64,000 bases of DNA from Podarcis erhardii (taxonomy: Eukaryota). The stretch lies in the NCBI GenBank assembly GCA_964252035.1, contig OZ176216.1; one strand, written 5' to 3'. This document shows, in pieces, positions 1-64,000 of the stretch. The number at the start of each line of letters is the position of its first letter. Within the stretch, counting starts at the first letter, position 1. Made by a program: the position numbers and the translations under genes. The notes below the pieces were generated by a model. The model was not told where the DNA came from. It searched no databases and saw only the letters and a list, made by a program, of their open reading frames with translations.

Positions 1-286
1 TTAATACAGCTTAACTTATGGGTTGCAGCTTTTAGCTGTGTGACCTATCCACACATTATCTCTGCCTTAGCTGGGTTTGTACTGTCTGCTTTCTGAAGTC
101 ACATTACACATATTTACTCTTTGAAAATCACTTTACACCGCTGGCCTATTTTTAAAGTTCACATTTTACAGAAGAGCAATGCTAAAAATAACCCCCCTTC
201 CCCCACAACTTAACCAGATCAGTTCAGCATTTGACATTTTACATGAATTCATTTGCATCTCATTTGTACATGTTTCTGCTTAATAG

Positions 287-401
287 GTGGAATGTAAGAA
301 AGCACAACCTAAAGAAGTGATGTTTCCGCCAGGGACGAGAGGAAGGGCTCGTGGATTACCATATACCATGGATGCTTTTATGCTAGGGATGGGAATGTTG
401 G
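287..401 (+). CDS. MSI2: Musashi-2 coding exon (end of RRM2 plus linker): [38 protein letters not shown](G)
   Basis: 115-nt exon with acceptor ...ttctgcttaatag|GTG and donor TTGG|gtaagt (phase 0 to phase 1). The peptide matches vertebrate MSI2 as recalled; MSI1 differs here. Confidence 0.98.
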
Positions 402-1318
402 GTAAGTGTGCAATAGATGAGCCATCGGCAAGAATGTGTCTATGTTTTCTGTACGTATTCCAAAGCTCAGAGCTGCCTAAACTGTTGTGTGCAATAGATG
501 AGCAGTCAGCAAGAGCCTGTTCCAAGATTCGGAAGTTCAAAAATTGCATGACTTGTGCAAGATACAGCGGTATGGACGATGGGGGCTCAATTATCCTTTC
601 TGTGCTAAAAGGCGATCACATGCACACTCTGGAATACCCAAATTTGCATTTAAATGGATATTTTCAGTGGGCCCTTCCACACACATTCACAAAAGCAGAA
701 TTATGCTTAAAACTGTTCTCTTCCTCCGCCTCTTCCCCCCACCCCACTCCCAAAGAATTGAGTCACACATTCTTAAAGGTATATTTGACAGTTCAGCACA
801 GATAATTAAAAATCTTCATGGCTTTAAATGGCACAGAAGATGGAGAAAGCCCAGCGAGAAACATAATAGCGTGGTTGTAGCAATAATTAGAAGTTCCAAG
901 GAGAGAGGACGGTATTTGAGCCCAGACCATTGTGTCCAGAAAGTACTAATTAAATGGGATAAATGGTATTTAATGCTGAAATTCTATTTGCGTGGCAGGT
1001 CATCTTAGTTATAATTGGCTCTCATTTGTTTCTCCTTAGCTGTTCTTCCTATATTACCTGACAACTGCTTGATTGTAACTATATATGAAAAACTGGGGGG
1101 AGATAGGTCTACCCCAGTGGAGATACTGATTATCCACCCCACTACCTCCCATCCCTTAAATGTTAAATTAATTCTCCTCACCTCTTTTTCCTTAATATCA
1201 TTGAGGTAGTCCTTGGCCACTCTTCTGTCTGAGCCCTGAGTATTCTAGCTAATCTTGGGCTTTTCCTTCCACAACCGCTGGGAAAGTCCTGGGCCTTGAG
1301 CACCTTATTCTAATAATA

Positions 1319-1542
1319 CAGTGGTACCTCGAGTTGCAAACGCTTCAGGTTACAAACTCCACTAACCTGGAAGAGTTACCTCGAGTTGAGAACTTTGCCC
1401 CAGGATGAGAACGGAAATTGTGTGCCAGCGGCGCAGCAGCAGCAAGAGGCCCCATTAGCGAAGCATGCCTCTAGTTAAGAACAGTTTCAGGTTAAGAATG
1501 GACCTCCGGAACAAATTAAGTTCGTAACTAGAGGTACCACTG
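1319..1542. mobile_element. Tc1/mariner (Tigger/pogo-like) MITE
   Basis: TIR CAGTGGTACCTC...GAGGTACCACTG with TA target duplication on both sides. A related copy lies at 13260-13496. Confidence 0.9.
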
Positions 1543-1874
1543 TAACTAGATTAATATGAAACAATTTGAATAAAACATATTAGCTTTGATATAAGCATTT
1601 CATTTTTTCTTTGTGTTTTTGTGAGAGTGGAGAAAGGAGAAACTGGGAAAAAAGAAGGGAAGACAAAATGGTGCAGTTCTCAGGTCCCTCTGTTCCCATA
1701 TGTAAGCTCACAAACTGTCACAGGGACCGATCATGTGAAAGGCTTTGCAGTGCAGAGTATGCAACCTCCAGTGCCCTCCAGGTGTTGTTGCATTCCAGCA
1801 TCCCTGATCATTGGCTATGTTCTGCTGGAGATGATGAGAGCTGTAGTCTAGCAAGATGTGTAGAGCATAATATT

Positions 1875-2001
1875 GGTAACTATGTGCCCACCAGATATTG
1901 TCAGACTACAGCTCCCATCATCCCTGACAACTGGCCATCCTGACTAGGGCTGACAGGGGGTGGAGTCCATCATGTGGAGGCCCACAGGTTGCCCATCCCT
2001 G
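1875..2001. mobile_element. Palindromic hAT-like MITE (squamate actacaactcccatc family)
   Basis: gactacagctcccatcatccctg ... ggagggccacaggttgcccatccctg. A second decayed copy sits just upstream (about 1785-1860). Confidence 0.6.
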
Positions 2002-5000
2002 CTTCTGGAAATAAATAAAAGTAAAGCCTGGCAGATGTATATAGCGAGAATGCAACAACACTATAAATAATATCTCACACGTAAATACTACAATAATATA
2101 AATGATTTGCTTTAGTTCTAAGTTCGCATGGTTCAGTGGTCAAAATCGCACCATTGTTTAGGGGAAATGTGATGTGATCGATTGATTTAAATTACCCCTT
2201 TTCTTGCTCATTTAAATCATTGATTACTATTTAAATCATTGATTACTATTATTTTATTGCTGATTTAAATCGCCTTAAACCAATCCACACTCCAAAAATC
2301 TGGAAAGGGTATTCAAAGCCAAGCTTACCACTGTTAATCAGAAGAAAGGTTTGACCCTGGGGCATATTTATGACTCAGTACTATTTGGGTTAGCTCTTGG
2401 ATTATTTTAGACATTAAAATAGAGCTGCCTGTGGAAACTGCAGGCTGGCACCTCAGTTGAAAAGAAATGGCATGTATGGGTTTTGGCAGATCATCTCTTG
2501 CCGCACAGGTGCCTGTTAGTGCATGTAGAGTGCATGGATTCATTAAGAGATCCAAATTGGTTCTGTTCCACTGGTTTTTGCAGGGTGACTCCTAATGTGA
2601 TCTTATTAGATTTTAAATCACCCTGACTTGCTCTGAATGAATGATTGATTCATGATGAAGGCCAGATGCTTAACTATCTGCTCCAGTTCTTCTCTGGCCC
2701 CCTCTATCCCCTTCCCAGCTCTTGGTTATTGAGGTAGCATCATTACGAAGCCGCCAAGTTGCAGCAGATAAGTCTGAGTCTGTCTTGTCCATTATGTGCA
2801 TGTATCCCTAGTTGCCTCCAACAAGTCAGCTTCAAGGTCGACGGCTGTCAGCGGATTCTCAGCATGCAATCAAAATTTTCCATTCCTTACTCGTCAGTTG
2901 CACAGCAGTGAAATCCCACCCATGAACAGAAGAAGGGTGTAATTAACTCATCAAGCAAAATTAGCACAGGGAGACTGTGATGTGGCCTGATATTTAGCCA
3001 AAGACCTTTAGTCGCACAATTGCATTGCTGATTCTCGGAGAATGAAACCAAGTATTTTTATTTTATTTTTTATACCCTTGAAAGCATTGTCTCCAGGTTG
3101 GCAGCCAGCCTTCCTCCAAAGCTGGTGAGGACTGGAGTCCATACAGCTTGGTCAACCTGAGCTTGGATTAAAAAGCATAATCAGTTCCCAGGATTGCTTT
3201 TCAAGAACTAACATAGGTGACCCATTCTGACTGCGTTTTCTAGGCAGCTACTTTAGGAGTCATTCCAGAAGCTAGAGTGTAGATACAAAACATTTAGTCA
3301 GAAGGTGCCTGTAGAAGAGAACATTTATATCAAAAGAATGGGTCTGGTACTCAGCAGCTCTGCTGGTGACCCACATGAGCTGTGGAGAGTTTTCATACAG
3401 GATATAAAGTCAGGGCTGCCTGAGATTATGCTCATTTGGGGGCTTCCCCCAACTGGGTCTTGGTAGACTAGCCATGGAGTCTTGTATCAGCGTTCAGTAT
3501 ATGGGCGCCATGCCCTGAGTGCCAGGGAACCCACAAAAAATCTGGGTGCTTAGCATCTACAACACGACGTAACTTCCAGTTACTGAAAGTCATGTTGGAG
3601 CCCTGACGCAGCCTCCCAAGACGATGTTGCCAGGCCTCTGAACAGGACGTAATCTCCGAGACCCCGTGAGGCCACGCCGCTGACTCAATGTGATGTCATG
3701 ATGTCATGATGTCACGACATCGTGTTACATCACAGGTGCCACTGGGCACCCATAACCTGGGGCCCAAGTCAGCGCCCCTGCTTCAGTGTCAGCAACTTGG
3801 ATGAAGAAAGACAAAATAGCATGCCAGTTTGATTAGCCCTCCTCCCCCATGCCAGATGTGAAACTCATGGCTTGGTTGCAATCAAGCAATAGGTTAATTA
3901 TCTGGAAGATTTGTCCCTGTGTCTGGTCTCTGTTGGCCCTCTGATTGTTACAGGGACCATGTGATATCACACTGATGTGAGTTACATTTGACTCTTAAAA
4001 GTTACATAGTGGGCCAAATTTGAGCTGGGCTGAGGTTCAGAGAGGTCGCACTTAGATGCAGATCGGTCCAGTTCTGATCTTACAGCCAACAGCTGTTCGT
4101 AATGGTCTGTTTTAGTACGAAGTGTATTTAGCATACAGTTTGCAGGGATGTTGAAACCAATCGTGGCAGCCAGTTTGCAGGTGTAGATGTACTTTTGTAC
4201 TGCTTTCAGTTGTTTAATCAGATGGGGAAATGCATGAATGCCTACTTTACTTCCTACTCTCTGGAGTCCTAGCACATTGAAATTTGTTCAAGCAGCCTCT
4301 CCAATTCCATAGGGGACTGTAGTGGAACAAAATAAAAGTTATGTTTGGTTAATCCTTCATGAAGATAAGGCCTTAACTTGAGACATAGGTCTTATTTTTA
4401 AAAAAGTAATGGACCCACATCCCAGTCTCAAGGTGTCCTTTGAGCGTGTGATTTTTTTATATGCCACACCTTTCCAATACAAAAACTTAGGGTTCCTTTC
4501 TTTTGTGTCCCCCCCCCCCCCCGGCAGTGGCAGGCATCTTAGCTGTGACCATCTGTTAAATACAATACCTAAAGCTTCTAACTCACCACCTCCTTTCCCT
4601 CCCAGGCTACAAAAAAGCTCAGCCAGTAAAATTTATATCTCTGGACCACTGAAATACTACCTGATGTGAACGTCTTAATTCCAGGAAGTCTCTGACTGAC
4701 TTTTTAATATTACTGCGGGAGCCAGACCACAGCTCCGCAATAGTGCACACGTTCAATCTAGCTGGGCTGCATTCATGCATAAAAGAGGCTTGTGCCCTTC
4801 AAAGAAAGTCATTCTTGTAGAGGAGATACTCCTTATGAGAGAAAGCAAAGGAAAGGGTGGCATTGGCACGAGTACACCAAAGGCTCGATGCCTTGAAGTC
4901 CCATTAGAAACCATCTCAGGCACCCACTAGCTTTTAGTGTTATTTCCAGGTGACATTTTTTGCAGAAGTGGAAATTGGGACAGTGGCTTGAGCTAAGACA

Positions 5001-5399
5001 AAGGAAGGAAAAGGCTGAGTAGAAGAGAAATCTCTCTCTCCCCCTCCTCCCTTTTCTTGGTCTTACTTCAGGAGTATAGTTTAGGTGATTAAGATGGCAG
5101 GGAGGATGGGGTGCCTCAGGCACTTGAAGCATACTCTTGAGGTTCATTTAAAACACGTAAAGGGTACATCTAAAAATCTGAACATTGCAAGCCCAGTTTC
5201 GCTTCAGCACCTGAGATTTAATTTTTTGGAAATGTCACAAGGAGGCAGTTTTCTTTCCAAGTAGATGGGTGGAAGATATGAGGTTCTACTAGCCTGGGAA
5301 CTCAGCACACACATATATCACATCACATAAATTCCGAATTACAAAGCCAAATTTTAAATTTTGTTGGGGGGACCCATATTTCAAGATCCGAAGGAGGAT

Positions 5400-6140
5400 T
5401 CTGATCATCTTCTTGCTACTGCGTTAATGTCCAAATCAATCCAAATCAGTCCAAACAGAGTTCATAATTCTATCCAGTCTTATCTTGCTGTTTCCACATC
5501 ACATCTTGTTCATATATTTTCTCTTTTTTCTTTATGATCTCTTCTGATAGTCTCCTTAAGCCGATAAACACCAATAATAATCCTGTGTGAATTTTCCGTT
5601 CTTCCAATCCTCAAATTGAGATGGTTTCCATATATCATCACCTTCATAGATAATAGCGCTCTTTCCATCATTAATTACAGAACTGTCATTCTTAAGTCCC
5701 ACTGAGGAGTTTCACCCACAATATAAAAACAGCTCTATTTCTCTATTTCTCCTCTCAGACTTAAGTCCTCCGACAGAACTTCCCAATATGGCGACGGCAT
5801 TTTTAACTGCGTCATTCCAAAGCTCTTATACATTCCACGCTTTTCTTAAAACATGCTTTGGTTCGAAAGTTTATCTCCACACAGCCTTAAATCCACAGCT
5901 TAAGTCCTTAAAACGACAATTCTGACTCGTGAGGGGAGGGGATTCTTGTTTAATCACATAAGGAAAGAAAGGAAAGTTTCCCCCCCTCCCCCATCAGTCA
6001 TTTGCCATACCGTATCTTGGCGTATCTTCTCATGTTTTATTCTTGTCTTGTTTTATCAGAGATCTCTTCTGTTAGCAGTCTTTACTCCCCCTCCTTCCTT
6101 GAGATATGTGCATTCCTTCATCCAAATTGTTTCTTTTGAA
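5400..6140 (-). mobile_element. Probable degenerate LINE (L1/Tx1-like) fragment
   Basis: Pyrimidine-skewed + strand (A-rich sense on minus). Contains cttcccaatatggcgacgg, which resembles lacertid L1-like repeats as recalled. No intact ORF. Confidence 0.35.
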
Positions 6141-6344
6141 GTTCTTGCAGCTAGTGGCGCGGATCAGGGACGGCGTCCAGGAGTGCCGGAATCCCACAGG
6201 AGGGCTTTGTGCCTAGTGCCCCCATCCCCACAAATTCGGAGGTGGCATAGGGCACAGCAGGCAAGGGAGGCTAATTACTTCCATCATAGCCTCCAAATTA
6301 CCTCGTGTGGGTTGGAGAGATGTTATTGTCAGCCATCTTCCTAT

Positions 6345-6360
6345 GCGCCCCCTAGTGGCC
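6345..6360 (-). promoter_or_regulatory. CTCF motif
   Basis: The minus strand reads GGCCACTAGGGGGCGC, essentially the CTCF core consensus CCASYAGRKGGCRS. Confidence 0.7.
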
Positions 6361-8997
6361 CCCATATTGAGCATTTTCTTTAGAGAGGGTCCAGTAGACA
6401 ACCCCTCCCATGGACCCTTAGATTCTGCAAGATTTAGCAGGAACACTGCAACATAGGAAAGTGCCTTAGTCAAGATATGGCCTTGTGAATAGTGTATTAG
6501 GTACCATGATTCAAGAAAAAAATGCTTTTACTAAGCAATTAAGGCTATGTTTTGTGCACATGTACTAGGGATTAATTCCCACCGAAATTAGTGGGACTTT
6601 CCACCAAGTAAACATGCATAGGCTCTGGTTGCTAGTTTTCCCACTCCAGGAAAAAAAGCTTGCAGCAAATTGAAAGGTAAACTAACTCAGCTGTTAAGTT
6701 TGAAAGGGTCTGGACATGTCAGGCTTCCGATCCTTGATTTCAAAATCGATACAAGCAAATTATTCTTTCCTTGACAAAACGGAGCTGGTACTCTCGGCAG
6801 TGGAGCTGCATTCTTATCTGAATGAGAAGGCGGATAGAGGGGAAGAGCTGATTTTCCAGGAGCCAAATGTTGAACACTCGCGTTCACACTGGGGAACTCT
6901 GGCAGCCGTCCACTTAGCAAAGCATTATCATGCATCCTGCTGCCTCGGAGGGTTGCCCCACAGGGGTGGCATTTGAGATCCAGGAAGACTTTCCAGATCT
7001 GCTTATTCTCCCTTTGCCCCAGCTGAGCAGGAGGCAGGGTGTCTGAGAGAGGGGCAGCAGAGTTGGGGTAGTTTTTGAGCCCTGCCACCTCTTTCTTGCC
7101 TGGTGTGCAGCAAGGACCAGGCTCCACTTCTCCATTTGAGCTGGCTGGAATTATTACTGGGGCCACACGTGGGCACATAATCCCACAGCAAAAGGTCAGT
7201 GAGAATCAGGCAATGTGCAGACACAGCCAGTAGCACCTGTACAGGCTTTCTGGCTGCATCTGTGCAGTACTGATGCACACAACCCTTTTACAACCAGGCT
7301 TCTCATTATGGTTGGGCAATGGTGACCGTCATGTTGCAAAGCTTATAAAGATCCTCCTGTCTGTGACGGAGAGTTCCTCTCGTCTGGAAACGGATTCCTT
7401 ATGCTTTGCACTCTCACATCAAGTCCAGCATTTTGGGGACATTTGCATCATGTTTAATGCTACACAGTCCCCAATTTAGTGGCACTTCCCAGAATTTTCC
7501 CACTTTCTTCTCAGGACCACTTTTCAGCTCCTCTCTCAGACATTGTGTTGAGCTTTTGAGTGTGCCAGTGTGCCTCCCAGCAGGCTTACCTGCTGGCAGC
7601 AATGGGCTGGAAGCTTCCATTTTAATTTCCCACTATGCTGTATGTTGGGCTGGTTGTAGTGGGCAGTTTGAGAAGCTTCTTGCTGCCATTAACTTGGTGC
7701 TCGAGTCACTTCAGAGTGTAGCACTACAAATGGCAGAAGTCTCCTATAAAAAGTAACAGTAAACTTGTATTGAATCCCAAGACTTGGCATTTCAGGGGTG
7801 TCAGTGGTCCCCAAGTTCTAGGGAACAGTGCCAGTGTTGGCTGCATGCCCACACTAGCCTGAAAATCTGCAGTGTTTCCTATCAGGCATCTGAAGAGCAG
7901 GGTTGCCCCAGTGTTTCTGTCTCTGGGCAAAGGAGAAAGAGTGGAGAAAGAAGTTGTGTTGTGAAAAGCATGTTTGATTGTTGATTTAGGTCTCTACTTT
8001 CATGGATAGGAAGTTCTCTCTTCAAGGGAGGTAATCGAGGCAAAGCCTTGATTTTTCAGTTTAGTGACAAGAGATAATTACTGCAAGATTGATCATTCGC
8101 CAGAAGTACTGAAGCAAATAAATTGCTCAGTACCCATTGCAAGGCAAGAATGGCGGCTAAATGGGAAATGGCGGATCGGCCTGCCTGCCCATAATTTGGC
8201 TTGATGAAGCATCCACATGGGCATGGTGTTAATGTGCTATTGATATTCAGCCAGCCAATTTCCCCCCGTGCGGATCAGGCTCTGACTCGTTAGAGCAGAG
8301 CTGGGCACTGCAGCGGCAAATGAAGAGGAAAATTGAAGTAATGTTGTATTATAAATTTATGATTTCATCTGCCTGACCTCGAGAAATGTTCTGTGATGGG
8401 ATATATGGATGAGAACCACTATCCAGTCAGCTGTATATTTTGTCTTTGTTGTTGGAAGTGATGCAGTTTCAAGGAAGTATGAAGCAAGGGGCTGGTGGGA
8501 GGGAGGGGGGAGTGACACAGGTGTGCTTGTGGTGTTCGGTGATCCTGGTTGATTGGTTTTGAGCCTCTCTTTCTCTTTTGCTTTTAAATTGAAGGAAGTC
8601 TTGTAGTCCCTGTGTTCTAGCACAAGATTTTTCTTACTCTGATCATCTTGCCACCTAAGGCTCATAACAGATAAAGTATACCTGTTCCCCTTTTCATGTA
8701 GGAACTAAAGTTGAGGAGCCGATTCATAAAACACATGGCTGTTTCCTGCACTCTAAGAAAGTGCAATGTGTGAGGACCAAACTAGGCATTTGGTTTTGTA
8801 ATGTCCCTCCCATTTTATGTAGTTATTTATTTCATTAAGTTTATGCGCTGCTCGACTGTAAAAGCAAACCTCAGAGCAGTTTACAACGAGGTAAAGCAGT
8901 AAAATCAAGAAAAATATACCACAATAGGTTAAAATATACAAAAAGTTAAAATACTGAAACAGGTTAAAATGCACATCAACTTTCTAAGCATCTGGAT

Positions 8998-9345
8998 AAA
9001 GGTAAAGGGGCCCCTGACCATTAGGTCCAGTCGTGGCCGACTCTGGGGTTGAGGCGCTCATCTCGCTTTATCGGCCAAGGGAGCCGGCGTACAGCTTCCG
9101 GGTCATGTGGCCAGCATGACTAAGCCACTTCTGGTGAACCAGAGCAGCTCATGGAAACACCGTTTACCTTCCCGCCAGAGCGGTACCTATTTATCTACTT
9201 GCACTTTGACGTGCTTTCGAACTGCTAGGTTGGCAGGAGCAGGGACCGAGCAACGGGAGCTCACCCCGTCACGGGGATTCGAACCACCGACCTGCTGATC
9301 GGCAAGTCCTAGGCTCTGTGGTTTAACCCACAGCGCTACCCGCAT
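8998..9345 (-). mobile_element. Sauria SINE (short-core subfamily)
   Basis: tRNA-like head with B box GGTTCGAATCC on minus, Sauria body, (ACCTTT)n tail. Confidence 0.95.
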
Positions 9346-9360
9346 CTGGGTAAGCTTGTC

Positions 9361-9415
9361 TAGCCGCCCAGAGTGGCTGGGAAACTCAGCCAGATGGGCA
9401 GGGTATAAACAATAA

Positions 9416-9420
<5 letters not shown>
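9361..9420 (+). mobile_element. 5'-truncated young LINE 3' tail (L2/CR1 clade)
   Basis: agccgcccagagtggctgggaaactcagccagatgggcagggtataaa followed by an (ATT)n tail. Confidence 0.7.
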
Positions 9421-9447
<27 letters not shown>

Positions 9448-9511
9448 CATCATTATCATTATTATCATTGTTATCATTGTTATCATTGTTATCATTATTA
9501 TCATTATTATC
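9414..9511. repeat. Compound microsatellite (ATT)n/(ATC)/(ATCATTGTT)n derived from the LINE tail
   Basis: Directly visible; explains the poly-I/M and N/D ORFs in the ORF track. Confidence 0.95.
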
Positions 9512-9852
9512 TAAACAAGAATGTTTTTCATAAGCACTGAAAATAATACAGTAAAGGCACCTGCTTGATATCAATAGGCAGCAAGTTCATTTTAAGCAAG
9601 AAAAAGCACTTTTAGAGAATTGATCAGAACTAGAGAATGTTGGTCCTTACCTATTGTTTCTAGATTCTCCCCAACACCACCTGTGGCTTTTTCTCTTTGC
9701 AGAGTCAATGAAAAACATGTGTTTCCCCACAGGAGGAAAAGGCACTTGGGGAATAGCAATTTGGACCAGGAAAGGGGTTAACACTTACCGTCTTGCCATT
9801 CCTTCAATTCAGGTTGCCCCTCCAGAAGTTTTGTACTTGTAACATTACAGTA

Positions 9853-10102
9853 CAGTCGTACCTTGGAAGTTGAATAGCATCTGTTCCGGAAGTCTGTTAA
9901 ACTTCCAAAACGTTTGGAAACCAAAGCATGGCTTCCGATTGGCTGCAGGAAGCTCTTGCAGCCAATTGGAAGCCGCGGAAGCCCCGTCAGGCATTCAGCT
10001 TCCAAAAATAGTTCACAAACCGGAACAGTCACTTCCGGGCTGGCAGTGTTCAGGAGCCAAAATGTTCAAGAACTAAGCTGTTTGAAATCCAAAGTACGAC
10101 TG
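9853..10102. mobile_element. Tigger-like Tc1/mariner MITE
   Basis: TIR CAGTCGTAC(C/T)TTGG...CCAAAGTACGACTG, TA flanks, internal palindrome gcttccgattggctgca...tgcagccaattggaagc. Confidence 0.9.
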
Positions 10103-10597
10103 TATCTCCACGTAGGTTGGCTTCGAGGGTGATTTTTAGTATTGTTTCCTCATGTTGTTGTGTTGTCCCCCTTTTCCTAGTATTTGTGCGCATCACATAT
10201 TCCTAACTGGCTCAGCATTTGTTGAAAACCCTGTAAAAGTGGATTGGAGGACTCAGGAGTCGTGCTGAGCCATGACCTGCACACATTACTAACCCTTTGT
10301 AAGGCCAGTTTGACAACTGTATGCTGGAAAAGTCATTCTGCAAACATACTCAGAAATGATGAGGAAAATGTACCTTAAAAATGTCTCTTCATGCCAACCT
10401 TCACACAAGATCCAGCTCTGGAGAATTGAATGGAAGAGGAGCAATACCTTATTCTCCAATATTTCACTTCTGAAAATATGCCCAAACCATCTTCTCACCA
10501 TTGTATTACAGCACTACTCTGACTGCTCTTATTTGCTTTACAATTATTTGCCTGCACTGTTTTAAAAGCTCAAAGGCTATTTGTTAGCGAAAGGTTT

Positions 10598-11039
10598 GTC
10601 AATGGTAGAGCATCTGCTTTGCATGCAGAAGATCTCAGGTTCAATCCTCAGCATCTCCAGGTGTGGCCGGGGGAGAACCCTGCCTCATACCCTGGAAAGT
10701 TGCTGCCAGTCAGTGTAGACAATACTGAAGAAGAAGAAGAAGAAGAGTTTGGATTTGATATCCCGCTTTATCACTACCCTAAGGAGTCTCAAAGCGGCTA
10801 ACAATCTCCTTTCCCTTCCTCCCCCACAACAAACGCTCTGTGAGGTGAGTGGGGCTGAGAGACTTCAGAGAAGTGTGACTAGCCCAAGGTCACCCAGCAG
10901 CTGCATGTGGAGGAGCGGAGACGCGAACCCGGTTCCCCAGATTACGAGGCTACTGCTCTTAACCACTACACCACACTGGCTCTCAGCTGAACTAGATGGA
11001 CCAGTGGTCTGACTTCAGTATAAGGCAGCTTCCCATGTT
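10598..11039 (+). mobile_element. tRNA-derived squamate SINE, interrupted by a second SINE
   Basis: Head tggtagagcatctgctttgcatgcagaag...ggttcaatcc; body ...gtagacaatactga | actagatggaccagtggtctgac... Confidence 0.8.
10729..10983 (-). mobile_element. CORE-type tRNA SINE with (CTT)n tail (Squam3-like), nested
   Basis: Minus strand: GCCAGTGTGGTGTAGTGGTTAAGAG...GGGTTCGCGTC head, CORE-like GGGTGACCTTGGGCTAGTCAC, tail (CTT)n. Confidence 0.85.
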
Positions 11040-11497
11040 TTGTGGGGGTTAGAATATAATTATCCTACAGTTATTTATCAAGGCATGCACAATGACAGGC
11101 TGTGTCCTCTGTAGCACCGTAATGTTCATTTGTCTGCATCTACATGCATGTGCTTTAGAGACAAGATGTAGCTTCATAACTCTAAGAACTTGGGGTGGAA
11201 GCTGAACCCTAGAAAGTAACAACTCTAAGAACACACATTAATTACATTTGACACAGTATTCCCGAAAGGCAAAAAGAGGGACATTTGCCAGAGACAGGTC
11301 CAAACAAACGAAACCAGAAAATAAGCCAGGTAAACAATAACAGTTGGAGCATATGCTGTAGATATGGATTCCATATTTGCACAATATATTTTCATAGGGA
11401 TCACCCACAGGAGCAGTTTGGTGCTTGGAAAATTAAATATGTGAATCTGCCCATGAACTGTTCTGGGAACAGTGCTTGTATGTCCCACCCCTTTACT

Positions 11498-11929
11498 TCT
11501 TGTTGTTTAGTCGTTTAGTCGTGTCCGACTCTTTGTGTCCCCATGGACCAGAGCACGCCAGGCACTCCTGTCTTCCACTGCCTCCCGCAGTTTGGTCAAA
11601 CCCATGTAGTAGCTTAGAGAACACTGTCCAACCATCTCGTCCTCTGTCGGCCCCATTCTCCTTGTGCCCTCCATCTTTCCCAACATCAGGGTCTTTTCCA
11701 GGGAGTCTTCTCCTCTCATGAGGTCGCCAGAATATTGGAGCCTCAGCTTGAGGATCTGTCCTTCCAGTGAGAACTCAGGGCTGATTTCCTTAAGAATGAT
11801 AGGTTTGTTTTTCTTGCAGTCCATGGGACTCTCAAGAGTCTCCTCCAGCACCATAATTCAAAAGCATCAATTCAGCCTTCTTTATGATCCAGCTCTCACT
11901 TCCATACATCACTACTGGGGAAACCATAG
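11498..11929 (-). mobile_element. RTE-BovB LINE 3' fragment
   Basis: ORF 11507-11854 (ILKEISPEFSLEGQILKLRLQY...SLEKTLMLGKMEG...LREAVEDRSAWRALVHG..KSRTRLND) is the BovB ORF C-terminus, degenerate. Confidence 0.93.
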
Positions 11930-13014
11930 GGAGTGACTATATTGTTATGTGGTCCAGCCGTTAATTTTTTGAACTGAGCGCCTCAAATTCAGTGTGACAA
12001 ACTCATTACTCCATTGACCCTGAAGTGAGCCCTCATTAAGGAGTAAAATAGTATCTGGTTTCAAAACAGCACTTTACTATGAGTTTTTTTTGTCCTGGTG
12101 GATGCTGGTGCCTTGGTCAGAAATGCATTTTATCAATATTGTTATTCAAAGAGACGGTTTGCAAAACTTACCTCTGAACGATCCAGTAAATTTCTGGCAG
12201 GATTTGCATTGTGAAATGCATGTTAAGGAGACAAACAGGGTGTTCGCATGCATTTAAAGCTAGAGTGCCTTGTTTGGCCATTGCTATTTTGCTTTGCGTG
12301 CACAGATCCATCCCGTCATAATTAGTAATCAAAATTCATCCAAGCGTTTAATGTTCCACCTCTAAATGATGATTAATAGCAAACAATATGGACGTCTAAA
12401 TCTCATCTGAAATGGAGGGGACATGCTATGTTGGCAAAATAATTGAGCATGTTGCATTGCAGTGCAACAGCTCTTTAAAAATGAACACAATTGAAGGGAT
12501 GAAACCTCAGCAAAAGAACAAAATTTACATTTGGTAACAGGGCACTCCACGAGCTTGATCTCGGTTAAAACCAATGGAAAGATTTGCCCAGATAAAACGC
12601 AGAAAGCACTTTTGCAATAAACCCCTGCTCTCAAGAACAGAGGTTGGCTACTTTCATCTTTAAAAAGTGTGTGTGTTATTCCAGGACAGAAGTTCCCACA
12701 CTGTCTGCCGGAGCATGACAGAAATGCTAGTGTGCTACAAGGAATTAAAGTTCTTGTGAGGCCAAAACATCCACCCATCAAAGTGCTGCTGCTGCCCAAC
12801 TCAGTGTTCTGGCCTTGGTTCTTCCAATTTGCCTGTGCCAGGGGCAAGCCATTCTATACCAGGCATTGGATTGCCTCATTGTGGCAGGCTTTTGTGGGCT
12901 CTACTGCCATTGCACACCCACCAGGCTCTCTGGTCAGAGCATCGGAAAGCTCTCTAGTAAGGCCAGCTCTCATCAGAAGGATAGTTTTGAGTGTGCGGTC
13001 ATTTAATCACCATT

Positions 13015-13075
13015 TTTGTTTAGTCGTTTAGTCGTGTCCAACTCTTCGTGACCCCATGGGCTAGAGCACGCCAGG
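13015..13075 (-). mobile_element. BovB extreme 3' end fragment
   Basis: gtttagtcgtttagtcgtgtccaactcttcgtgaccccatgg...agagcacgccaggc, near-identical to the start of 11498-11929. Confidence 0.85.
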
Positions 13076-13259
13076 CATCTGCCATCAGAGCAGAAAAGTG
13101 AGGTCCAGGACAGCTTCTAAAGAAAGATGGGTGGGTAGGAGGAAGAGGGGGATCTTAACCCTTTCCGTGCCTGTCAGTTCTCCCCATCAAAAATCTGAGG
13201 CTGTTTCCCCTTACCAGGCTCCAAAATATAACTACTCGAGAGGAACCATGATACATATA

Positions 13260-13496
13260 CAGTGGTACCTTGGGTTACATACACTTCAGGTTACAGATGC
13301 TTCAGGTTACAGACACAGCTAACCCAGAAATAGTACCTCAGGTTAAGAACTTTGCTTCAGGATGAGAACAGAAATCGGGCGGCGGAGGCACAGCGGCAAC
13401 GGGAGGCCCCATTAACTAAAGTGGTGCTTCAAGTTAAGAACAGTTTCAGGTTAAGACCTCCAGAACGAATTAAGTACTTAACCCGAGGTACCACTG
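13260..13496. mobile_element. Tc1/mariner MITE (same family as 1319-1542)
   Basis: TIR CAGTGGTACCT...AGGTACCACTG, TA flanks, shared internal sequence. Confidence 0.9.
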
Positions 13497-14129
13497 TATA
13501 GGAACCTTGCAGATTCTCTCTGTTAAATGTTCCCAGGTCCTGCATTATTAGCACCATGAGGGATATATGGGAGCCTTGTGTTTCTCTTGTAATGGTTTAA
13601 TTTCACTCTTACAGAGAGTGTGTGTGTGCTACAGAGATACACTTTGCGATGTTGCAGATGCAACTGCCTGTGTTCCATGAAGGCAACTTGTGGTCCCTTT
13701 GTTGAATTTCAGTTTCTGGTCAAATTAAAATCTCTTGGTCTTCCCAGCTCCTTGATCTTGCTGCCTCTGACTCTTGGCTGCGTTAACAGTTGTCCTTCAC
13801 ACTCTCGGGATGAAGCATTACTAGTACCTTAATCTCCAACTGTCAATAGTTCTGAAGCAAAGTACATTTGTTGTAAGCTCTCCAAATGTCAGAGCAAACC
13901 TGTGTTATGTGCTTAGCCTAAGCGTTTGGCATTTACTCTTCCCAGCTGAGAAAAGTAGGCACAGTCCTTGGACTTGAGCTACTCGAGTGCATTTTAATTA
14001 TGAGTAGCAGGCCTCAGACATGGAGATAGACGGGGGGGGGGTGACCAAGAAAATGATGCCAGTCTCCAGGTGTTTCTTTTTTGAGGGTGCAACTCAGGAT
14101 GTAGAGGAAACATTAGCTGCAGGCAAAGT

Positions 14130-14278
14130 GGCAAAGCATCAGCCTCCCTCTGCCACCTACAAAATGGGCAATATAATATAGAACAGGCCTACTTTACAGA
14201 TTGTTGTAAGGATTATTCAGATATTATGTGTGAAGCACTTTGAGTACGCTGACGTCATATATAAATGCTGAGCATTAA
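14130..14278 (+). mobile_element. Old MIR/CORE-like SINE fragment
   Basis: ...acaaaatgggcaat...ctactttacagattgttgtaaggatta...tgtgaagcactttgag...tataaatgct. Confidence 0.45.
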
Positions 14279-14337
14279 CTTGGTATTAATTCTGTACAGG
14301 AACAGTAATCTTGTAATGTTTTGTACAAAGTCAGTTT

Positions 14338-14460
14338 TCTCTCCTTCATTGGAAGTTTGTAAGCAGAGGTTGGATGGCCATCGGTCATGGATTCCTGCAT
14401 TGCAGGGGGTTGGACTAGATGGTCCTTGGGGTCCCTTCCAACTCTACAATTCTATTATTC
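14338..14460 (+). mobile_element. CR1 LINE 3' end
   Basis: ccttcattggaagtttgtaagcagaggttggatggcca...ggactagatggtccttggggtcccttccaactctacaattcta. Confidence 0.85.
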
Positions 14461-14678
14461 TTCACCTGTCTTTGGTGTAATTTGATTGTATCCAGTGCTA
14501 GTCCTACTCAGAGTAGCCCCATTGAAAATAATGGGCATGACTAACTTGGGCCCATTAATTTCAGTTGTTATCCTCTAAGTAAAACTTGGTTATATATAAC
14601 CTGTTGGTATTTGTGCAACTTAAGATCCAACATTTAAATCTTATTCTTCTCTCTCTCTCAAACACTTCTATATTCAAG

Positions 14679-14753
14679 GTTATCCAAATTTTGTCGCGAC
14701 CTATGGCCGAGGATACCCTGGATTTGCCCCCAGTTACAGTTATCAGTTCCCAG
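14679..14753 (+). CDS. MSI2: Musashi-2 coding exon: (G)[24 protein letters not shown]
   Basis: 75 nt, acceptor ...cttctatattcaag|GT, donor CCAG|gtacgt, phase 1-1. Joins in frame to exon 287-401. Matches MSI2 [19 protein letters not shown](G)YQFP. Confidence 0.97.
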
Positions 14754-15146
14754 GTACGTGAAATTTTAATATGTATAATTTAATCGAGCAAAAGAAAAGA
14801 AAATTCCAAACACATCCTATTAGGGAACTTACTCATGAGCAAAGAATGCATAGGATTGCACTGCAAGTCCATAATTCAACTGAGACAACAACAGCAGCAA
14901 AGTCTCTAAATGGAGGACCTTTTGGTAGTGCTCAAGGTGTCATTTTCTTTCTGGTTTACTGAAATAAATGGCGGGGGGGGGAGAACCTGATTTCATTTTG
15001 GGTTTTAATTGGTACTGGTTATTTGTAAACAGAATTCCTTTGAAACAGCACACAATTAGGTATTTTACTTCCCTTTTTGTAAGGCACGTCTTTCTCCCCG
15101 CCTGCCCCCGCAAAGTTGAGTTTGTTTGTAGTGCTATGCAGAAGAG

Positions 15147-15208
15147 TCTCTCTCTGTCTCTGTCTCTGTCTTTCTCTTTCTCTTTCTCTTTCTCTTTCTC
15201 TTTCTCTT
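15147..15208. repeat. (TCTCTG)n/(TCTCTT)n polypyrimidine microsatellite
   Basis: Directly visible; source of the EKEK/RERE/SFSF ORFs. Confidence 0.95.
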
Positions 15209-18200
15209 GCACTCTGCACAGAGATGAGGCTTCACCTAATACCTTCCCTCTTGTTTGTTTCTCTTCCCCTCTTCTTCCATTTTGTGCAGCTGTCAGATCT
15301 GCTGCTTTTAGCAATCTCTGTTCAGTCCGTGTTTAATACCTCCAGTCGTCACTTTGAGAACTCCTGAGGTTTTGAAATGGTAGGCTGGCTGGCTTTTAAA
15401 CATTCCCTCCTGCCGATAATGAGCAGCCCCTCGCATTTCATCTCTGCCACTATCAACAGGCAGTCACTGAAACCAAATGCCCTGGATTTTGTTTTTATGC
15501 CAGCAACGCTTCAAGCTTAAACTGGAGATTCCAGAAAGTGTATGGTGTCTGCCCCCCCTCCCCCCGGCATCTTATCCACCTCAGGATAAGTAGGGCTGTG
15601 GAGCCAATTTCGGACCGGTGAGCTTGCTGCTTGCTAATAGCAAAGGCCCACCTGGAGACCACAGCAAGGAAACTGTTGCACTGCATGTTAAATTCATTAA
15701 TGCGTGTTGCAAAGTGTGAGGTTATGCCACCTTGCCCTGCATTCTGTAATTGCGTACAAGGGAAATGATGGGGAAACAGCCTTTCTAGGGTTAATTAAGA
15801 AAACCAAGTTTAAGGCAGCTTCATTTTTTAAAAAAATCAATAGAAACCAAAAGAAAACAAGGTCTTATAGTAGAAATATTTTAGACTTCAAGGAAGCAAG
15901 TACAGCCTTAAAAACTACCTAGGATAATCTATACTGCCAGGTTTATTTGGTTAACCATTCCTGGATTCTAGAGAGTTGGGAAAGCTTCCCACCAACTTTT
16001 ATTCTTATAAAACGAGGCCTCTTAAGAGTATTTTAGATTTTTCCCAATGACAGAGGCCTGTCACATTCACTGTTGCAACATTTTCCAAATGTTCCACCAT
16101 TTCTGTCTTCATTTCCATGTCTTGCACAAACACTTTTAGGCCCTGGCAAGATTAAATTATGGAGACCCATGATCAGATCAGTTTCTCCAAACAGGACAAA
16201 TAGCAGCCGGATATAGGATCATTTTCGGAGGGGGAAATGGCACTGAAGGAAAGGGGTTAACCCCATCTCTCCCCCCCCCCCAGTTGTTAAGGGTGGTTAA
16301 AACAAAAAGGGATTCCAAGCTGCAAAAGGACCCTCCCCAAAGGATCTCTCCAAAGGCAAAGCATTTGTTCTGCCACTGAGTTGAGTACTCTGAAGTGCCA
16401 CAAACAGTAACCTTATTTTGCATATTTTCAGTACCGTACATTGCAGTGCAGTTGTGAATGTAATGATAGTTATGGTACCAACTGCATGTTGCTGGGGATC
16501 CTCTTCTGCTCCTATGTGATCTTGGACAAGTCAGTGAACATTACTACTGTTTGACTCCTTGTTTTGTGAAAATTGAGGGTAGAGGAAACACTGGTCATAG
16601 GTGTGTGGTGGGACAGACTAGGTTAGAAACTGAGGTGTTAAGGTACTTTCAGAAGCCCAAATGGTCAGCTTGTCCATTTTGTTCTGTTTCCATTAAAACA
16701 ACAACTGTGATTTGTTGGTATGTTTTGCATTAGCTTTGACTGAGAACTATTACCTTTTCATTCTGCCTGACCACAAGTTCAGTGTATCTTTAAAAGCTTG
16801 CATACTCTTACACCAGTGGATGCATAAAAGGTGTTTTTAAAAATCACTTAAGTGCAGATTCTTCAGCTTGCAATAAAGAAACCCAAATATTTCTGCTCTA
16901 GACTTGGTGGCTGTCAGCATCAGCTGCTGAATGTGACCCAGCGGAGCATTTACTGTGAAATTGAAGCTCTCACTGATGGTAGCTTGGCCTGCTAGCCTAC
17001 CATGGACAATTGGGATTCCATATTTTGTGGCAATTAACCTGGTTGATCCTTTGCTTGGTCTGTGCATGCAGCTTGACACTATTGCAGCCAAGATCAGTAA
17101 ATATTTGGTTAAGCAATTGCCAGAAATACTACTACTAAAAAGGGGTGAGTGGGTCTGGTTTATGCTGGGCCAAGTCTGTCATCCTACTGAGCGTAAGTAA
17201 AAAAAAGGCAAAAATTGAGATCCCCGCCATTTCCCCTGGGAGATGTTGATGTCAGTAAGACTTTACCATAGCTGCTTCCATGTGTTGGATGCTACCAGTT
17301 TAAATGACACAGCATCCAGGCAGTGGTCCCCAGACCTGGGACTAGGTGGGAGGCAGCAGGGCACTTGCACACCTTTCCTCCACTCTGAGCACTGACTTCT
17401 AGGTTTTGTTTATTCTTGCCATTTCCTCTATCTTTTGCCAGCCACCAATAAATGGTATCATTATTGTTGTTTGTATGCCAGCAGCAATGCTGTGTCTGGC
17501 ATTTTACAAAGACTGAGGTGACAGGTGCCTTCCCTCAAGGAGTTTACCATCTAAAATAGACACAAGTGAGTCAATAGAGGAAGGGAAAGGAACTGAAGAC
17601 AGGGTAAGCAGAGGTACAATAAGTGTGTGTTTCTGTTATGCAGGCTTCGTTGCAACAGGCCCTTTAGCTGGGAATACTCAAGGATCTAGCTTGGTTCGCA
17701 TTTTTCAGCAAACAGACAAGAATTACACTTCCTGGGTTGATACATCAAGTCAGGACACAGTTGTTTCCTTTGGTTTCTGCATTTCTTCAGACTTGATGAT
17801 GCAGCTGTCAGCTTTAAAAAAGGACCACAGTGCATATTAAAATACAAATGCATTAAAAAATAAGGGGAATTGTTGTGCAGTTTAAGAAAAAAACCACAGA
17901 TTCATTCAGAAACAGGATGGAATGGACTTAAGCTTGAACCCATGTGAGAGGGATACAGAGCAGAAATAGGTTATTCATGCCTGCATGTAGCTAACTGGAT
18001 GTATTATGTGTCTATCAGAGGATGACTGGTGTCTGCTTCTAGTTTTACTTCTGGGGTCAGCCTTAAGATACGAGCTAATTTAACCTGGGGGCAAATGCTG
18101 TGTAAATGAAATGTATGAGCAGCATACATGACAAACAGGTGTGAGCTGCTGCTGGCTTGGAGCTGAGGGGAAAGCCAGGGGCTCATTCCCATTGGCTTGG

Positions 18201-18534
18201 AGTGCCTTCCCAAATCAGCATGATGTCAGCCTGCACGGAGGAGTGGGGGAGTCATTGGTGAACACACATTTTGACTGGCTGTCTCCAAATGGGTCTCTGC
18301 ACATTAAGGAAGCTTCTGGCCCCCACAACTGTTAAACCTTATATCCAGAGGATATAAGGCAGGATTGGAGCCATCCAAGTCCCTTGGAAGTAAATTGGGG
18401 GTTATTCAGAAACAGCAACTGCTAGGATACAATAAAGTTGGGTTTGATTGGATGCGGCTTTCTTTAACCATTCTCACTGTGTGTCAGAAGTATTCATTAC
18501 AGTGCAGTCCCTTTGTCAGTTCCTGTTAACAGTA

Positions 18535-18899
18535 AAGGTAAAGGTAAAGGGACCCCTGACCATTAGGTCCAGTCGCGGACAACTCTGGGGTTGCAGCGCT
18601 CATCTCGCTTTACTGGCCGAGGGAGCCGCCGTTTGTCTGCAGACAGCTTCCGGGTCATGTGGCCAGCATGACTAAGACGCTTCTGGCGAACCAGAGCAGC
18701 GCACGGAAATGCCGTTTACCTTCCCACCAGAGTGGTACCTATTTATCTACTTGCACTTTGATGTGCTTTTGAACTGCTAGCTTGGCAGGAGCAGGAACCG
18801 AGCAACGGGAGCTCACCCCGTCGTGGGGATTCAAACCGCCGACCTTCCAATCGGCAAGCCCTGGGCTCTGTGCTTTAGACCACAGCACCACCCGCGCCA
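18535..18899 (-). mobile_element. Sauria SINE, full length, 13-bp TSD
   Basis: Flanked by CCTGTTAACAGTA at 18522-18534 and 18900-18912. Carries the gtttgtctgcagac insert that the 8998 copy lacks. Confidence 0.95.
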
Positions 18900-19729
18900 C
18901 CTGTTAACAGTATGGAACCTAAATATAGTACAGATTTTCTCCCAAAAAAAGTTTTACTCAAGAGTAGACCCATTGATGTTATAAAAATAGTATGGTTCTG
19001 AAGTCTTAACTAAACTAAGAAACATCCGCTTACCCTGAGGCATTGCCAGGTCTCTTCCTTGCATTAAACTGAAATATTATGCTGTTAAGTTACAATTGCA
19101 GAGAACCCGGGACTGCCGTTGGTTTTTATATTTTGATACCAGCAGACTTGCCACTAAGTGCTCTCTTTCAAATTTGCTTTTTGTTTGCTTGCTTTTTAAG
19201 CAAATAAAATGCCAGTTGACACTGCATGGTAATGTGATATTTACTCTTGTCAGGTGAAACAATGCCGCAATCCACCTGTTCCATTATGCGTGTTTGTTTT
19301 CATTATTTGAGTAGAGGGGAACGTGGGTTTCTTTTGGGGGGAGGTTGTTTGTTTGTTTTAGCTGCAGCCATTTTGCTTTCTTTATGATGTTGCCTCTGTG
19401 GCATGTTTTTAAAATAATTTTTGGATAAAATCTCTGGCATCTGTGTCAACTTGGCCTTCTCAGGGGTGACAGCCTCTACCCCAGGAGTCATTGGCTGCCT
19501 CTTATTGCTTGGATGAGTTTCCATTATTGAGGACTGAGGATGTGGAAAAGGTCTTTGGCGCGGTTGATATAACCACTTGTACTCTGAATTCATCTTCCTC
19601 AGTGCTTGATACCTGTTTGCGGTGAAGTATTGTCTGAAACTGTCAGGCTTATAGGCTCTTCTTCGCAGGGAGAAGTGCTCTTCAGTGCTTAGCCAGTTTC
19701 TGGTGAGGTGCCTCTAATCTTAATTTATT

Positions 19730-20640
19730 GGGGAAGGTGATCATGTGGTTGGTCATCTCCAAGTGCTCTTAGATTATCTGGACACATTTAATGTTTTCAG
19801 GCCTGGCTTTGTGGCAAAAATAGTCTTGGCCATGTAAGCCCCCTTTACTGCATGGGGAGCAGAGGAAGTGTGATACTATTGATTCTCTACTTTTCAGTAT
19901 CTGTCGGTACCATTCACTGTAGTGTCCTTCTGGAATATCCGACAAGATTGGGAATAGGGAACGCTGCCTTGCAGGGGTCCTACACCTAACTTTTGCGTTA
20001 GTTTCAGGAAACAGGGAGAGAGATAGACTCTAGCGCTATTCAAGTGGAGGTATCTGTTGGGGCTGTCCTTAGGGCTCTGTTCTGTCTGCTCTGGCACTAA
20101 ACGTCTGCATGAAACCACTGGAAAGAGGTGATGTTTGGATCTGGAGTAAACCCAGCTGCCCTTTCCCTTTTCCTCAAATCCTTGCAATTGTGGCATTCTT
20201 GAGCAGAGGTCTACAGAGTCAGGGCTGCAACAAATGATTATTGGCAATAGGTGGATCACCATCTGGGAGTAGGCAATTGGTCAGTCTGCACCTTAATGAG
20301 TAGCCATTCTATAGAACGAATAGATCCACAGCTTTGAGGGGGTGTTTCTGGTTGCTTCTTGGGTGTGGCTTCTGGCTATGTGGCCAGAATTTCTTTTTCA
20401 AGCTTTACGTGTGGCGGTGTCTTCATAATTCTCCTTGATAACCTCTTGGCAAAGCTCCTCTAATTTCCTTTGCATGAAGTTGACTTACAAGTGGTCCACA
20501 GCGGCATTGGCTGGACTCTTGACACAGAGTGTCTCCTGCGGCCGTGTTACATTTGCACTGTGGCTATGAGTTGTTTTCTTGGCACAGCTGAAGACATTGC
20601 CGTTGATGTTTAAGCCCTACTTGGTCTAGGTAGGCCCTGG
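19730..20640 (+). mobile_element. Highly decayed L2-type reverse-transcriptase fragment
   Basis: gattatctggacacattt...caggcctggctttgtggca...gtgtgatactattgattctc...gtccttctgg resembles the L2 RT segment DYLDPFQSGFRPG...SLLVLLDLSAAFDT. Confidence 0.5.
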
Positions 20641-21390
20641 TCACTTGAAAGAATGCTTATCACCGATAAAACCCTCTCCCAGGGTATCAAGATCAGAGGA
20701 GCAGGGCCTCTTGCAAATACCCTTCCTCCTGAGAAATTAAGAGAAGTGGCTCCCAAATCCATGAACTCCAAATGGTGGAACATTACTTGTCTGCCTCTCC
20801 ATCTCTCTTTCTCTCTTTCCCTCTTTCTTCCTTCTCTGTGCCTTTAGGAGGCATGGGGGGGAACCATTCCCCCCTTTTAAGGTGAGTATTCATGCTGCAG
20901 TCCTAAGCCTTGCTTGTTTTGACTCTCCTTTCTATAATGTGTCACCTTGCCTGTTTTTATTTTATTTCATTGTTATTTTATGTTGTGGTTTTATTGCTTG
21001 AATTGTGAACTGCTTTGTAAAAAAAAATGTCAGAAAGTGGTATACACGTTTAGTATATAATATATAAACCTGTCATTTCCTCAATAATTCATGGGAAGAA
21101 ATGGTGTCTGTCACCTTCTGGGAAGGTGGAAGGAATGCCACACACTTTGACAACTAAGGTCGCAATCCTCAGCATACAACTTGGGAGCAAGCCCCATTGT
21201 ACTCAATGGGACCTTCTTCTGAATAGACATGGATGGGATCAGGCTGCACTTCTAGCTTTCCTTAGCCCCCATTATGCTTTTTGAAACCAATTGAAATTGC
21301 TCGCTATCCTGTCTCCCCTTTTTAAAAAAAGTTCTCGGACTTATCTTTACAGTTTAATCTATTAATTTCTGTTCTTATTTCACTTTGCAG

Positions 21391-21431
21391 ACTATTTGCC
21401 GATTTCACAAGACATAATTTTTATCAACTAG
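21391..21431 (+). CDS. MSI2: MSI2 alternative terminal coding exon: (D)YLPISQDIIFIN*
   Basis: Strong acceptor ttctgttcttatttcactttgcag|AC. In frame after YQFP, stop TAG at 21429-21431. Nearly identical to the recalled short mammalian MSI2 isoform end DYLPVSQDIIFIN. Confidence 0.88.
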
Positions 21432-23130
21432 TTCTTAAAGATGCATAACAAATTAATCGGGGTTTACTGCAGTGCTAATGAGAGAGAGTGAGAGAGAGTG
21501 AGAGAGAGAAAGCCTGGGTGGTCTGTACATTAATATCAGTATCCACTGGAAAAAAATATGCTGCTCTTACTGACTCCTTTGGCTGACTGGACTATATTTT
21601 TTTAAAAAGAAAATCTCCATATCTTTTTCCTGTTTTTTGATTTTTCCTTCTTTTTGTTCCCCCACCCCCTGCTTTGTATGAGTTTGTTTTTTTTAATACC
21701 CACATGGAATGTAACTCACATCAGGGTTGGCTGCGGGTGAAGGCATTACAATTTCTCACAAACTTTTAGGGACAATTCTCTTGTCTTCACTGAGATGTGC
21801 TGTTTGACCCACCTTAAAAAGTCCGGAAGGAGATTTCGGCTGGCATTTATTGCTATACATCAGCTCTGAGACGCAACAGCAGCTATCCCTTGTTGGCGTT
21901 CAGAATGGTGGTTGCTACAGCTATTGGACAAATGAGGAGGAGGAATCTGATTAAAATTAATCCGGTTGGTGGAGGTCACTTTTGGTTTGGGATGGATCTT
22001 TCAGTAGCCATTATGCTGTGGACTGCTCCGCACCACCACAAAAGCCATAAACGCTGGTTCAAATAACTGACCAAGAGCTCTGCTTAGAGAACTCAGTTGT
22101 GCTCCCTCTTAAATGTAAAGCTGCCTTGCCAATCAACTCATGGACCTTGGTGTTCATCGTACGACTGACACTGAGTTGCTGCCGAAAGCAGAATCCCTGA
22201 CACCAGGTCATGTTGTGGTATCATCATGACACGTTTCCTGGTTAGCAGCAGCCCAGCCCTTCCCAGGCTTAATTGAGTGAACTGCTGGCAGCCAATTTGG
22301 CAGACTAATCTGAGTTGTTGGGATGAGGCCTGGTTGGTCCTTGAGGTGGGTGGTCCATCTGTGCAAGGGGCTTACCACCTTCAGACATTAGGTCGGGGCT
22401 GCCGTGATAGAATCCTTTGCACAGGGGCATTCCCTGCACATAGAAACCTGGATGTCTGAGTTCCAACCTAGCCTTCCTCCTGACATGCTAGCGCTCTGTG
22501 TGCAGAGACCGAAGGAGCATTCTGTTTTGTGAGCCACTGCCTGCAGTTCAGACAGCTGGGCCTCACTGTCACTGCTCTGTGGCTTTGAGACTTCCATGGG
22601 AATTGGCTTTCCAGCTGTATGACAAGTCTGGGCACCCTCCTGTATTGATAATGCAACAAAGAAAACAGGCCCTTCTACTTATTTCCTAAGTTTGTGAGAA
22701 ATTGGCTGCATGCTTACAGTAGGACTGGGATGCATTTTTAAATATATGTTTAATTCACTTGTTTAAAATGTCAAAGTCACTGCAATCGGAGTTGTGCTGT
22801 TCATTTAATAATGGTGCTTGATGTAATAACTGTTTAGTTTTTCTCTTTTTTCTCTTTTTTGCAAGCTATGGCTTTTGAAACCTGTATGGCTTTTTTAATT
22901 ATTATTTTGCGGGGGAGGGTTTTTTGCTATTATTTGCTTTGCATTTGTGATCTTGTCCTAGAATGCATGATTTTGCAGACATTTAACTGTTGTATGATTT
23001 TTTTTTCTTAATTCCTTTGGTTTCTTTTGTAAGTAGTTCATCTGTGCTTTTCTTTGCTTTTCTTTTTTGGTTAAAAAAAAAAATCCTTGTAGAAAAGGTA
23101 GAAAAAGTGATAATAAATTGTTACAATAGA
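21432..23130 (+). other. MSI2: Probable 3' UTR of the short MSI2 isoform (3' end uncertain)
   Basis: Follows the stop codon. U-rich, largely TE-free sequence. AATAAA at 23112-23117, with another at 24069-24074. Confidence 0.45.
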
Positions 23131-24501
23131 CAAGCTGTGTTTTTGCTCTCTTAGCTTGCACTTTCAATTCGGTTGTACCAAATAACCAGTACCAATAACA
23201 ATGTAATGAAAAAATACATAAGTTAGTAAAAAGCATGGCATCTCTTTTCAACATGCGTCAAAGTTTTGCTGCAGATTAAATGTTGCATTTTAGTTCAATA
23301 TATTTAAATGAAAGTATAAAAGCAATGGGAATATGTAGATTACTGGTGGGTTGTATCTTTTTTTTTATGACAGCACAAAGAATGAGCCATGCTGACCTCT
23401 GAGTATCCTAGCTGTCCATGTTAAACAAAAATAGGCTTCATGGGCACAATAATATTTTAGATCAACAGCAGCTAACTTTTTCAGTCTGAAAATCGGCCAC
23501 ATTGACTCATAGTAAACCCATACTAAGAGTCACACGTCAAAGTGGGGGTGGTCAAAAGTTTTTGTGTCGTTTTGTTATTAAGGTCAGTTGGTTGGGGGGC
23601 AATGTCACAAAACCTTTTGGCATCACAGCAGGGGACTGGAAGTATAAAGTAGTTTTTATTTTATTTTTAAAAGATAATGGTAACATTTCAAAGAACAAAT
23701 TGGTGGTCTGGGTCCTTGGAGAGCCACAATGAAGCTTTTGCATCACAGAATCACAGCAGGGGATCTATGGAGCAGTTAGTGAAAAAGAACTATCTGGGGA
23801 AAGGAGGTCTAAGGGGCACCAAAGAACCTCTTTTGGGCTGGATACGTCCTGCAGGCCATGGGTTAACCATCCCTGTTTTAGAGACTGGGATGACAAAAAG
23901 CCCACTGAATTCATAAACAAAGAAATACTCAGAAGGAAGCTCAGATCAATCGTGGACAAGCTCTTGGTTTCCAGATCTGTTCTGGAAGGTATTTGAAAAG
24001 TGTTTTTCGATGAGTTGTTGGGGTTGTTTGTTTTTTAACACATGGGAGTGAGTAGCACTCTACTGTAAAATAAATGCAATTCGTCCATCCACTGCAGTTT
24101 GCCACCTGTCTCTCTAAAAAAAAATGACACGCAAATCACATTAACGCAAATCACATGCAAGAATAAGAATACAACATTGCTGAGGCCTTCCTTCACGTCA
24201 TGCCTAATTTCGCAGGGCTCTGACCATAAAATTATTTAGGTGCTAGTTTTTCTCAGCTCATGAAATCTGCCCTAGTTTGGCCAAGCTAGACCTGTCTGCA
24301 GTGTTGGGGTGTCCATGCATGAATGTGCACGCACATAAAATGAGTAAATGAAGAGGGTGATCAAATGGAGTTTTTACATCCTGACTTAGCTGTGTTCAAC
24401 CCTGGGTAGGACCCCAAAAACTTATTTAATTCTGAAAGTTTCAGGTTTCATCAAAATTTGTGAAATGTGTCAGACTGCAGTTCTGATGAGACTTTCATCT
24501 A

Positions 24502-24546
<45 letters not shown>
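24502..24546. repeat. (TACT)n tetranucleotide microsatellite
   Basis: About 11 perfect units. Confidence 0.97.
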
Positions 24547-25439
24547 GAATCATTATGGTCCATGACAGAGAGCATTCTTTGTTGTATTGGTGTACAGCTC
24601 AAACCCCACAATTGAATGACACCCCACCTTAGCTGGGTCACATCAGTGGCACCACCGTCATTTTATTCCGCAAATAAAAAATTGAAAAGGGAATTTAAAG
24701 TCTATACCAGGGTGGTGGAAAGTATTTTTAACTCAACCAGTTAGTTGACTTGTTTTAGAAACATGGCTTTAATCTGAGTTTAAATGCACTTTGCAAAAAT
24801 GGAAAGGATCAACTGGATTTGTGCATACAGTCTGCCACTGCTTTCAGTTTGTGTCACGTTCCCCCACCATGCAGACAGGTATATGGCCAAACGGGTAAAA
24901 TGTGTGTATTTTCACTGGGTTTCCCTGGATTCCATGCAAGCAAAATGAAATGGCAGCACAAACGGACTGAAAAACGCATCCATCGCACAGATGAAGAATA
25001 ATTAAAATTCACAAGACAAACACCACATTGAACACGCATTTCTTTTAAAGGTCATAGCTTGGGCAAAACAGTGACCTTGCTTCTGTTTTTATGTTGAACT
25101 TTGGGAAAGCAGGAGCCTTTCCAGATAATGAAAAAAGTAATACATTTTAGTGCTTTAATAACATTGGTGATGACTGTGGCCCAAATTTCCATCCCCTTGG
25201 AATGCTTTTTGGAGTGGGGGGGAGGGGGAGTAGATAATCTTGTTTTTGTTTTAAAGGGCCACACCTATGCTCCAGCACTTGAGCATGGGAGAGTTTGGCC
25301 TTTACATTTTGCTTTAAAAAAAGATCACAGGTGGGGCAACCAGGACTACATGCAGTGTTTATTTTTACTTTGAATGGTAGATAAAATGTTATTGCATAGG
25401 TATCTGCTGGACAGTGTTTCTGACCTTTCTGGTATAAGC

Positions 25440-25640
25440 ATCACATTCTCCTTGTCTTATAATACTAGAACAGGAGGTCATCAAATGGAACTAACTGGCA
25501 GTAGGGTCAGGACAGACACAAGGGAGACTTTCTTCACACAGGGCATCATTCCCTTAGGGAATTCGCTGATGCAAGACAGGACATCGCCCACTAGCTTAGA
25601 TAGTTTTAAAAGAGAAATTTGACCAGTATATGAATTATTA
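25440..25640 (+). mobile_element. Old CR1 3' fragment
   Basis: actagaacaggaggtcatcaaatggaactaactggcagtagggtcaggacagac...ttcttcacaca...ttttaaaagag. Confidence 0.6.
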
Positions 25641-26374
25641 GTCTATATGTGTCTACTCAGATTCAGAGCTTCATGGCTCCTTCATGTTTAATGGCACAAA
25701 AAGGGAAAGGTTTAGTGGCACAGACAGCTATTTCCTTATTGGCATGTTAGTGGGCTTCCCAGAAGCATCTGGGTTTGGTGATCTGATCCAGCAGGGCTCT
25801 TCGTTTGCTTTTAAATCTCCCAGCTATACGTTTTCCCAGGGACAGAATTCTGCATCTGGACCATTGGGGTGATGTGCTTTCCACACAGCAGAAGCATTCC
25901 CTTAGGAAAAGATGTCTGAGTCCTACACACCCGGGACAAAGGTCTCCTGCACAAGCATCACTGAAATTTGTGGCAGTAGCACAAAGAGCACGACCATCCA
26001 TGTTGATTTCAGTTGGGCTGGCTTGCAAAGGGCAACTTCCCTGGGGATTCTGACCTTATTGTGATCTGCAGCTTTTCCTCTGGCTAGCAAACAATGGCAG
26101 TCTGCTTTGGTTCTGCAGCACTTGATCTGTTCCTCCCCCCCCTTCCCCCCAGCTCATGCTTAGCTCTTCAAATTGTGACCTAATCCTTCCAGCTCCGTAC
26201 CCACTTTGTTTACCCAAAAGGTGCCGGCAACATCTGCATGGCATAAAACATCCCCCCCTTCCAAAGTGCATATTAAATCAGCCAGAGTGAGTTTAATTAT
26301 CATTCGCCAGGCCCTTCCATTTTAATTTTCATCAGTGTGAAATGATATGGCACAGCCTGGATGCCCTCCATAAA

Positions 26375-26376
26375 CA

Positions 26377-26409
<33 letters not shown>
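26375..26409. repeat. Alternating purine-pyrimidine tract (CG)n(CA)n
   Basis: catgcgcgcgcgcacacacacacacacacacacac. Confidence 0.95.
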
Positions 26410-26410
<1 letters not shown>

Positions 26411-26986
26411 TCTACCCGCCTCCTGTTCTTTAATCAGTTCTAAAACTTTTGTTTCTCTTTGGCACAAATTTGTGAAAACAGAACATGGTGGGCATTCAAG
26501 ATGTTGTTTGCAAACCATGATGGCAGGAGGAGGGAGGGACCAGCTGCTGCCATTTCTCTTTATTTAAATTTGTAAGCCTTCCCTTCATTGTACCAGGACA
26601 GGTTACAGCAGAACATCAAACATCAAACAATATAAACTTAAAACAGCCACTCAAGCCATCCTTAGTACAGCATGCAATACTAGTGTAGCAGGTGAGCACA
26701 CAAATAGCAGCTGGCCACATTGCCTAACCTCCTCCAAAAGCCTGGATAAAAAAAAGATTCCTCTTTAACAGGCACCGAAACTCAAGTAGGCTCAATACCA
26801 GAATCCTCTCTAAATGGTCTTTCTTGTGCCAACATGCCATGCACTTCCCCTTATGGTGGAACCACAAGAAGAACCTCTCAATCTGATCTCAGTACATGAG
26901 CAGGTTGACAGAAAGGTGATCCTTCAGGAATTTGGGTTTTAAGGTAAAAGGCTTTATTATATGGCAAGGATAACATGCTGAATTAG

Positions 26987-27308
26987 TTTAGAGAAGAACA
27001 GACTGAGAGGGGATATGATAGCCTTCTTTAGATCTTTTAAGGGTTGTCATGTGAACGATGGAGCAAGCTACTCCAGAGGGTAGGACCTGATGCAATGGAT
27101 TCAAATTACAACAAAGGAGATTCTGGCTAAACACTAGGAAGAACTTTCTGATGTTAAGACCTGTTCAGCAGTAGAATGGACTACCTACGAAGGACTCTGC
27201 TTCCTTGGAGGTTTTTAAGCAGAGAATGGATGGCTATCTGTCAGGAATTCTTTAGCTGTGATTGCAGGGGTTTGGACGACCCTTGGGGTTCCTTCCAAGT
27301 CTCTGAAT
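26987..27308 (+). mobile_element. CR1 LINE 3' fragment
   Basis: tttagagaagaacagactgagaggggatatgatagcc...gcaatggattcaaattacaa...aggaagaactttctga...ccttggaggtttttaagcagag...ccttccaa. Confidence 0.85.
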
Positions 27309-27379
27309 TGGGATCAGAAGCATATAGACAAGTAGTGCAGGTTCTTCAGGACTTACATTCTATGGTCCTGCCTATTGGT

Positions 27380-27700
27380 AGTAGTCAGCAGTCTTACATC
27401 TGCTTTCTGGACTAGTTAGCAGCTTCAGGACAATCTTCAAGGGTAGCCTTACATAGAGCACATTACAGTCCTCCAGTCAGGAGGTTAGTAGAGTGGGGAT
27501 TACCATCCAGGAACAGCCAAAGCTAATAGTAGGCACTCCTTGCACAAAGGTCACTCGGGCTTCCAGTTAAAAGAGTTGGCTCCAGGAGCACCTCTAGACT
27601 ACAAATCTGTTCTTTCAAGGCAGGTGCGACTCTATCCAGAACATACAATCTATTTAATTCCTGGACCAGAGAACTACCAATCCACATCTGTTATGCAGGA
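27380..27700 (-). mobile_element. Decayed L2 fragment
   Basis: gggtagccttacatagagcacattacagtcctccagtcaggagg is the antisense of the L2 SRLDYCNAL-type region. Confidence 0.4.
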
Positions 27701-27774
27701 TAGATTAGGCTGGTCTTCATCTTCCTGTCTCCATGCAGTGTGGGCATCATAGGAATTCAGGAAGCTATCTTCTA

Positions 27775-27875
27775 GCAAGTCAGATCATTGGTCCATCCAG
27801 CTCAGTATTGCCTACACTGACTGGCAGCAGCTCAGGTTTCAGACTGAAGATCTTCCCCAGCCCTTTTTCAGTCCA
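27775..27875 (-). mobile_element. tRNA-derived squamate SINE fragment (same family as the 10598 host), antisense
   Basis: agtcagatcattggtccatccagctcagtattgcctacactgactggcagcagctc is the reverse complement of the family body. Confidence 0.75.
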
Positions 27876-30252
27876 TAGGGAGCATCCTCCACAAGCATAG
27901 CATTGGGAAAAGTCTGTCTCTCCTGAGCCTTGTAACGATAAGGCTTCCCCACTCAGCTGGTCATTCATGAATAAAAATTAAAACACTTAAAAATACACAC
28001 ATTTGAATGTTTCCCTCTCCCTCTTTCACCCTGCCGTGACAAGGGGAGGATTTTATGTTGTCACATGACTGGCTTCAGGCTGTCCTGAAATGCCCTGGAT
28101 TAGCCCAGTCATATTTGCTGGTATTTTGACTTAGAGTATTGTATACCAGGTTGAACAGATGTTTAACCAGTTACTTCCAAGGCGTGACAGCAACATTATT
28201 AAATGCTGAGCTGTTGAAATGGTTGGGAAGAAGTTTGGTGTTGCCCTACTAAAATCTCACTGGTAGTCATTTCACTGGGAAGAGGGGGAAGTTGGGACCT
28301 CCCACCCACTCAGGGATGTTCCAGGTCCCCTTTCAGAGTTTTTAGCTTTAAGTTTAAAAGCAAAAAAACCCCCAAACTTCCAGGACTTGATCCCCTCCCT
28401 TAACATATTCAGTAACAGTGCTGAGGTACCAGTGACAGATCCAACAGCAGACACTAAGGGTCTCTCTCACATACCAGCCTGGTGGGCAGATGGGAGCACA
28501 GCTGGCGCGCATGAGCCCAATGAAGGGCAGGTACATGAAGCGGACTTAAATGGCCCTAAGCTGGGGGGGGGGACTATGGGTGGAAGAGGAAAGGTTGGGC
28601 TGAGAAACCCAAGACTCACCACTAGGTTCTTTCCCAAGGGAGGAGCCCCTCACTCCCACTAACCCAGCCACCAGGGGTTCTTGACTTTAAGCCTCGTGGT
28701 GCCAAGGCTGAGGAGAGACTGCAGCTACCCAAAAGCCTCATAGTGTGAGACTTGAAGTAACCCCCTCAGGAGCTCCAGTTTCCAGGTAAAGATTCCTGAG
28801 GAGTTAACAGCCACCATCTTTCTTCAGAGACAGAAATTCAGACGGTCCCACGGTCACCACAAGGGGGAACAAAAACCCACCAAAAGGGCAGCCTGCCTGG
28901 ACCCTGAGGAGCCACCCTGCGGTTCTGTCACGTGGAAGGTTGCTGAACCAAGCCACAAAGTGGGAGGGATTTGGTGCGAAGACAGGGAAGCTGGAGCTGC
29001 AGGTGCCATGGACTTTTTAGGCAGGGGCAGCTATGTTGGTGCTTCAGTGAAGCTGCCAGTTTAATTTTTCTGTGCCCTTGAAGACTGGGGTGGGAAGGGA
29101 CATTACAAATATTCAGGTAAATGGAAATGCAGCTGGTGGGGCTAAAGGGGCAGGATTCAGCGTCATCCACTGAGGGGGCGTTCCATCTAGTCAGGATTTG
29201 GTTAAAGAGTGCTTTACTTGTATCAGTAGAGAAACTAATGAGTGATTTCAAATGAGATTTGCACAACCCTGAGCAATTTTGAAAATCCTCCTCCTTATTG
29301 GTTCTGATTAGTTTTCTGTGCTGTTCTTCAACTACCCATGTAAGTGCTTGTTAAGTTTTCCCTAAATGCCCAGGATTGGTGGTAATAAGAGGTTTTACAA
29401 GCATTTTCTGCTTAAGCCTTTTATAGCTGCCTGGCAGCTTGATAGGAAATTTCCCGTAGCTGTAAATGCAACATCATTAAAAGCTCATAATATAAAGGGT
29501 TATCATGAAATAAAAGGTGGTAGTAAATCTCTGCACTAAATCAAACTGTTGTGTGGCAGGCTTTGATCTTAGACGCCTGGCTGTTCTGGGCCCTAAATCA
29601 GCCTAGTTAGCATCAAGCATTTGTTGCTGGTTGTGTATCATAGGCTGGCTCTTACAGTTCTCTTTGGCCAGAACTGTATGTCTATGACCACAAAATGTGA
29701 AACATGAATTCATTGAGGCCGGTTTCCCCACTTGCCCCACTTCTCATTAACAGTCTCAGTGACTGGGAAGAGAGATGGGGAGATGTGGGCCTTCTCTCCT
29801 TTGCAGCAGCTTCACATCATCTCTCTATCCACTCAGGGTCTGATCCTGAGGGTCTTCTGCAGATCAAATCAGGAAATGTCCTACAAGCGACATCTAGAAA
29901 TTTGCACTGTCACCAGATTTTGTATTACCTGGATTGGAACTTCAGTATTAGGAGGCCAGCAATCTGAGTCCTGAAAGTTCATCTTCAGTTTGGTTAAAAA
30001 TCTGCGCCAGGGAAGAATTTCAAGTTCTTCTTTCCTAACCCATTCACCCACTTTTCTTCCTCGATGCTCCAGGTGTGATGGAATGAAGGGAGGGATTTCC
30101 TTCTAGCAAGTGGGATGTTGCCAATGGCTGCATGCCAGGCACTGGGAAATCTTGTCCCTTTCCCCATAAGCCCTTGCTGCCTCCTTCGTACCCCCTTTCA
30201 TAATGTTGCCCAGACAAGGAAGGGCTGCAGCTATCATCCCAAAAGTGTAGAG

Positions 30253-30389
30253 AAGGCTTCCTCAAACTCACCCCTCCAGGTGTTTTTTGGCCTACAACTC
30301 CCATGATCTCTAGCTAGCAGGACCAGTTGTCAGGGATGATGGGAATTGTAGTCTCAAAACATCTGGAAGGGCGAGTTTGAGGAAGCCTG
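30253..30389. mobile_element. hAT MITE with 16-bp TIR and 8-bp TSD
   Basis: AGGCTTCCTCAAACTC (30254-30269) / GAGTTTGAGGAAGCCT (30373-30388); TSD GTGTAGAG on both sides. Confidence 0.9.
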
Positions 30390-32341
30390 GTGTAGAGGCT
30401 ATTAGCAGGTGTGTGGCTCCTTTGAATCTAAAGCAGACTCAGAATTTTAAAGGGATGCATTTATATACATTTTTGGAATTTATTTCTAAATTTCTGTTTT
30501 TTAATCTGGCCCATTCCAAACGGGGCCAGGAAGTCCACCCCTCATTTCTTCTCACAGTTCCCTTAGAGGAACCCAGAGGTGCAGCTGCTGGGAGACTTTC
30601 CATGAACTATGATTCACAGAAGCCAAGCAGCACAAATGGAAGCACAGGTGCATGGCGAGTGGAAAGAGGGTTGTCCCGCTGGAGGACTGGGGTCAAATGA
30701 ATCGCATGCCCAGCCTGTTTTGCTTCCAAGGCATCTTGGTGCCTCCGAGTGTTTGCTGTTGCCTGGTGAGCATTGCAAGTTGGGTAAAATCTATCAGCAA
30801 AGTGGCAGTGACCCTTTGCTAAGTGGCAACCTCTTATGGGGAACCATGAAAAGCTGGTCAGGGAAATGGCCCAAAATGTGTGGTGGCGGTGGTTTTAGGC
30901 TGCAAATATCTGACATAGGCAACTGCGAGCCAGTGGGCTAGTAATGCTAATGGCAGCAGCAGATAACTTTTCTATCCAGCTGTTCACCACAAAACAATGT
31001 TAAATAATATTTAGGCCACCTGTACTATTTATGCTGTGGCTGTTGTGCATTGATTTCCCCACCCGTTAGGAATTTTCACGTTTTTGGCTACAGTTCTTCA
31101 TAGTCTGAACCTCCACATGCTTCCCAATTGTTTTCTCCCTCAAATCTGGAAAACCTGGGCAACTGCTTTTCAGTCCCCATGGGCCATCTACTAGTGAGAG
31201 GGTGAGAGAAAAGGATGTGGAGGCTGGGAAGAAAACCCCCCAACCCAACCAGACCCCAGGGAATTCTTGCTTGCACGCTCCCTTCTTTTGAGGCCTCTGT
31301 TCTTGTCAGCCCCTGTGCCTGGAATACCAGAGTAGGCTCTCTAATGATGACCTCATTATGCGTGCCACTACTGAGCCCAAAATGCACTAATTTCCTGACC
31401 CGGTGAAATATATTTTAATAAGCTTGATCTAGAGCAGCGTTTAAAGACAAAGGGAAACACTTAACGTGGCTGTCAAAATAAAGCACTCTTGGGCAGATGT
31501 TAAAAATGTTAATAGGATTAATCCATCAGAAGCACCCAGGAGAGCCTGCCCTGTTTGTATACCTCTATTTGGCATTTTAAAGCACAGGGTTAAACTATTT
31601 CTTTGGAGAGAGAAAGAGAGGGGGAAATGGATTAAATTTTGAGGTCGTGCAATTTTTCTTAAATTAGTTTATAGCTTGCTGTGCTGCCCAGTAATGCCTA
31701 TATTTGATTCTATGGATTTTTAGTGCTTACCGTGGGATCTTCAATCAAACCCAGTTACCCAGGCAAGTTCATTACACTTAAAAGTTTTTTAGACCACCTC
31801 TTCCTCCCCCACCCCCGAACTTTTTAGTAGAATTCTGTCTCTCTTGATGCAACGATGGACATCTCTGTTGTGCTTTTAATAATCTCTGTAAAACATTCCT
31901 GGCTTTGTGTACTTTTGTTTCAATGGGAAATGGAACAAATACTCACCGGGGCACTAGGAAGATTTGCGCTGACAGCATCCTTTTTTGGGTTGTGCCCAAA
32001 GTGAGATTTGCCATGGGCTGCATCTGTGACATACAGGCGCAGAACGCAACGAGAAGTTCCATCGTGTCACTCATGGTATTTAACATTTCATGAAATGGCT
32101 GGATGAGATCATCCAGACGTGCAATGTCTGGAGTGCGGCATCATCTGTAGATCAGTCATACCCAATTCTAACTCTCCCTTTCATCTGACCCTGGGAATAC
32201 AGTGTGAATTCTAAATAGGGGCCTTAAGTCAGCCGTGAATTAGATGAGTGTGAGCAAAATTTGAAAAGACACATGTATTGTTAGCTGGGCCGATGCTGGA
32301 GATATGTACCTTTATTGGACAGGGTTGTACTTCCCCTAAAG

Positions 32342-32546
32342 CAGAGCTTCCAAACTTTTCATGTTGGTGACATGCTTTTTTAGATATGCATCATTTTGCA
32401 ACATAATAATTCAGTTTTACTAGCAAACTGGAGGTTAACCTAACCCCTTTCCAGCCCCGGGAGGAGCGTGGGGAGCGTTCGCACAAGAGGCCTATACAAA
32501 GCAACCGGCACACTAATGTGTCACAACGCACAGTTTGGAAAGCTTG
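32342..32546. mobile_element. hAT MITE with 8-bp TSD
   Basis: Ends cagagcttccaaac / gtttggaaagcttg; TSD CCCTAAAG at 32334-32341 and 32547-32554. Confidence 0.85.
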
Positions 32547-32609
32547 CCCTAAAGAATGGTTTCCAGCTTATCTGTGATTTGGGTTTGGCAATGCTCTTTG
32601 ATCAAGGAG

Positions 32610-32785
32610 CATAAGCTCACAGGTAGGAATATCTGCTTTGTGTGCAAAAGGTGCCAAGTTCAAACCCCAGGGAAGACTGGGAGAAACCCCGCTGTAGTCC
32701 TGGAGAGCTGCTGCCAGTCAGTGTCAAAAATAGTGACTTGGATGGACACAATGGTCTGACTCAGTGTCAGCCATATTCTTATGCC
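32610..32785 (+). mobile_element. tRNA-derived squamate SINE (decayed)
   Basis: atctgctttgtgtgcaaaaggtgccaagttcaaacccc...ctggagagctgctgccagtcagtgt...ggatggacacaatggtctgactcagt. Confidence 0.75.
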
Positions 32786-32799
32786 AGATGCCCCAGTAG

Positions 32800-32950
32800 T
32801 GACTTTGACCAATATTGAGCTCTTTCCCAGAGAGGATTCACCTAGAGCCATGGTAATTCATGCTTTGGTGATGTCCAGATTGGATTTGCAGCATTCTCAG
32901 TGTGGGGCTACCCTTGAAGACTTATCAAATCTCCAAACTAGTTCAGTATT
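32800..32950 (+). mobile_element. L2 ORF2 C-terminal fragment
   Basis: Translates AMVIHALVMSRLD, compare L2 TVVHALVTSRLDYCN. Confidence 0.6.
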
Positions 32951-34619
32951 TAGCTCCCCATGTTGACTGGGGAAGGCCCCGGAGATTGCATTACGCCAGT
33001 TTTGAAACAAGTTCATTAACTTCTAGTTGGCTTCTTGGCTTAGTGGAAGGTGCTGGGTTTGAACTTTAAAATGGGTGAGAAACCCCTTTTCAGCCCAGAG
33101 GCTGGATAAAGAACTGGCTCACCCTCCGCAAGCTATTTTTGACTGGGTTCAGGCTTGAGTATTCATTGATTGCCAAAATGCAGACCTTGCAGGCATCCTC
33201 TGACTCTCTAGTTTAACTTTCCCCCTCCTGGTGCCCATCACCCCCAGCGAGCACAGCCTTGTTGGCACAGGCTCATGGGATTTGTAGTCCAAAACATCTG
33301 GAGTACACCTAGTCCTGCTTTAGAGGCACCATGATCCAATGAGGAGGATTTCATTTGTTTATTTATAGTCAAACCTGAGAAAATCAGATTTTGAATTGTA
33401 GCTCAACTATGAATTCTCTGGAGAGTTTTGATCAAATTCATGCCTTCCTGACCTTTGTTTCCCTTCTGTACCGTGTGAACAGCTACCTATCCCTGTAGAT
33501 GATAGTTGGGATGGAAGAGGCAAGGGTTCTGTGTGTTAAAGCATAGCCACAGTCCTTGTGTTACATGGGTAACTTCTGTGAGGAGTGCATGCATCACACG
33601 CCATAGTTATTAGTTATAACTCTTGCAATGGCAGTTTTAATATTACATCCGCAAAAATTTACAGCTCTTCTGGAGCTGTGTGGATTACTGATCGGGGGGA
33701 GAAAGAAACCAGCAGTGGTATTTCATGTTCACCCAAGGATTGTAAATCAATATACAAGTTTTTAAAGTAAATGGCTCATAATAATATTACACCCCAGACA
33801 TTTCCTGCTTTTGCCTTTTCCAAACGTAGCCTCAGCCTGGCCCAGTTAAAGGAATCATGAAAGAGAGTCTCTATTTGCAGGAACAGCTGGGAGCCTCTTA
33901 ACTCTTTTTCCAGGCTGATCAAAGGGATTGGAAACTATGTTTGGGGGGGGGGAAAGGTTATCAAAATTTCCTTTTGCTTTATTTCTCTCTGTTCAGCCTA
34001 AAGACAGTTGTTGAATTCTTGGCTTTACAATATTTTGACCTAGGTATTGTACGAACCTAACCACAGACTTGTATTTTGAAGACTACATATTCTGCAAAGG
34101 GAGGGGAAGTGCTTTTTAAAAGGATAAAATCAATGATACTGTTGGTGCTTTCCTCATCCTTGTGCATCTTCCTTTAGATGAACTTTTAGAACACTTTCCT
34201 GAGCATTGTCTCTTCTGGTTTCTTTTCATGTGGCACCTATGAAAGGCCTTAGGCTGTGAATTCAGTACATCACATTCCACTTTGCTTAATTCCCTTCAAG
34301 CCTATTGGTCACTAAAGGGCAATCCGAACTAAGCCACAGACTTGGCACTTAAATTGGGCACGCATAAAAATGATTTGCTCTTTCCATTTTTCCTCCTGAA
34401 GCCCAAGCCTGTCTGAATGAAACCTTTGTCATCACATTTAATCCCTGTTTGAGAACATAATGGCAAGGTAAGTTTTAATGCCATACAGGTGTTTTGCCTT
34501 TTTAGAGCCAGCAATCTGGTGCTTTTGTTCAGTCCCCTGTTTCTTAGGCTTTTAAAAGAATGGAATTATTAAATTGCCACTCCCTCAAACAAGCTGATAA
34601 AAAAGTGACCTCATAACAC

Positions 34620-34745
34620 ACCTAAAGGGGTGATGGGCTTTCCTTCACTGGAGGTTTCCTAGAGGAGAGCTGTAGCTCTTGACCACCTTCCTCCAGCAGC
34701 AGATCAGATTAGATGACCTGTAAGAACCCCTTCAGCTCAAGAAAC
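34620..34745 (+). mobile_element. CR1 3' fragment
   Basis: gtgatgggctttccttcactggaggtttc...attagatgacctgtaagaaccccttcagctc. Confidence 0.55.
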
Positions 34746-37564
34746 ACCAGACACCACCCAGCCAAAGTTCAGCAGCACAGTCAGTCTCAGTGGTTTCAAT
34801 GACATACTTGAGCATTTGTTTAAATCAGGGAGTCAATTAATAATGTTTATTTAATAGTCCAAAAGAAGATATTTTATTTACAGTTTTTCTTGAAAAGCAA
34901 CAGCATAGCACCAGGCAAGCATTGCGCTGTTCCAGGTTCTTTTAAACCTGTCAAATTAAATGTGAGGTCAGAAGTGAATTAATAATGTTAATAATAATAA
35001 TCTGTCCAAAAGACTGCTTGCCTTCCCCTCATGATGTTGTTTGCGCTGTGGAGAAAGCACTTGCTTGAACAGAGCCTCTCACCAAATTGGGGCCTAAGGG
35101 CTTCTTCGTCAAAACCAGATGTGTCCTTCTCCTCAACATGGCTGTTCAAGTAGTTAGGGAACCTATTGATGCAGGAAGCATGGGGGGGGGTAGAATATTA
35201 TCTGTGAAAAATTGAACTCTAAATGCCGGCTTTAGCTCTCGCTGACAAATAAAGGCAGCATGAAATTGATCGGAATCCTGGGGGCTTTCTTGGGCAGCGC
35301 TGGAGCCCATTCAAAACATTAATTGTAAAATATCCGCTAATTGGAATGCCTAAATCCACTTTAGTGCTTTTGAATGGCTCTGGCGTCTTGTTTTTCTCCA
35401 GGCAATTAGAAGTGCAACACAGACAAAGGAGCTTGAGAGATCTGTTCAGCAGGGACAGGAGTGTCTGGGCCTTTGGATAACACACCAGGTTGCAATGGAG
35501 TCTCAGGTGTCCTCCTTCAAACTTTAATAAGCTGGCACAGCACAGGATCTGTAGGAGGGAAGTTCTTGATCAGTACTGGCTCTGCTTCCCATCCTTTGAG
35601 GGCCAGCCTTGAAGTGACAGCAGCAACATTTACACATGTCGTATCTGGGGCAGAGGTATATTTTCCTAGAAACAAGATGCTGTTTTTTGAGTGCTTGGAA
35701 ATTGTGTCCCCCCCAAAAACCTTATGATGTCCAATAGAGTGTAAAATCTGGTTGTGTCATGCTATGTGTTAGTATTTGGGTAGGAAACCCATAACATACA
35801 GATGTTGTTGATGTGGGATAGTGGCTTTTGAGTTTGTGGCAAATTTTTTACACAATTGTCCAAATGACATATTGAAAAATAAAGTAGCATCTGAGTTTTT
35901 GAGTGCAGCATTTGAATTGATTTGAGAAAAACATCATGGTTCATAAAAGGGATGTGCTCAAGATGAGGTATGGCTGTAGGGCATGGCATTTTGGGGATAA
36001 AACTTAATTTTTGCAAATTTCTTCAGAGGCGTCTTTAAAATATGTTCTTGGTTGTAAGGAAAATATGTTCTTGGGTTACTATTTTTGTGATTGGATAACA
36101 TTTAGCTTGGTAGGTCTACATTTGTCAACGAAGCACATAAACTGCTTTCAGTAATAATAATAATAATCATCATCATCATATCTAACTGCAAGTACTTTGC
36201 AATCATTTTTAATGATTTCTATACAATTTTATACACATTTTACTTACCAAATGGAATTTGAAAGTTGAAAAATTCAGCACGCCCTAGTATGGCAGCCTGT
36301 GCCCCTGGATCCATTGGGTTAGGGAAGGGAATGTAGCTCAAACCAAATTGTGTCCTTTCTTGCTGTAGGCCCCAGCCTTTCCTGATGACTCCAGTCGTAA
36401 CATTCTTAATTTTATTGAAAAGTGAGGGTGGCCCACAGGGTTTCTTTCCTCCCCCAAGTAAAGGCAAGAAGCCAGACTTGGGAAAACATTTGACTACCAC
36501 CCTCAAGCCTGATCTCCGAACTATAGCTCTGATTTATATTCTTCCAGCCTGTGCTGCAAGAGGAGCAACATGGTGCTATAACTCCCATCAACTCTACCCA
36601 GCATGGCCCAATGGCCAGCGATTTATATACGGTTTCAAATGTATAGCCCTTCCTTTCTTCCCAAGGTGAACCCAGGGCGGTTCACAAGAATAACCTTTAC
36701 CATTTGAAAGATAACTTTAATGTCTTGCAAACTGTGGTATAAAAACTCCATAAAGCTATTAGCCAAAAACCTGGATTAACATTGACAATTATAATGAAAG
36801 TCTTCTATGTGTTTCTGAATGCAGAAAACGCCTTAGTGTGATCCATAGCTGGGGTGCCTCCACTAAGAGTGCCTTATCTTGTGTCCCTGTCCCTCATGCT
36901 ATTCCTATTGATGAGACCACAAGCAGGACCTCCCCCCCCCCTGGAAATTTTGAAATGGATGGTACTTTGGTCCCAGGTTATTTAGAGCTTTGTACCCTAG
37001 TACACCTTGAACGGAGCCGGGCAGCTCACAGGATGAGAGGAGTTGTGATCCGAAACATCTGGAAGAACCTTCATATCTGGAAGAACCATATTGTGCCTTG
37101 CCATTCTATTAAAAGCACGATGCTTTCCTGGTTCTTAGGCAGCATTTAATAAATGCGCTATCCAGCCAAGCACTCCATGATTTTGGAAGGCTAGCACCAT
37201 ATTTCATATTAAGCTTTGATGATGGTTTCAGAGTGCCACAAATACCAACAGCTACACTGCTTATTTGGAGAGCATCTAAAGCTTAATTATTTGGTGGGAG
37301 TGCAGATACAGCTGCTACGGGCAGTACCCATTCACTACACCTCAAGATTTGAACTCCTTGGAGTTGCAAGTTGCAGGTGATGGTATCACACTAGGAAATA
37401 ATAATTGAAAGAAGCGTTCTGTAGTGAAGTGGGTGCTATCTACTTTCATAAAAACAGTTTGTCTCGTAGTAAGAACTGCACAAGGAAGTGTGCAACACGT
37501 TTGGAGCAGCTGTATTCTTAGGTGTGCAAGTGTGTACAAAGCAGTGTGTAAAGGCAAGGATAGG

Positions 37565-37720
37565 GCAATAGATAGACAAGTGAGGCCTGGGTTCAAATCA
37601 CCATGAACTTTACTAAGTGACTTCAGGCAGAGTTTCCATATCTTACTCACCTACCTCACAGGGTATAAGTGAAAGGTGTATTGGGAGCAGAGGAAGACCC
37701 ATGTCTGCTGCTCTCAGATC
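37565..37720 (+). mobile_element. MIR/CORE-like SINE fragment
   Basis: ggcctgggttcaaatc...aagtgacttcaggcag...ctcacctacctcacaggg. Confidence 0.5.
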
Positions 37721-38599
37721 CTCAGAGGAAAACATTCAAAAAAAGTAAGAAGTCTATAAATGCAATCTGAAAGGTGTACTCCAAGGCTGGTATCATAGAG
37801 GAGTCTTGGGATGTGTTGTGCCTCCTCTTGGGTGATGAAATGTCTCAGGCAGAGGTCTATGAGGAGCAGAGAATCTGAGTCACTGTTAAAAATAATCAAG
37901 GCTCCCACCCACCCCAATCTACCTTTGGCTACACTACACAACCCCAAAATGGCATCATGGCAACCAGGAAGCAGAGCTGTTGTATAGGCAAGCTGAGGGG
38001 CTGGTGCTATGACTGGCCAAGGATTTGTTGGAAGGGACAAGGGAAAACTTCCTTTAGCTTCCAGTTGTTCGGTCCAGAAAGTAATCTGTTAAATTGTTAC
38101 ACATCTTTGCCTTTCAGTAGCAAACATCCAGACAAACTTCTTTCCTCTTCCATTCCTGCTGTTGCTGACACCCATCCTATCCCTCTATTGTTCAGCCTGA
38201 TGTTGTACACAAGTGTCATAAGAAAACATGATCGCTAGATCTGGGGTGTGGCAGCCTCTGGAAGCTGGTGTACTTGATAGGTGGAAGCAGGTATACTTGA
38301 TAGGTGACCCGCATGCCCATCCCAGCTGACATGGCAGCCAGGTGTGGACATACTGAAAATGAATTAGTTTCTGCACTTGCTTGGGTCTAGTCTCTGCAAG
38401 CAGTTTCTCTTTTCTTTCCTGCCCAGCCACTGCAACCTTGATAACCACTTCAGCACCACAATTGAAGAGCATGCCAATTAACCTCTGCATTTAATGAGAA
38501 TGGGACCTAGCTTTTCTTTGAGCAAATGTTTTGTGTATGGGGGACGGGCTTCGAGGACAGCTGCATTTATTTACCTGGAATGTTTTTTTCCTTCAACAG

Positions 38600-38623
38600 C
38601 CCTATTACCATATTTAAATGCAA
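38600..38623 (+). CDS. MSI2: MSI2 24-nt in-frame microexon: (A)LLPYLNA(S)
   Basis: Acceptor tgtttttttccttcaacag|CCC, donor GCAA|gtatgt. 24 nt, phase 1-1, no stop. Gives YQFP-ALLPYLNAS-FPAAAY. A similar peptide is recalled from predicted vertebrate MSI2 isoforms (not verified). Confidence 0.75.
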
Positions 38624-38651
38624 GTATGTCTCTCTTAATTCATATTTTGCA

Positions 38652-38751
38652 GTAGTTTAGAGACACTTTAGCCTCTCACTTCTGTTCAGCTTTTCCCTGT
38701 TAGCAATACATGTAGCTACGGTGATAGAACTAGAGCTAGCAGGCTTGTAGT
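38652..38751 (+). promoter_or_regulatory. UAG cluster (putative Musashi-binding intronic splicing enhancer) downstream of the microexon
   Basis: 9 TAG at 38653, 38658, 38669, 38701, 38713, 38725, 38731, 38737, 38748, including GTAGT twice. Confidence 0.6.
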
Positions 38752-40862
38752 TGGCTGAGTTCTTTGGATCTCTTTTTCTCTCTCTTATCTTTTCCTCTGC
38801 TTTCCGAATCCTCTTTTTATTTTCTTTGCCTCTGGCCTCCATATGGTTGTCTTCATAATGAGGAACTATGAGCAGCGTAATCACTGGCCAAGAGTGCCTC
38901 CTGTCTTTTGTCATCACAACCAAATTTGGCAATACAAATTAGAGTTCTCCAAAGCTCACCTCAAATTAACTCAGAAATTACTTGAGTTCTTTGGGAAAAA
39001 ATGGAAGGAACTTGGGTGATTTTTCTGAGCCACTCCAAGGGCTCAGAGAAATTATTGGCCTTTCTGCCTTCTCCTTCCTTTAAAGGTCTCCCCACACGCT
39101 CCCAGTTTCATGATCTTAATTTTGAAGTAATGGTAGCAGCAGTGAAAGCAGACCAACATGTTAGCTAACAACCTACCGGCCCATGGGGAACTGTGACAGA
39201 TGTAGTTCTCTGAAGAGCCACTGCCCTCATTTAAGATCAAATATGGGTGGGTATATGGATTCTGTGGGGGCAAGGCAACTACATCTCCTATGGTGTCTTC
39301 TTACCCAGAAGGCTGCTCCGACTGGATCACAGAAGTAATGAGAGAGGGTGAAAACCTCTCTTCTCTTCGCTCCATGTACTTGCAACTTTTGCTGCCGCTG
39401 CCGCTGCTACAACTTCAGTGGCCGAAGTGGATTTAGGGCAGCACGACCGGTTCCCCCACACAGGGCGCCAAGCTGAGGGGGTGCCTTCCATCCTCCTTTC
39501 CAAAGCCTACTAAGTGCTTGCCCAGCTTTGGGAAGGACACAGGAGGACTCTGGGACCCTGCCAGAATCCTCATGCCTCCTTCCCAAAGCCCGGCACCTCA
39601 CCTACCAGATTTTGGGAAGGCGGCACAAGGGCAGTGTCAAATTTTGGCCTCGCCCAAGGCATTGTATTACTGAGATCCACCCCTGTCAGTGGTAGGGAAG
39701 GGAGGAGAGTGTGTTCTGAGATGGCTGGCAGGAATAGGCAGGAGAGAAGCGAGTTCACATTCTGATTAAAGTCAGGGGGAAAATTGAGGGCTTTTAAAAG
39801 CTCGCCCCTCATTTGAGCTTGTTTCTGAACCCAAGCTCAGAGGACTGCACCAGCATCCCTGGACAAAATTTGACAAAGGGCAGAAAACCCTCCCAGCATC
39901 TCCTTGTCCCTGCAGCCCGGGGCATCTTTGATTACCAGCTCCTTATTGCTTTTAAGAAGCTCCTCCTCAATGGTGGCTGGTCCCTATCATGCAGCCCCAA
40001 CTGCTGTTCTACAGATCCTTGACTTGACTGTCAGCACTTACAGACTCTTGGCCTGTAGAATTGCCTTCCTCACAACCTTCTGCCCTGCCCTGTCTCAGTG
40101 GACCTATCTCAGGGTAGCCATATTCAGGAGTCTTCCTCATTCACATCTAAGCAGGGCACTGGACCAGCTCTAGGTATGAGAGGCACCCTCAACAATGATG
40201 GGCCTTTTGGGCTCCCTCCCACATCAGTGACCTCCCTGTAGCCTTACCTGGTGGCATCGACACACAGCAGCAGCACTCTGATGAGTACCAGGCAGTTGTG
40301 TCTGGGGGAGCTTCCATTTTTGTTTCCCACAGTGCCCCTTCCATAGCCTCCATTCAGAGCATTGTGGAGGATTAAAAGGGTGTCCCTCACTAAGCAGGGT
40401 TCCAGAAATACTTTTTAAAAAGTGTGTGTGCTGTGTATTGATGCTGGACCTGGTGGGGGCTTTGATGTTCATTGCAAAAGAGTGCAGGGCTTGGCAGGAG
40501 TTGAAGCTTGCTTCCTCCCCCGGCCACACGCATCCCTTCAAGCACTTTTCTCCTCCAGCCCAAACCACTGGACCTAAGGCTCACCGCCTGCCTTCTGCTT
40601 TGACCCGGGAGTTTCATTTTGTGCTGCTTCAGTGGAAGATCCACTCACATGTTGATTTTGAATTTTTGCACAAAATAAGAAGGAATATAGGCGCCGGTCT
40701 CTGCTTTGGCAGCACCACTGGCTGCCCATTCACAACTGCGCTGAATTGCTCTGAATTTCTCCATGGGCAGCTGCCACTTTTACCTTGCAGGAGAAGGGGA
40801 ATGGCATCAAAGCGCTTCCACTCTTAAGACCCACCCAAACTCCTCTGCAGTCAATGCTCTCT

Positions 40863-40865
<3 letters not shown>

Positions 40866-40896
<31 letters not shown>
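40866..40896. repeat. (CA)n microsatellite upstream of the 41010 exon
   Basis: About 15 units. Confidence 0.97.
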
Positions 40897-40899
<3 letters not shown>

Positions 40900-41009
40900 G
40901 TTCCCGCTCATACTCGCCCTTAACCTGCCTCTTTTGTTGTGGCCGTTGTAAACACTGGCTGTCCGTTGCACCTTTCCTCTTACCCCTTCTTGTTTTTCCC
41001 CACGGCCAG

Positions 41010-41069
41010 GTTTTCCGGCAGCAGCCTACGGACCAGTAGCAGCGGCAGTGGCAGCAGCAAGAGGATCAG
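41010..41069 (+). CDS. MSI2: Musashi-2 coding exon: (G)FPAAAYGPVAAAVAAARGS(G)
   Basis: 60 nt, long pyrimidine tract then ...cacggccag|GT, donor TCAG|gtaggg, phase 1-1. Matches the MSI2 Ala-rich segment. Confidence 0.96.
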
Positions 41070-41126
41070 GTAGGGGGGGCCGTGGAAGAGGCGGCTACAT
41101 GGCATACCTTCAGAATGCAGGGCCAG
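41070..41126 (+). CDS. MSI2: Alternative 5' splice-site extension of the preceding exon: GRGGRGRGGYMAYLQNAGP(G), an RGG box
   Basis: 57 nt (19 codons), open in the MSI2 frame, ending at a good distal donor CCAG|gtaaaa that keeps phase 1. Confidence 0.7.
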
Positions 41127-44100
41127 GTAAAAGCTCTGTCGGTATTCTATGTGGCTGCAGCTGTCCATCCCTTTCTCTGACTTTTCTCACAGTGATCTGG
41201 GGGTGCGGGGATACCCACCAAACAAAACCAAATACTACAAGCAGAGCCCATAAGACTCAGAGCAGAGCATAGGCTGTAAGACCAGATGGTCTTTGCAGAT
41301 CCACCAGTACAAAGTCCACCCTACTGGGAGCTGTCAACTGGACCTTTTATGAAAATGTCAAGGACAACAAAAGTTTTCATTTCTCCACAGTTTGCACTGG
41401 GCTAACAACGCAACCACACTCACACCCACATATACACACACCTGTTAATTCCTCAACTTGTTAGGGCAGCAACCTGCATCTCCAACTTTAATGTTTGGGA
41501 CAAATGCAGTGAGTAAGTTACTCTCAGTGGTGGCCCAATCCAAAGCAAGAAACCACATTTCCATTAATATCAGCAAGGATTCCAAATTATGGTGTTTAGG
41601 AATGCTCTATCAAACTTTGATCTATGGAGGGTACCATGATCAACCTCCTACAAATCAGCTTAGCATTCAGCTATTTAGTAAGTTCTGTTTATTCATCTGT
41701 CTCGTGAGAAAAGGGAACTATAGTGCGTGTTCCTGCCCTTTGAAATGGTGGCACTCCAGATCTGGCCAATGCAAACAGGTCTAGTATTATACAGAATAGG
41801 GTGAGCAGTGCAGCTTGCCTTCTCTCGTGCCATTTTTAGGTGGCAAGTCTGGTCAGCTGCACCTGGATGCTAGAAAAATAGTTCTCCCCAGTTACTTTGC
41901 AGTTCAGACATCTCACTAAAATATGGTTGGGGTGCTTAAGCATGGTTCTGGTGTGATGTTTGAATTGACAAAACCATAGTTTGCAATTGGCCAACAAACC
42001 AGAATCTGATACAGTGAGGGAAGTTGATTTACAAACTGGATTTTGTGCTAACTCTGGTTTGATGTGATATTGATAGCCATTGTTTGACCTCCAGAAGCTG
42101 TACCAAAAGAGAGATGAGAGTGATTTGATGGACTTAGGAAGCTGAGTGGCAGAAAACAACAGCAGACAAACTGTTCTAAACTGTGGTCTGCTAGTATGTT
42201 TGGAAGCTCATACCAAGGTTTTGGTTCTAAACTAGGGTTAGCACAAATGGCGACATGGCATGATGTCTAAATTGCACCATAGTTTGAAGTCAGTTGCAGT
42301 TTTGGGAGTGCAACCTAAATCAGGGGTGTTCCACCTTGGCATAAATTGGAATGGCTCTCTGAAGGGTATAACCTTTTGCAGACACCTTTAAAAATACTTT
42401 TTGCTCTTTGAGCTTGAATATTGTTCCATCTTTTGTTACCTGCTGCAAACTCTGGCTCCAGTTTCATGAGAAATGTTTGCCCACCTATAAAAAGCTCCAC
42501 TTCCTTCCACTCTGTTCTCCAGTGCCCCTCCTGCTAGGGGAAGTAGTTAAGCCGCTATTATATCCTAGCATTCCAATTTAGGGGAAAGTGAATTATCCCT
42601 TTGGCATAATTGAGTGAAATCATGAGTGGGCTGCTAAGACTTACCAGTGCCTCTCTCTTGCTGTATTTGCTTGTTGGCTGATACCTTGGTTGTGCCTGAA
42701 GCCATTCTGAACCCTAAATACAAAGCAAGGACAAAGGGTAGACTGCTGCTTTCAGTGGGTTTTATTGCTCCCCAATCTATCTTGCTTGCTCATCTCTGTG
42801 TACTGTCTTGTGCGTTTATCCGGCCGTTTGTTCTTGCTAATATTAACTGGGTTATTGCACCGGGGGTGGCGGTGGGGGCAATTGGAGACAACACGATTGG
42901 GCCCAAATTCCCCAGCCAGATTGTACACGTTGAGACATGTAGCAAACAACTTGGAGGTAACTGTTTTATTCAGCTCTCTCATGATGAAGCTTGTTCTTTG
43001 ACATGAAAATTTCTAAACTCATTAGCTATAGGCCTCTTCAAACCGACACAAAATAAATGGTGCCAGAGATGGGGAACGTGCTGTCAAGCAGCAAGACACA
43101 CACCACAATAGACTTTGGCGGGGGGGGGGGGACTGAATTATTTAGGGTCCAAAGTGGGATGTTTGGAGAACTCCGTTCCATGCAAACTGGCACTGCTTGC
43201 GGGGCTACAAAGGATTCATCCGTAGCAGTTTATCGTTGTATGTAGGGAAAGTCCAAGGGTTGGTTTGCTCAAAGATAGCAAAGGGATTTTTTTTTTCCTT
43301 TCCTTTTTCAAAATCCTTTTCTGAAAAGGATTCCATTTATTATTTGAGGAAGAATGGACAGATTCCCTCGTCCCTTACCTACACTTTGGGCCCATTTGGT
43401 TCCAGTTTAATTTTAAATAGAGATGATCAGTTTTCCCACAGAAAGGACAAGGGTTCTGCCAGATTAAGTCTGATCTTCACTGTTGTCCTGTTTTAATCAG
43501 AGTGCCCCATCACAGCTGAACTGAGTGTCAGCCAATTTCTCTGCTTGATATCATTTGGTTGGTTTTTTTGTTTTTGTTTTTTGTTTTCAATTTTTTTGGA
43601 TTTTTTTTCTTTTTTAAAGAACAGATTAACTTTGTGATACCAAAAAAAAGGGAAAAAAAGAAAATTCTAACCCTGAAATTAACACCAACATATATGGCAA
43701 GTTTAAAGAGCAGTATGGTGCCCTGTATATATTTCTTGTGTGTTTTTGGAAAAAATCTCTGCACTTGCAGATCTACCCTAGTGCTCCCTCAAGGAAACTG
43801 TTTGTTGATGTGCAGAAGTGGTTTCCATTGACAAAGAAGCCTCTTCGGCTCAGGGACAGCATTCCATTTGCAGCCATTTCCATCAAAGGGAATAGCATTG
43901 ATAGTGAAGTGTATTTAAGAGCAATGGAGTCAGCTTCATGTTAATGGCACTCAGGCCTGATTCATTACAGAGGGGGAATGACAAATGGAAGTATTTGGCT
44001 TCAATATTTTGATGATTAGAGCAATATCACACTTGCAAGATGACTTAAGTGACTACTAAAGCGAAGACACACCTGTGTCTTAAGATGTATGAATGTTAAA

Positions 44101-46254
44101 TGTCTAAACCACAAGACATCAGTTCAGTGTATATTTATTGATCTCTCACTGCTGAACAGATTTGGGGGGGGGGGAGGTCTGCACCCCTGCAGAAGTTTGT
44201 AGTTGGGCCCTGTGATTTCAGCACTGCCGTACACACAATTATTATTATTTATTAGAATAGTATACTACCCTATACTCTTAGGTCTCAGGGTGGTTCATAA
44301 CATAAGAATTTGTGTGTTCATGGATCTTTAAACCACACTTCATAAGGCTGGCTGTTGGATGTAGAGAATTCTGTCTTTACTCCCCACTCTGGCCTCTTGT
44401 GCATCCCGTAAGGGTACTCTACTAATTACAATCCACAGGCAGATGACCCCTCCCTGGAGCAAGGGCCTATGCTTTTAATTTTGGTGGGGAAACATCTATT
44501 TTATTTTTATTTTTTCTTTACTAAATTGCTATACTACCTTTCATCCGAGGATCACAGGGCGATATTAGCCTGGGAGTTGGGGCTGTATGTTTCTTCGTTC
44601 ATATTTATAGAAACATTTATGTAATGTACCTCCTTTCAGCCCTGAAAGGTCCCCCAAGGCAGGTTACAACAGTGAAAACACTTCTGTAATTACAACTGGA
44701 GAGCATTGAGGGAAGCCAAGAGAAAGCAAATGAAACCAGCCTCCCAGCAGGCCACAACACGAACTAAAACTTTGGTAGGAAAAAGAAAGTATTGACCACC
44801 CCGCCTCCCTGAATGGCATTGTAGAAGGGGCCTATCTTATCTCCTTTGGGAGAGAGTTCTGCAGCTGTGGGACTATCACCAAAGAGGCTCTGCCTGGTAA
44901 CCGTCATGGGCAGTGCCCATGTGCCAAACGTTAGCCAGACCGTTATTAAAACCACGCAATTGTTGAGGCCATTGCAACCCTCCATATAAGCCAAGCCTTT
45001 ACACCCACCTTGACAACATTTCACTTTCCTCTTATTATGTTATTGATGAATCAGGACCTGGGTCACATTGGCATGATGGTCTGCATCTTGTAACAAACTC
45101 TTCCAATGCACAAGTTTCACTATCAATACCACATTTCTGTTACGATTCCAAGCATGTATGGATTTCGTGGGCAGGCTTCCCCATTCAGTTTGATGGAGGT
45201 GGCAGCTTGATGCACAAACCTCTTTGCCTGTTGGCAAAATCCACTTGTAGGGAAGGGAGCCATTGGGGCAGAGCTTACTGGAAAGATATTGATGGTTGGA
45301 GGTGATTTTTTCCTCTGACATACTTAAAGCACCAGTATTTAGTGTGCCCCGCCCAGTTCAGACACTCAACCAAGCTTCGTCAGCAGTCCATGAAGTGGGT
45401 GGGTGCCCTTCTCCTCCCCCCTGGGGGAGCTCTGTGTATCCAGTGCCCTGATTCATGCAGTTCTTCCTGCATTGGGCCATCATGCATACAGGCCCCTGCA
45501 TGGAGCACCCCTCACACGCTTTATTTGGATAGATGGTGGAAGACCACCATGTCTGTTCTTCTACCCCGTTAATAGTACACTGAGCCGATTTCACCCTTTC
45601 CTGAAAATGCTGTTTGCTTCTTCGTTTCACAAAGGTGAAGTTGGGGAGCGGGGTTAATTCGGGGTTTTGCTTTGTTTTTTAAAGGAATATAAAATTTGGC
45701 AAGTAAAATGCATTAGCCAGATAGTTCTGTGGCTTTAGTTTCTTCCCTCGTGGCTGGAAAATGGGATGGCCAGTGATTCTGTTGCTTGGCCGTGGGGAGG
45801 CACCAAAGTCTACTTGCTTGACCACTTGTGAGTGACTGCACTAAGAACGAAGTGGTAAAACCCCCAAACAGAAAGATCCCCCAGAGTTCCTTCTTGCTCC
45901 CCTCCACCTTGGCCAGAGTCCTGCTCCTACTTCTGAAATCCTGAGTTCACCAGTTCCTTACTGTCCTTTATACTTGCCAGCTATAACCAATCTCATAACA
46001 TGAGCTACTGACCTTGATGGTGAGTGTGAGCAGTTATGTTCTTGTTGTTTTCTCTCTTGCTTGGTTGGGGCTGCTGTGAGAGAGGGTGTCTCTGAGGCAT
46101 TCTTTCCGGCCTCTCTTACACTGGGACGTGCACTCCTCTCAAACACTCTTCTGAGCACGCTCAGCAGGAAGGTTTGTCCACACCTATTAATCCTCTCTCT
46201 GTGTCCAGCTTCTTGTTAGTAGCAGCTGGTTGCATGTTTTTTTTGCTTGTTCAG

Positions 46255-46412
46255 ATGAAACGGTTTAAGAAACGACTCATATCCAACTCTTGAAAAATGT
46301 CTCTCTCTCTCTCTTTCTCTCTCTTTTTAAAAATATATATTTATTTTTGTTTATTTTAGTACACTTTCTCTCTTTTGGTTTTTTTAAAAATTACTTTCCC
46401 TTACTTAATAAA
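46255..46412 (+). other. Candidate alternative terminal exon ((D)ETV* plus short UTR with AATAAA)
   Basis: Acceptor ttttttttgcttgttcag|AT. In phase 1 reads G|AT GAA ACG GTT TAA (stop 46266-46268). AATAAA at 46407-46412, followed by GU-rich sequence. Confidence 0.3.
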
Positions 46413-46510
46413 ACAAAACACTTGTTGTTCGTGAAACATCTCACATCTCCCCTTGCCTGTTCTTAGAGTGTTATGTATCTGTGGGACTGAACTAAATGCA
46501 TGCACTTGTC

Positions 46511-46678
46511 GTAGTTGTAACCGGTAGCAGTAGACGTAGTTGTAGAACATGCATTGTTGAGTTGATATTATAGGTTCTTGTCGGCTCGAAAGAGCATGGC
46601 AGTTGCAGTGTAGCCGCGGTTTGATTGGAAGTGTAGGTCAACCTGTGTAGAGCAATGCTGAACACCTGGATGCATAGT
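46511..46678 (+). promoter_or_regulatory. RUAG cluster (putative Musashi-binding array)
   Basis: 10 TAG (46512, 46525, 46531, 46537, 46543, 46571, 46611, 46634, 46648, 46675), all preceded by a purine and 8 as GTAG. TGCATG at 46497-46502. Confidence 0.55.
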
Positions 46679-49628
46679 ACAGTGATCATTATCTCCCAAA
46701 CTTGGGCCTACCAAATTCAATCAGGACATTTTATTATTCTGCAAGGGCCCTTTGGTGGTCTGGCAGGGGGTAGTCAATTGACCGTTGTAAAAGAAAAAAA
46801 GTGACCCTTCTTTTAATTCTAAATACACTTACTTGTGAGTAGTTCCCACTTAAGCCAATGGGAGTTACTCATATGTAAGTGCTTTATGATTTGAGGCCAA
46901 GTTTAATTTCAGCAAGCATTGTACACTCAAGGCTTCCTACAGAACATTAACCTTCTTAATATTCTGCATTAGTGCTCCGAATCCTTTTTGGAAGCCTTAA
47001 ACCAGGCCGGCAGAGCAGGAAAGCCGTCCATTGGAGACCTAAGTCCTGGAGAGTATGTACAATGACTAACCGTCAGAGTATGCAGAGGCACAAGGGAATT
47101 GGTTTTAGATCCTAAAGTGCAAATTTGGCTACGCCACAAACTTGCCACTGTTTGTATTCATTCCCACATTGCCAAGTTTTAGGATAATGTTTTGGTTTTT
47201 CCTCCCCTCAAGCACTACTGAACATTTCATGAACAGTCAATATTAGGTGTCCCAAGGCAAGTCTCATCATCTTCCTCATCAAACCAGCAAAATCGTCTTT
47301 TGCTTCTTCTCCCTCCCTTCATTTCTTTCTTTCTTTCTTTTTTGCACCTAGTTTTCTGTACTCAGCTTCTCAAAATTGTTTTCCAAATGAGCAGCAGTGG
47401 GTAGGGTTGGCAGCTGGTAATTCAAGTCCTGAATGCCACATTACATTTGGTTTGTGGCTGCTACTGTTTTGTCAGCACATATCCTGCTGAGAGTAGATTG
47501 TGTACATCACTGTTCCCCTCCCACCCAGTTCGACATCTTGCCTGAAGATGCACTGCTGGTTTGGAGTGTGTTCAATTTACCAAGCATGCTCAATGTAGAC
47601 GGTTAAATCCAAGCAGTTAACTCAGCATATGTTACTGGAAGAAATAAGGTACGCTAAATATTGTTTCATTGTGCAGTTAAGAATATTGTTCTAACAGATC
47701 ATAAAACACGCAGACTGCCCCCCTCTCCAAATGTTGTTGACCCAGATGACAAGTACATACCCTTCATTGATTGAAGGTGTCCCCCTTCCCTTATTGCGCC
47801 AGTATAGTTGTAAATCTTACGCACTTGAGGTATGATTATATAACTTGTCTCTTAAGCAGCAAATCTACTACAAGGAATGGGGCCCACTGTTAAATGTGTG
47901 ATGCAGGAAAATTAGATGGGTAACGTATCTAAAAGTTAGCAAAGCGGAAAATTGCATGGGAAGTAGCAATCCACGTCGTACACTTAATTCCAGTACTTTC
48001 AAATATTTAGTCTTGTCATTAAGCACCTCTCTTGTTTGCAAATTGCAGTAATAAAAAAAGAAAAAAGATGGGAGCAACAGTTGGTTTGTGTACACAGAAT
48101 GATGATGGGGAAACTTGTAGCAACATGTTGGAACAGTTTGAATAGCCACTTGTGTTTTCTTCACAGTCCAAGGGATAGACCTTGAAGCAAGCCCTAGATG
48201 CTTAAATGTATATATATTACTGTCTAAAAAGTGTATAACATTTAATCCAAGTCATGTAGTCAGAATGTTAACCAGCACCACCTGGGGGATAGCAAGTGGT
48301 TTGTCTAATGTCTTTCTCCTCTGAAAGACCCAATAATTACAACTGGAGCCCTAGACAGCTGATGCAATAGAAAGAGAAAATCTTAATGCATCTTAATGCA
48401 CCTACTAATTTTCACTCTATAGTGTGGTAAAAAGAAGATGCATCTATAAATGCTTCTATTTGCCTAGCCTTATAAATGCTTCTATTTGCCTAGCCAGCAG
48501 AATGAGACTGGAATGATTTGTCCATAAGTTCAGAGCAGGAGGGTTATCCAGTAGACCAAATAGTAAGCTAAGGCTTAGAAAGAGTCTTTTAATGTAAAGA
48601 ACAACACTACAACCTAGTATGCCCTTCCCTGCCTTGTGCTTCCCATAGTAGGTTGTATCCAGAGATAACTGTGTCCATTGGTTTTCTTCATTCCACCACT
48701 GTATCTATGCTCTCCTTTAAAAGCAAGCACTTGAACTAGCATATATAACTTATAGCACTTTGACATATTTGAATGGCTTTTGCGTCCCCCTGCACTTCCA
48801 TTGCCTAGTTCTACTTTTCCCCTTTGGGACCACCAGAAAAAAAATTATTATCCTGGTTCCTTAGGCATGGTTCACCCCAGACTGGACGGTCCTCAGCTCC
48901 TGTCAATTTCCCCACATTTAAAAGCTGGTCTGCTAACTTTTAAGTGCCAGCTATCTGGTTCAAATGGAGACGATCCTTTTCATCCTGGCCTGGCTTGTCC
49001 CTAAACATCCCCCAGTGCCTAAGAAACCCAAAGCCCCCCCCCCCGATGCCACGGTCTGATCCAGACATTGAGACTCCTCAGCTCAGCCTGCACACAGCCT
49101 CTTCTTTACCTGTCCCACAGAGAGTCATGCATGCGACTCAGGTGGCACATCCCATTTCTCCACTTGAGGCATAATGGGAATGCGCTGCCCTTCAAGCCTT
49201 CCTTACTTGTGCGGCATGGTGGCAACCTGCAGAGCGCCGGCTTCTGCCAAGGTCTCGCCAAAATCTTAGGAGATCTCATGCTGTCCAAGAGCTACTTCCT
49301 GAAATCTTGCCAGCTCCCGGTGCTGCTTTTCTACTGCACTGGGTGCTGCCTCTTGGGCTTCTACCACTCAAGGCAACTATCTGGCTCCAGTCAGTCCGGC
49401 CCTGATGTGGCTCTTTATGTAGTACGCTGGAAAACTTTCAAACCCCTGCTGGCTTTCTGCCTGCATGCCTGCTGTTGCTACATATTGAATTTGTTTACTT
49501 GAAAAATTGTGCTTTGATAGATAAAAAGGTGAGACATTTTGCTGCCCTGGTGTTCTCGCCCTGCTGTCAAACTCACTTGTTGCCTTGATGCTTTGTCACT
49601 GGGGCTCCTCTCTTGCTCAAAGTGCAGC

Positions 49629-49800
49629 GTGGCTCTTTAGTAGAACACATACTCTGGATGCAGAAGGTCCCAGGTTAAATCCCAGGTAAGACTGGGAAAA
49701 GATGCTCCCCCTCAGTCTGAAACCACGGAGAACCTCTACCAATCAGCGTATATAGTCCTGAACTAGATAGGCCAATGTGTTGGCGTAAGGCACCTTTCTC
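49629..49800 (+). mobile_element. tRNA-derived squamate SINE (decayed)
   Basis: gtagaacacatactctggatgcagaaggtcccaggttaaatccc...ctgaaacc...ctgaactagataggccaat. Confidence 0.65.
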
Positions 49801-51577
49801 TATTCTGTGCCTGAAAAAGTGTCATGGGGAGTTTGCTTTGGCTAACTTCATTGAGGATTGCTGCTTGTTTGAGAATTCTTTAAACGCTGCAGGGAAACTG
49901 TCCGTGGATCCCATTCCTCAATCAGCCAATCAACCCTCTTTTTAAAAGGGTTGCAGCAAGGCATTGTGAGCCTGGGTGACACATCAGTAGAGAAAAATAA
50001 ATTGCAACACGTGCCATCACTAGGCCCCTGAAGGTTCCCTTCCCTTAAGTAGGCAGAGGGAGAGAAAGAATTCTAGTGATGCTGATTTGCCCCTCCCTGT
50101 TATACGACAATTACTTTCCTGCAAGTAATGCTTTCCTGCATTATTTTTCAAAAAGAACTTAAAGCAGAATGATTTCCATTCAGCTTCTGGAGGTGCTCAC
50201 TGGAGGAAAACCCCTACCATTATAGAAGTTGGATACCTGTGAGCCTATTCTGGGATGTCCACCTGCACCCCATCCATTAATTTTCTTCATTCGAGGGCAG
50301 GATATTCTTTCTTAGTGAAGCACTCACCCTCCTGCAACACTGAGGAGTTCTGTGAATGCTGCGGCCAAGTTCTGACTCTGGCTGCAGTAATTTTACTTGA
50401 TTCTATTGTGGGTAAAATGTATTAGCTTTTAATCACTTATTTTGTAATAGAAAATCCAGGGCACTTGATAAATCATCTCCAGCGCAATTAGTGACCAACT
50501 CAGGAGAGCAGGCTTAAGTACGGTATAAGTTAATCTGTAATGAATGTAGTCACTAACTTTTAATGGTCTTCTCAATCAGTGGAATTATTTTCAATGGGCA
50601 AACACTCTTCCACGGAACCCGCTCTGACTTGCAGGGTGCCTCACTTCACTCCTGTGATCCAAACAGACTAATCATGTGTTCAGAGGAAAGGGGGCTCTAA
50701 AAGGTTCTTTCGCTCCATGAATGAATTTTACTCTACTCTTGGCAAGCCCTGGAACAGGCACTTCATGTAACTCAATTTTTCCCTGATGGAACAAAGCTGA
50801 AGAGTGAGGTCTTCTCTTTCTCTCTCCTGCAATCATTATCCATTTTCCATTATAATAGTCCCAGGAGGACTCTGGCAATCTAAAAGCTATTCAGGCACTT
50901 CTTCAGATATAGGCAGAAGCACAATGATGGAGAGCCAGGGTAGACCAAGTGTTGGATCCATACCTCAAAAGACTTGGGTTCAAATCCCTCAGGACATTGG
51001 GGGATCAACTAAGGTAATGTTTGAACTCATGCAAGTTAAAACTTAGCAGGCTACACTTTATAGATTGGAAACCACTAGGGAACCACAGCACAGCTGCCCT
51101 GAGTCTTTCTGAGAGAGTGTCAGATACAAATAACTAGGTTTGTGAGATGGCAAACTGCTGTCTCTCAGTCTCAATTTCCTTAGGCTAAGAATAGGGATGC
51201 CTTACCTCAAAGAGATGCTATAAGAATGAAAAAGATGAAGATTGGAAGACTCCTTGCACATCCCAACAGTTTTGCATGCACAGTTGTTAGTTTAACATGC
51301 CTTTTCCTTGCAGAACACAATCCTCTGTGCATAAACCTTGCCCATGTGAATATGAGTGCGAGCTCACCTTTTTCCTGCTATTTTTCATATTAGCTCAGCA
51401 ATGCAAGAGGTATATATTAGAGCCACAAATAATCTCCCCTCCCCTTCCGATGCAGAGTCATCATTTGTCACCTTTCTGCTTATTTCTTCCAGGACCATTG
51501 ATAGTTCCTGGGTCCAAACAGTGCCTTCACACATTCAGGTTTTATTTATTGTCCGCAGCAAAGAGTAGCACCCTATT

Positions 51578-51937
51578 AAAGGTAAAGGACCCCTGACAGT
51601 TAAGTCCAGTTGCGAACGACTGGGGTTTCGGTGCTCATCTCGCTTTACTGGCCAAGGGAGCCGACGTTTGTCCTCAGACAGTTTTTCTGGGTCATGCAGC
51701 CAGCATGACTAAGCCGCTTATGGCAAACCAGAGCAGCGCACGGAAACGCCGTTTACCTTCCCACCGGAGCGGTACCTATTTATCTACTTGCACTCTGACG
51801 TGCTTTCGAACTGCTAGCTTGGCAGGAGCAGGGACCGAGCAACGGGAGCTCACCCCGTCACGGGGATTTGAACTGCCGCCCTTCTGATTGGCAAGCCCTA
51901 GGCTCATTGGTTTAGACCACAGCGCCAATCACGTCCC
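51578..51937 (-). mobile_element. Sauria SINE (more diverged)
   Basis: Same body as the other two copies, with more substitutions; no clear TSD. Confidence 0.93.
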
Positions 51938-52199
51938 AACCATAAAAATATTGGGGAAACTTCAGGATCTTTTTTAAAAAATACTGTTTTCAAGTTGTTG
52001 CCCTGTTTTACTATGTAAACCCATTTTAGAACTTTTTGCTGAAAAGCTGTATATCTAAACACCCCTAATAAATAATACCTAGTGGACCCCAGTGCATTTC
52101 AACAAGTGACTTTTCTCTTAAAACCCTGCCTAGACAATGACCATTCTGACTTAAATGTGAGGTTAAGTCCCGGTTTTATTTTAATTTGCCTCTTTTTCA

Positions 52200-52620
52200 T
52201 ATCTGTAGCTGCACAAAAGGCCTCAATTTAAAATTAACAGGAACAATAGCCTATTAATGTGTTACAGTGGGAGGCCAGAGTTTCAGTTGCCATAGCAATG
52301 GAGTTCGGCTCATTTGTTTTGTAGATGAATAATTACTACACAATTAGAGTAGGCTAAAAATAAAGGGTCCCTTTCTTCCCAGTCACTCATTAATATTAAT
52401 AAAAGGCCTGTCCAGGCTGTGGTAAACAATTAATGCAAATCTGGCCACCAGTGGTAAAAAGGTAGCAGTAAAAGTCTCATTGCTAAAACGAGAGTGAAAA
52501 AGTAAGAGAGATTATTCCATTCCTTTGGATAAAAAAGGCAAATGATTTGGAAATTATTCTATATTGACCCAGGATGAGTTGTTGTATTGCTTATAATGGA
52601 ATGGCCGCTGGGCTTCTGAA
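52200..52620. promoter_or_regulatory. Candidate conserved intronic enhancer (RFX X-box, FOX/SOX-octamer composite)
   Basis: GTTGCCATAGCAAT at 52286-52299; GTAAACAATTAATGCAAAT at 52422-52440; several TAAT/ATTA cores; not repeat-like. Confidence 0.45.
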
Positions 52621-52941
52621 TAGAGCTGGACAACAGATATATGAAGTTTTCAGAGTTAGTTCATATGGAGACAGGTGGCCCTTGAAGTATTTCAGTCCTG
52701 AGAAATAGAGAATATAGAAAGCACTGTTGCCATGAAGGGCATTTTACATAGCAATATAAAAAAAGGCAGCAACCTGCCCTCAGCCACCCTTTCAGCAGCT
52801 TCCTCAGTCTTTGCTCTTCGGTTCTCTCTCCATCATCCTTGTGGCTGTGACTTCGCACTGGAGCATAAAGAACATCCTCTGTGTTGCAGGTTCCAAAATT
52901 TCATCGTGATGAGCAACAGAATGTCCAGAGCCTCTCTTAGT

Positions 52942-53163
52942 TAGGGCTGCCGCATTTCAAAAAGTAAAAATCTGGACACAAAAGTTGTTGAGCAAAATCA
53001 CAAAAAAGAAAACTTGAGCTATTTTTAAGGAAATTTGCCAAAATCTACACTTAGGATGTGGGTTGCCATATGTCTGGATTTTCCCGGACATTACAGCAAT
53101 TTCCTCCCAGGCACTGTTTACAAGGGCCAAACTCTGGCTATGTCCGGACATATGGCAGCCCTA
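52942..53163. mobile_element. hAT MITE with 8-bp TSD
   Basis: TIR TAGGGCTGCC...GGCAGCCCTA; TSD CTCTTAGT at 52934-52941 and 53164-53171. Confidence 0.9.
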
Positions 53164-56100
53164 CTCTTAGTGAAACTAACATAGACACTTACCTTGGAGG
53201 GCCCATATTTGTCTACAACACAGCAAGCAAAGCAGGCAAAGAAAGATGAAGTATTTGGGTTTCAGATGAGGGATCATATAGAGAGTAATGGCAAACAGGT
53301 ACCTGGCAGCAGTAATCAACCATGTGAAGGTCTAGAGCACATCAACTTAGCTTTATTCTGCTGCCTTCTAACCCAGTGAAGACACTGATTGGGGAGATAT
53401 TCCTTGGAAGCACCTTGGGCCTCACCTGGCACCTTCTTTCAGAAATCCACTTCAACTTTTTACCATGCTGTATTCCGCTACATGCCACCACCAGCTCATT
53501 CCTCGCTTTATCAACTTGTGTTAAAGATCATGTAACCTCTTTGTTCTGCCCACTGTTTTCAGTGACTCACTCATGATCAGATAAGACATTCAAAAGATAA
53601 GTATTCTGAATATTCCTTTCTCCTCTTTATTCATTGGACGAGCTCCTTGGAGTCCAGACTGCTCTCGAATGCAGGTGTGAGATAAGGAGCACATGCTATA
53701 TATTGTGGCTTCGTGAGTAGCTATTTTTAGCAATAAAAATTCACCATGATAAGAATATGACCAGCAAAACACCAGCTTCCATTGCTGGAGGTGAAGAAGC
53801 TACACAGCAAAATGCTTTATGATATAGTGGCATCAATCGTCATGCTGGCTAATGGCAGAAAAACAAAAAAGTGAAAATGAATAGCTCAGAAGGGGAACAG
53901 GTAATCAGTGGTTGAAGTTGCTGTCAAACATTGACTTCTTCCTTCTATTCCAAGAAACAAAATGGCTGACCAGTTGATTGGCATGGTCAACTATTTTGAC
54001 AGGTTGCCTTGGAATCCCCAGCCTCTATGATTGTTGTCTTCTCTCTCGCCACCCCCACCCCCCACTCAAAAATAATAATAATATCTGGACGAGATGTCAA
54101 AATATGGTGCAGGTTTTTCCGAGGGGATGGTTATCTTCTGCCCTCCAAAACTATGTAACAAAAAGAGAGAAAAATGTAGCACAGCATTTGAAAGGTCGAC
54201 ATTTGTTTGTTGTTAAGGATCTAATTAGAAGCATGAGAGGGAGCAGACTGGCTGCTTGCTTGGCTAATTAGTGACATGCACGAAGACCACTTTGAACTTC
54301 AAGGACACAGAGCTATTAGCACTTACATCAAAAATGGATTAAACTTCTGTGCTTTTGTAATGATTAAAGATGAGCCCCTCAAGTGGAAACTCTTTTGTCA
54401 AATGCTGCAAGAAGAACTGGAGCTCTGATTGCCGTTTCTCTTGGAGAAGCTTTGCACGGCCTCGCGTGTGATGGCACTGGCCCCATCTGAAAATGACACT
54501 GTGTTTAATTCGCAATATGGGAGATTTTGATTAGGTTATAAATATTGATTGCTCATGAAACATCACAGCTAAGATGAGAAATGTATTTATTTGCCTCCAT
54601 GAGCAAGTGCAGGATTTTATTTTGTGAGGGGTTTTTTTTATATACTTTGCTGTGTGTCAAGTATTTTGTTAATCTGTTCCCAATCACTTGTCGCCAATCC
54701 TTTATCAGTGTGCAAGTTTAAACTCAGCTAAAACAGCTATTAAGGATGCAGTTGTTTCTAATATACTTATGGCTTTGGACGGGTGGCTAACTTAGACGTC
54801 AAAGTTCCCCAGCCTATCGCCATTTTAGTGGCTTTAAAGAGGTTGTCTAAATGCCCCGGCGCCTCATCTGTCTGACACGGCGAAAGAGTAATGCCCCCAC
54901 ACCCTCCCTACACTACAGTTGCTATGTCCCTAGCAGAACTTTGGGAAAGAGGAAATCCTTCCTATCTTATGATAAGCCATCTTGAGGATAATACTGATGC
55001 AAGTTGAGAGGTGCACATCTTTCCTGCTCTCCTGAGTTCTCATTCTGGCCTCTCCGTAGGCCACAACAGACAAGGTTTGTCAACCTGGAACAGGAGTAAT
55101 TTTGGCCATTTCTACAATTCAGCACCATGTGATCTGTGCAAAACTCTTTGATGCACCATCTCCATATAGAAACCAGTTGCAAGAGACAGCTCTTTTCTTA
55201 ATCATATTCTCAACCTATCAGCAATATTTGCAAACTGCGCTTCACTGTATGTATTCTGGATTCAGTCTTTGCCAATGTTCCTCCATTCCTCTGTCCCATG
55301 TATCCTCTTGTTGATGCTGCTCTTAAGCTACAAATGCAACTGGTAACACCACCACCCTTTCTGACCACATTATGCAGCAATAGATGTATGGCATTTCTCC
55401 TACATCCACTGACCCTTTTGAGTTGTATGGATTTCAGTGGGATTTGATCTTGCTTAGCTGTCGCTGGCTTGTGTCCACATTCCACAAAACAGGATGCTAA
55501 AGCCTGGAGATTGCAGCTCTTTTTATACATGCCATGGGGATTTAGCTTCTACAAATGTATCCGAATATCTTTTGAGCTGTATCATGAACCCAGCTGCACA
55601 ATGGCTCTTTGAGCTGCATTTAACCTCCCTTGTGATTATGTTACCCAGTTATGTTACATGAAGCAATCAATATGTTCCAAAGCTTGCAGAGAGGAATGTT
55701 CTAACCTTTTGAACAGACTCTAAAATCCAGGTGGTCTTCATTTTGTACAGGGACACCAAGACTATTTCCTATTTAGAGCAACATCGTGGAAGTGACACCA
55801 GTAGCATAGTCAGATAATTTTAGGCTTACTAACCTTATACACAGACACACCTCTTAGATCTTAGGTTTAGTCATGTTGCATTTTGTAGCCCTCTTGCTCG
55901 TTTTGCTGATTGGGGCTCTGGTCATCTGCCCCAAAGTCCAATTCTGAGACCACCATCATGTAGCAGATGAGAGATTTAAGACTAGAATATTTACAGGCCC
56001 TTCCAGCATGATGGATGTTTGCTTTTAGGCAGTGGGTGGGCAACCTGCAACCAAACCAGCCTAATGCATGTTGCCCTTCGTCTCATCTCATGGAGCCCTT

Positions 56101-57204
56101 GGTCTAATGTCATGCTGGTGGGGAAAGTTGAAAGAAAGAGGAGGTTTGGAGGAGGAAGAACCAGGGGAGAAAGCAGAGACAGAGGGAGACAAATGAAAGA
56201 AGGAGAAGAAAGGGACACTGCAGACCATGGGCAAGAGTGATCTGCCTCTCCCTGGTTGCCCATCAGGCAGGGGATGAGAAGGGGTGATAGAGAACATGAG
56301 TGGTCCCTATGCACACACTTTGTATCTAGCTTCATCCACTGCTCTCTTTGGTTCTGCCACCACTAGCATTCAACACCCTCCCCCAGCTGACCCCCAAAGG
56401 AACGTGGCCCTCAATAGAACAAGGGCTCCTCACCTTGTTGAAGGTGAAGAATGTTCCCTGTTTTCTTCAAGTTGTTTCAATGCCCTGCCCTGCTGCTGCT
56501 TAGCTCATACGTTTATAAAAAGAGACAACCCAGAGATGAGCAGATTTTTAAGAGTGTGTTCAGTTGGCAAAGTGGTACACAGAGTGCCCCATGATATTGC
56601 ACTTTCATGATACCTGGGAGCCCCTTTTACCATTTTTTCGAATGCCTATGGGCATCAATAGATGCTTAGCAAGGTAAGGGTTCAACTTGATTATGTTTCA
56701 GGGAGGAAAGTGTTATTGTGGGATTTATTGTTTATTGTATTAGGGTTTTTTATTGTTTGTTGGTTTAGGTTTTCTTCATCTTGCAGTTAATTAATTCACA
56801 GTATTTGTGGTCAGAAAGAATCACTGCAATTATCCAATTTGATTTATTGTAGCAGGGGTTTCCAAAACATCCTGCCAATGTTTTTATCCATTCTTAAGTT
56901 GATGAATTCTTGTGGTCAGTGGGTCAGCAGTAGTTCTCAACTTTCTAAGATTTGAAAGCACCACCAAATTTACATAAATGTGCTCTTAGTGGCATATCAT
57001 CCTATATACTTTGCTTTCAAAGACACTGAGCCCCATCTGCTTAAGAAAGGCCTTTCTGCCCTGTGATCCAATCATCATTCCAGTTTCGCAGGTCACTTGG
57101 CTAAAGCTTTAGAGAGTGACCTGCACAATTGGCATGATGACTGGGCAGTTTATAATCCCATGGCAGATTGCACAAACACAATCCCAAATGCCAGTTTCAA
57201 CAAG

Positions 57205-57300
57205 ACCTAAAATCTGAAGGCATCTGATGCAGCAGCCTTGCTGAAGCTAAGCAGGCCTGGCTCTCATTAGGGCCTGGATGGGAGACTGACTGGGACCTCA
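57205..57300 (+). mobile_element. 5S rRNA-derived SINE head or 5S pseudogene fragment
   Basis: gaagctaagcagg...ttagggcctggatgggagactgactggga aligns to 5S box A (AGCTAAGCAGGG) and box C (TGGATGGGAGACC); degenerate. Confidence 0.65.
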
Positions 57301-57705
57301 ACATAAATCTCATTGAGTTCTATTTAAGAAAGACAGATTCAGATAAAAAAGAAAATCAGTCAGATCATCTTTGGGTAAAGTCTGACAGTGTGGTATTATC
57401 TCCCCTGGGCAGGCGAGTCTTGTCTGTCTGTCTTGTATCCCACCTTAAAATGGTGCCTGCATGATGTCTTAGAATAAGGCTTTCCATTGAGTAATGTGTA
57501 GAAACGTCTGGGGGTGTGCAGCTAGAATGTTTGCAGCAGGTGTTAGGGGAAATTATGACACTTTCTTCCTGAGTCTGCAACAAGGAAACCTTTGGTAAAG
57601 TTATTGAGGGCTTGCTTGACAAAGCAACTCAGTTGCACTGGTCAATCATGACCACTGCTGAGGAACTAGAGATTTAAGCAGCCATGTACTGCACTGACCC
57701 GGCAC

Positions 57706-57828
57706 CAGGGATGGGAAACCTACAACAGCTCCCACCTCTGACTTACAACTCCCATCAGTCGCTGAACATTATCCAGGCTGGTTGGGGCTCATGGGAGTTG
57801 AAGTCCAGCAACATCTGGAGAGCCACAG
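57706..57828. mobile_element. Palindromic hAT-like MITE (decayed)
   Basis: cagggatgggaaacc...acaactcccatc...tgggagttgaagtccagcaacatctggagagccacag. Confidence 0.6.
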
Positions 57829-58355
57829 AATCTTTGGTATCACCTGGCTTCCAGGACCAGGAAGATGCCAGTTTGCAGAGTTGTAGCTTGGCTCAAACTG
57901 CCTGCATTTCCCTCTTCCAGCCAGTCAGGGGGCTAGGTACTAGCCACAGGGCTCATGGCAATACGTGACCCTTGTCAATCACAGAAGGCACAATGGGACA
58001 TTTTTTGCCAAAGTATTTTGGTGTTTCACACTTGTCTGTTTTTACTTGTTTACAAGCATTTCTAAACCACTTAATATTTAAAATCTCTGAACCATGTAGA
58101 AAATTGCAAACATAAAAACAGTGAAACTGTATAATAAAAACAGATAAAACCAATTCTAGTCAAAACAGGGTCCAGTCTTATGGGTCAGGGAAACTCTAGG
58201 CAAGAGGAAGTGGCTGAAGCAACGTCTGGCAGAGGAAAGGGCAATCCATAAGGCAGAGGCAACAGTGGAGAACACTTGTTTTTAGATCACCACCCTATGA
58301 TATTCTGTAGAGTATGGTGCCACAAGCCATTTCCCTCCAAATTGTCTAAGCGTCC

Positions 58356-58590
58356 TTAGAAGTCTCCACAGCAGCAGTCTTTCAGGTAACGTGGCCTAGG
58401 GTTGTCCAAGGCTTTATATGTTAATAACAAGACTTTGAACATGACACAGCTGGCAGCCAGTCCAGGTCCCTCAGCACAGGTGGAACATGTGTGCGTCCCG
58501 GTGCTCCAGTCAACAATCTGGCAGCTGCATTCTGCACTGCCTGCAGCTTCTCCGCCAATCTTGAGGGAAGCCCCACACAAGGAGCATGTC
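58356..58590 (-). mobile_element. L2 ORF2 C-terminal fragment
   Basis: Minus ORF contains FKVLLLTYKALDNPRPRYLKD, compare L2 FKVLVLTFKALNGLGPxYL. Confidence 0.7.
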
Positions 58591-61500
58591 CTATTGTTGG
58601 GTTCTTCCAGCCTTACAGTTCTGAAGCACGCTTTGGACCCGTTTAGCTCCAACATTGTACGTTGGACCTCTACTAGCAACCCAAATTAAGCAACGCCAAA
58701 GAACAGCCGCTGGTTTTTGAAGTATAAAAGTTGGAGACGGTAACGGCAGGTTTCCCGTTGGCTTGTATGCCCAGCGCTACATGTGCTGAGTGTCGGCGCT
58801 CCTTGTTCGACAGCGTCTCCCTGATGTACACATTACTACACGCAGCTTCTGCCTCCACTTTCATCTGTATCGGCAGCATTAAATATTATTATATCATTTA
58901 CTCTCTCGAGCAGGAAAATGATGTTTGGCAGCTTGTTCTATGAATTTTTCATAAAGATAAAAAGCGGCCTAATCTTGTGAGCTTTAACTCTCAGTAGCAG
59001 TAATGGCTTTGATTTAAAGTGTTTTGTCTTAATGATAGTTATATTGAAAATTTCCTGCTGCTTTCAAGCACGCACGGTTATTATCATAAACACTGATGGT
59101 GCAAACGGCTGCCAAATTGCGTGTGGCTGCTTATGGCAAGAGAGGAGAGAAAAAGAGAGACAGGGAGCTCTGTCGACAGGTTGCTGTCAGTGAGACCTTT
59201 CAATCTTGAGAGCATTTTGAGTCTTCCCGAAGTTTTGCTTTGACCTCCAGAAGTGACTTTTGGGGTTCTCTTCACTTCTCAGCACTGTGGTCCACAGCCA
59301 GGCAAGGATAGCAAGATGAAGCAGAATCTCAGGCAGTGTTTGTACAGCTGTTCTTCTGGAAAGTACCCTTAATAAAGGAGCGTTTACACACGCTGCCATC
59401 ATTCTGTGCTAAAGTCGGAACACACAGTTGTTAAGTGTCCTCTGGAGGGCCAAGGCCCTCAATAGAGACCAATTATTTACATCCACTTGGGCAGAAATTC
59501 CCCATGTTGCACGATCCTGCAGAAAATGGCCTACAAACAGATTTAGGGTCATTTCCCAATGGCTGATGCACTTGGAAAGAGAAAGAGTTGGAAGCCCAGG
59601 GTTTGTCAGTCCTGCAAGGAACACTACACCAAGGGGAATTAGTTGGCATGGAAATTAATTCTGCATGAGTGAGTTCTGCTTTGAATGTCCTTGTGGGGGA
59701 AATCACTTCCCCTCTCATTTTTCTCGGTGTGCATTCTTAGGATGTGTGTTGAGAAACAGAAGAGAGTCAACATGCATCGTTCTGTCTGGCTTCTGGGAGA
59801 TCTGCCATACATGTCTTTGGGACCTAAATAGGTAGCTATCTGACCCTTCACAAGTTACAAAGGCACAAGGCAAGTGCCTGCTTTGCAGCTCATATTTAAG
59901 AGTACTGGTCAAACCTCAAAAAAGAGATAAACTCAGTAATACAGGTGCTTTGTGCTACGATCTAATGAGAAAGAAACTATCACAAAACTCTGTAGAGATT
60001 CATGGAAGTTTGGAGCAGAAAAGTAATTTCCTGAGAGTTATTTATTTTTCCCTGTTCAATTCTTTCCTGAATTCACCATCTGGAGGCTCTGTTTTCATAA
60101 TGGAGTGATCTATTTTGGTGATACAGTTGATGCTGAAAGTAATAAATAAATAAATAAATAAAACTTCCTTTCTGTTTTATTTAAGTTCATCTTTTCTGTC
60201 TTGCAAGTTCAGACCTGCTCTTGCCTTTTGCTGGAAGGCAATTATGAATGTGGAAGAGCAAAAGTCTTCCTGGTGCTGGGGGGCGTGGGGGCGTTCTTTG
60301 CTGTCAGCAGCCTGTGCCGTTGTCATGCAAGTGGCAAACAATCTTTCCTCCTTGTTTACCACAGATATTAAAATGTACCTCTTAGTCCACTTCGCTTGGG
60401 AGAATAAATGTGTAGACTGGTTTGTTAAAATGCATGCAGACATTTTTGCACCAACAAATTTGAGAATTGCTGTCCTTTAAAGGATGCCCATGATGTGAAA
60501 TAAGAACAAGCTTAATATCCCAAATCCCAACCCATTGTGAAGTTCACTCACTGCTTTGATCAAACTTGGCTACTAGCCATGATGGCTATGCTCTGCCTCC
60601 ACTATTTGGAGACGGTATACTTCGGAATACCAGTTGCCGTAAACCACAGGAAGGGAGAGTGTTGTTGCACTCAGCTCCTGCTTGCAGGCTCCCCATTGAA
60701 GCATCTGGTGGCCACTGGGAGCACAGGATGCTGAACAACATAGGCCATTGCCCTGATTGAGCATGGCTCTTAGTTCTTTTGAGATTCCCCCTGCTTAGCT
60801 AGGTTAAATGTGGAGTAGATCAACTATTTGTGATACTTGCCTATTAATTTTTGTTACTTATACTAGTTCTCAGTCTGAAGGTTGTGACGAGGTTTAATAG
60901 AAATCAACTTCTGTTTACTTCCTACTGGGACCCAAACCAAATGAAATCTACAAACTGCCTTACTAAAGCCATAGCTTTATATGGTATGAGACTCATTCAT
61001 CTCATCTGGGGCTCTGTGGAGTTCAACTTTTATGGCCAGGGCATTAACACAAACTCCAAACCTTGCACTATGCAGTACTAAAATGGAGGTGGGGTGGGGG
61101 TGATCTTGTAGGATCCAGTACAACAGGAAATCCAGGTAAGATCAAATAAGGAACATTTATCAATAAATACATAGATATACTTTGGTACATATAGTTATGC
61201 ACACGCACGCACACACTTTGTATACATTGCACCTGGTGGTTGGGGATTTTTTTTTTTTTTTTGGCCTTTTATTTGTTTGGGGAACGGGACCTCATGTGGA
61301 TGAACCCCTGTAGCTTTGCAAGGTTAGGCCTAGTCAGCTTGGTTCGGCTTTTCTCTACACTTCTCAGTATGTATTGCATTGGTTGTCATTTTAATCAGTT
61401 GGGGCTCTGTGTTTTCATACTTCTGTTCTTGTGCCTGTTTTGGAAAAGAATATATAGTACATCAGATGGTGAGTTTATGTTTTTTTGGTTTTTTACAAAA

Positions 61501-61719
61501 TCCAGGCTCAATGCCTCTGAACCTATGAGTCTGAGTTAAGGACCCTGGAGCATGTATGATCAAGCTGTGGTCCACTTGCTCCTCAAAATCCTACATACAT
61601 ATATTTTTGCTCTTGTTTCCGTGATTTGTAACTGTAAAAAAATAATAATAAAGTACAATTTAATATTGAAAATAAGAACCAATCCAGTATCCACAATGAT
61701 AGAGTCACTGTATCTCCAG

Positions 61720-61896
61720 GGATCCCCGATTACGGTTTCTATTCTCCGCCCGGTGACCAACGGGCTCAATTATCCTACGCGGACTATGGTTCCATGGGGC
61801 CTCGGGTGGCTCAGATGCTTCGTAGCGAGCACCCTGCTTCAGCGAGTAACTCCCCCCTTCACCACCTTCCCAGCCCGGATCAATTTAAAAGCCCAG
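61720..61896 (+). CDS. MSI2: MSI2 177-nt cassette exon: (G)IPDYGFYSPPGDQRAQLSYADYGSMGPRVAQMLRSEHPASASNSPLHHLPSPDQFKSP(G)
   Basis: tatctccag|GG ... CCCAG|gtttgt. 177 nt = 59 codons, phase 1-1, no stop. 12 CpG in 177 nt against a CpG-poor background. P/G/S/Y composition resembles the MSI2 C-terminus, and the peptide resembles long non-mammalian MSI2 isoforms as recalled. Confidence 0.8.
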
Positions 61897-63600
61897 GTTT
61901 GTATAGAATTTCATTCATTTGGGGAAGCAAAAGGAAAGAAAAATGGCAGTAGCATCACATATTTAACGATGCACAGAAAGAGATCTGCATGCTATGTATG
62001 CCACTTAATGGTTGGCAATCAAACTTCACTCCATCCTTTTACTCAGTTCTAGAATTTTTGTCGACTTTGCTTCAGTTGTGAAGGGCACAATTTTCTTTTA
62101 GGGGCTGTTCCAGATCTGATCAAATGTCAATCAAAACCTTTTGTAGAGGCATGACAGCAGAGAGTGAAGTAGCTCATTAGATGTGCAGGGCAATCTTATT
62201 CATGTCTACTTGGAAGTAAGTCTTGAGCTTACTAAAAAGTACATTCCCTCTTAAGATGGGTGTGAATCAAAATTTAGCTGTATTCTTTAAAGATTAAATA
62301 AAGGACCCTAATAATTTGTGTTGATTTTTTCAAGGTTCTTCTTAACCCCAGAGATTTTGATGAAAAAGGTTTCAAACTGCATATTCTGTTGAAAGTTATT
62401 ATTAGCTAGGTATTTGACCTGAAAGAGATGCTTAAAATAAGGTGTGTGTGCTTGTGCATGAATGATACTTCATCCTCCTGAGAATCTTTTACTTTGCTTC
62501 TTCCAGAAATTTGTTTCTGACATTTGATGAGCTCTTTCATTAGCAATCTGATCCTAAATACCTCTTCAGTGCACCTATCTTATGCTGCATAAGCTTCATG
62601 TAGTTTATCATTTCAACTGAACTGAGAACTATTGTTAGATTTAACTATGGTTTCTCCAAACAATCCAAGATCCAATTGTGTTTTCTGATCCTGACTTGTT
62701 TGGATAAAACCATTGTTGGAATTAAATGAAAATCCTGGTTTGGATGAAACAATAAACAGTGGTTGGTTGAAAATGCTTTTGATTTGTTCTTTGTGGCTAT
62801 AACAGGAAGAGAGGGGAGAGCAGACCAAGTCAGGCTCACTAAATTACAACTTAGTGTTATGTCCGAACCTGGTCATTGTTTTCTACAAGGATTCCACAAA
62901 TGTATCTATGACTTAGATTTTTAGCACACTCTTTCTTGAAACAGACAGTCTTCTCAGGGCCCCTTCACACCTGTTTTTGAATCATCACCAAATGCAGATG
63001 TGCAAATTCTGCATTCCACCTAGAATGAACTCTCGCAATGAAACCTTGGTTTACATTATGTGTTGAAAGAGTTCCTACTGGTCTTAATGTTTAAATAAGA
63101 GGAGGAATGTCTTGCTGTTGCTCATAGGCATGTGGTGGCTTCTAAATATATACTTACATAGAGTTCACCACTTGAATGAGTTAGCCATCAACTCTCCCCT
63201 CCCCACCTTGGAAAATCCTACGTAACTAGTTGGCCTAAATACCTGTACATGGGGTTGATTTTTTGACAGTCTTGTAAAATTGCTGAAGTGCTTTTGCCTA
63301 GAAAATAGAAAGCCATCATTTCCTCCTCACTTTGTGAATCCACCTCAGTATAATGCGCCATATGCTAAGGCAGATGTCATAATGAATCATGGCTGGAAAT
63401 AACTCCCCATTTTATCAAAGAGAGTTTATCTTTCAGTGGTGACCTTTCTTGTCCAGGACTGGAGTAATTTGTGTGCAGGCTTTGTGTTAACATGCCAGTT
63501 CATAGGACAAAGTGCCTGATAAGCCAGCCTTAGCTCTCACTTGTCAGCAGTGCCAGCAGAATCATGCTCTGGGCTTTTGCCACACAAGCACTCCTTAAGG

Positions 63601-63737
63601 CAGCCTTCCCCAACCTGGTGCCCTCCATATGTTTTTGACAACAGCTCCCATCAGCCCCAGTCAGCACAGTCATGGGGCTTGTGGCTGATCAAAGCCGTAG
63701 TCAAAAACATATGGAGGGCACCAAATTGGGGGAGGTG
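63601..63737. mobile_element. Palindromic hAT-like MITE
   Basis: cagccttccccaacctggtgccctcca...tggagggcaccaaattggggga, with degenerate TIRs. Confidence 0.7.
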
Positions 63738-64000
63738 CTTTAAGATTTCACCATTTGGGCTCCTCACCTTGCTTCCAAATCATGCAGTAAGCAGAATAGT
63801 AGATTCCCCTTTGTCTCAGGAGAGAAAGTCCTGTTTCCTATTTGCATATGTTAATTCATCAAATCATGAATTAAAAATTGACCAGCATTGAGGCGCACCT
63901 AAAACTGTTTTAGATGCAATAGTTTAAAATCAGCAAGTAGGAACAATCAAGCCAGGATCAAAACAAATTGTGGGAGTAGTTTGCCTGGTATTTTGGATAG

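What the first reader, a model, noticed from the sequence alone, without database searches (positions are those of the whole stretch)
14679..61896. Combinatorial C-terminal isoform system of MSI2
Every junction from 401 onward is phase 1, and all internal options are multiples of 3 (24, 57, 177 nt), so they combine freely: 8 full-length variants plus 1-3 truncated ends. Each option has a different nearby cis signature: UAG array, G-run, RBFOX element, or polyA plus RUAG array. Inference: a multi-input, partly self-regulated switchboard that rewrites the disordered effector tail while leaving the RRMs intact.
Basis: inference. Interest (0 to 1): 0.7.

Follow-up and report, generated by a model that had tools for sequence, protein, structure and literature searches.

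The report
Alternative tail exons of Musashi-2 gene
This stretch holds the part of the Musashi-2 (MSI2) gene that encodes the protein's flexible tail.

Summary
The window carries the middle and C-terminal exons of a lizard-type MSI2 gene on the + strand.

Each option is orthologous to exons already in public gene models. Anolis isoform X5 (427 aa) holds all of them. Fish, shark, frog, turtle and bird models show the options in many combinations, with up to about 30 isoforms per species.

- A 39-nt cassette at 31724-31762 with a GC donor.
- A stop-introducing exon at 46034-46171, conserved at nucleotide level to sharks.
- The RUAG array is the start of the 3'UTR of an annotated alternative last exon (46467, ECYVSVGLN*), not a tail behind the AATAAA at 46407.

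The cis signatures are real and conserved:
- Both UAG arrays are the two densest TAG clusters in the quail locus too.
- GTAGGGG at the proximal donor is invariant to sharks.
- A GCAUG about 85 nt after the 177-nt exon recurs in four of five species.

Published mouse data already show the orthologous 24-nt exon falling from PSI 0.85 to 0.38 when Msi1 and Msi2 are deleted.

No RNA evidence for this species could be obtained. Verdict: real, correct in kind, mostly already known.

The parts
287..401 (+). Constitutive MSI2 exon (end of RRM2 and linker: [38 protein letters not shown]); ends in phase 1
   Evidence: Peptide identical to annotated tetrapod MSI2. 87% DNA identity to the quail locus.
14679..14753 (+). 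75-nt exon (G)[24 protein letters not shown], phase 1 to phase 1
   Evidence: Identical peptide in all tetrapod MSI2 hits.
21391..21432 (+). Coding start of the alternative last exon 'DYLPISQDIIFIN*' (the human variant 2 / exon 11b type). The 3'UTR continues downstream.
   Evidence: Described for human as DYLPVSQDIIFIN (PMC5599597). Same peptide in turtle and frog models. Exon and 3'UTR conserved with quail over 21329-21779 and 22673-23211.
31724..31762 (+). 39-nt cassette VLTVGSSIKPSYP, phase 1 to phase 1; acceptor ttttag, GC donor (cccag|gcaagt).
   Evidence: Orthologous VLSVGSSIKPSYP is annotated in Anolis sagrei and A. carolinensis, Sceloporus undulatus, Crotalus tigris and C. adamanteus, always together with the microexon. 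No match in the quail locus.
38600..38623 (+). 24-nt microexon (ALLPYLNA; the next codon becomes Ser)
   Evidence: ALLPYLNAS is annotated between the same two exons in snakes, turtles, birds, frogs and a whale. Exon plus about 40 nt upstream is 86% identical to quail. The mouse ortholog is a 24-nt cassette with Musashi-dependent inclusion.
38653..38750 (+). UAG array: 9 TAG within 100 nt, starting 30 nt after the microexon donor
   Evidence: window maximum; the quail locus has 9 TAG in the 150 nt after its microexon, the second densest TAG window of that 36-kb locus. The sequence itself aligns only loosely there.
41010..41069 (+). 60-nt exon (G)FPAAAYGPVAAAVAAARGS with proximal donor CAG|GTAGGG
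   Evidence: 83-85% DNA identity to two sharks.
41070..41126 (+). 57-nt extension reached through the distal donor CAG|GTAAAA. It adds the RGG-type peptide GRGGRGRGGYMAYLQNAGP and begins with the G-run 41073-41079.
   Evidence: Homologous peptides in Anolis, Sceloporus, sharks, eel and cyprinid models. GTAGGGG is invariant in lizard, quail and two sharks.
41127..41178 (+). Nearly invariant intronic element directly after the distal donor (GTAAAAGCTCTGTCGGTATTCTGTGTGGCTGCAGCTGTCCA)
   Evidence: four-species alignment; blastn to sharks.
46034..46171 (+). Stop-introducing cassette. It is 138 nt from acceptor gagcag|, with an in-frame TGA (VMFLLFSLLLGWGCCERGCL*). The alternative acceptor at 46083 gives 89 nt and a frameshift. 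Donor AGGAAG|gtttgt.
   Evidence: Used as an internal exon in bird gene models (VMFCCFLSCLVGAAVREGVSEAYFPASLTLGRAHLLSNTLLSALSGK, then exon 12 out of frame) and in a whale model. 78-80% identical to sharks, with frame-breaking indels.
46467..46495 (+). Coding start of a second alternative last exon (acceptor ctgttcttag|), encoding ECYVSVGLN then TAA
   Evidence: Identical tail ...ARGSECYVSVGLN in Anolis sagrei isoform X17 / A. carolinensis X19 (P0287). The nucleotide sequence is nearly identical in quail, with a 1-nt indel that changes the peptide.
46497..46678 (+). RUAG array (10 RUAG) directly after that stop codon. It is therefore the start of its 3'UTR, and it lies 326-507 nt downstream of the stop-introducing exon. 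It also holds two conserved GCATG.
   Evidence: window maximum; almost base-for-base conserved in quail up to about 46570; densest TAG window of the whole quail locus. Absent after the homologous block in sharks.
61720..61896 (+). 177-nt cassette (G)IPDYGFYSPPGDQRAQLSYADYGSMGPRVAQMLRSEHPASASNSPLHHLPSPDQFKSP
   Evidence: 39 database representatives, 31 with E<1e-10. Spliced into MSI2 models of eel, cyprinids, sharks, frogs, Anolis and Sceloporus. No Pfam family.
61986..61991 (+). TGCATG (RBFOX-type element) 90 nt after the 177-nt exon's donor
   Evidence: GCATG lies at +91 here, +82 and +83 in two other tetrapod contigs, +87 in Chiloscyllium and +205 in Mustelus. Background is about 1 per kb.

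Best explanation
The region is the alternatively spliced part of MSI2 that encodes the disordered C-terminal tail.

A chain of phase-1, in-frame units can be included or skipped without touching the RRMs. The units are 75, 39, 24, 60 (+57) and 177 nt here, and an 18-aa alternative acceptor lies further downstream, outside the window.

Three other exons end or break the reading frame:
- the DYLP last exon at 21391;
- a stop-introducing exon at 46034-46171;
- the ECYVSVGLN last exon at 46467.

Inferred regulators, each placed by a conserved motif:
- Musashi proteins bind the UAG cluster just downstream of the 24-nt microexon and promote its inclusion. This is shown for the mouse ortholog and inferred here.
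- An RBFOX-type GCAUG about 85 nt downstream promotes the 177-nt exon.
- A G-run at the proximal donor, together with an invariant element after the distal donor, sets the 60/117-nt choice.
- The UAG-rich stretch at 46497-46678 lets Musashi act on the truncated or stop-containing forms.

The exon anatomy and its conservation are shown. The identity of the regulators is inferred, apart from the mouse microexon.
For: - Exon structure, phases and lengths were read from the sequence.
- Orthologous peptides are spliced in annotated MSI2 proteins. The 177-nt exon and the RGG extension occur in fish, sharks, frogs and lizards. The microexon occurs in frogs, snakes, turtles, birds and a whale. The 39-nt exon occurs in squamates. 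The stop-introducing exon occurs in birds and a whale. ECYVSVGLN occurs in Anolis.
- Many combinations are annotated. RefSeq numbers reach X30 in duck, X26 in Anolis carolinensis and X23 in a shark.
- Motif conservation: both UAG arrays are the top two TAG windows of the quail locus. GTAGGGG and the post-donor element are invariant to sharks. GCATG sits at +82 to +91 in four of five species.
- Experiment in mouse: the 24-nt Msi2 cassette has PSI 0.83-0.87 in controls and 0.29-0.45 in Msi1/Msi2 double-knockout retina, FDR 0 (PMC9509328).
- Musashi bound downstream of an exon promotes its inclusion (PMC4991804; PMC9509328).
Against: - There is no RNA evidence for this species.
- Gene models may combine exons that never co-occur on one molecule.
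- In the mouse knockout the Msi2 mRNA of photoreceptors is itself reduced. The PSI drop may therefore partly reflect the loss of photoreceptor transcripts rather than a loss of Musashi-driven splicing.
- The strict Musashi element (G/A)U1-3AGU is not enriched in either array, only the UAG core. Four other TAG clusters of similar density lie elsewhere in the window.
- The G-run is also coding (Arg-Gly), so its conservation does not prove a splicing role.
- The 39-nt exon has a GC donor here and no bird counterpart.
Confidence: 0.8

Rival explanations
1. Only a few isoforms matter. Most of the annotated combinations are low-level splicing noise or products of automatic gene modelling, and there is no coordinated 'switchboard'.
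For: - All combination evidence comes from gene models.
- Papers describe only a handful of forms: 328/324 aa, the 18-aa insert and variant 2.
- In squamate models the 39-nt exon never appears without the microexon. That argues against free combination.
Against: - The optional exons keep frame and peptide sequence from sharks or frogs to lizards, which noise would not.
- Their flanking motifs are conserved.
- The mouse microexon is included at 85% in retina.
Confidence: 0.25
2. The UAG arrays are bound by other UAG-binding proteins (for example hnRNP A1/A2-type silencers), or are 3'UTR and intronic elements unrelated to Musashi. There would then be no self-regulation.
For: - Only the UAG core is enriched, not the strict Musashi element.
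- Similar TAG clusters occur elsewhere in the introns without a known exon nearby.
Against: - eCLIP defines the Musashi site in retina as a UAG core (BUAG), enriched downstream of Musashi-activated exons.
- The orthologous mouse exon is in the published list of Musashi-activated exons.
- Array position is conserved in the bird even where the sequence is not.
Confidence: 0.2
3. The block 45956-46640 is mainly a conserved non-coding element such as a transcriptional enhancer. Its use as exons in gene models would be incidental.
For: - The conservation is at nucleotide level with frame-breaking indels.
- Two other shark-conserved blocks in the same intron (52309-52440, 54200-54375) look like homeodomain-site enhancers.
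- The block holds a TAAT-type site.
Against: - The acceptor and donor (AGGAAG|GTTTGT) are conserved to sharks.
- Independent gene models in several birds, a whale and Anolis splice to it at the same sites.
- The encoded ECYVSVGLN tail is identical between the window and Anolis.
Confidence: 0.2

Closest known systems
RefSeq/Ensembl MSI2 isoform sets of other vertebrates (e.g. Anolis sagrei X5/X13/X14/X17, Anolis carolinensis up to X26, Anguilla rostrata X1-X14, Chiloscyllium punctatum up to X23, Anas platyrhynchos up to X30)
   Same: They have the same optional exons at the same junctions: the 39-nt, 24-nt, +57-nt and 177-nt units, the stop-introducing exon, and the DYLP and ECYVSVGLN ends. The peptides are 90-100% identical to those encoded here.
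   Different: - One residue differs in the 39-nt exon (T for S).
- The donor of that exon is GC here.
- The stop-introducing exon is 138 nt with an in-frame stop here, against about 140 nt with a frameshift in birds.
- The bird 27-nt FVLRANRP microexon was not found in the window.
Human MSI2 variant 2 (NM_170721), alternative exon 11b, tail DYLPVSQDIIFIN (PMC5599597)
   Same: The alternative last exon sits in the same intron, and its 13-residue tail differs at one position (I for V). It removes the C-terminal regulatory phosphorylation sites.
   Different: The paper notes that no murine ortholog was found. Here the exon and its 3'UTR are conserved between lizard and quail.
Human MSI2-324 18-aa insert from an alternative 3' splice site of exon 12 (PMC13228403)
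   Same: It is another in-frame option of the same disordered tail. It is shown to switch localisation and translational activity, which is a precedent that small tail inserts matter.
   Different: That exon lies downstream of this window. None of the options here has been tested functionally.
Musashi-activated photoreceptor microexons (Ttc8 exon 2A, Cep290, Cc2d2a, Cacna2d4; PMC4991804, PMC9509328)
   Same: They are exons of 30 nt or less, conserved across vertebrates, with a UAG cluster in the proximal downstream intron. The mouse Msi2 24-nt exon is in the same published list of exons that lose inclusion in the double knockout.
   Different: Here the target is the Musashi-2 gene itself. The papers do not discuss this exon in their text.
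Conserved poison exons of RNA-binding protein genes (SR proteins, hnRNPs; established knowledge, not tested here)
   Same: The stop-introducing cassette is conserved at nucleotide rather than peptide level over about 450 million years, and it is flanked by motifs for the gene's own product.
   Different: NMD sensitivity and dependence on Musashi are untested. I found no paper that links MSI2 to a poison exon.

Membership tests
MSI2 (Musashi-2) orthologue | Exons encode the MSI2-specific linker and tail peptides in the known order | tested here: met
   The peptides of exons 287-401 and 14679-14753 are 100% identical to annotated tetrapod MSI2. The order of exons is collinear with the quail and shark MSI2 loci.
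MSI2 (Musashi-2) orthologue | Two N-terminal RRM domains | not testable with these tools
   Only the last residues of RRM2 lie in the window. The RRM exons are upstream of it.
Musashi-activated microexon (photoreceptor type) | Exon of 30 nt or less, conserved across vertebrates | tested here: met
   The exon is 24 nt. Its peptide is annotated from frogs to birds and mammals. DNA is 86% identical to quail. It was not found in sharks or in the fish models seen.
Musashi-activated microexon (photoreceptor type) | Cluster of UAG motifs in the proximal downstream intron | tested here: met
   There are 9 TAG in 100 nt, the window maximum. The same density is seen at the homologous place in quail.
Musashi-activated microexon (photoreceptor type) | Inclusion depends on MSI1/MSI2 | not testable with these tools
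   Published for the mouse ortholog only: dPSI 0.47, FDR 0, with the confound of reduced photoreceptor Msi2 mRNA. There is no data for this species.
RBFOX-activated cassette exon | (U)GCAUG within a few hundred nt downstream, conserved | tested here: met
   GCATG lies at +91, +82, +83 and +87 in four species and +205 in the fifth. A single copy alone would not be significant, at 0.6 TGCATG per kb.
RBFOX-activated cassette exon | Inclusion changes with RBFOX level | not testable with these tools
   No expression or perturbation data were available.
G-run (hnRNP F/H type) control of 5' splice-site choice | Run of 3 or more G next to the regulated donor, conserved | tested here: inconclusive
   GTAGGGG is invariant, with 7 G here, 6 in quail and 4 in sharks. 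The run is also an Arg-Gly codon pair of the extension, so coding constraint could explain its conservation.
Poison (NMD-coupled) exon of an RNA-binding protein gene | Inclusion introduces a premature stop | tested here: met
   The 138-nt form has an in-frame TGA, and the 89-nt form shifts the frame. Bird models read exon 12 out of frame.
Poison (NMD-coupled) exon of an RNA-binding protein gene | High nucleotide conservation without peptide conservation | tested here: met
   78-80% identity to sharks and 83% to quail over 687 nt, with 1-, 2- and 4-nt indels.
Poison (NMD-coupled) exon of an RNA-binding protein gene | Transcripts with the exon are degraded by NMD, and inclusion responds to the gene's own protein | not testable with these tools
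   There are no reads. No paper was found.

The most novel reading that the evidence does not exclude
The shark-to-lizard conserved stop-introducing exon (46034-46171) and the adjoining UAG-rich stretch (46497-46678, conserved between lizard and bird) may form a negative feedback device. High Musashi would drive MSI2 pre-mRNA into stop-containing or truncated forms. This would explain the 'robust feedback loop' of unknown mechanism that keeps MSI1/MSI2 protein constant when gene copies are removed in mouse photoreceptors (PMC13175383).
Probability: 0.3. Interest if true: 0.6.

Novelty: already known. Interest (0 to 1): 0.35.

Why it matters
MSI2 is a stem-cell and cancer RNA-binding protein whose reported activities conflict. 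Recent work shows that an 18-aa tail insert alone flips its localisation and function (PMC13228403).

A map of all the tail options helps in choosing which isoforms to test. It covers their phase compatibility and the conserved motifs beside each one.

What is not in the papers I could find:
- The UAG, G-run and GCAUG signatures are conserved at the orthologous places.
- MSI2's own microexon is a Musashi-dependent exon. The data for this sit in a supplementary table only.
- A deeply conserved stop-introducing exon lies next to a conserved UAG-rich stretch. This makes the recently reported Musashi dosage feedback directly testable.

Tried and rejected
- The word-index protein search with the 177-nt exon peptide found nothing, because of the length limits of that tool. 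The exhaustive search then found 39 relatives.
- The run search found no run on record as RNA. X1-X16 are only guessed to be RNA.
There is therefore no read-level evidence.
- A shark 'LPYLN' hit upstream of the 60-nt exon (L004:4175) has no splice sites and was rejected as chance. No shark match to the microexon region was found.
- I considered a last exon 'DETV*' from the acceptor at 46255, ending at the AATAAA at 46407. I rejected it: the stop is not conserved in quail (DETVQETTHINS*), the acceptor is not aligned in sharks, and no gene model uses it.
- The bird 27-nt microexon FVLRANRP and the Anolis X26 tail were not found in the window.
- Rfam found no family in the window. Pfam found none for the 177-nt exon peptide.
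- The strict Musashi element is not enriched in the arrays.
- The supplements of PMC13175383 hold no Msi2 splicing rows.
- Two human entries that appeared in a cluster listing were not analysed.
Full report
**What is there.** The window has no N and is about 44% G+C. On the + strand it carries consecutive exons of a vertebrate MSI2 gene.
- Exon 287-401 encodes [38 protein letters not shown] and ends one base into a codon.
- Exon 14679-14753 is 75 nt and encodes (G)[24 protein letters not shown].
- An alternative last exon starts at 21391 and encodes DYLPISQDIIFIN then TAG.
- A 24-nt microexon at 38600-38623 encodes ALLPYLNA. Its acceptor follows a long pyrimidine tract and its donor is gtatgt.
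- Exon 41010-41069 is 60 nt and encodes (G)FPAAAYGPVAAAVAAARGS. A second donor at 41126 adds 57 nt, GRGGRGRGGYMAYLQNAGP.
- A 177-nt cassette lies at 61720-61896.

**Are the options real exons?** The 58-residue peptide of the 177-nt exon was searched alone, by reference.
- The word-index search found nothing because of its length limits.
- The exhaustive search found 39 representatives, 31 of them below E 1e-10.
- Several are spliced MSI2 models in which this peptide sits between ...AAARGS and the next exon. They come from eel (RefSeq isoforms X1 to X14, 347-425 aa), cyprinids, two sharks and the frog Ascaphus.
- The same proteins show the RGG-type extension after ...ARGS, for example GRGARGRGGYMAYPQNVGA in a shark.

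Using database MSI2 proteins as queries, I collected 285 vertebrate MSI2 sequences.
- The microexon peptide ALLPYLNAS stands between the same two exons in models of Crotalus, Liasis, Caretta, Oxyura, Anas, Motacilla, Cuculus and Otus, of three frogs (ALLPYLNAS, AILPYLNAS, ALMPYLNAS), and of a whale.
- Cluster members of the squamate hits show that Anolis sagrei and A. carolinensis isoform X5 (427 aa) contains every option at once. X14 lacks only the 177-nt exon, and X13 has only the two small cassettes.
- RefSeq numbering reaches X30 in duck, X26 in Anolis carolinensis, X23 in a shark and X22 in a turtle.
- Across the models, the RGG extension, the 177-nt exon, the microexon and the downstream 18-aa insert occur in most pairwise combinations.

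The exons are therefore real and old, and they are already annotated. The exact peptide of the 60-nt exon (one alanine fewer than in most tetrapods) is shared with Podarcis lilfordi and Salvator merianae proteins. This fits a lacertoid lizard, though I did not establish the species.

1. A 39-nt phase-1 cassette at 31724-31762 encodes VLTVGSSIKPSYP. Its acceptor is ttttag and its donor is GC (cccag|gcaagt). The ortholog VLSVGSSIKPSYP is annotated in Anolis, Sceloporus and Crotalus, always together with the microexon. It has no counterpart in the quail locus.
2. A blastn of the window against two shark MSI2 loci, fetched through their proteins, gave five collinear conserved blocks.
   - Two are the 60/117-nt exon and the 177-nt exon.
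   - Two (52309-52440 and 54200-54375) are rich in TAATTA-type sites and have no open frame. They look like enhancers.
   - The fifth, 46002-46224, is 78-80% identical to sharks and part of a 687-nt stretch 83% identical to quail. It has no conserved reading frame, because 1-, 2- and 4-nt indels break every frame.
   - Bird models nevertheless splice this fifth block in as an internal exon (…ARGS|VMFCCFLSCLVGAAVREGVSEAYFPASLTLGRAHLLSNTLLSALSGK|). After it, exon 12 is read out of frame. A whale model uses a shorter version.
   - In the window the exon runs from the acceptor gagcag| at 46034 to the donor AGGAAG|gtttgt, last base 46171. It is 138 nt with an in-frame TGA. The alternative acceptor at 46083 gives 89 nt and a frameshift. 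Either way the reading frame is ended.
3. The acceptor ctgttcttag| at 46467 opens ECYVSVGLN then TAA. This is exactly the tail of Anolis isoform X17/X19 (…ARGSECYVSVGLN).

It is therefore the beginning of the 3'UTR of an annotated alternative last exon. The AATAAA at 46407 lies upstream of this exon, and the next AATAAA is at 48050. I rejected the idea of a last exon 'DETV*' ending at 46407, because its stop and acceptor are not conserved and no model uses it.

**The cis signatures.**
- UAG array after the microexon:
  - Nine TAG lie between 38653 and 38750. This is the highest count for any 128-nt frame of the window (mean 1.5). Four other clusters with 8-9 exist elsewhere.
  - The test that matters is the quail locus. 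Its mean is 1.1 TAG per 150 nt, and its two densest windows in all 36 kb are at the homologous places. One lies right after its microexon (9 TAG). The other is the homolog of the RUAG array (10 TAG).
  - After the microexon the quail sequence aligns only loosely. It is the motif density that is kept, not the sequence.
  - The RUAG array itself is almost base-for-base conserved in quail, together with two GCATG.
  - Sharks have neither array.
  - Only the UAG core is enriched, not the strict (G/A)U1-3AGU element. The eCLIP-defined Musashi motif in retina is a UAG core (BUAG).
- G-run: GTAGGGG at the proximal donor is invariant in lizard, quail and two sharks. So are about 50 nt after the distal donor. 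The run doubles as Arg-Gly codons, so its splicing role stays open.
- RBFOX element: one TGCATG is not significant alone, at 0.6 per kb. However, GCATG stands at +91, +82, +83 and +87 from the donor in the window, two other tetrapod contigs and one shark, and at +205 in the second shark.

**Published experiments.**
- The DYLP tail is human MSI2 variant 2 (exon 11b). It lacks the regulatory phosphorylation sites and cannot activate translation (PMC5599597).
- An 18-aa insert from an alternative acceptor of exon 12, downstream of this window, sends human MSI2 to the nucleus and abolishes translational activation (PMC13228403).
- Musashi bound downstream of an exon promotes its inclusion (PMC4991804; PMC9509328).
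- Supplementary Data 3 and 12 of PMC9509328 list a 24-nt Msi2 cassette (chr11:88368211-88368235), flanked by a 75-nt and a 63-nt exon. Its PSI is 0.87/0.85/0.86/0.83 in controls and 0.29/0.37/0.45/0.43 in retina with photoreceptor-specific Msi1/Msi2 double knockout (dPSI 0.47, FDR 0).
One caveat applies: the knockout also lowers photoreceptor Msi2 mRNA, which could shift the tissue-level PSI.
- The paper's text does not discuss this exon.
- I found no paper that links MSI2 to a poison exon.
- A 2026 paper reports a robust feedback of unknown mechanism that keeps MSI1/MSI2 protein constant when alleles are removed (PMC13175383).

**What could not be done.**
- No sequencing run on record as RNA holds the stretch.
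- Nothing is therefore known about expression in this species. From that point on, no letters of 46132-46212 were sent to any search tool.
- Exons were searched singly by reference.

**Verdict.**
- It is incomplete, because it misses one cassette and two frame-ending exons and misplaces the polyA relation.
- It is not new, because the exons are annotated in related lizards and many other vertebrates.
- The most novel residue is the conserved stop-introducing exon next to a conserved UAG-rich stretch. It is a testable candidate for Musashi dosage feedback, to which I give about 0.3.

Noticed in passing
window 52309-52440 and 54200-54375: Two blocks in the intron before the 177-nt exon are 74-76% identical to both shark MSI2 loci. 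They have no open frame and are rich in TAATTA / ATTAAT homeodomain-type sites. They are probably deeply conserved enhancers.
   Followed up: partly
window 773-1071, 4616-4814, 8105-8384, 12328-12415, 13722-14000, 31387-31475, 35113-35452, 43165-43268, 43663-43720: Further collinear non-exonic blocks are 70-88% identical to the quail MSI2 locus. Their nature was not examined.
   Followed up: no
window 27327-27527: An intronic cluster with 9 TAG per 150 nt also has the window's highest count of strict Musashi elements (5 in 200 nt). No known exon lies nearby and there is no quail match. It is unexplained.
   Followed up: partly
window 6349-6498 and 55737-55886: Two more TAG-dense stretches (9 and 8 per 150 nt) are not tandem repeats and are not next to any exon I could identify.
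   Followed up: partly
L005:32945 (quail) and bird proteins P0178, P0204, P0222: Birds have an extra 27-nt microexon (G)FVLRANRP after the 60-nt exon. No counterpart was found in this window by peptide pattern, although flanking blocks (43165-43268, 43663-43720) are conserved.
   Followed up: partly
protein P0232 (Pelecanus crispus isoform X3): In place of the microexon this model has a longer insert, EHAVVRTPLPPSPLLPYLNAS. From memory it resembles the constitutive segment of the MSI1 paralog at the same junction. If so, the microexon may be the remnant of an ancestral Musashi exon. This was not tested, because no MSI1 sequence was fetched.
   Followed up: no
L003:87869 and L004:80380 (sharks): Sharks have a further in-frame cassette (G)SAPGLNSHLLTWPQPLVKMT between the 177-nt exon and exon 12. 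No counterpart was seen in this window, which may end before that position.
   Followed up: no
window 40866-40896: An (AC)15 microsatellite lies about 115 nt upstream of the 60-nt exon's acceptor.
   Followed up: no

What the first reader, a model, noticed from the sequence alone, without database searches (positions are those of the whole stretch)
38600..38751. 24-nt MSI2 microexon followed by 9 UAG motifs: candidate Musashi splicing feedback loop
Seen: a frame-preserving microexon with good splice sites, then 9 TAG in 98 nt starting 30 nt past the donor (roughly 2 expected from base composition). The nearest upstream UGC is 36 nt from the acceptor, so the SRRM3/4 microexon signature is weak. 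Established: Musashi RRMs bind (G/A)U1-3AGU/UAG and promote inclusion of alternative exons, notably photoreceptor-specific ones, when bound to the proximal downstream intron. Inference: MSI1/MSI2 switch on an 8-aa hydrophobic insert (ALLPYLNAS replacing G) in MSI2 itself, a dose-sensing auto- or cross-regulatory circuit. Caveat: a similar UAG density also occurs in a decayed L2 at 27379-27532.
Basis: partly seen in the sequence, partly recalled or inferred. Interest (0 to 1): 0.8.

Follow-up and report, generated by a model that had tools for sequence, protein, structure and literature searches.

The report
Known Musashi-activated MSI2 sensory-neuron microexon

Summary
Window 38600-38623 is a 24-nt, phase-1, stop-free cassette between MSI2 exons 14679-14753 and 41010-41069. 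Nine TAG lie at +30 to +125 of its donor, the densest TAG cluster in the 64 kb.

The same exon is already in published data:
- Mouse Msi2 chr11:88368212-88368235 has PSI about 93% in rods and 95% in olfactory sensory neurons, and 14% or less elsewhere (Ling 2020).
- It falls from about 0.83 to 0.45 in photoreceptor-less retina (Murphy 2016) and from 0.85 to 0.38 in the Msi1/Msi2 photoreceptor knockout (Matalkah 2022).
- The human exon goes from 0 to 34-52% on MSI1 overexpression in HepG2 (Ling 2020).

Orthology is shown here. A sperm-whale MSI2 isoform carries the identical ALLPYLNAS insert. Quail, ostrich, hamster, dolphin and sturgeon genomes hold the same 24-nt exon with only synonymous changes, followed by 6-11 TAG at nearly the same offsets.

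Musashi-driven inclusion is therefore supported and already known. A closed, dose-sensing feedback loop is untested, because the insert's function is unknown. The scan's notes held no earlier record of this exon on other DNA.

The parts
14679..14753 (+). Upstream constitutive MSI2 exon (75 nt, ...[24 protein letters not shown], ends in phase 1)
   Evidence: Same length as the mouse exon flanking the published microexon (88386044-88386119, 75 nt).
38570..38599 (+). Acceptor region: pyrimidine tract ending in AG; the only nearby UGC is at 38562-38564 (-36)
   Evidence: The acceptor tract is conserved in five other species.
38600..38623 (+). 24-nt phase-1 cassette microexon replacing G by ALLPYLNAS in the MSI2 C-terminal region
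   Evidence: Identical insert in Physeter MSI2 isoform X13. Orthologous 24-nt exons with only synonymous changes in L001-L005. Published mouse and human exon of the same size in the same intron.
38624..38629 (+). Donor GTATGT after exon-final A: sub-consensus (no G at -1, T at +4)
   Evidence: Identical GTATGT in all five other species.
38653..38750 (+). Cluster of 9 UAG (6 fit RU1-3AG): putative Musashi-binding intronic splicing enhancer
   Evidence: densest in the window. (same offsets in ostrich, quail, hamster, dolphin, sturgeon; 3 UAG invariant in all six). (UAG triplets kept in 4.0 of 5 species against 1.1 of 5 for other triplets; 0 of 20000 permutations). No conserved RNA structure.
38755..38840 (+). 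CT-rich tract (83% pyrimidine; TCTT at 28/kb over 38637-38850 against 7.4/kb in the window): possible PTBP1 sites
   Evidence: [quoted passage not shown] PTBP1 knockdown raised the MSI1-induced PSI of the human exon from 34 to 52%. PTBP1 binding here is inferred.
41010..41069 (+). Downstream MSI2 exon (60 nt, FPAAAYGPVAAAVAAARGS); an alternative donor after 41126 adds 57 nt
   Evidence: The mouse counterpart is 63 nt (88366784-88366847); other species carry one more Ala codon.

Best explanation
Window 38600-38623 is the ortholog of the published rod-photoreceptor and olfactory-neuron specific 24-nt MSI2 microexon. It has a sub-consensus donor and is skipped by default. When nuclear Musashi is abundant (chiefly MSI1, redundantly MSI2), the RRMs bind the nine UAG motifs at +30 to +125 of the downstream intron. 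This acts as an intronic splicing enhancer that promotes use of the weak donor, so the exon is included. PTBP1 sites in the flanking CU-rich tracts probably oppose this. The result is an in-frame switch from G to ALLPYLNAS in the MSI2 C-terminal region. Shown: the anatomy, the conservation, and the responses of the mammalian orthologs to MSI1 gain and to Msi1/Msi2 loss. Inferred: direct binding at these UAGs, use of the exon in this species, and any consequence of the insert.
For: Anatomy. Identical insert in an annotated mammalian isoform. The same exon occurs in quail, ostrich, sturgeon, hamster and dolphin, with only synonymous changes and 6-11 TAG in +1..+150; only 0.07-0.6% of 150-nt windows in each locus reach that count. 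UAG columns are conserved (3 invariant in six species; 4.0 of 5 against 1.1 of 5 for other triplets, 0 of 20000 permutations). Literature: mouse exon PSI 92.8 in rods, 95.1 in olfactory sensory neurons, 13.8 in brain and about 0-4 in most tissues and neuron types. WT retina 0.80-0.85 against Aipl1-/- 0.38-0.52. Msi1/Msi2 knockout 0.85 to 0.38, with skip-junction reads rising from about 35 to about 95. Human exon 0 to 33.9 with MSI1 overexpression and 51.8 with added PTBP1 knockdown; about 0 with PCBP2 overexpression and in all ENCODE knockdowns. General rule that Musashi bound to UAGs in the proximal downstream intron activates exons.
Against: I found no CLIP peak or UAG mutagenesis for this intron. 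In the knockout, Msi2 itself is floxed, and the residual PSI (0.38) matches that of photoreceptor-less retina (0.45), so part of the drop may be loss of photoreceptor-derived Msi2 mRNA and not regulation. The rise in skipping reads argues against this being the whole story, but read depth is not normalised. MSI1 overexpression in HepG2 also activates cryptic exons, so sufficiency at very high dose does not prove physiological control. Ciampi 2022 reports that most retinal microexons respond to SRRM3/4, not MSI1.
Confidence: 0.8

Rival explanations
1. The exon is real, but its sensory-neuron inclusion is set mainly by other factors (SRRM3/4, or loss of PTBP1 and other repressors). The conserved UAG cluster would then serve another UAG-binding protein (hnRNP A/B type, DAZAP1) or an RNA structure.
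For: Most retinal microexons respond to SRRM3/4 and only about 9% to MSI1. PTBP1 knockdown adds to the MSI1 effect. A UGC lies 36 nt upstream. The knockout result is confounded by the floxed Msi2 allele.
Against: MSI1 alone takes the human exon from 0 to 34%, whereas knockdowns of PTBP1, HNRNPA1, HNRNPA2B1, HNRNPAB and DAZAP1 each leave it at about 0-1%. PSI is 0-4% in most neuron types listed, which does not fit a pan-neuronal SRRM4-type microexon (that SRRM4 is pan-neuronal is my own knowledge, not checked here). None of the nine UAGs sits in the UAGGG context preferred by hnRNP A1 (the motif preference is my own knowledge). The consensus fold is weak (-5.1 kcal/mol) with no favourable covariation term.
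Confidence: 0.1
2. In this species the segment is a conserved but unused pseudo-exon, or the match is chance, and the TAG cluster is a compositional accident.
For: There is no transcript evidence from this genome. The TAG count alone gives only about 0.2 after correction for all window starts. Another TAG-rich stretch lies at 27379-27532.
Against: The encoded insert is the same in all six species, and the five other loci differ from one another only by synonymous changes. Splice sites are intact, and TAG offsets are retained from ray-finned fish to mammals, including two birds. Such constraint is not expected of an unused segment.
Confidence: 0.04
3. Closed feedback loop: the ALLPYLNAS insert changes MSI2 activity or localisation so that Musashi output feeds back on Musashi function.
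For: Musashi controls the exon. The peptide is invariant over the sturgeon-to-mammal span sampled here, which implies a selected function. Other MSI2 C-terminal isoforms differ in function (variant 2).
Against: I found no data on what the insert does. The exon is frame-preserving, so it gives no NMD-type dosage control. HepG2 shows PSI 0 both in control and after MSI2 knockdown. None of the papers read discusses a loop.
Confidence: 0.2

Closest known systems
Mouse Msi2 exon chr11:88368212-88368235 (mm10) and human MSI2 exon chr17:57650650-57650673 (hg38): the rod-specific, MSI1-responsive exon of Murphy 2016, Ling 2020 and Matalkah 2022
   Same: 24 nt and in the same intron, between the 75-nt ...YQFP exon and the 60/63-nt FPAAAY... 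exon. The insert peptide is identical to an annotated mammalian isoform. Hamster and dolphin genomes show the same exon and the same UAG offsets.
   Different: Different species (a non-mammalian tetrapod, by the pattern of alignments). Intron lengths differ: 2.4 kb to the next exon here against 1.4 kb in mouse. Usage here is untested.
Ttc8 exon 2A, the paradigm Musashi-activated photoreceptor exon (Murphy 2016)
   Same: A microexon of 30 nt or less, activated by Musashi bound in the downstream intron, included in photoreceptors, and conserved across vertebrates.
   Different: For Ttc8, direct binding and loss of the response on mutation were shown by pull-down and minigenes. For the MSI2 exon only overexpression and knockout RNA-seq exist. 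The host gene here is a Musashi paralog itself.
SRRM3/4-dependent neural and retinal microexons (Irimia 2014; Ciampi 2022)
   Same: Size class, neural or sensory restriction, and deep conservation.
   Different: The upstream UGC signature is weak (one UGC at -36). PSI is near 0 in most neuron types. The exon responds to MSI1 alone.
Classical RBP autoregulation through poison exons or NMD (e.g. PTBP1, SR proteins)
   Same: A splicing regulator family acts on the pre-mRNA of a family member.
   Different: The exon is in frame and stop-free, so it changes the isoform and not the dose. No negative feedback is demonstrated.

Membership tests
Musashi-activated photoreceptor-type cassette exon | UAG cluster in the proximal (about 200 nt) downstream intron | tested here: met
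   9 UAG at +30..+125, the densest in the window. Conserved in five other species.
Musashi-activated photoreceptor-type cassette exon | Inclusion rises with Musashi gain and falls with Musashi loss | tested here: met
   From the literature, for the orthologs only. Human: 0 to 33.9 and 51.8 with MSI1 overexpression. Mouse: 0.85 to 0.38 in the Msi1/Msi2 knockout (confounded by the floxed Msi2 allele). Not tested in this species.
Musashi-activated photoreceptor-type cassette exon | Photoreceptor-enriched inclusion | tested here: met
   Mouse ortholog: rods 92.8, olfactory sensory neurons 95.1, other tissues 14 or less. WT against Aipl1-/- retina, dPSI 0.379.
Musashi-activated photoreceptor-type cassette exon | The exon is actually spliced in the organism of the window | not testable with these tools
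Musashi-activated photoreceptor-type cassette exon | Direct Musashi binding at the intron (CLIP, pull-down, mutagenesis) | not tested
   No eCLIP peak table for this intron was among the supplementary files held.
Orthology with the published mouse/human MSI2 24-nt exon | Same intron, size, phase and encoded peptide | tested here: met
   Flanking exon sizes are 75 and 60/63 nt. ALLPYLNAS is present in Physeter isoform X13. The same exon occurs in hamster and dolphin DNA.
SRRM3/4-dependent neural microexon | UGC motifs close upstream of the acceptor, and inclusion across neurons | tested here: not met
   A single UGC at -36, and none in the last 30 nt in the other species. PSI is 0-4 in most neuron types. 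The response to SRRM3/4 itself could not be looked up because the Ciampi supplement is not held.
Autoregulatory poison exon (NMD feedback) | Inclusion introduces a frameshift or a premature stop | tested here: not met
   24 nt, phase 1 to 1, no stop codon.

The most novel reading that the evidence does not exclude
The invariant ALLPYLNAS insert alters MSI2 localisation or activity, so that the Musashi-driven isoform switch closes a feedback loop specific to ciliated sensory neurons (rods and olfactory sensory neurons). The loop would be held in place by a UAG-cluster enhancer conserved from sturgeon to mammals.
Probability: 0.2. Interest if true: 0.55.

Novelty: already known. Interest (0 to 1): 0.3.

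Why it matters
Musashi proteins are needed for photoreceptor morphogenesis, photoreceptor survival and vision, and one of their conserved splicing targets is their own paralog. In the papers I read this appears only in supplementary tables and is not discussed. The analysis here adds two things. First, the exon and the individual UAGs downstream of it are kept in all six species compared, from sturgeon to mammals. That marks the UAGs as the constrained units and gives a clean natural test case for a Musashi intronic enhancer. Second, the mouse data show equally high inclusion in olfactory sensory neurons, so the switch is not purely a photoreceptor feature. Whether the 8-residue insert changes MSI2 function is the open question. 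If it does, there would be a real feedback loop. If it does not, this is one more entry in a known target list.

Tried and rejected
- **Reads.** There is therefore no read or contig evidence from this species. The protein query used only the flanking exons, the alignment starts at 38637, and the local BLAST queries left out 38589-38636.
- **Sequencing runs.** The runs could not then be laid.
- **Locus look-ups.** P0006 (whale) and P0005 (opossum) are not on record. The Menidia gene range is too long, so no DNA was returned.
- **Teleost.** The Coryphaenoides locus has an assembly gap (22189-24770) exactly upstream of the FPATAYG exon. The absence of the microexon there, and the blank nhmmer search, therefore mean nothing.
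- **Intron flanks.** BLASTN of the flanks against quail found nothing at 1e-5. The element is too short and diverged for that, but anchoring on the exon revealed it.
- **Rivals set aside.** A tandem repeat and a conserved RNA structure as explanations of the cluster. An hnRNP A1-type silencer: no UAGGG motif, and no derepression in the ENCODE knockdowns.
- **Other blanks.** The Ciampi 2022 supplements are not held. Searches for an explicit autoregulation claim found none. The scan's own notes hold nothing on this exon elsewhere. A TAG cluster after the KKAQPK exon in dolphin is not shared by the window or by birds.

Full report
**What is in the window.** Six-frame reading shows that the window is an MSI2 locus on the + strand.
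- Exon 287-401 encodes VECKKAQPK...GMGML and ends in phase 1.
- Exon 14679-14753 (75 nt) encodes [24 protein letters not shown] and ends in phase 1.
- Exon 41010-41069 (60 nt) encodes FPAAAYGPVAAAVAAARGS and has a second donor after 41126.

The finding lies 23.8 kb into the intron between the last two exons and 2.4 kb before the third. Positions 38600-38623 are 24 nt, preceded by a long pyrimidine tract ending in AG and followed by GTATGT. The donor is sub-consensus: A at -1 and T at +4. The only nearby upstream UGC is 36 nt from the acceptor.

**The UAG count.** TAG starts are at 38653, 38658, 38669, 38701, 38713, 38725, 38731, 38737 and 38748, which is nine in 98 nt, beginning 30 nt past the donor.
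- The window-wide mean is 1.14 per 98 nt, and this is the only place in 64 kb with eight or more.
- The opposite-strand motif CTA reaches a maximum of eight.
- Six of the nine fit RU1-3AG and two fit RU1-3AGU.
- No tandem repeat underlies the cluster.
- The Poisson tail is 3.3e-6 per window, about 0.2 after a crude correction for all starts. The count alone would not be decisive.

**Reads.** I therefore have no transcript evidence from this species.

**The exon is already published.** All three sources concern the mammalian orthologs.
- **Matalkah et al. 2022** (PMC9509328, Supplementary Data 12, exons down in the Msi1/Msi2 photoreceptor double knockout). The table lists mouse Msi2 chr11(-):88368211-88368235, with an inclusion form of 123 against a skipping form of 99, i.e. 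24 nt. It is flanked by a 75-nt and a 63-nt exon. PSI is 0.83-0.87 in controls and 0.29-0.45 in the knockout, dPSI 0.47, FDR 0.
- **Murphy et al. 2016** (PMC4991804, S3 Table). The same exon has PSI 0.80-0.85 in wild-type retina against 0.38-0.52 in photoreceptor-less Aipl1-/- retina.
- **Ling et al. 2020, mouse** (PMC6952364, Supplementary Data 1). PSI is 92.8 in P28 rods, 95.1 in Omp+ olfactory sensory neurons, 12.3 in hair cells and 13.8 in brain. It is about 0-4 in most other tissues and neuron types (up to 8.8). A supplementary figure text names Msi2 among previously reported rod-specific exons.
- **Ling et al. 2020, human** (Supplementary Data 3). The human exon chr17:57650650-57650673 (24 nt) has PSI 0 in HepG2. 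It reaches 33.9 with MSI1 overexpression and 51.8 with MSI1 plus PTBP1 knockdown. It is 0 with PCBP2 overexpression and about 0 in all listed ENCODE knockdowns, including PTBP1, MSI2, HNRNPA1, HNRNPA2B1 and DAZAP1.
- **The general rule.** Musashi bound to UAGs in the proximal downstream intron activates exons. The same papers establish this by eCLIP splicing maps, tethering and Ttc8 minigenes.

A protein search with only the three flanking exons returned sperm-whale MSI2 isoform X13. Its junction reads YGYQFP-ALLPYLNAS-FPAAAYG; all the other junction-spanning hits have G there. I fetched genomic loci for five other species whose DNA covers this intron and scanned each locus itself. The same 24-nt exon is present in all five:

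| Species | Locus and coordinates |
|---|---|
| Quail (Odontophorus) | L001 23627-23650 |
| Ostrich (Struthio) | L002 32886-32909 |
| Sturgeon (Acipenser) | L003 14660-14683 |
| Hamster (Cricetulus) | L004 37910-37933 |
| Dolphin (Sousa) | L005 28284-28307 |

Each copy has an AG acceptor, a GTATGT donor and only synonymous differences. The teleost locus L006 has an assembly gap where the exon would be and is uninformative.

**Conservation of the UAGs.** TAG offsets from the donor are as follows:

| Species | TAG offsets (+1..+150) |
|---|---|
| Window | 30, 35, 46, 78, 90, 102, 108, 114, 125 |
| Ostrich | 30, 42, 47, 76, 87, 99, 105, 111, 122 |
| Quail | 32, 48, 53, 79, 90, 94, 102, 108, 119 |
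| Hamster | 29, 34, 48, 53, 86, 96, 108, 114, 121, 132 |
| Dolphin | eleven, in the same pattern |
| Sturgeon | 35, 76, 91, 103, 109, 120 |

- In each locus, only 0.07-0.6% of 150-nt windows reach the observed count.
- In the alignment starting at 38637 (A1), the UAGs at 38653, 38737 and 38748 are invariant in all six species. Four more are kept in four of the five other species.
- UAG triplets are kept in the same columns in 4.0 of 5 other species, against 1.1 of 5 for all other triplets of the same span. None of 20,000 permutations reached this.
- The surrounding intron is otherwise so diverged that BLASTN did not align it to quail.
- RNAalifold finds no convincing shared structure: -5.1 kcal/mol with an unfavourable covariation term.

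The UAGs themselves are therefore the constrained units, which is what a Musashi binding array predicts.

**Mechanism.** The best reading is a weak-donor microexon that is skipped by default and included when nuclear Musashi is high. Musashi would act through the UAG array as an intronic enhancer. PTBP1 probably opposes it. The tract at 38755-38840 is 83% pyrimidine, and PTB-type motifs are enriched over 38637-38850. PTBP1 knockdown adds to the MSI1 effect on the human exon.

What is shown and what is inferred:
- Shown: the anatomy, the conservation, and the gain and loss responses of the orthologs.
- Inferred: direct binding at this intron, usage in this species, and PTBP1 binding.

Caveats:
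- Msi2 is itself floxed in the knockout. The residual PSI equals that of photoreceptor-less retina, so loss of photoreceptor-derived Msi2 mRNA may explain part of the drop. Skipping-junction reads nearly tripled (about 35 to about 95), which argues for a real switch.
- Very high MSI1 in HepG2 also activates cryptic exons.

**The feedback loop.** What is demonstrated is cross-regulation: MSI1 changes the MSI2 isoform. HepG2 shows PSI 0 both in control and after MSI2 knockdown. Msi2 knockdown had minimal effect on rod splicing, whereas Msi1 knockdown abolished most of it. The exon is in frame, so it is not a dose-correcting poison exon. I found no data on what the insert does, and no paper read discusses a loop. 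The invariance of the peptide over the sturgeon-to-mammal span argues that it has a function, so a closed loop stays possible, but it is untested.

**Verdict.** The dose-sensing loop is not shown. New here are the base-level conservation of the UAG array across six vertebrates and the point that the exon is used as fully in olfactory sensory neurons as in rods. The scan's own notes held nothing on this exon on other DNA.

Noticed in passing
window 21390-21431 (+): An open frame reads DYLPISQDIIFIN followed by a stop. It matches the unique C-terminus (DYLPVSQDIIFIN) of the truncated human MSI2 variant 2, encoded by alternative exon 11b in this same intron (MacNicol 2017). The surrounding 21290-21779 aligns to quail and ostrich.
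   Followed up: partly
window 45955-46679 (+): A deeply conserved non-coding block aligns at 76-87% to ostrich, hamster, dolphin and sturgeon. It may be an alternative 3' end or UTR of MSI2.
   Followed up: partly
window 41070-41126 (+): An alternative donor extends the FPAAAY exon by 57 nt encoding a GRGGRGRGGYMAYLQNAGP stretch. A similar RG-rich extension (GRGARGRGG) follows the FPATAYG exon in the Coryphaenoides (teleost) locus; sturgeon, hamster and dolphin read differently there.
   Followed up: no
window 61707-61904 (+): This stretch aligns to the teleost locus L006 37756-37954 at 74%.
   Followed up: no
whole window against L001-L005: Only short conserved islands align to birds, at about 78-79% and no better than to mammals. 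The window is therefore probably a non-avian, non-mammalian tetrapod, although the best partial protein hits were avian. The source genome's contigs total about 1.3-1.6 Gb.
   Followed up: partly
L005 about 1234 (dolphin): There are 10 TAG in 98 nt just downstream of the KKAQPK exon in dolphin. The window, quail and ostrich do not share this, so it is probably lineage-specific.
   Followed up: yes
Ling 2020 Supplementary Data 1, Msi2 row: The mouse exon is included at 95% in Omp+ olfactory sensory neurons, as high as in rods, and at 12% in cochlear hair cells. The main text of that paper never mentions olfactory neurons.
   Followed up: no

What the first reader, a model, noticed from the sequence alone, without database searches (positions are those of the whole stretch)
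61720..61991. Hidden 59-codon cassette exon with four Ser-Pro sites, absent from canonical mammalian MSI2
It is missed by the ORF track, which reports a different frame. The exon is in frame, CpG-rich and has a weak pyrimidine tract typical of regulated exons, with TGCATG about 90 nt downstream (61986-61991; downstream RBFOX sites are established inclusion enhancers). It adds a Tyr/Gly/Pro low-complexity segment with YSPP, NSPL, PSPD and KSPG, potential MAPK/CDK sites. Musashi activity is known to be controlled by proline-directed phosphorylation. Together with the RGG extension it would add 78 aa of Arg- and Tyr-containing disordered sequence, which could change condensate behaviour (inference). 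Whether mammals lost or silenced it is worth testing.
Basis: partly seen in the sequence, partly recalled or inferred. Interest (0 to 1): 0.7.

Follow-up and report, generated by a model that had tools for sequence, protein, structure and literature searches.

The report
Known conserved alternative MSI2 exon
The 177-base stretch is a real, very old coding exon of the Musashi-2 gene; it is already in gene models of fish, sharks, frogs and turtles and in the frog cDNA used in published work, so it is genuine but not new.

Summary
Window 61720-61896 is a 177-nt open exon bounded by AG and GT, in phase with the upstream MSI2 exon (41010-41069/41126). It has four Ser-Pro sites and is CpG-rich (observed/expected 0.85, against 0.25 for the window). 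TGCATG lies 90 nt downstream.

It is not hidden from science.
- A library-wide protein search found 39 relatives; all 14 named or fetched are MSI2 pieces or isoforms.
- 224 teleost MSI2 isoforms carry it. So do models from sharks, bichir, paddlefish, bowfin, eel, frogs, a salamander and two sea turtles.
- Xenopus gene models that contain it reproduce the published Xenopus Msi2 numbering exactly (406 aa, S356/S381, against S278/S303 in mammals). The cDNA used in functional papers therefore includes this exon.

Selection and flanks:
- dN/dS is 0.07-0.19.
- The weak donor CAG|GTTTGT is invariant from shark to lizard.
- TGCATG sits at +80 to +93 in five of eight other loci, and at +188 to +204 in three.
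- Two Ser-Pro sites (NSPL, PSPD) are nearly invariant.

RNA evidence in this lizard is thin: 2-3 reads in one run, plus contig borders in a relative. I could not test mammals or birds. The scan had not noted this exon on other DNA.

Verdict: real, ordinary, already annotated; its function is unstudied.

The parts
61720..61896 (+). 177-nt alternative coding exon of MSI2 (phase 1-1). It encodes 58 whole codons plus two split Gly codons.
   Evidence: Sequence and translation. Orthologous peptide in MSI2 models of many vertebrates. dN/dS 0.07-0.19. The same borders occur in 8 other loci.
61695..61719 (+). Conserved intronic acceptor region AATGATAGAGTCACTGTATCTCCAG, with a purine-interrupted (weak) pyrimidine tract.
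   Evidence: Identical in the green turtle and in a second squamate contig. AATGATGG.GTC and ACTGTATCTCCCAG are kept in paddlefish and a teleost-like locus. Pyrimidines are 61% of -20..-3.
61897..61902 (+). Donor GTTTGT. It departs from the GTRAGT consensus at +3 and +4.
   Evidence: CAG|GTTTGT is invariant in all nine loci, from shark to lizard.
61986..61991 (+). TGCATG (RBFOX-type motif) 90 nt downstream of the donor.
   Evidence: TGCATG is at +81 (L001), +80 (turtle), +82 (frog L002) and +93 (paddlefish). It is at +188/+222 (frog L004), +199 (L006) and +204 (shark). In the window the chance of one in a 16-nt span is about 0.009, and in 250 nt about 0.14.
41010..41069 (+). Upstream MSI2 exon (G)FPAAAYGPVAAAVAAARGS(G), the usual splice partner.
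   Evidence: tblastn with eel MSI2 X1. Tetrapod models join ...AAARGS-G-IPDYG.
41070..41126 (+). Optional 57-nt extension from a downstream donor, encoding RGGRGRGGYMAYLQNAGP(G). It is in the same phase.
   Evidence: Homologous extensions precede this exon in eel, shark, bichir, bowfin and paddlefish models.

Best explanation
This is the lizard orthologue of an ancient alternative coding exon of Musashi-2 (MSI2). The exon lies between the exon that ends ...AAARGS and the exon that carries the two known regulatory Ser-Pro sites.

Shown:
- It is a conserved protein-coding exon under purifying selection.
- Its splice signals are weak but invariant, and its intron flanks are conserved.
- Other vertebrates splice it into MSI2 mRNAs.

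Inferred:
- Inclusion inserts about 59 residues of unfolded, Tyr/Ser/Pro-rich sequence into the C-terminal disordered region. That sequence carries conserved short motifs: PDYGFY, S(F/Y)ADYG, AQML-SEH, NSPL and SPDQFK.
- Inclusion is regulated, probably enhanced by RBFOX proteins binding the conserved downstream UGCAUG.
- The two nearly invariant Ser-Pro sites may be further targets of proline-directed kinases. The insert may alter localisation or translational activity, as the neighbouring 18-residue insert does in human MSI2.
For: - Position, phase and borders.
- Library-wide search: 39 relatives. All 14 named or fetched are MSI2 pieces, including Ascaphus, Mustelus and Anguilla isoform X1.
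- 224 teleost MSI2/msi2a/msi2b isoforms carry it. So do frogs, Pleurodeles, Polypterus, Polyodon, Amia, Heptranchias, Chelonia and Caretta.
- Xenopus models P0187/P0189 plus 104 N-terminal residues give 406 aa and S356/S381. That equals the published Xenopus Msi2 numbering, against S278/S303 in mammals (PMC5599597).
- dN/dS is 0.07-0.19, and changes are mostly at third codon positions.
- Over 57 distinct exon peptides, S44-P45 is kept in 54 and S51-P52 in at least 55.
- The donor is invariant, the acceptor region is conserved, and TGCATG sits at +80..+93 in five of eight other loci.
- Eel isoforms exist with and without the exon, so it is alternative there.
- The AlphaFold model of an exon-containing isoform has pLDDT 22-29 across the whole C-terminal half.
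- In a related species' run, a 181-nt contig covers exactly 61717-61897 and overlaps the intron contig by k-1 = 30 nt. That is the border pattern expected if a spliced form joined from the ...GATCAG donor is present.
- A small insert at the same junction switches human MSI2 to the nucleus (PMC13228403).
Against: - RNA evidence in this species is thin. One bulk RNA run had no reads on the exon and the other had about 2-3. No junction or loose end reached the listing threshold.
- Only 12% of each run was read, and the tissues are unknown.
- I could not measure inclusion against constitutive exons, so 'cassette' status in the lizard is inferred from other species.
- RBFOX dependence, phosphorylation and any effect on localisation or condensates are untested.
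- In Xenopus, S356A/S381A abolishes function although the exon is intact (PMC5599597). The exon's own sites therefore cannot replace the known ones.
- The structure model is poor overall (mean pLDDT 40, shallow alignment), so it is weak support for disorder.
Confidence: 0.85

Rival explanations
1. The exon is constitutive in squamates rather than a regulated cassette. It would then be simply part of the normal lizard MSI2 protein, as it is in the standard Xenopus cDNA.
For: Every frog, salamander and turtle model retrieved contains it, though the search selected for it. The cloned Xenopus Msi2 contains it.
Against: - The donor and pyrimidine tract are weak and the intron flanks are conserved, as is typical of regulated exons.
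- Eel isoform X14 lacks the exon while X1 has it.
- One lizard RNA run showed no reads on it.
Confidence: 0.15
2. The exon mainly serves C-terminally truncated MSI2 isoforms. In these it is followed by an alternative last exon, so the protein lacks the S278/S303-type regulatory sites, like human variant 2.
For: Many models end soon after the exon in another last exon. Examples are Bombina X2 (353 aa), several frog 351-aa forms, Heptranchias X13 (360 aa), Caretta (368 aa) and Pleurodeles X12 (341 aa). Truncated forms that evade phosphorylation are a known theme (PMC5599597).
Against: - Full-length forms ending ...NGYH with the exon are equally annotated: Xenopus, Hyperolius, Ranitomeya, eel X1 and many teleosts.
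- My length limit of 360 aa or less favoured truncated forms.
- No matching terminal exon was found in window 61897-64000.
- The Caretta tail has a stop in Chelonia.
Confidence: 0.15
3. This is not an exon. It is a chance open frame, or a conserved non-coding element, inside an MSI2 intron.
For: RNA support in this species is very low. No Pfam family covers the segment.
Against: - Third-position-biased divergence with dN/dS 0.07-0.19 out to a shark.
- Exact AG/GT borders in nine loci.
- Presence inside spliced MSI2 protein models of hundreds of species and in the Xenopus cDNA numbering.
Confidence: 0.01

Closest known systems
Xenopus laevis/tropicalis Msi2 (xrp1; 406 aa), the form used in MacNicol et al. 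2017 (PMC5599597)
   Same: It carries the orthologous exon between ...AAARGS and VLNSY.../GTNP..., about 86% identical over 58 residues. NSPL and PSPD are kept.
   Different: The Xenopus form uses the short upstream donor and the long acceptor of the next exon. Its 78 extra residues are therefore 59 + 18 + 1, not 59 + 19. The paper never discusses the exon itself.
RefSeq, Ensembl and GenBank MSI2/msi2a/msi2b long isoforms of fish, sharks, amphibians and sea turtles (e.g. Anguilla rostrata X1 XP_064206069.1, Caretta caretta CAM2104061.1)
   Same: The exon, position, phase and donor are the same. Identity is 66-95%.
   Different: Ray-finned fishes have one extra codon (180 nt). Eel also uses an internal donor after AQMLH that the lizard lacks.
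Human MSI2-324 18-residue insert from the alternative 3' acceptor of exon 12 (PMC13228403)
   Same: It is a small alternatively spliced insert at the same exon-11/exon-12 junction of the disordered C-terminal region.
   Different: It is a different sequence made by a different mechanism (alternative acceptor, not a separate exon). Its nuclear-localising effect is shown for human cells only and cannot be carried over without a test.
RBFOX-enhanced cassette exons with a downstream (U)GCAUG
   Same: TGCATG lies within about 100 nt downstream and is conserved across distant vertebrates. The splice sites are weak and the flanks are conserved.
   Different: There is no binding, knock-down or tissue-specificity evidence here.

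Membership tests
Orthologue of the annotated MSI2 alternative exon (Xenopus Msi2 406 aa, teleost long isoforms) | Lies in MSI2 between the ...AAARGS exon and the exon encoding (VLNSY...)G-x-NP-x-RPGGFPGANSPGP | tested here: met
   Upstream MSI2 exons were mapped in the window at about 287-403, 14678-14753 and 41010-41069. The turtle locus has the same order, with the next exon 11 kb downstream. The lizard's next exon lies beyond the window.
Orthologue of the annotated MSI2 alternative exon (Xenopus Msi2 406 aa, teleost long isoforms) | AG/GT borders and a length divisible by three, in phase 1 | tested here: met
   The exon is 177 nt in tetrapods and the shark, and 180 nt in paddlefish and a teleost-like locus.
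Orthologue of the annotated MSI2 alternative exon (Xenopus Msi2 406 aa, teleost long isoforms) | Peptide homology to the exon in spliced MSI2 proteins | tested here: met
   E-values run from 4.5e-29 to 1e-4 against 39 representatives. Named MSI2 isoforms carry it.
Orthologue of the annotated MSI2 alternative exon (Xenopus Msi2 406 aa, teleost long isoforms) | Coding-type (purifying) selection | tested here: met
   dN/dS is 0.07-0.19. Window against shark: 10, 7 and 30 differences at codon positions 1, 2 and 3.
Orthologue of the annotated MSI2 alternative exon (Xenopus Msi2 406 aa, teleost long isoforms) | Spliced into mRNA in this species | tested here: inconclusive
   One of two bulk RNA runs gave 2-3 reads on the exon, and no listed junctions. 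In a related species a contig ends exactly at both exon borders.
RBFOX-activated cassette exon | (U)GCAUG within about 300 nt downstream, conserved | tested here: met
   +90 in the window; +80 to +93 in four further distant loci; +188 to +204 in three others.
RBFOX-activated cassette exon | Inclusion depends on RBFOX, or is specific to neurons or muscle | not testable with these tools
   No CLIP, knock-down or tissue-resolved data were available.
Proline-directed regulatory phosphorylation of Musashi (as at S278/S303) | Conserved Ser/Thr-Pro motifs | tested here: met
   S44-P45 is kept in 54 of 57 distinct peptides. At the second site S51 is kept in 55 and P52 in 56. The first site is S/T-P at positions 9-10 in 33 of 57. 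The last site has Ser in 37 of 57.
Proline-directed regulatory phosphorylation of Musashi (as at S278/S303) | Serines are phosphorylated and needed for function | not testable with these tools
   PMC5599597 reports further, unmapped phosphorylation of Xenopus Msi2. Mouse Msi2, which lacks the exon, also shows shifted forms, and the S356A/S381A mutant is inactive despite an intact exon.
Disordered low-complexity (condensate-prone) segment | No stable fold; Tyr/Gly/Ser/Pro-rich | tested here: inconclusive
   Of 58 residues, P 9, S 9, Y 4 and G 4. pLDDT is 22-29, with one low-confidence helix over FADYGS..AQMLH. The model is poor overall. There is no Pfam match.

The most novel reading that the evidence does not exclude
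The exon is a module at least as old as jawed vertebrates that mammals, and perhaps birds, have lost or silenced. Its two invariant Ser-Pro sites would be unrecognised kinase inputs, and its inclusion would be set by RBFOX. Non-mammalian Musashi-2 would then have a regulatory layer absent from the mammalian protein on which nearly all functional work is based. This might underlie the faster oocyte rescue by Xenopus than by mouse Msi2 reported in PMC5599597.
Probability: 0.25. Interest if true: 0.5.

Novelty: already known. Interest (0 to 1): 0.22.

Why it matters
The result confirms that a raw-sequence reader can find a real exon that an ORF list misses, but the exon is already in public gene models and in a long-used Xenopus cDNA.

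Two questions remain open. No paper I could find studies this 59-residue insert, although work on human MSI2 shows that a small insert at the same junction changes localisation and translational activity. And it is unknown whether mammals lack the exon altogether.

Two practical points follow. Xenopus Msi2 results were obtained with a protein that contains this segment, so they may not transfer one-to-one to the mammalian 328-residue form. The two invariant Ser-Pro sites are obvious candidates for mutagenesis.

Tried and rejected
- The word-index protein search with the 58-residue peptide found nothing. This is a length-window artefact, not absence.
- Pfam has no family for the segment.
- The papers by Good et al. 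1993 (PMC309235) and Hochgreb-Hagele et al. 2014 (PMC3901373) are not held. The Xenopus link therefore rests on gene models plus the residue numbering in PMC5599597. Searches for xrp1 and for Msi2 with Rbfox gave nothing specific.
- The Caretta locus gave no DNA because the gene is too long. Ascaphus P0002 is not on record.
- I looked in window 61897-64000 for the alternative terminal exons seen in frog, shark, turtle and salamander models. There was no convincing match. The conserved block at 63332-63562 is not the Caretta tail.
- I first read the 78-residue Xenopus offset as RGG extension plus exon. The gene models show it is exon + VLNSY extension + one Ala.
- I did not build or search a joined (spliced) lizard protein; exons were searched one by one by reference.
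- I did not look for a remnant in the human intron, and I did not scan metagenome contigs for host DNA, so as not to handle contigs that might be human.

Full report
**What is there.** Window 61720-61896 is a 177-nt stretch bounded by ...ctccAG| and |GTTTGT. Read two bases in, it is open for 58 codons: IPDYGFYSPPGDQRAQLSYADYGSMGPRVAQMLRSEHPASASNSPLHHLPSPDQFKSP.

The upstream MSI2 exon, (G)FPAAAYGPVAAAVAAARGS(G), ends at 41069 with one leftover base. So does its 57-nt extension to the donor at 41126, RGGRGRGGYMAYLQNAGP(G). The candidate exon supplies the two missing bases and again leaves one. It is therefore frame-preserving with either donor.

- The exon has 12 CpG, GC 0.58 and CpG observed/expected 0.85, against 0.25 for the window.
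- Pyrimidines make up 61% of -20..-3, against 78% at the 41010 acceptor.
- TGCATG is at 61986-61991, which is +90.
- All four Ser-Pro sites are present.

**The gene.** tblastn with a full-length eel MSI2 (P0041) places MSI2 exons at about 287-403, 14678-14753, 41010-41126 and 61720-61896. Earlier notes of this scan describe a 24-nt MSI2 microexon near 38.6 kb and call the genome a wall lizard. I did not test the species. However, the peptide shares two derived residues (P9, P38) with a second reptile contig (L001) that turtles and frogs lack.

**Is it known?** The word-index search with the short peptide returned nothing, because of its length window. The claim concerns absence from known proteins, so I ran the library-wide phmmer search. 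It gave 39 hits, 31 of them below 1e-10.

I fetched 14 of these and named 10. All are MSI2 pieces or isoforms, and in them the segment is spliced between ...AAARGS(G) and (VLNSY...)G-x-NP-x-RPGGFPGANSPGP. They include Ascaphus truei, Mustelus asterias, Anguilla rostrata isoforms X1-X14 and several teleosts.

A region search with eel X1 found 224 proteins. All 120 listed are teleosts, and nearly all are named Musashi homolog 2, 2a or 2b. A region search with the frog fragment added:
- frogs: Hyperolius, Bombina, Ranitomeya, Mixophyes, Leptodactylus, Phyllobates, Hyla, Eleutherodactylus, and Xenopus tropicalis and laevis;
- the salamander Pleurodeles;
- other fishes and a shark: Polypterus, Polyodon, Amia and Heptranchias;
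- two sea turtles, Chelonia mydas and Caretta caretta.

**Link to published work.** The Xenopus models P0187 and P0189 start at the Met that is residue 105 of the full protein. Adding 104 residues puts the two regulatory serines at 356 and 381 and the length at 406. MacNicol et al. 2017 (PMC5599597) use exactly S356/S381 for Xenopus Msi2 and equate them with S278/S303 of mouse and human Msi2.

The Xenopus cDNA used in that work came from Good et al. 1993, according to the paper's methods. It therefore contains this exon. The 78-residue offset is 59 (this exon) + 18 (the VLNSY... acceptor extension) + 1 extra Ala. It does not come from the RGG extension.

**Selection.** I fetched DNA for eight other loci:
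- L001, a second squamate-like contig;
- L007, the green turtle;
- L002, L004 and L005, three frog-like contigs;
- L008, paddlefish;
- L006, a teleost-like locus;
- L003, the shark Mustelus.

All have AG at the acceptor and the identical donor CAG|GTTTGT. Length is 177 nt, or 180 nt in the two ray-finned fishes. Among the four loci compared codon by codon (window, L001, L002 and the shark L003), dN/dS is 0.07-0.19. Differences are concentrated at third positions, for example 10/7/30 against the shark.

Over 57 distinct exon peptides from 186 proteins, these are invariant or nearly so: PDYGFY, D12, R14, S18, ADY, G26, QML, SEH, NSP, H48, SPD and FK. S44-P45 is kept in 54 of 57. At the next site S51 is kept in 55 and P52 in 56. 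The first site is S/T-P in 33 of 57 (the lizard has SPP). The last has Ser in 37 of 57.

**Flanks.** The window aligns with the turtle from 84 nt upstream to 176 nt downstream of the exon, at 81% identity. The acceptor region AATGATAGAGTCACTGTATCTCCAG is identical in the turtle and recognisable in paddlefish and the teleost-like locus.

Positions of TGCATG downstream of the donor:

| Locus | Offset |
|---|---|
| Window | +90 |
| L001 | +81 |
| Turtle (L007) | +80 |
| Frog (L002) | +82 |
| Paddlefish (L008) | +93 |
| Second frog (L004) | +188 and +222 |
| Teleost-like (L006) | +199 |
| Shark (L003) | +204 |

In the window the motif occurs 38 times in 64 kb. The chance of one in a given 16-nt span is therefore about 0.009.

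A weak but invariant donor, a weak tract, conserved flanks and a conserved UGCAUG are the usual marks of a regulated exon. RBFOX involvement is an inference.

**Is it alternative?** In the eel, isoform X14 lacks the exon, X1, X2 and X12 have all of it, and X5 and X8 use an internal donor.

In tetrapod models the exon always follows the short donor (AAARGS-G-IPDYG). The RGG-type extension plus exon is seen only in eel, sharks, bichir, bowfin and paddlefish. My tetrapod search was limited to proteins of 360 residues or fewer, so this does not exclude joint use.

Many frog, shark, salamander and turtle models end soon after the exon in another last exon. They therefore lack the S278/S303-type sites.

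**RNA in this genome.** One call laid four runs on 59000-64000.
- Bulk RNA run X23 had no reads on the exon.
- Run X24 had a mean depth of 1.68 over 61672-61838 and 0.23 over 61839-62005, about 2-3 reads. Their direction fits a + strand RNA in a standard stranded library. The neighbouring intron bins were empty.
- No junction or loose end reached the listing threshold.
- Only 12% of each run was read, and the tissues are unknown.

In run X12, from a related species (kind uncertain), a 181-nt contig with no mismatch covers exactly 61717-61897. It overlaps the intron contig 61621-61746 by 30 nt, which is k-1 for a 31-mer graph. That is what a graph branch at the exon border gives. The three shared bases CAG fit a junction from ...GATCAG (41069) rather than ...GGCCAG (41126). 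This is indirect evidence. Expression in the lizard itself remains weakly shown.

**Structure.** An AlphaFold model of eel X1, built with a 33-sequence alignment, gives the two RRMs moderate confidence. The whole C-terminal half has pLDDT 22-29, with one low-confidence helix over FADYGS..AQMLH. Pfam has no family for the segment. This is consistent with a disordered segment that carries short conserved motifs. The model is poor overall (mean pLDDT 40).

**Function.** Nothing I found studies this exon. Two published facts frame it. In human MSI2, the 18-residue insert at the same exon-11/12 junction is needed for nuclear localisation and abolishes translational activation (PMC13228403). In Xenopus oocytes, Msi2 carries further unmapped phosphorylation; the S356A/S381A mutant is inactive although this exon is intact; mouse Msi2 rescues maturation more slowly than the Xenopus protein; and mouse Msi2 also shows shifted forms (PMC5599597).

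The exon's Ser-Pro sites therefore cannot replace the known sites. A modulatory role is possible but untested.

**Mammals and birds.** The forms described in the papers I read lack the exon: human 328 and 324 aa, and the mouse form numbered S278/S303. None of the 39 library representatives, nor the hits, is mammalian or avian. The 29 representatives I did not name all look teleost or shark by sequence.

Clustering at 50% identity and the length limit make this a weak negative. I had no mammalian or avian genome to search. I did not look in human sequence, and I avoided metagenome scans that might return human contigs.

I did not build or search a joined spliced model of the lizard protein; each exon was searched by reference.

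**Verdict.** This is a real, ancient, purifying-selected alternative exon of MSI2. Its regulation and function, and its fate in mammals, are open but ordinary questions.

Noticed in passing
window 63332-63562 and 59024-59152: Two intronic blocks align to the green-turtle MSI2 intron (L007 78335-78568 and 74615-74743) at 83-85% identity. They match none of the alternative MSI2 tails I tested, so they are conserved non-coding elements of unknown role.
   Followed up: partly
window 60503-60836 and 63509-63675: These are repeat copies (SINE-like) with very high depth in the RNA runs and in contigs. There are many loose ends, and opposite-strand joints at 63633/63665.
   Followed up: no
window 61717-61897 (run X12, related species): A 181-nt contig with no mismatch ends exactly at both exon borders. 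It overlaps the intron contig by 30 nt (k-1). This suggests the run holds both spliced and unspliced forms, with the spliced form joined from the 41069 donor.
   Followed up: partly
P0167, P0173, P0177, P0188 (Bombina, Heptranchias, Caretta, Pleurodeles models): Many non-mammalian MSI2 models end just after this exon in an alternative last exon. The frog and shark tails resemble each other (EF[VI]...QD.A.FL). They lack the two known regulatory serines, like human variant 2. No counterpart was found in the window.
   Followed up: partly
P0039 and P0044 (Anguilla rostrata X5, X8); window about 61817-61825: The eel uses an internal donor inside the exon after ...AQMLH, keeping only the first 35 residues. 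The lizard has no GT at the matching position.
   Followed up: partly
L007 82089-82193 (Chelonia mydas): The terminal exon used in the Caretta caretta model (DWNSIERCGSS...) has an in-frame stop in the green turtle. That tail may therefore be a prediction artefact or species-specific. The Chelonia model EMP37695.1 also uses only part of the 177-nt exon.
   Followed up: partly
window 41070-41126: The RGG-type extension from the downstream donor is in phase. It has counterparts in eel, shark, bichir, bowfin and paddlefish MSI2 models, but in none of the tetrapod models retrieved.
   Followed up: partly
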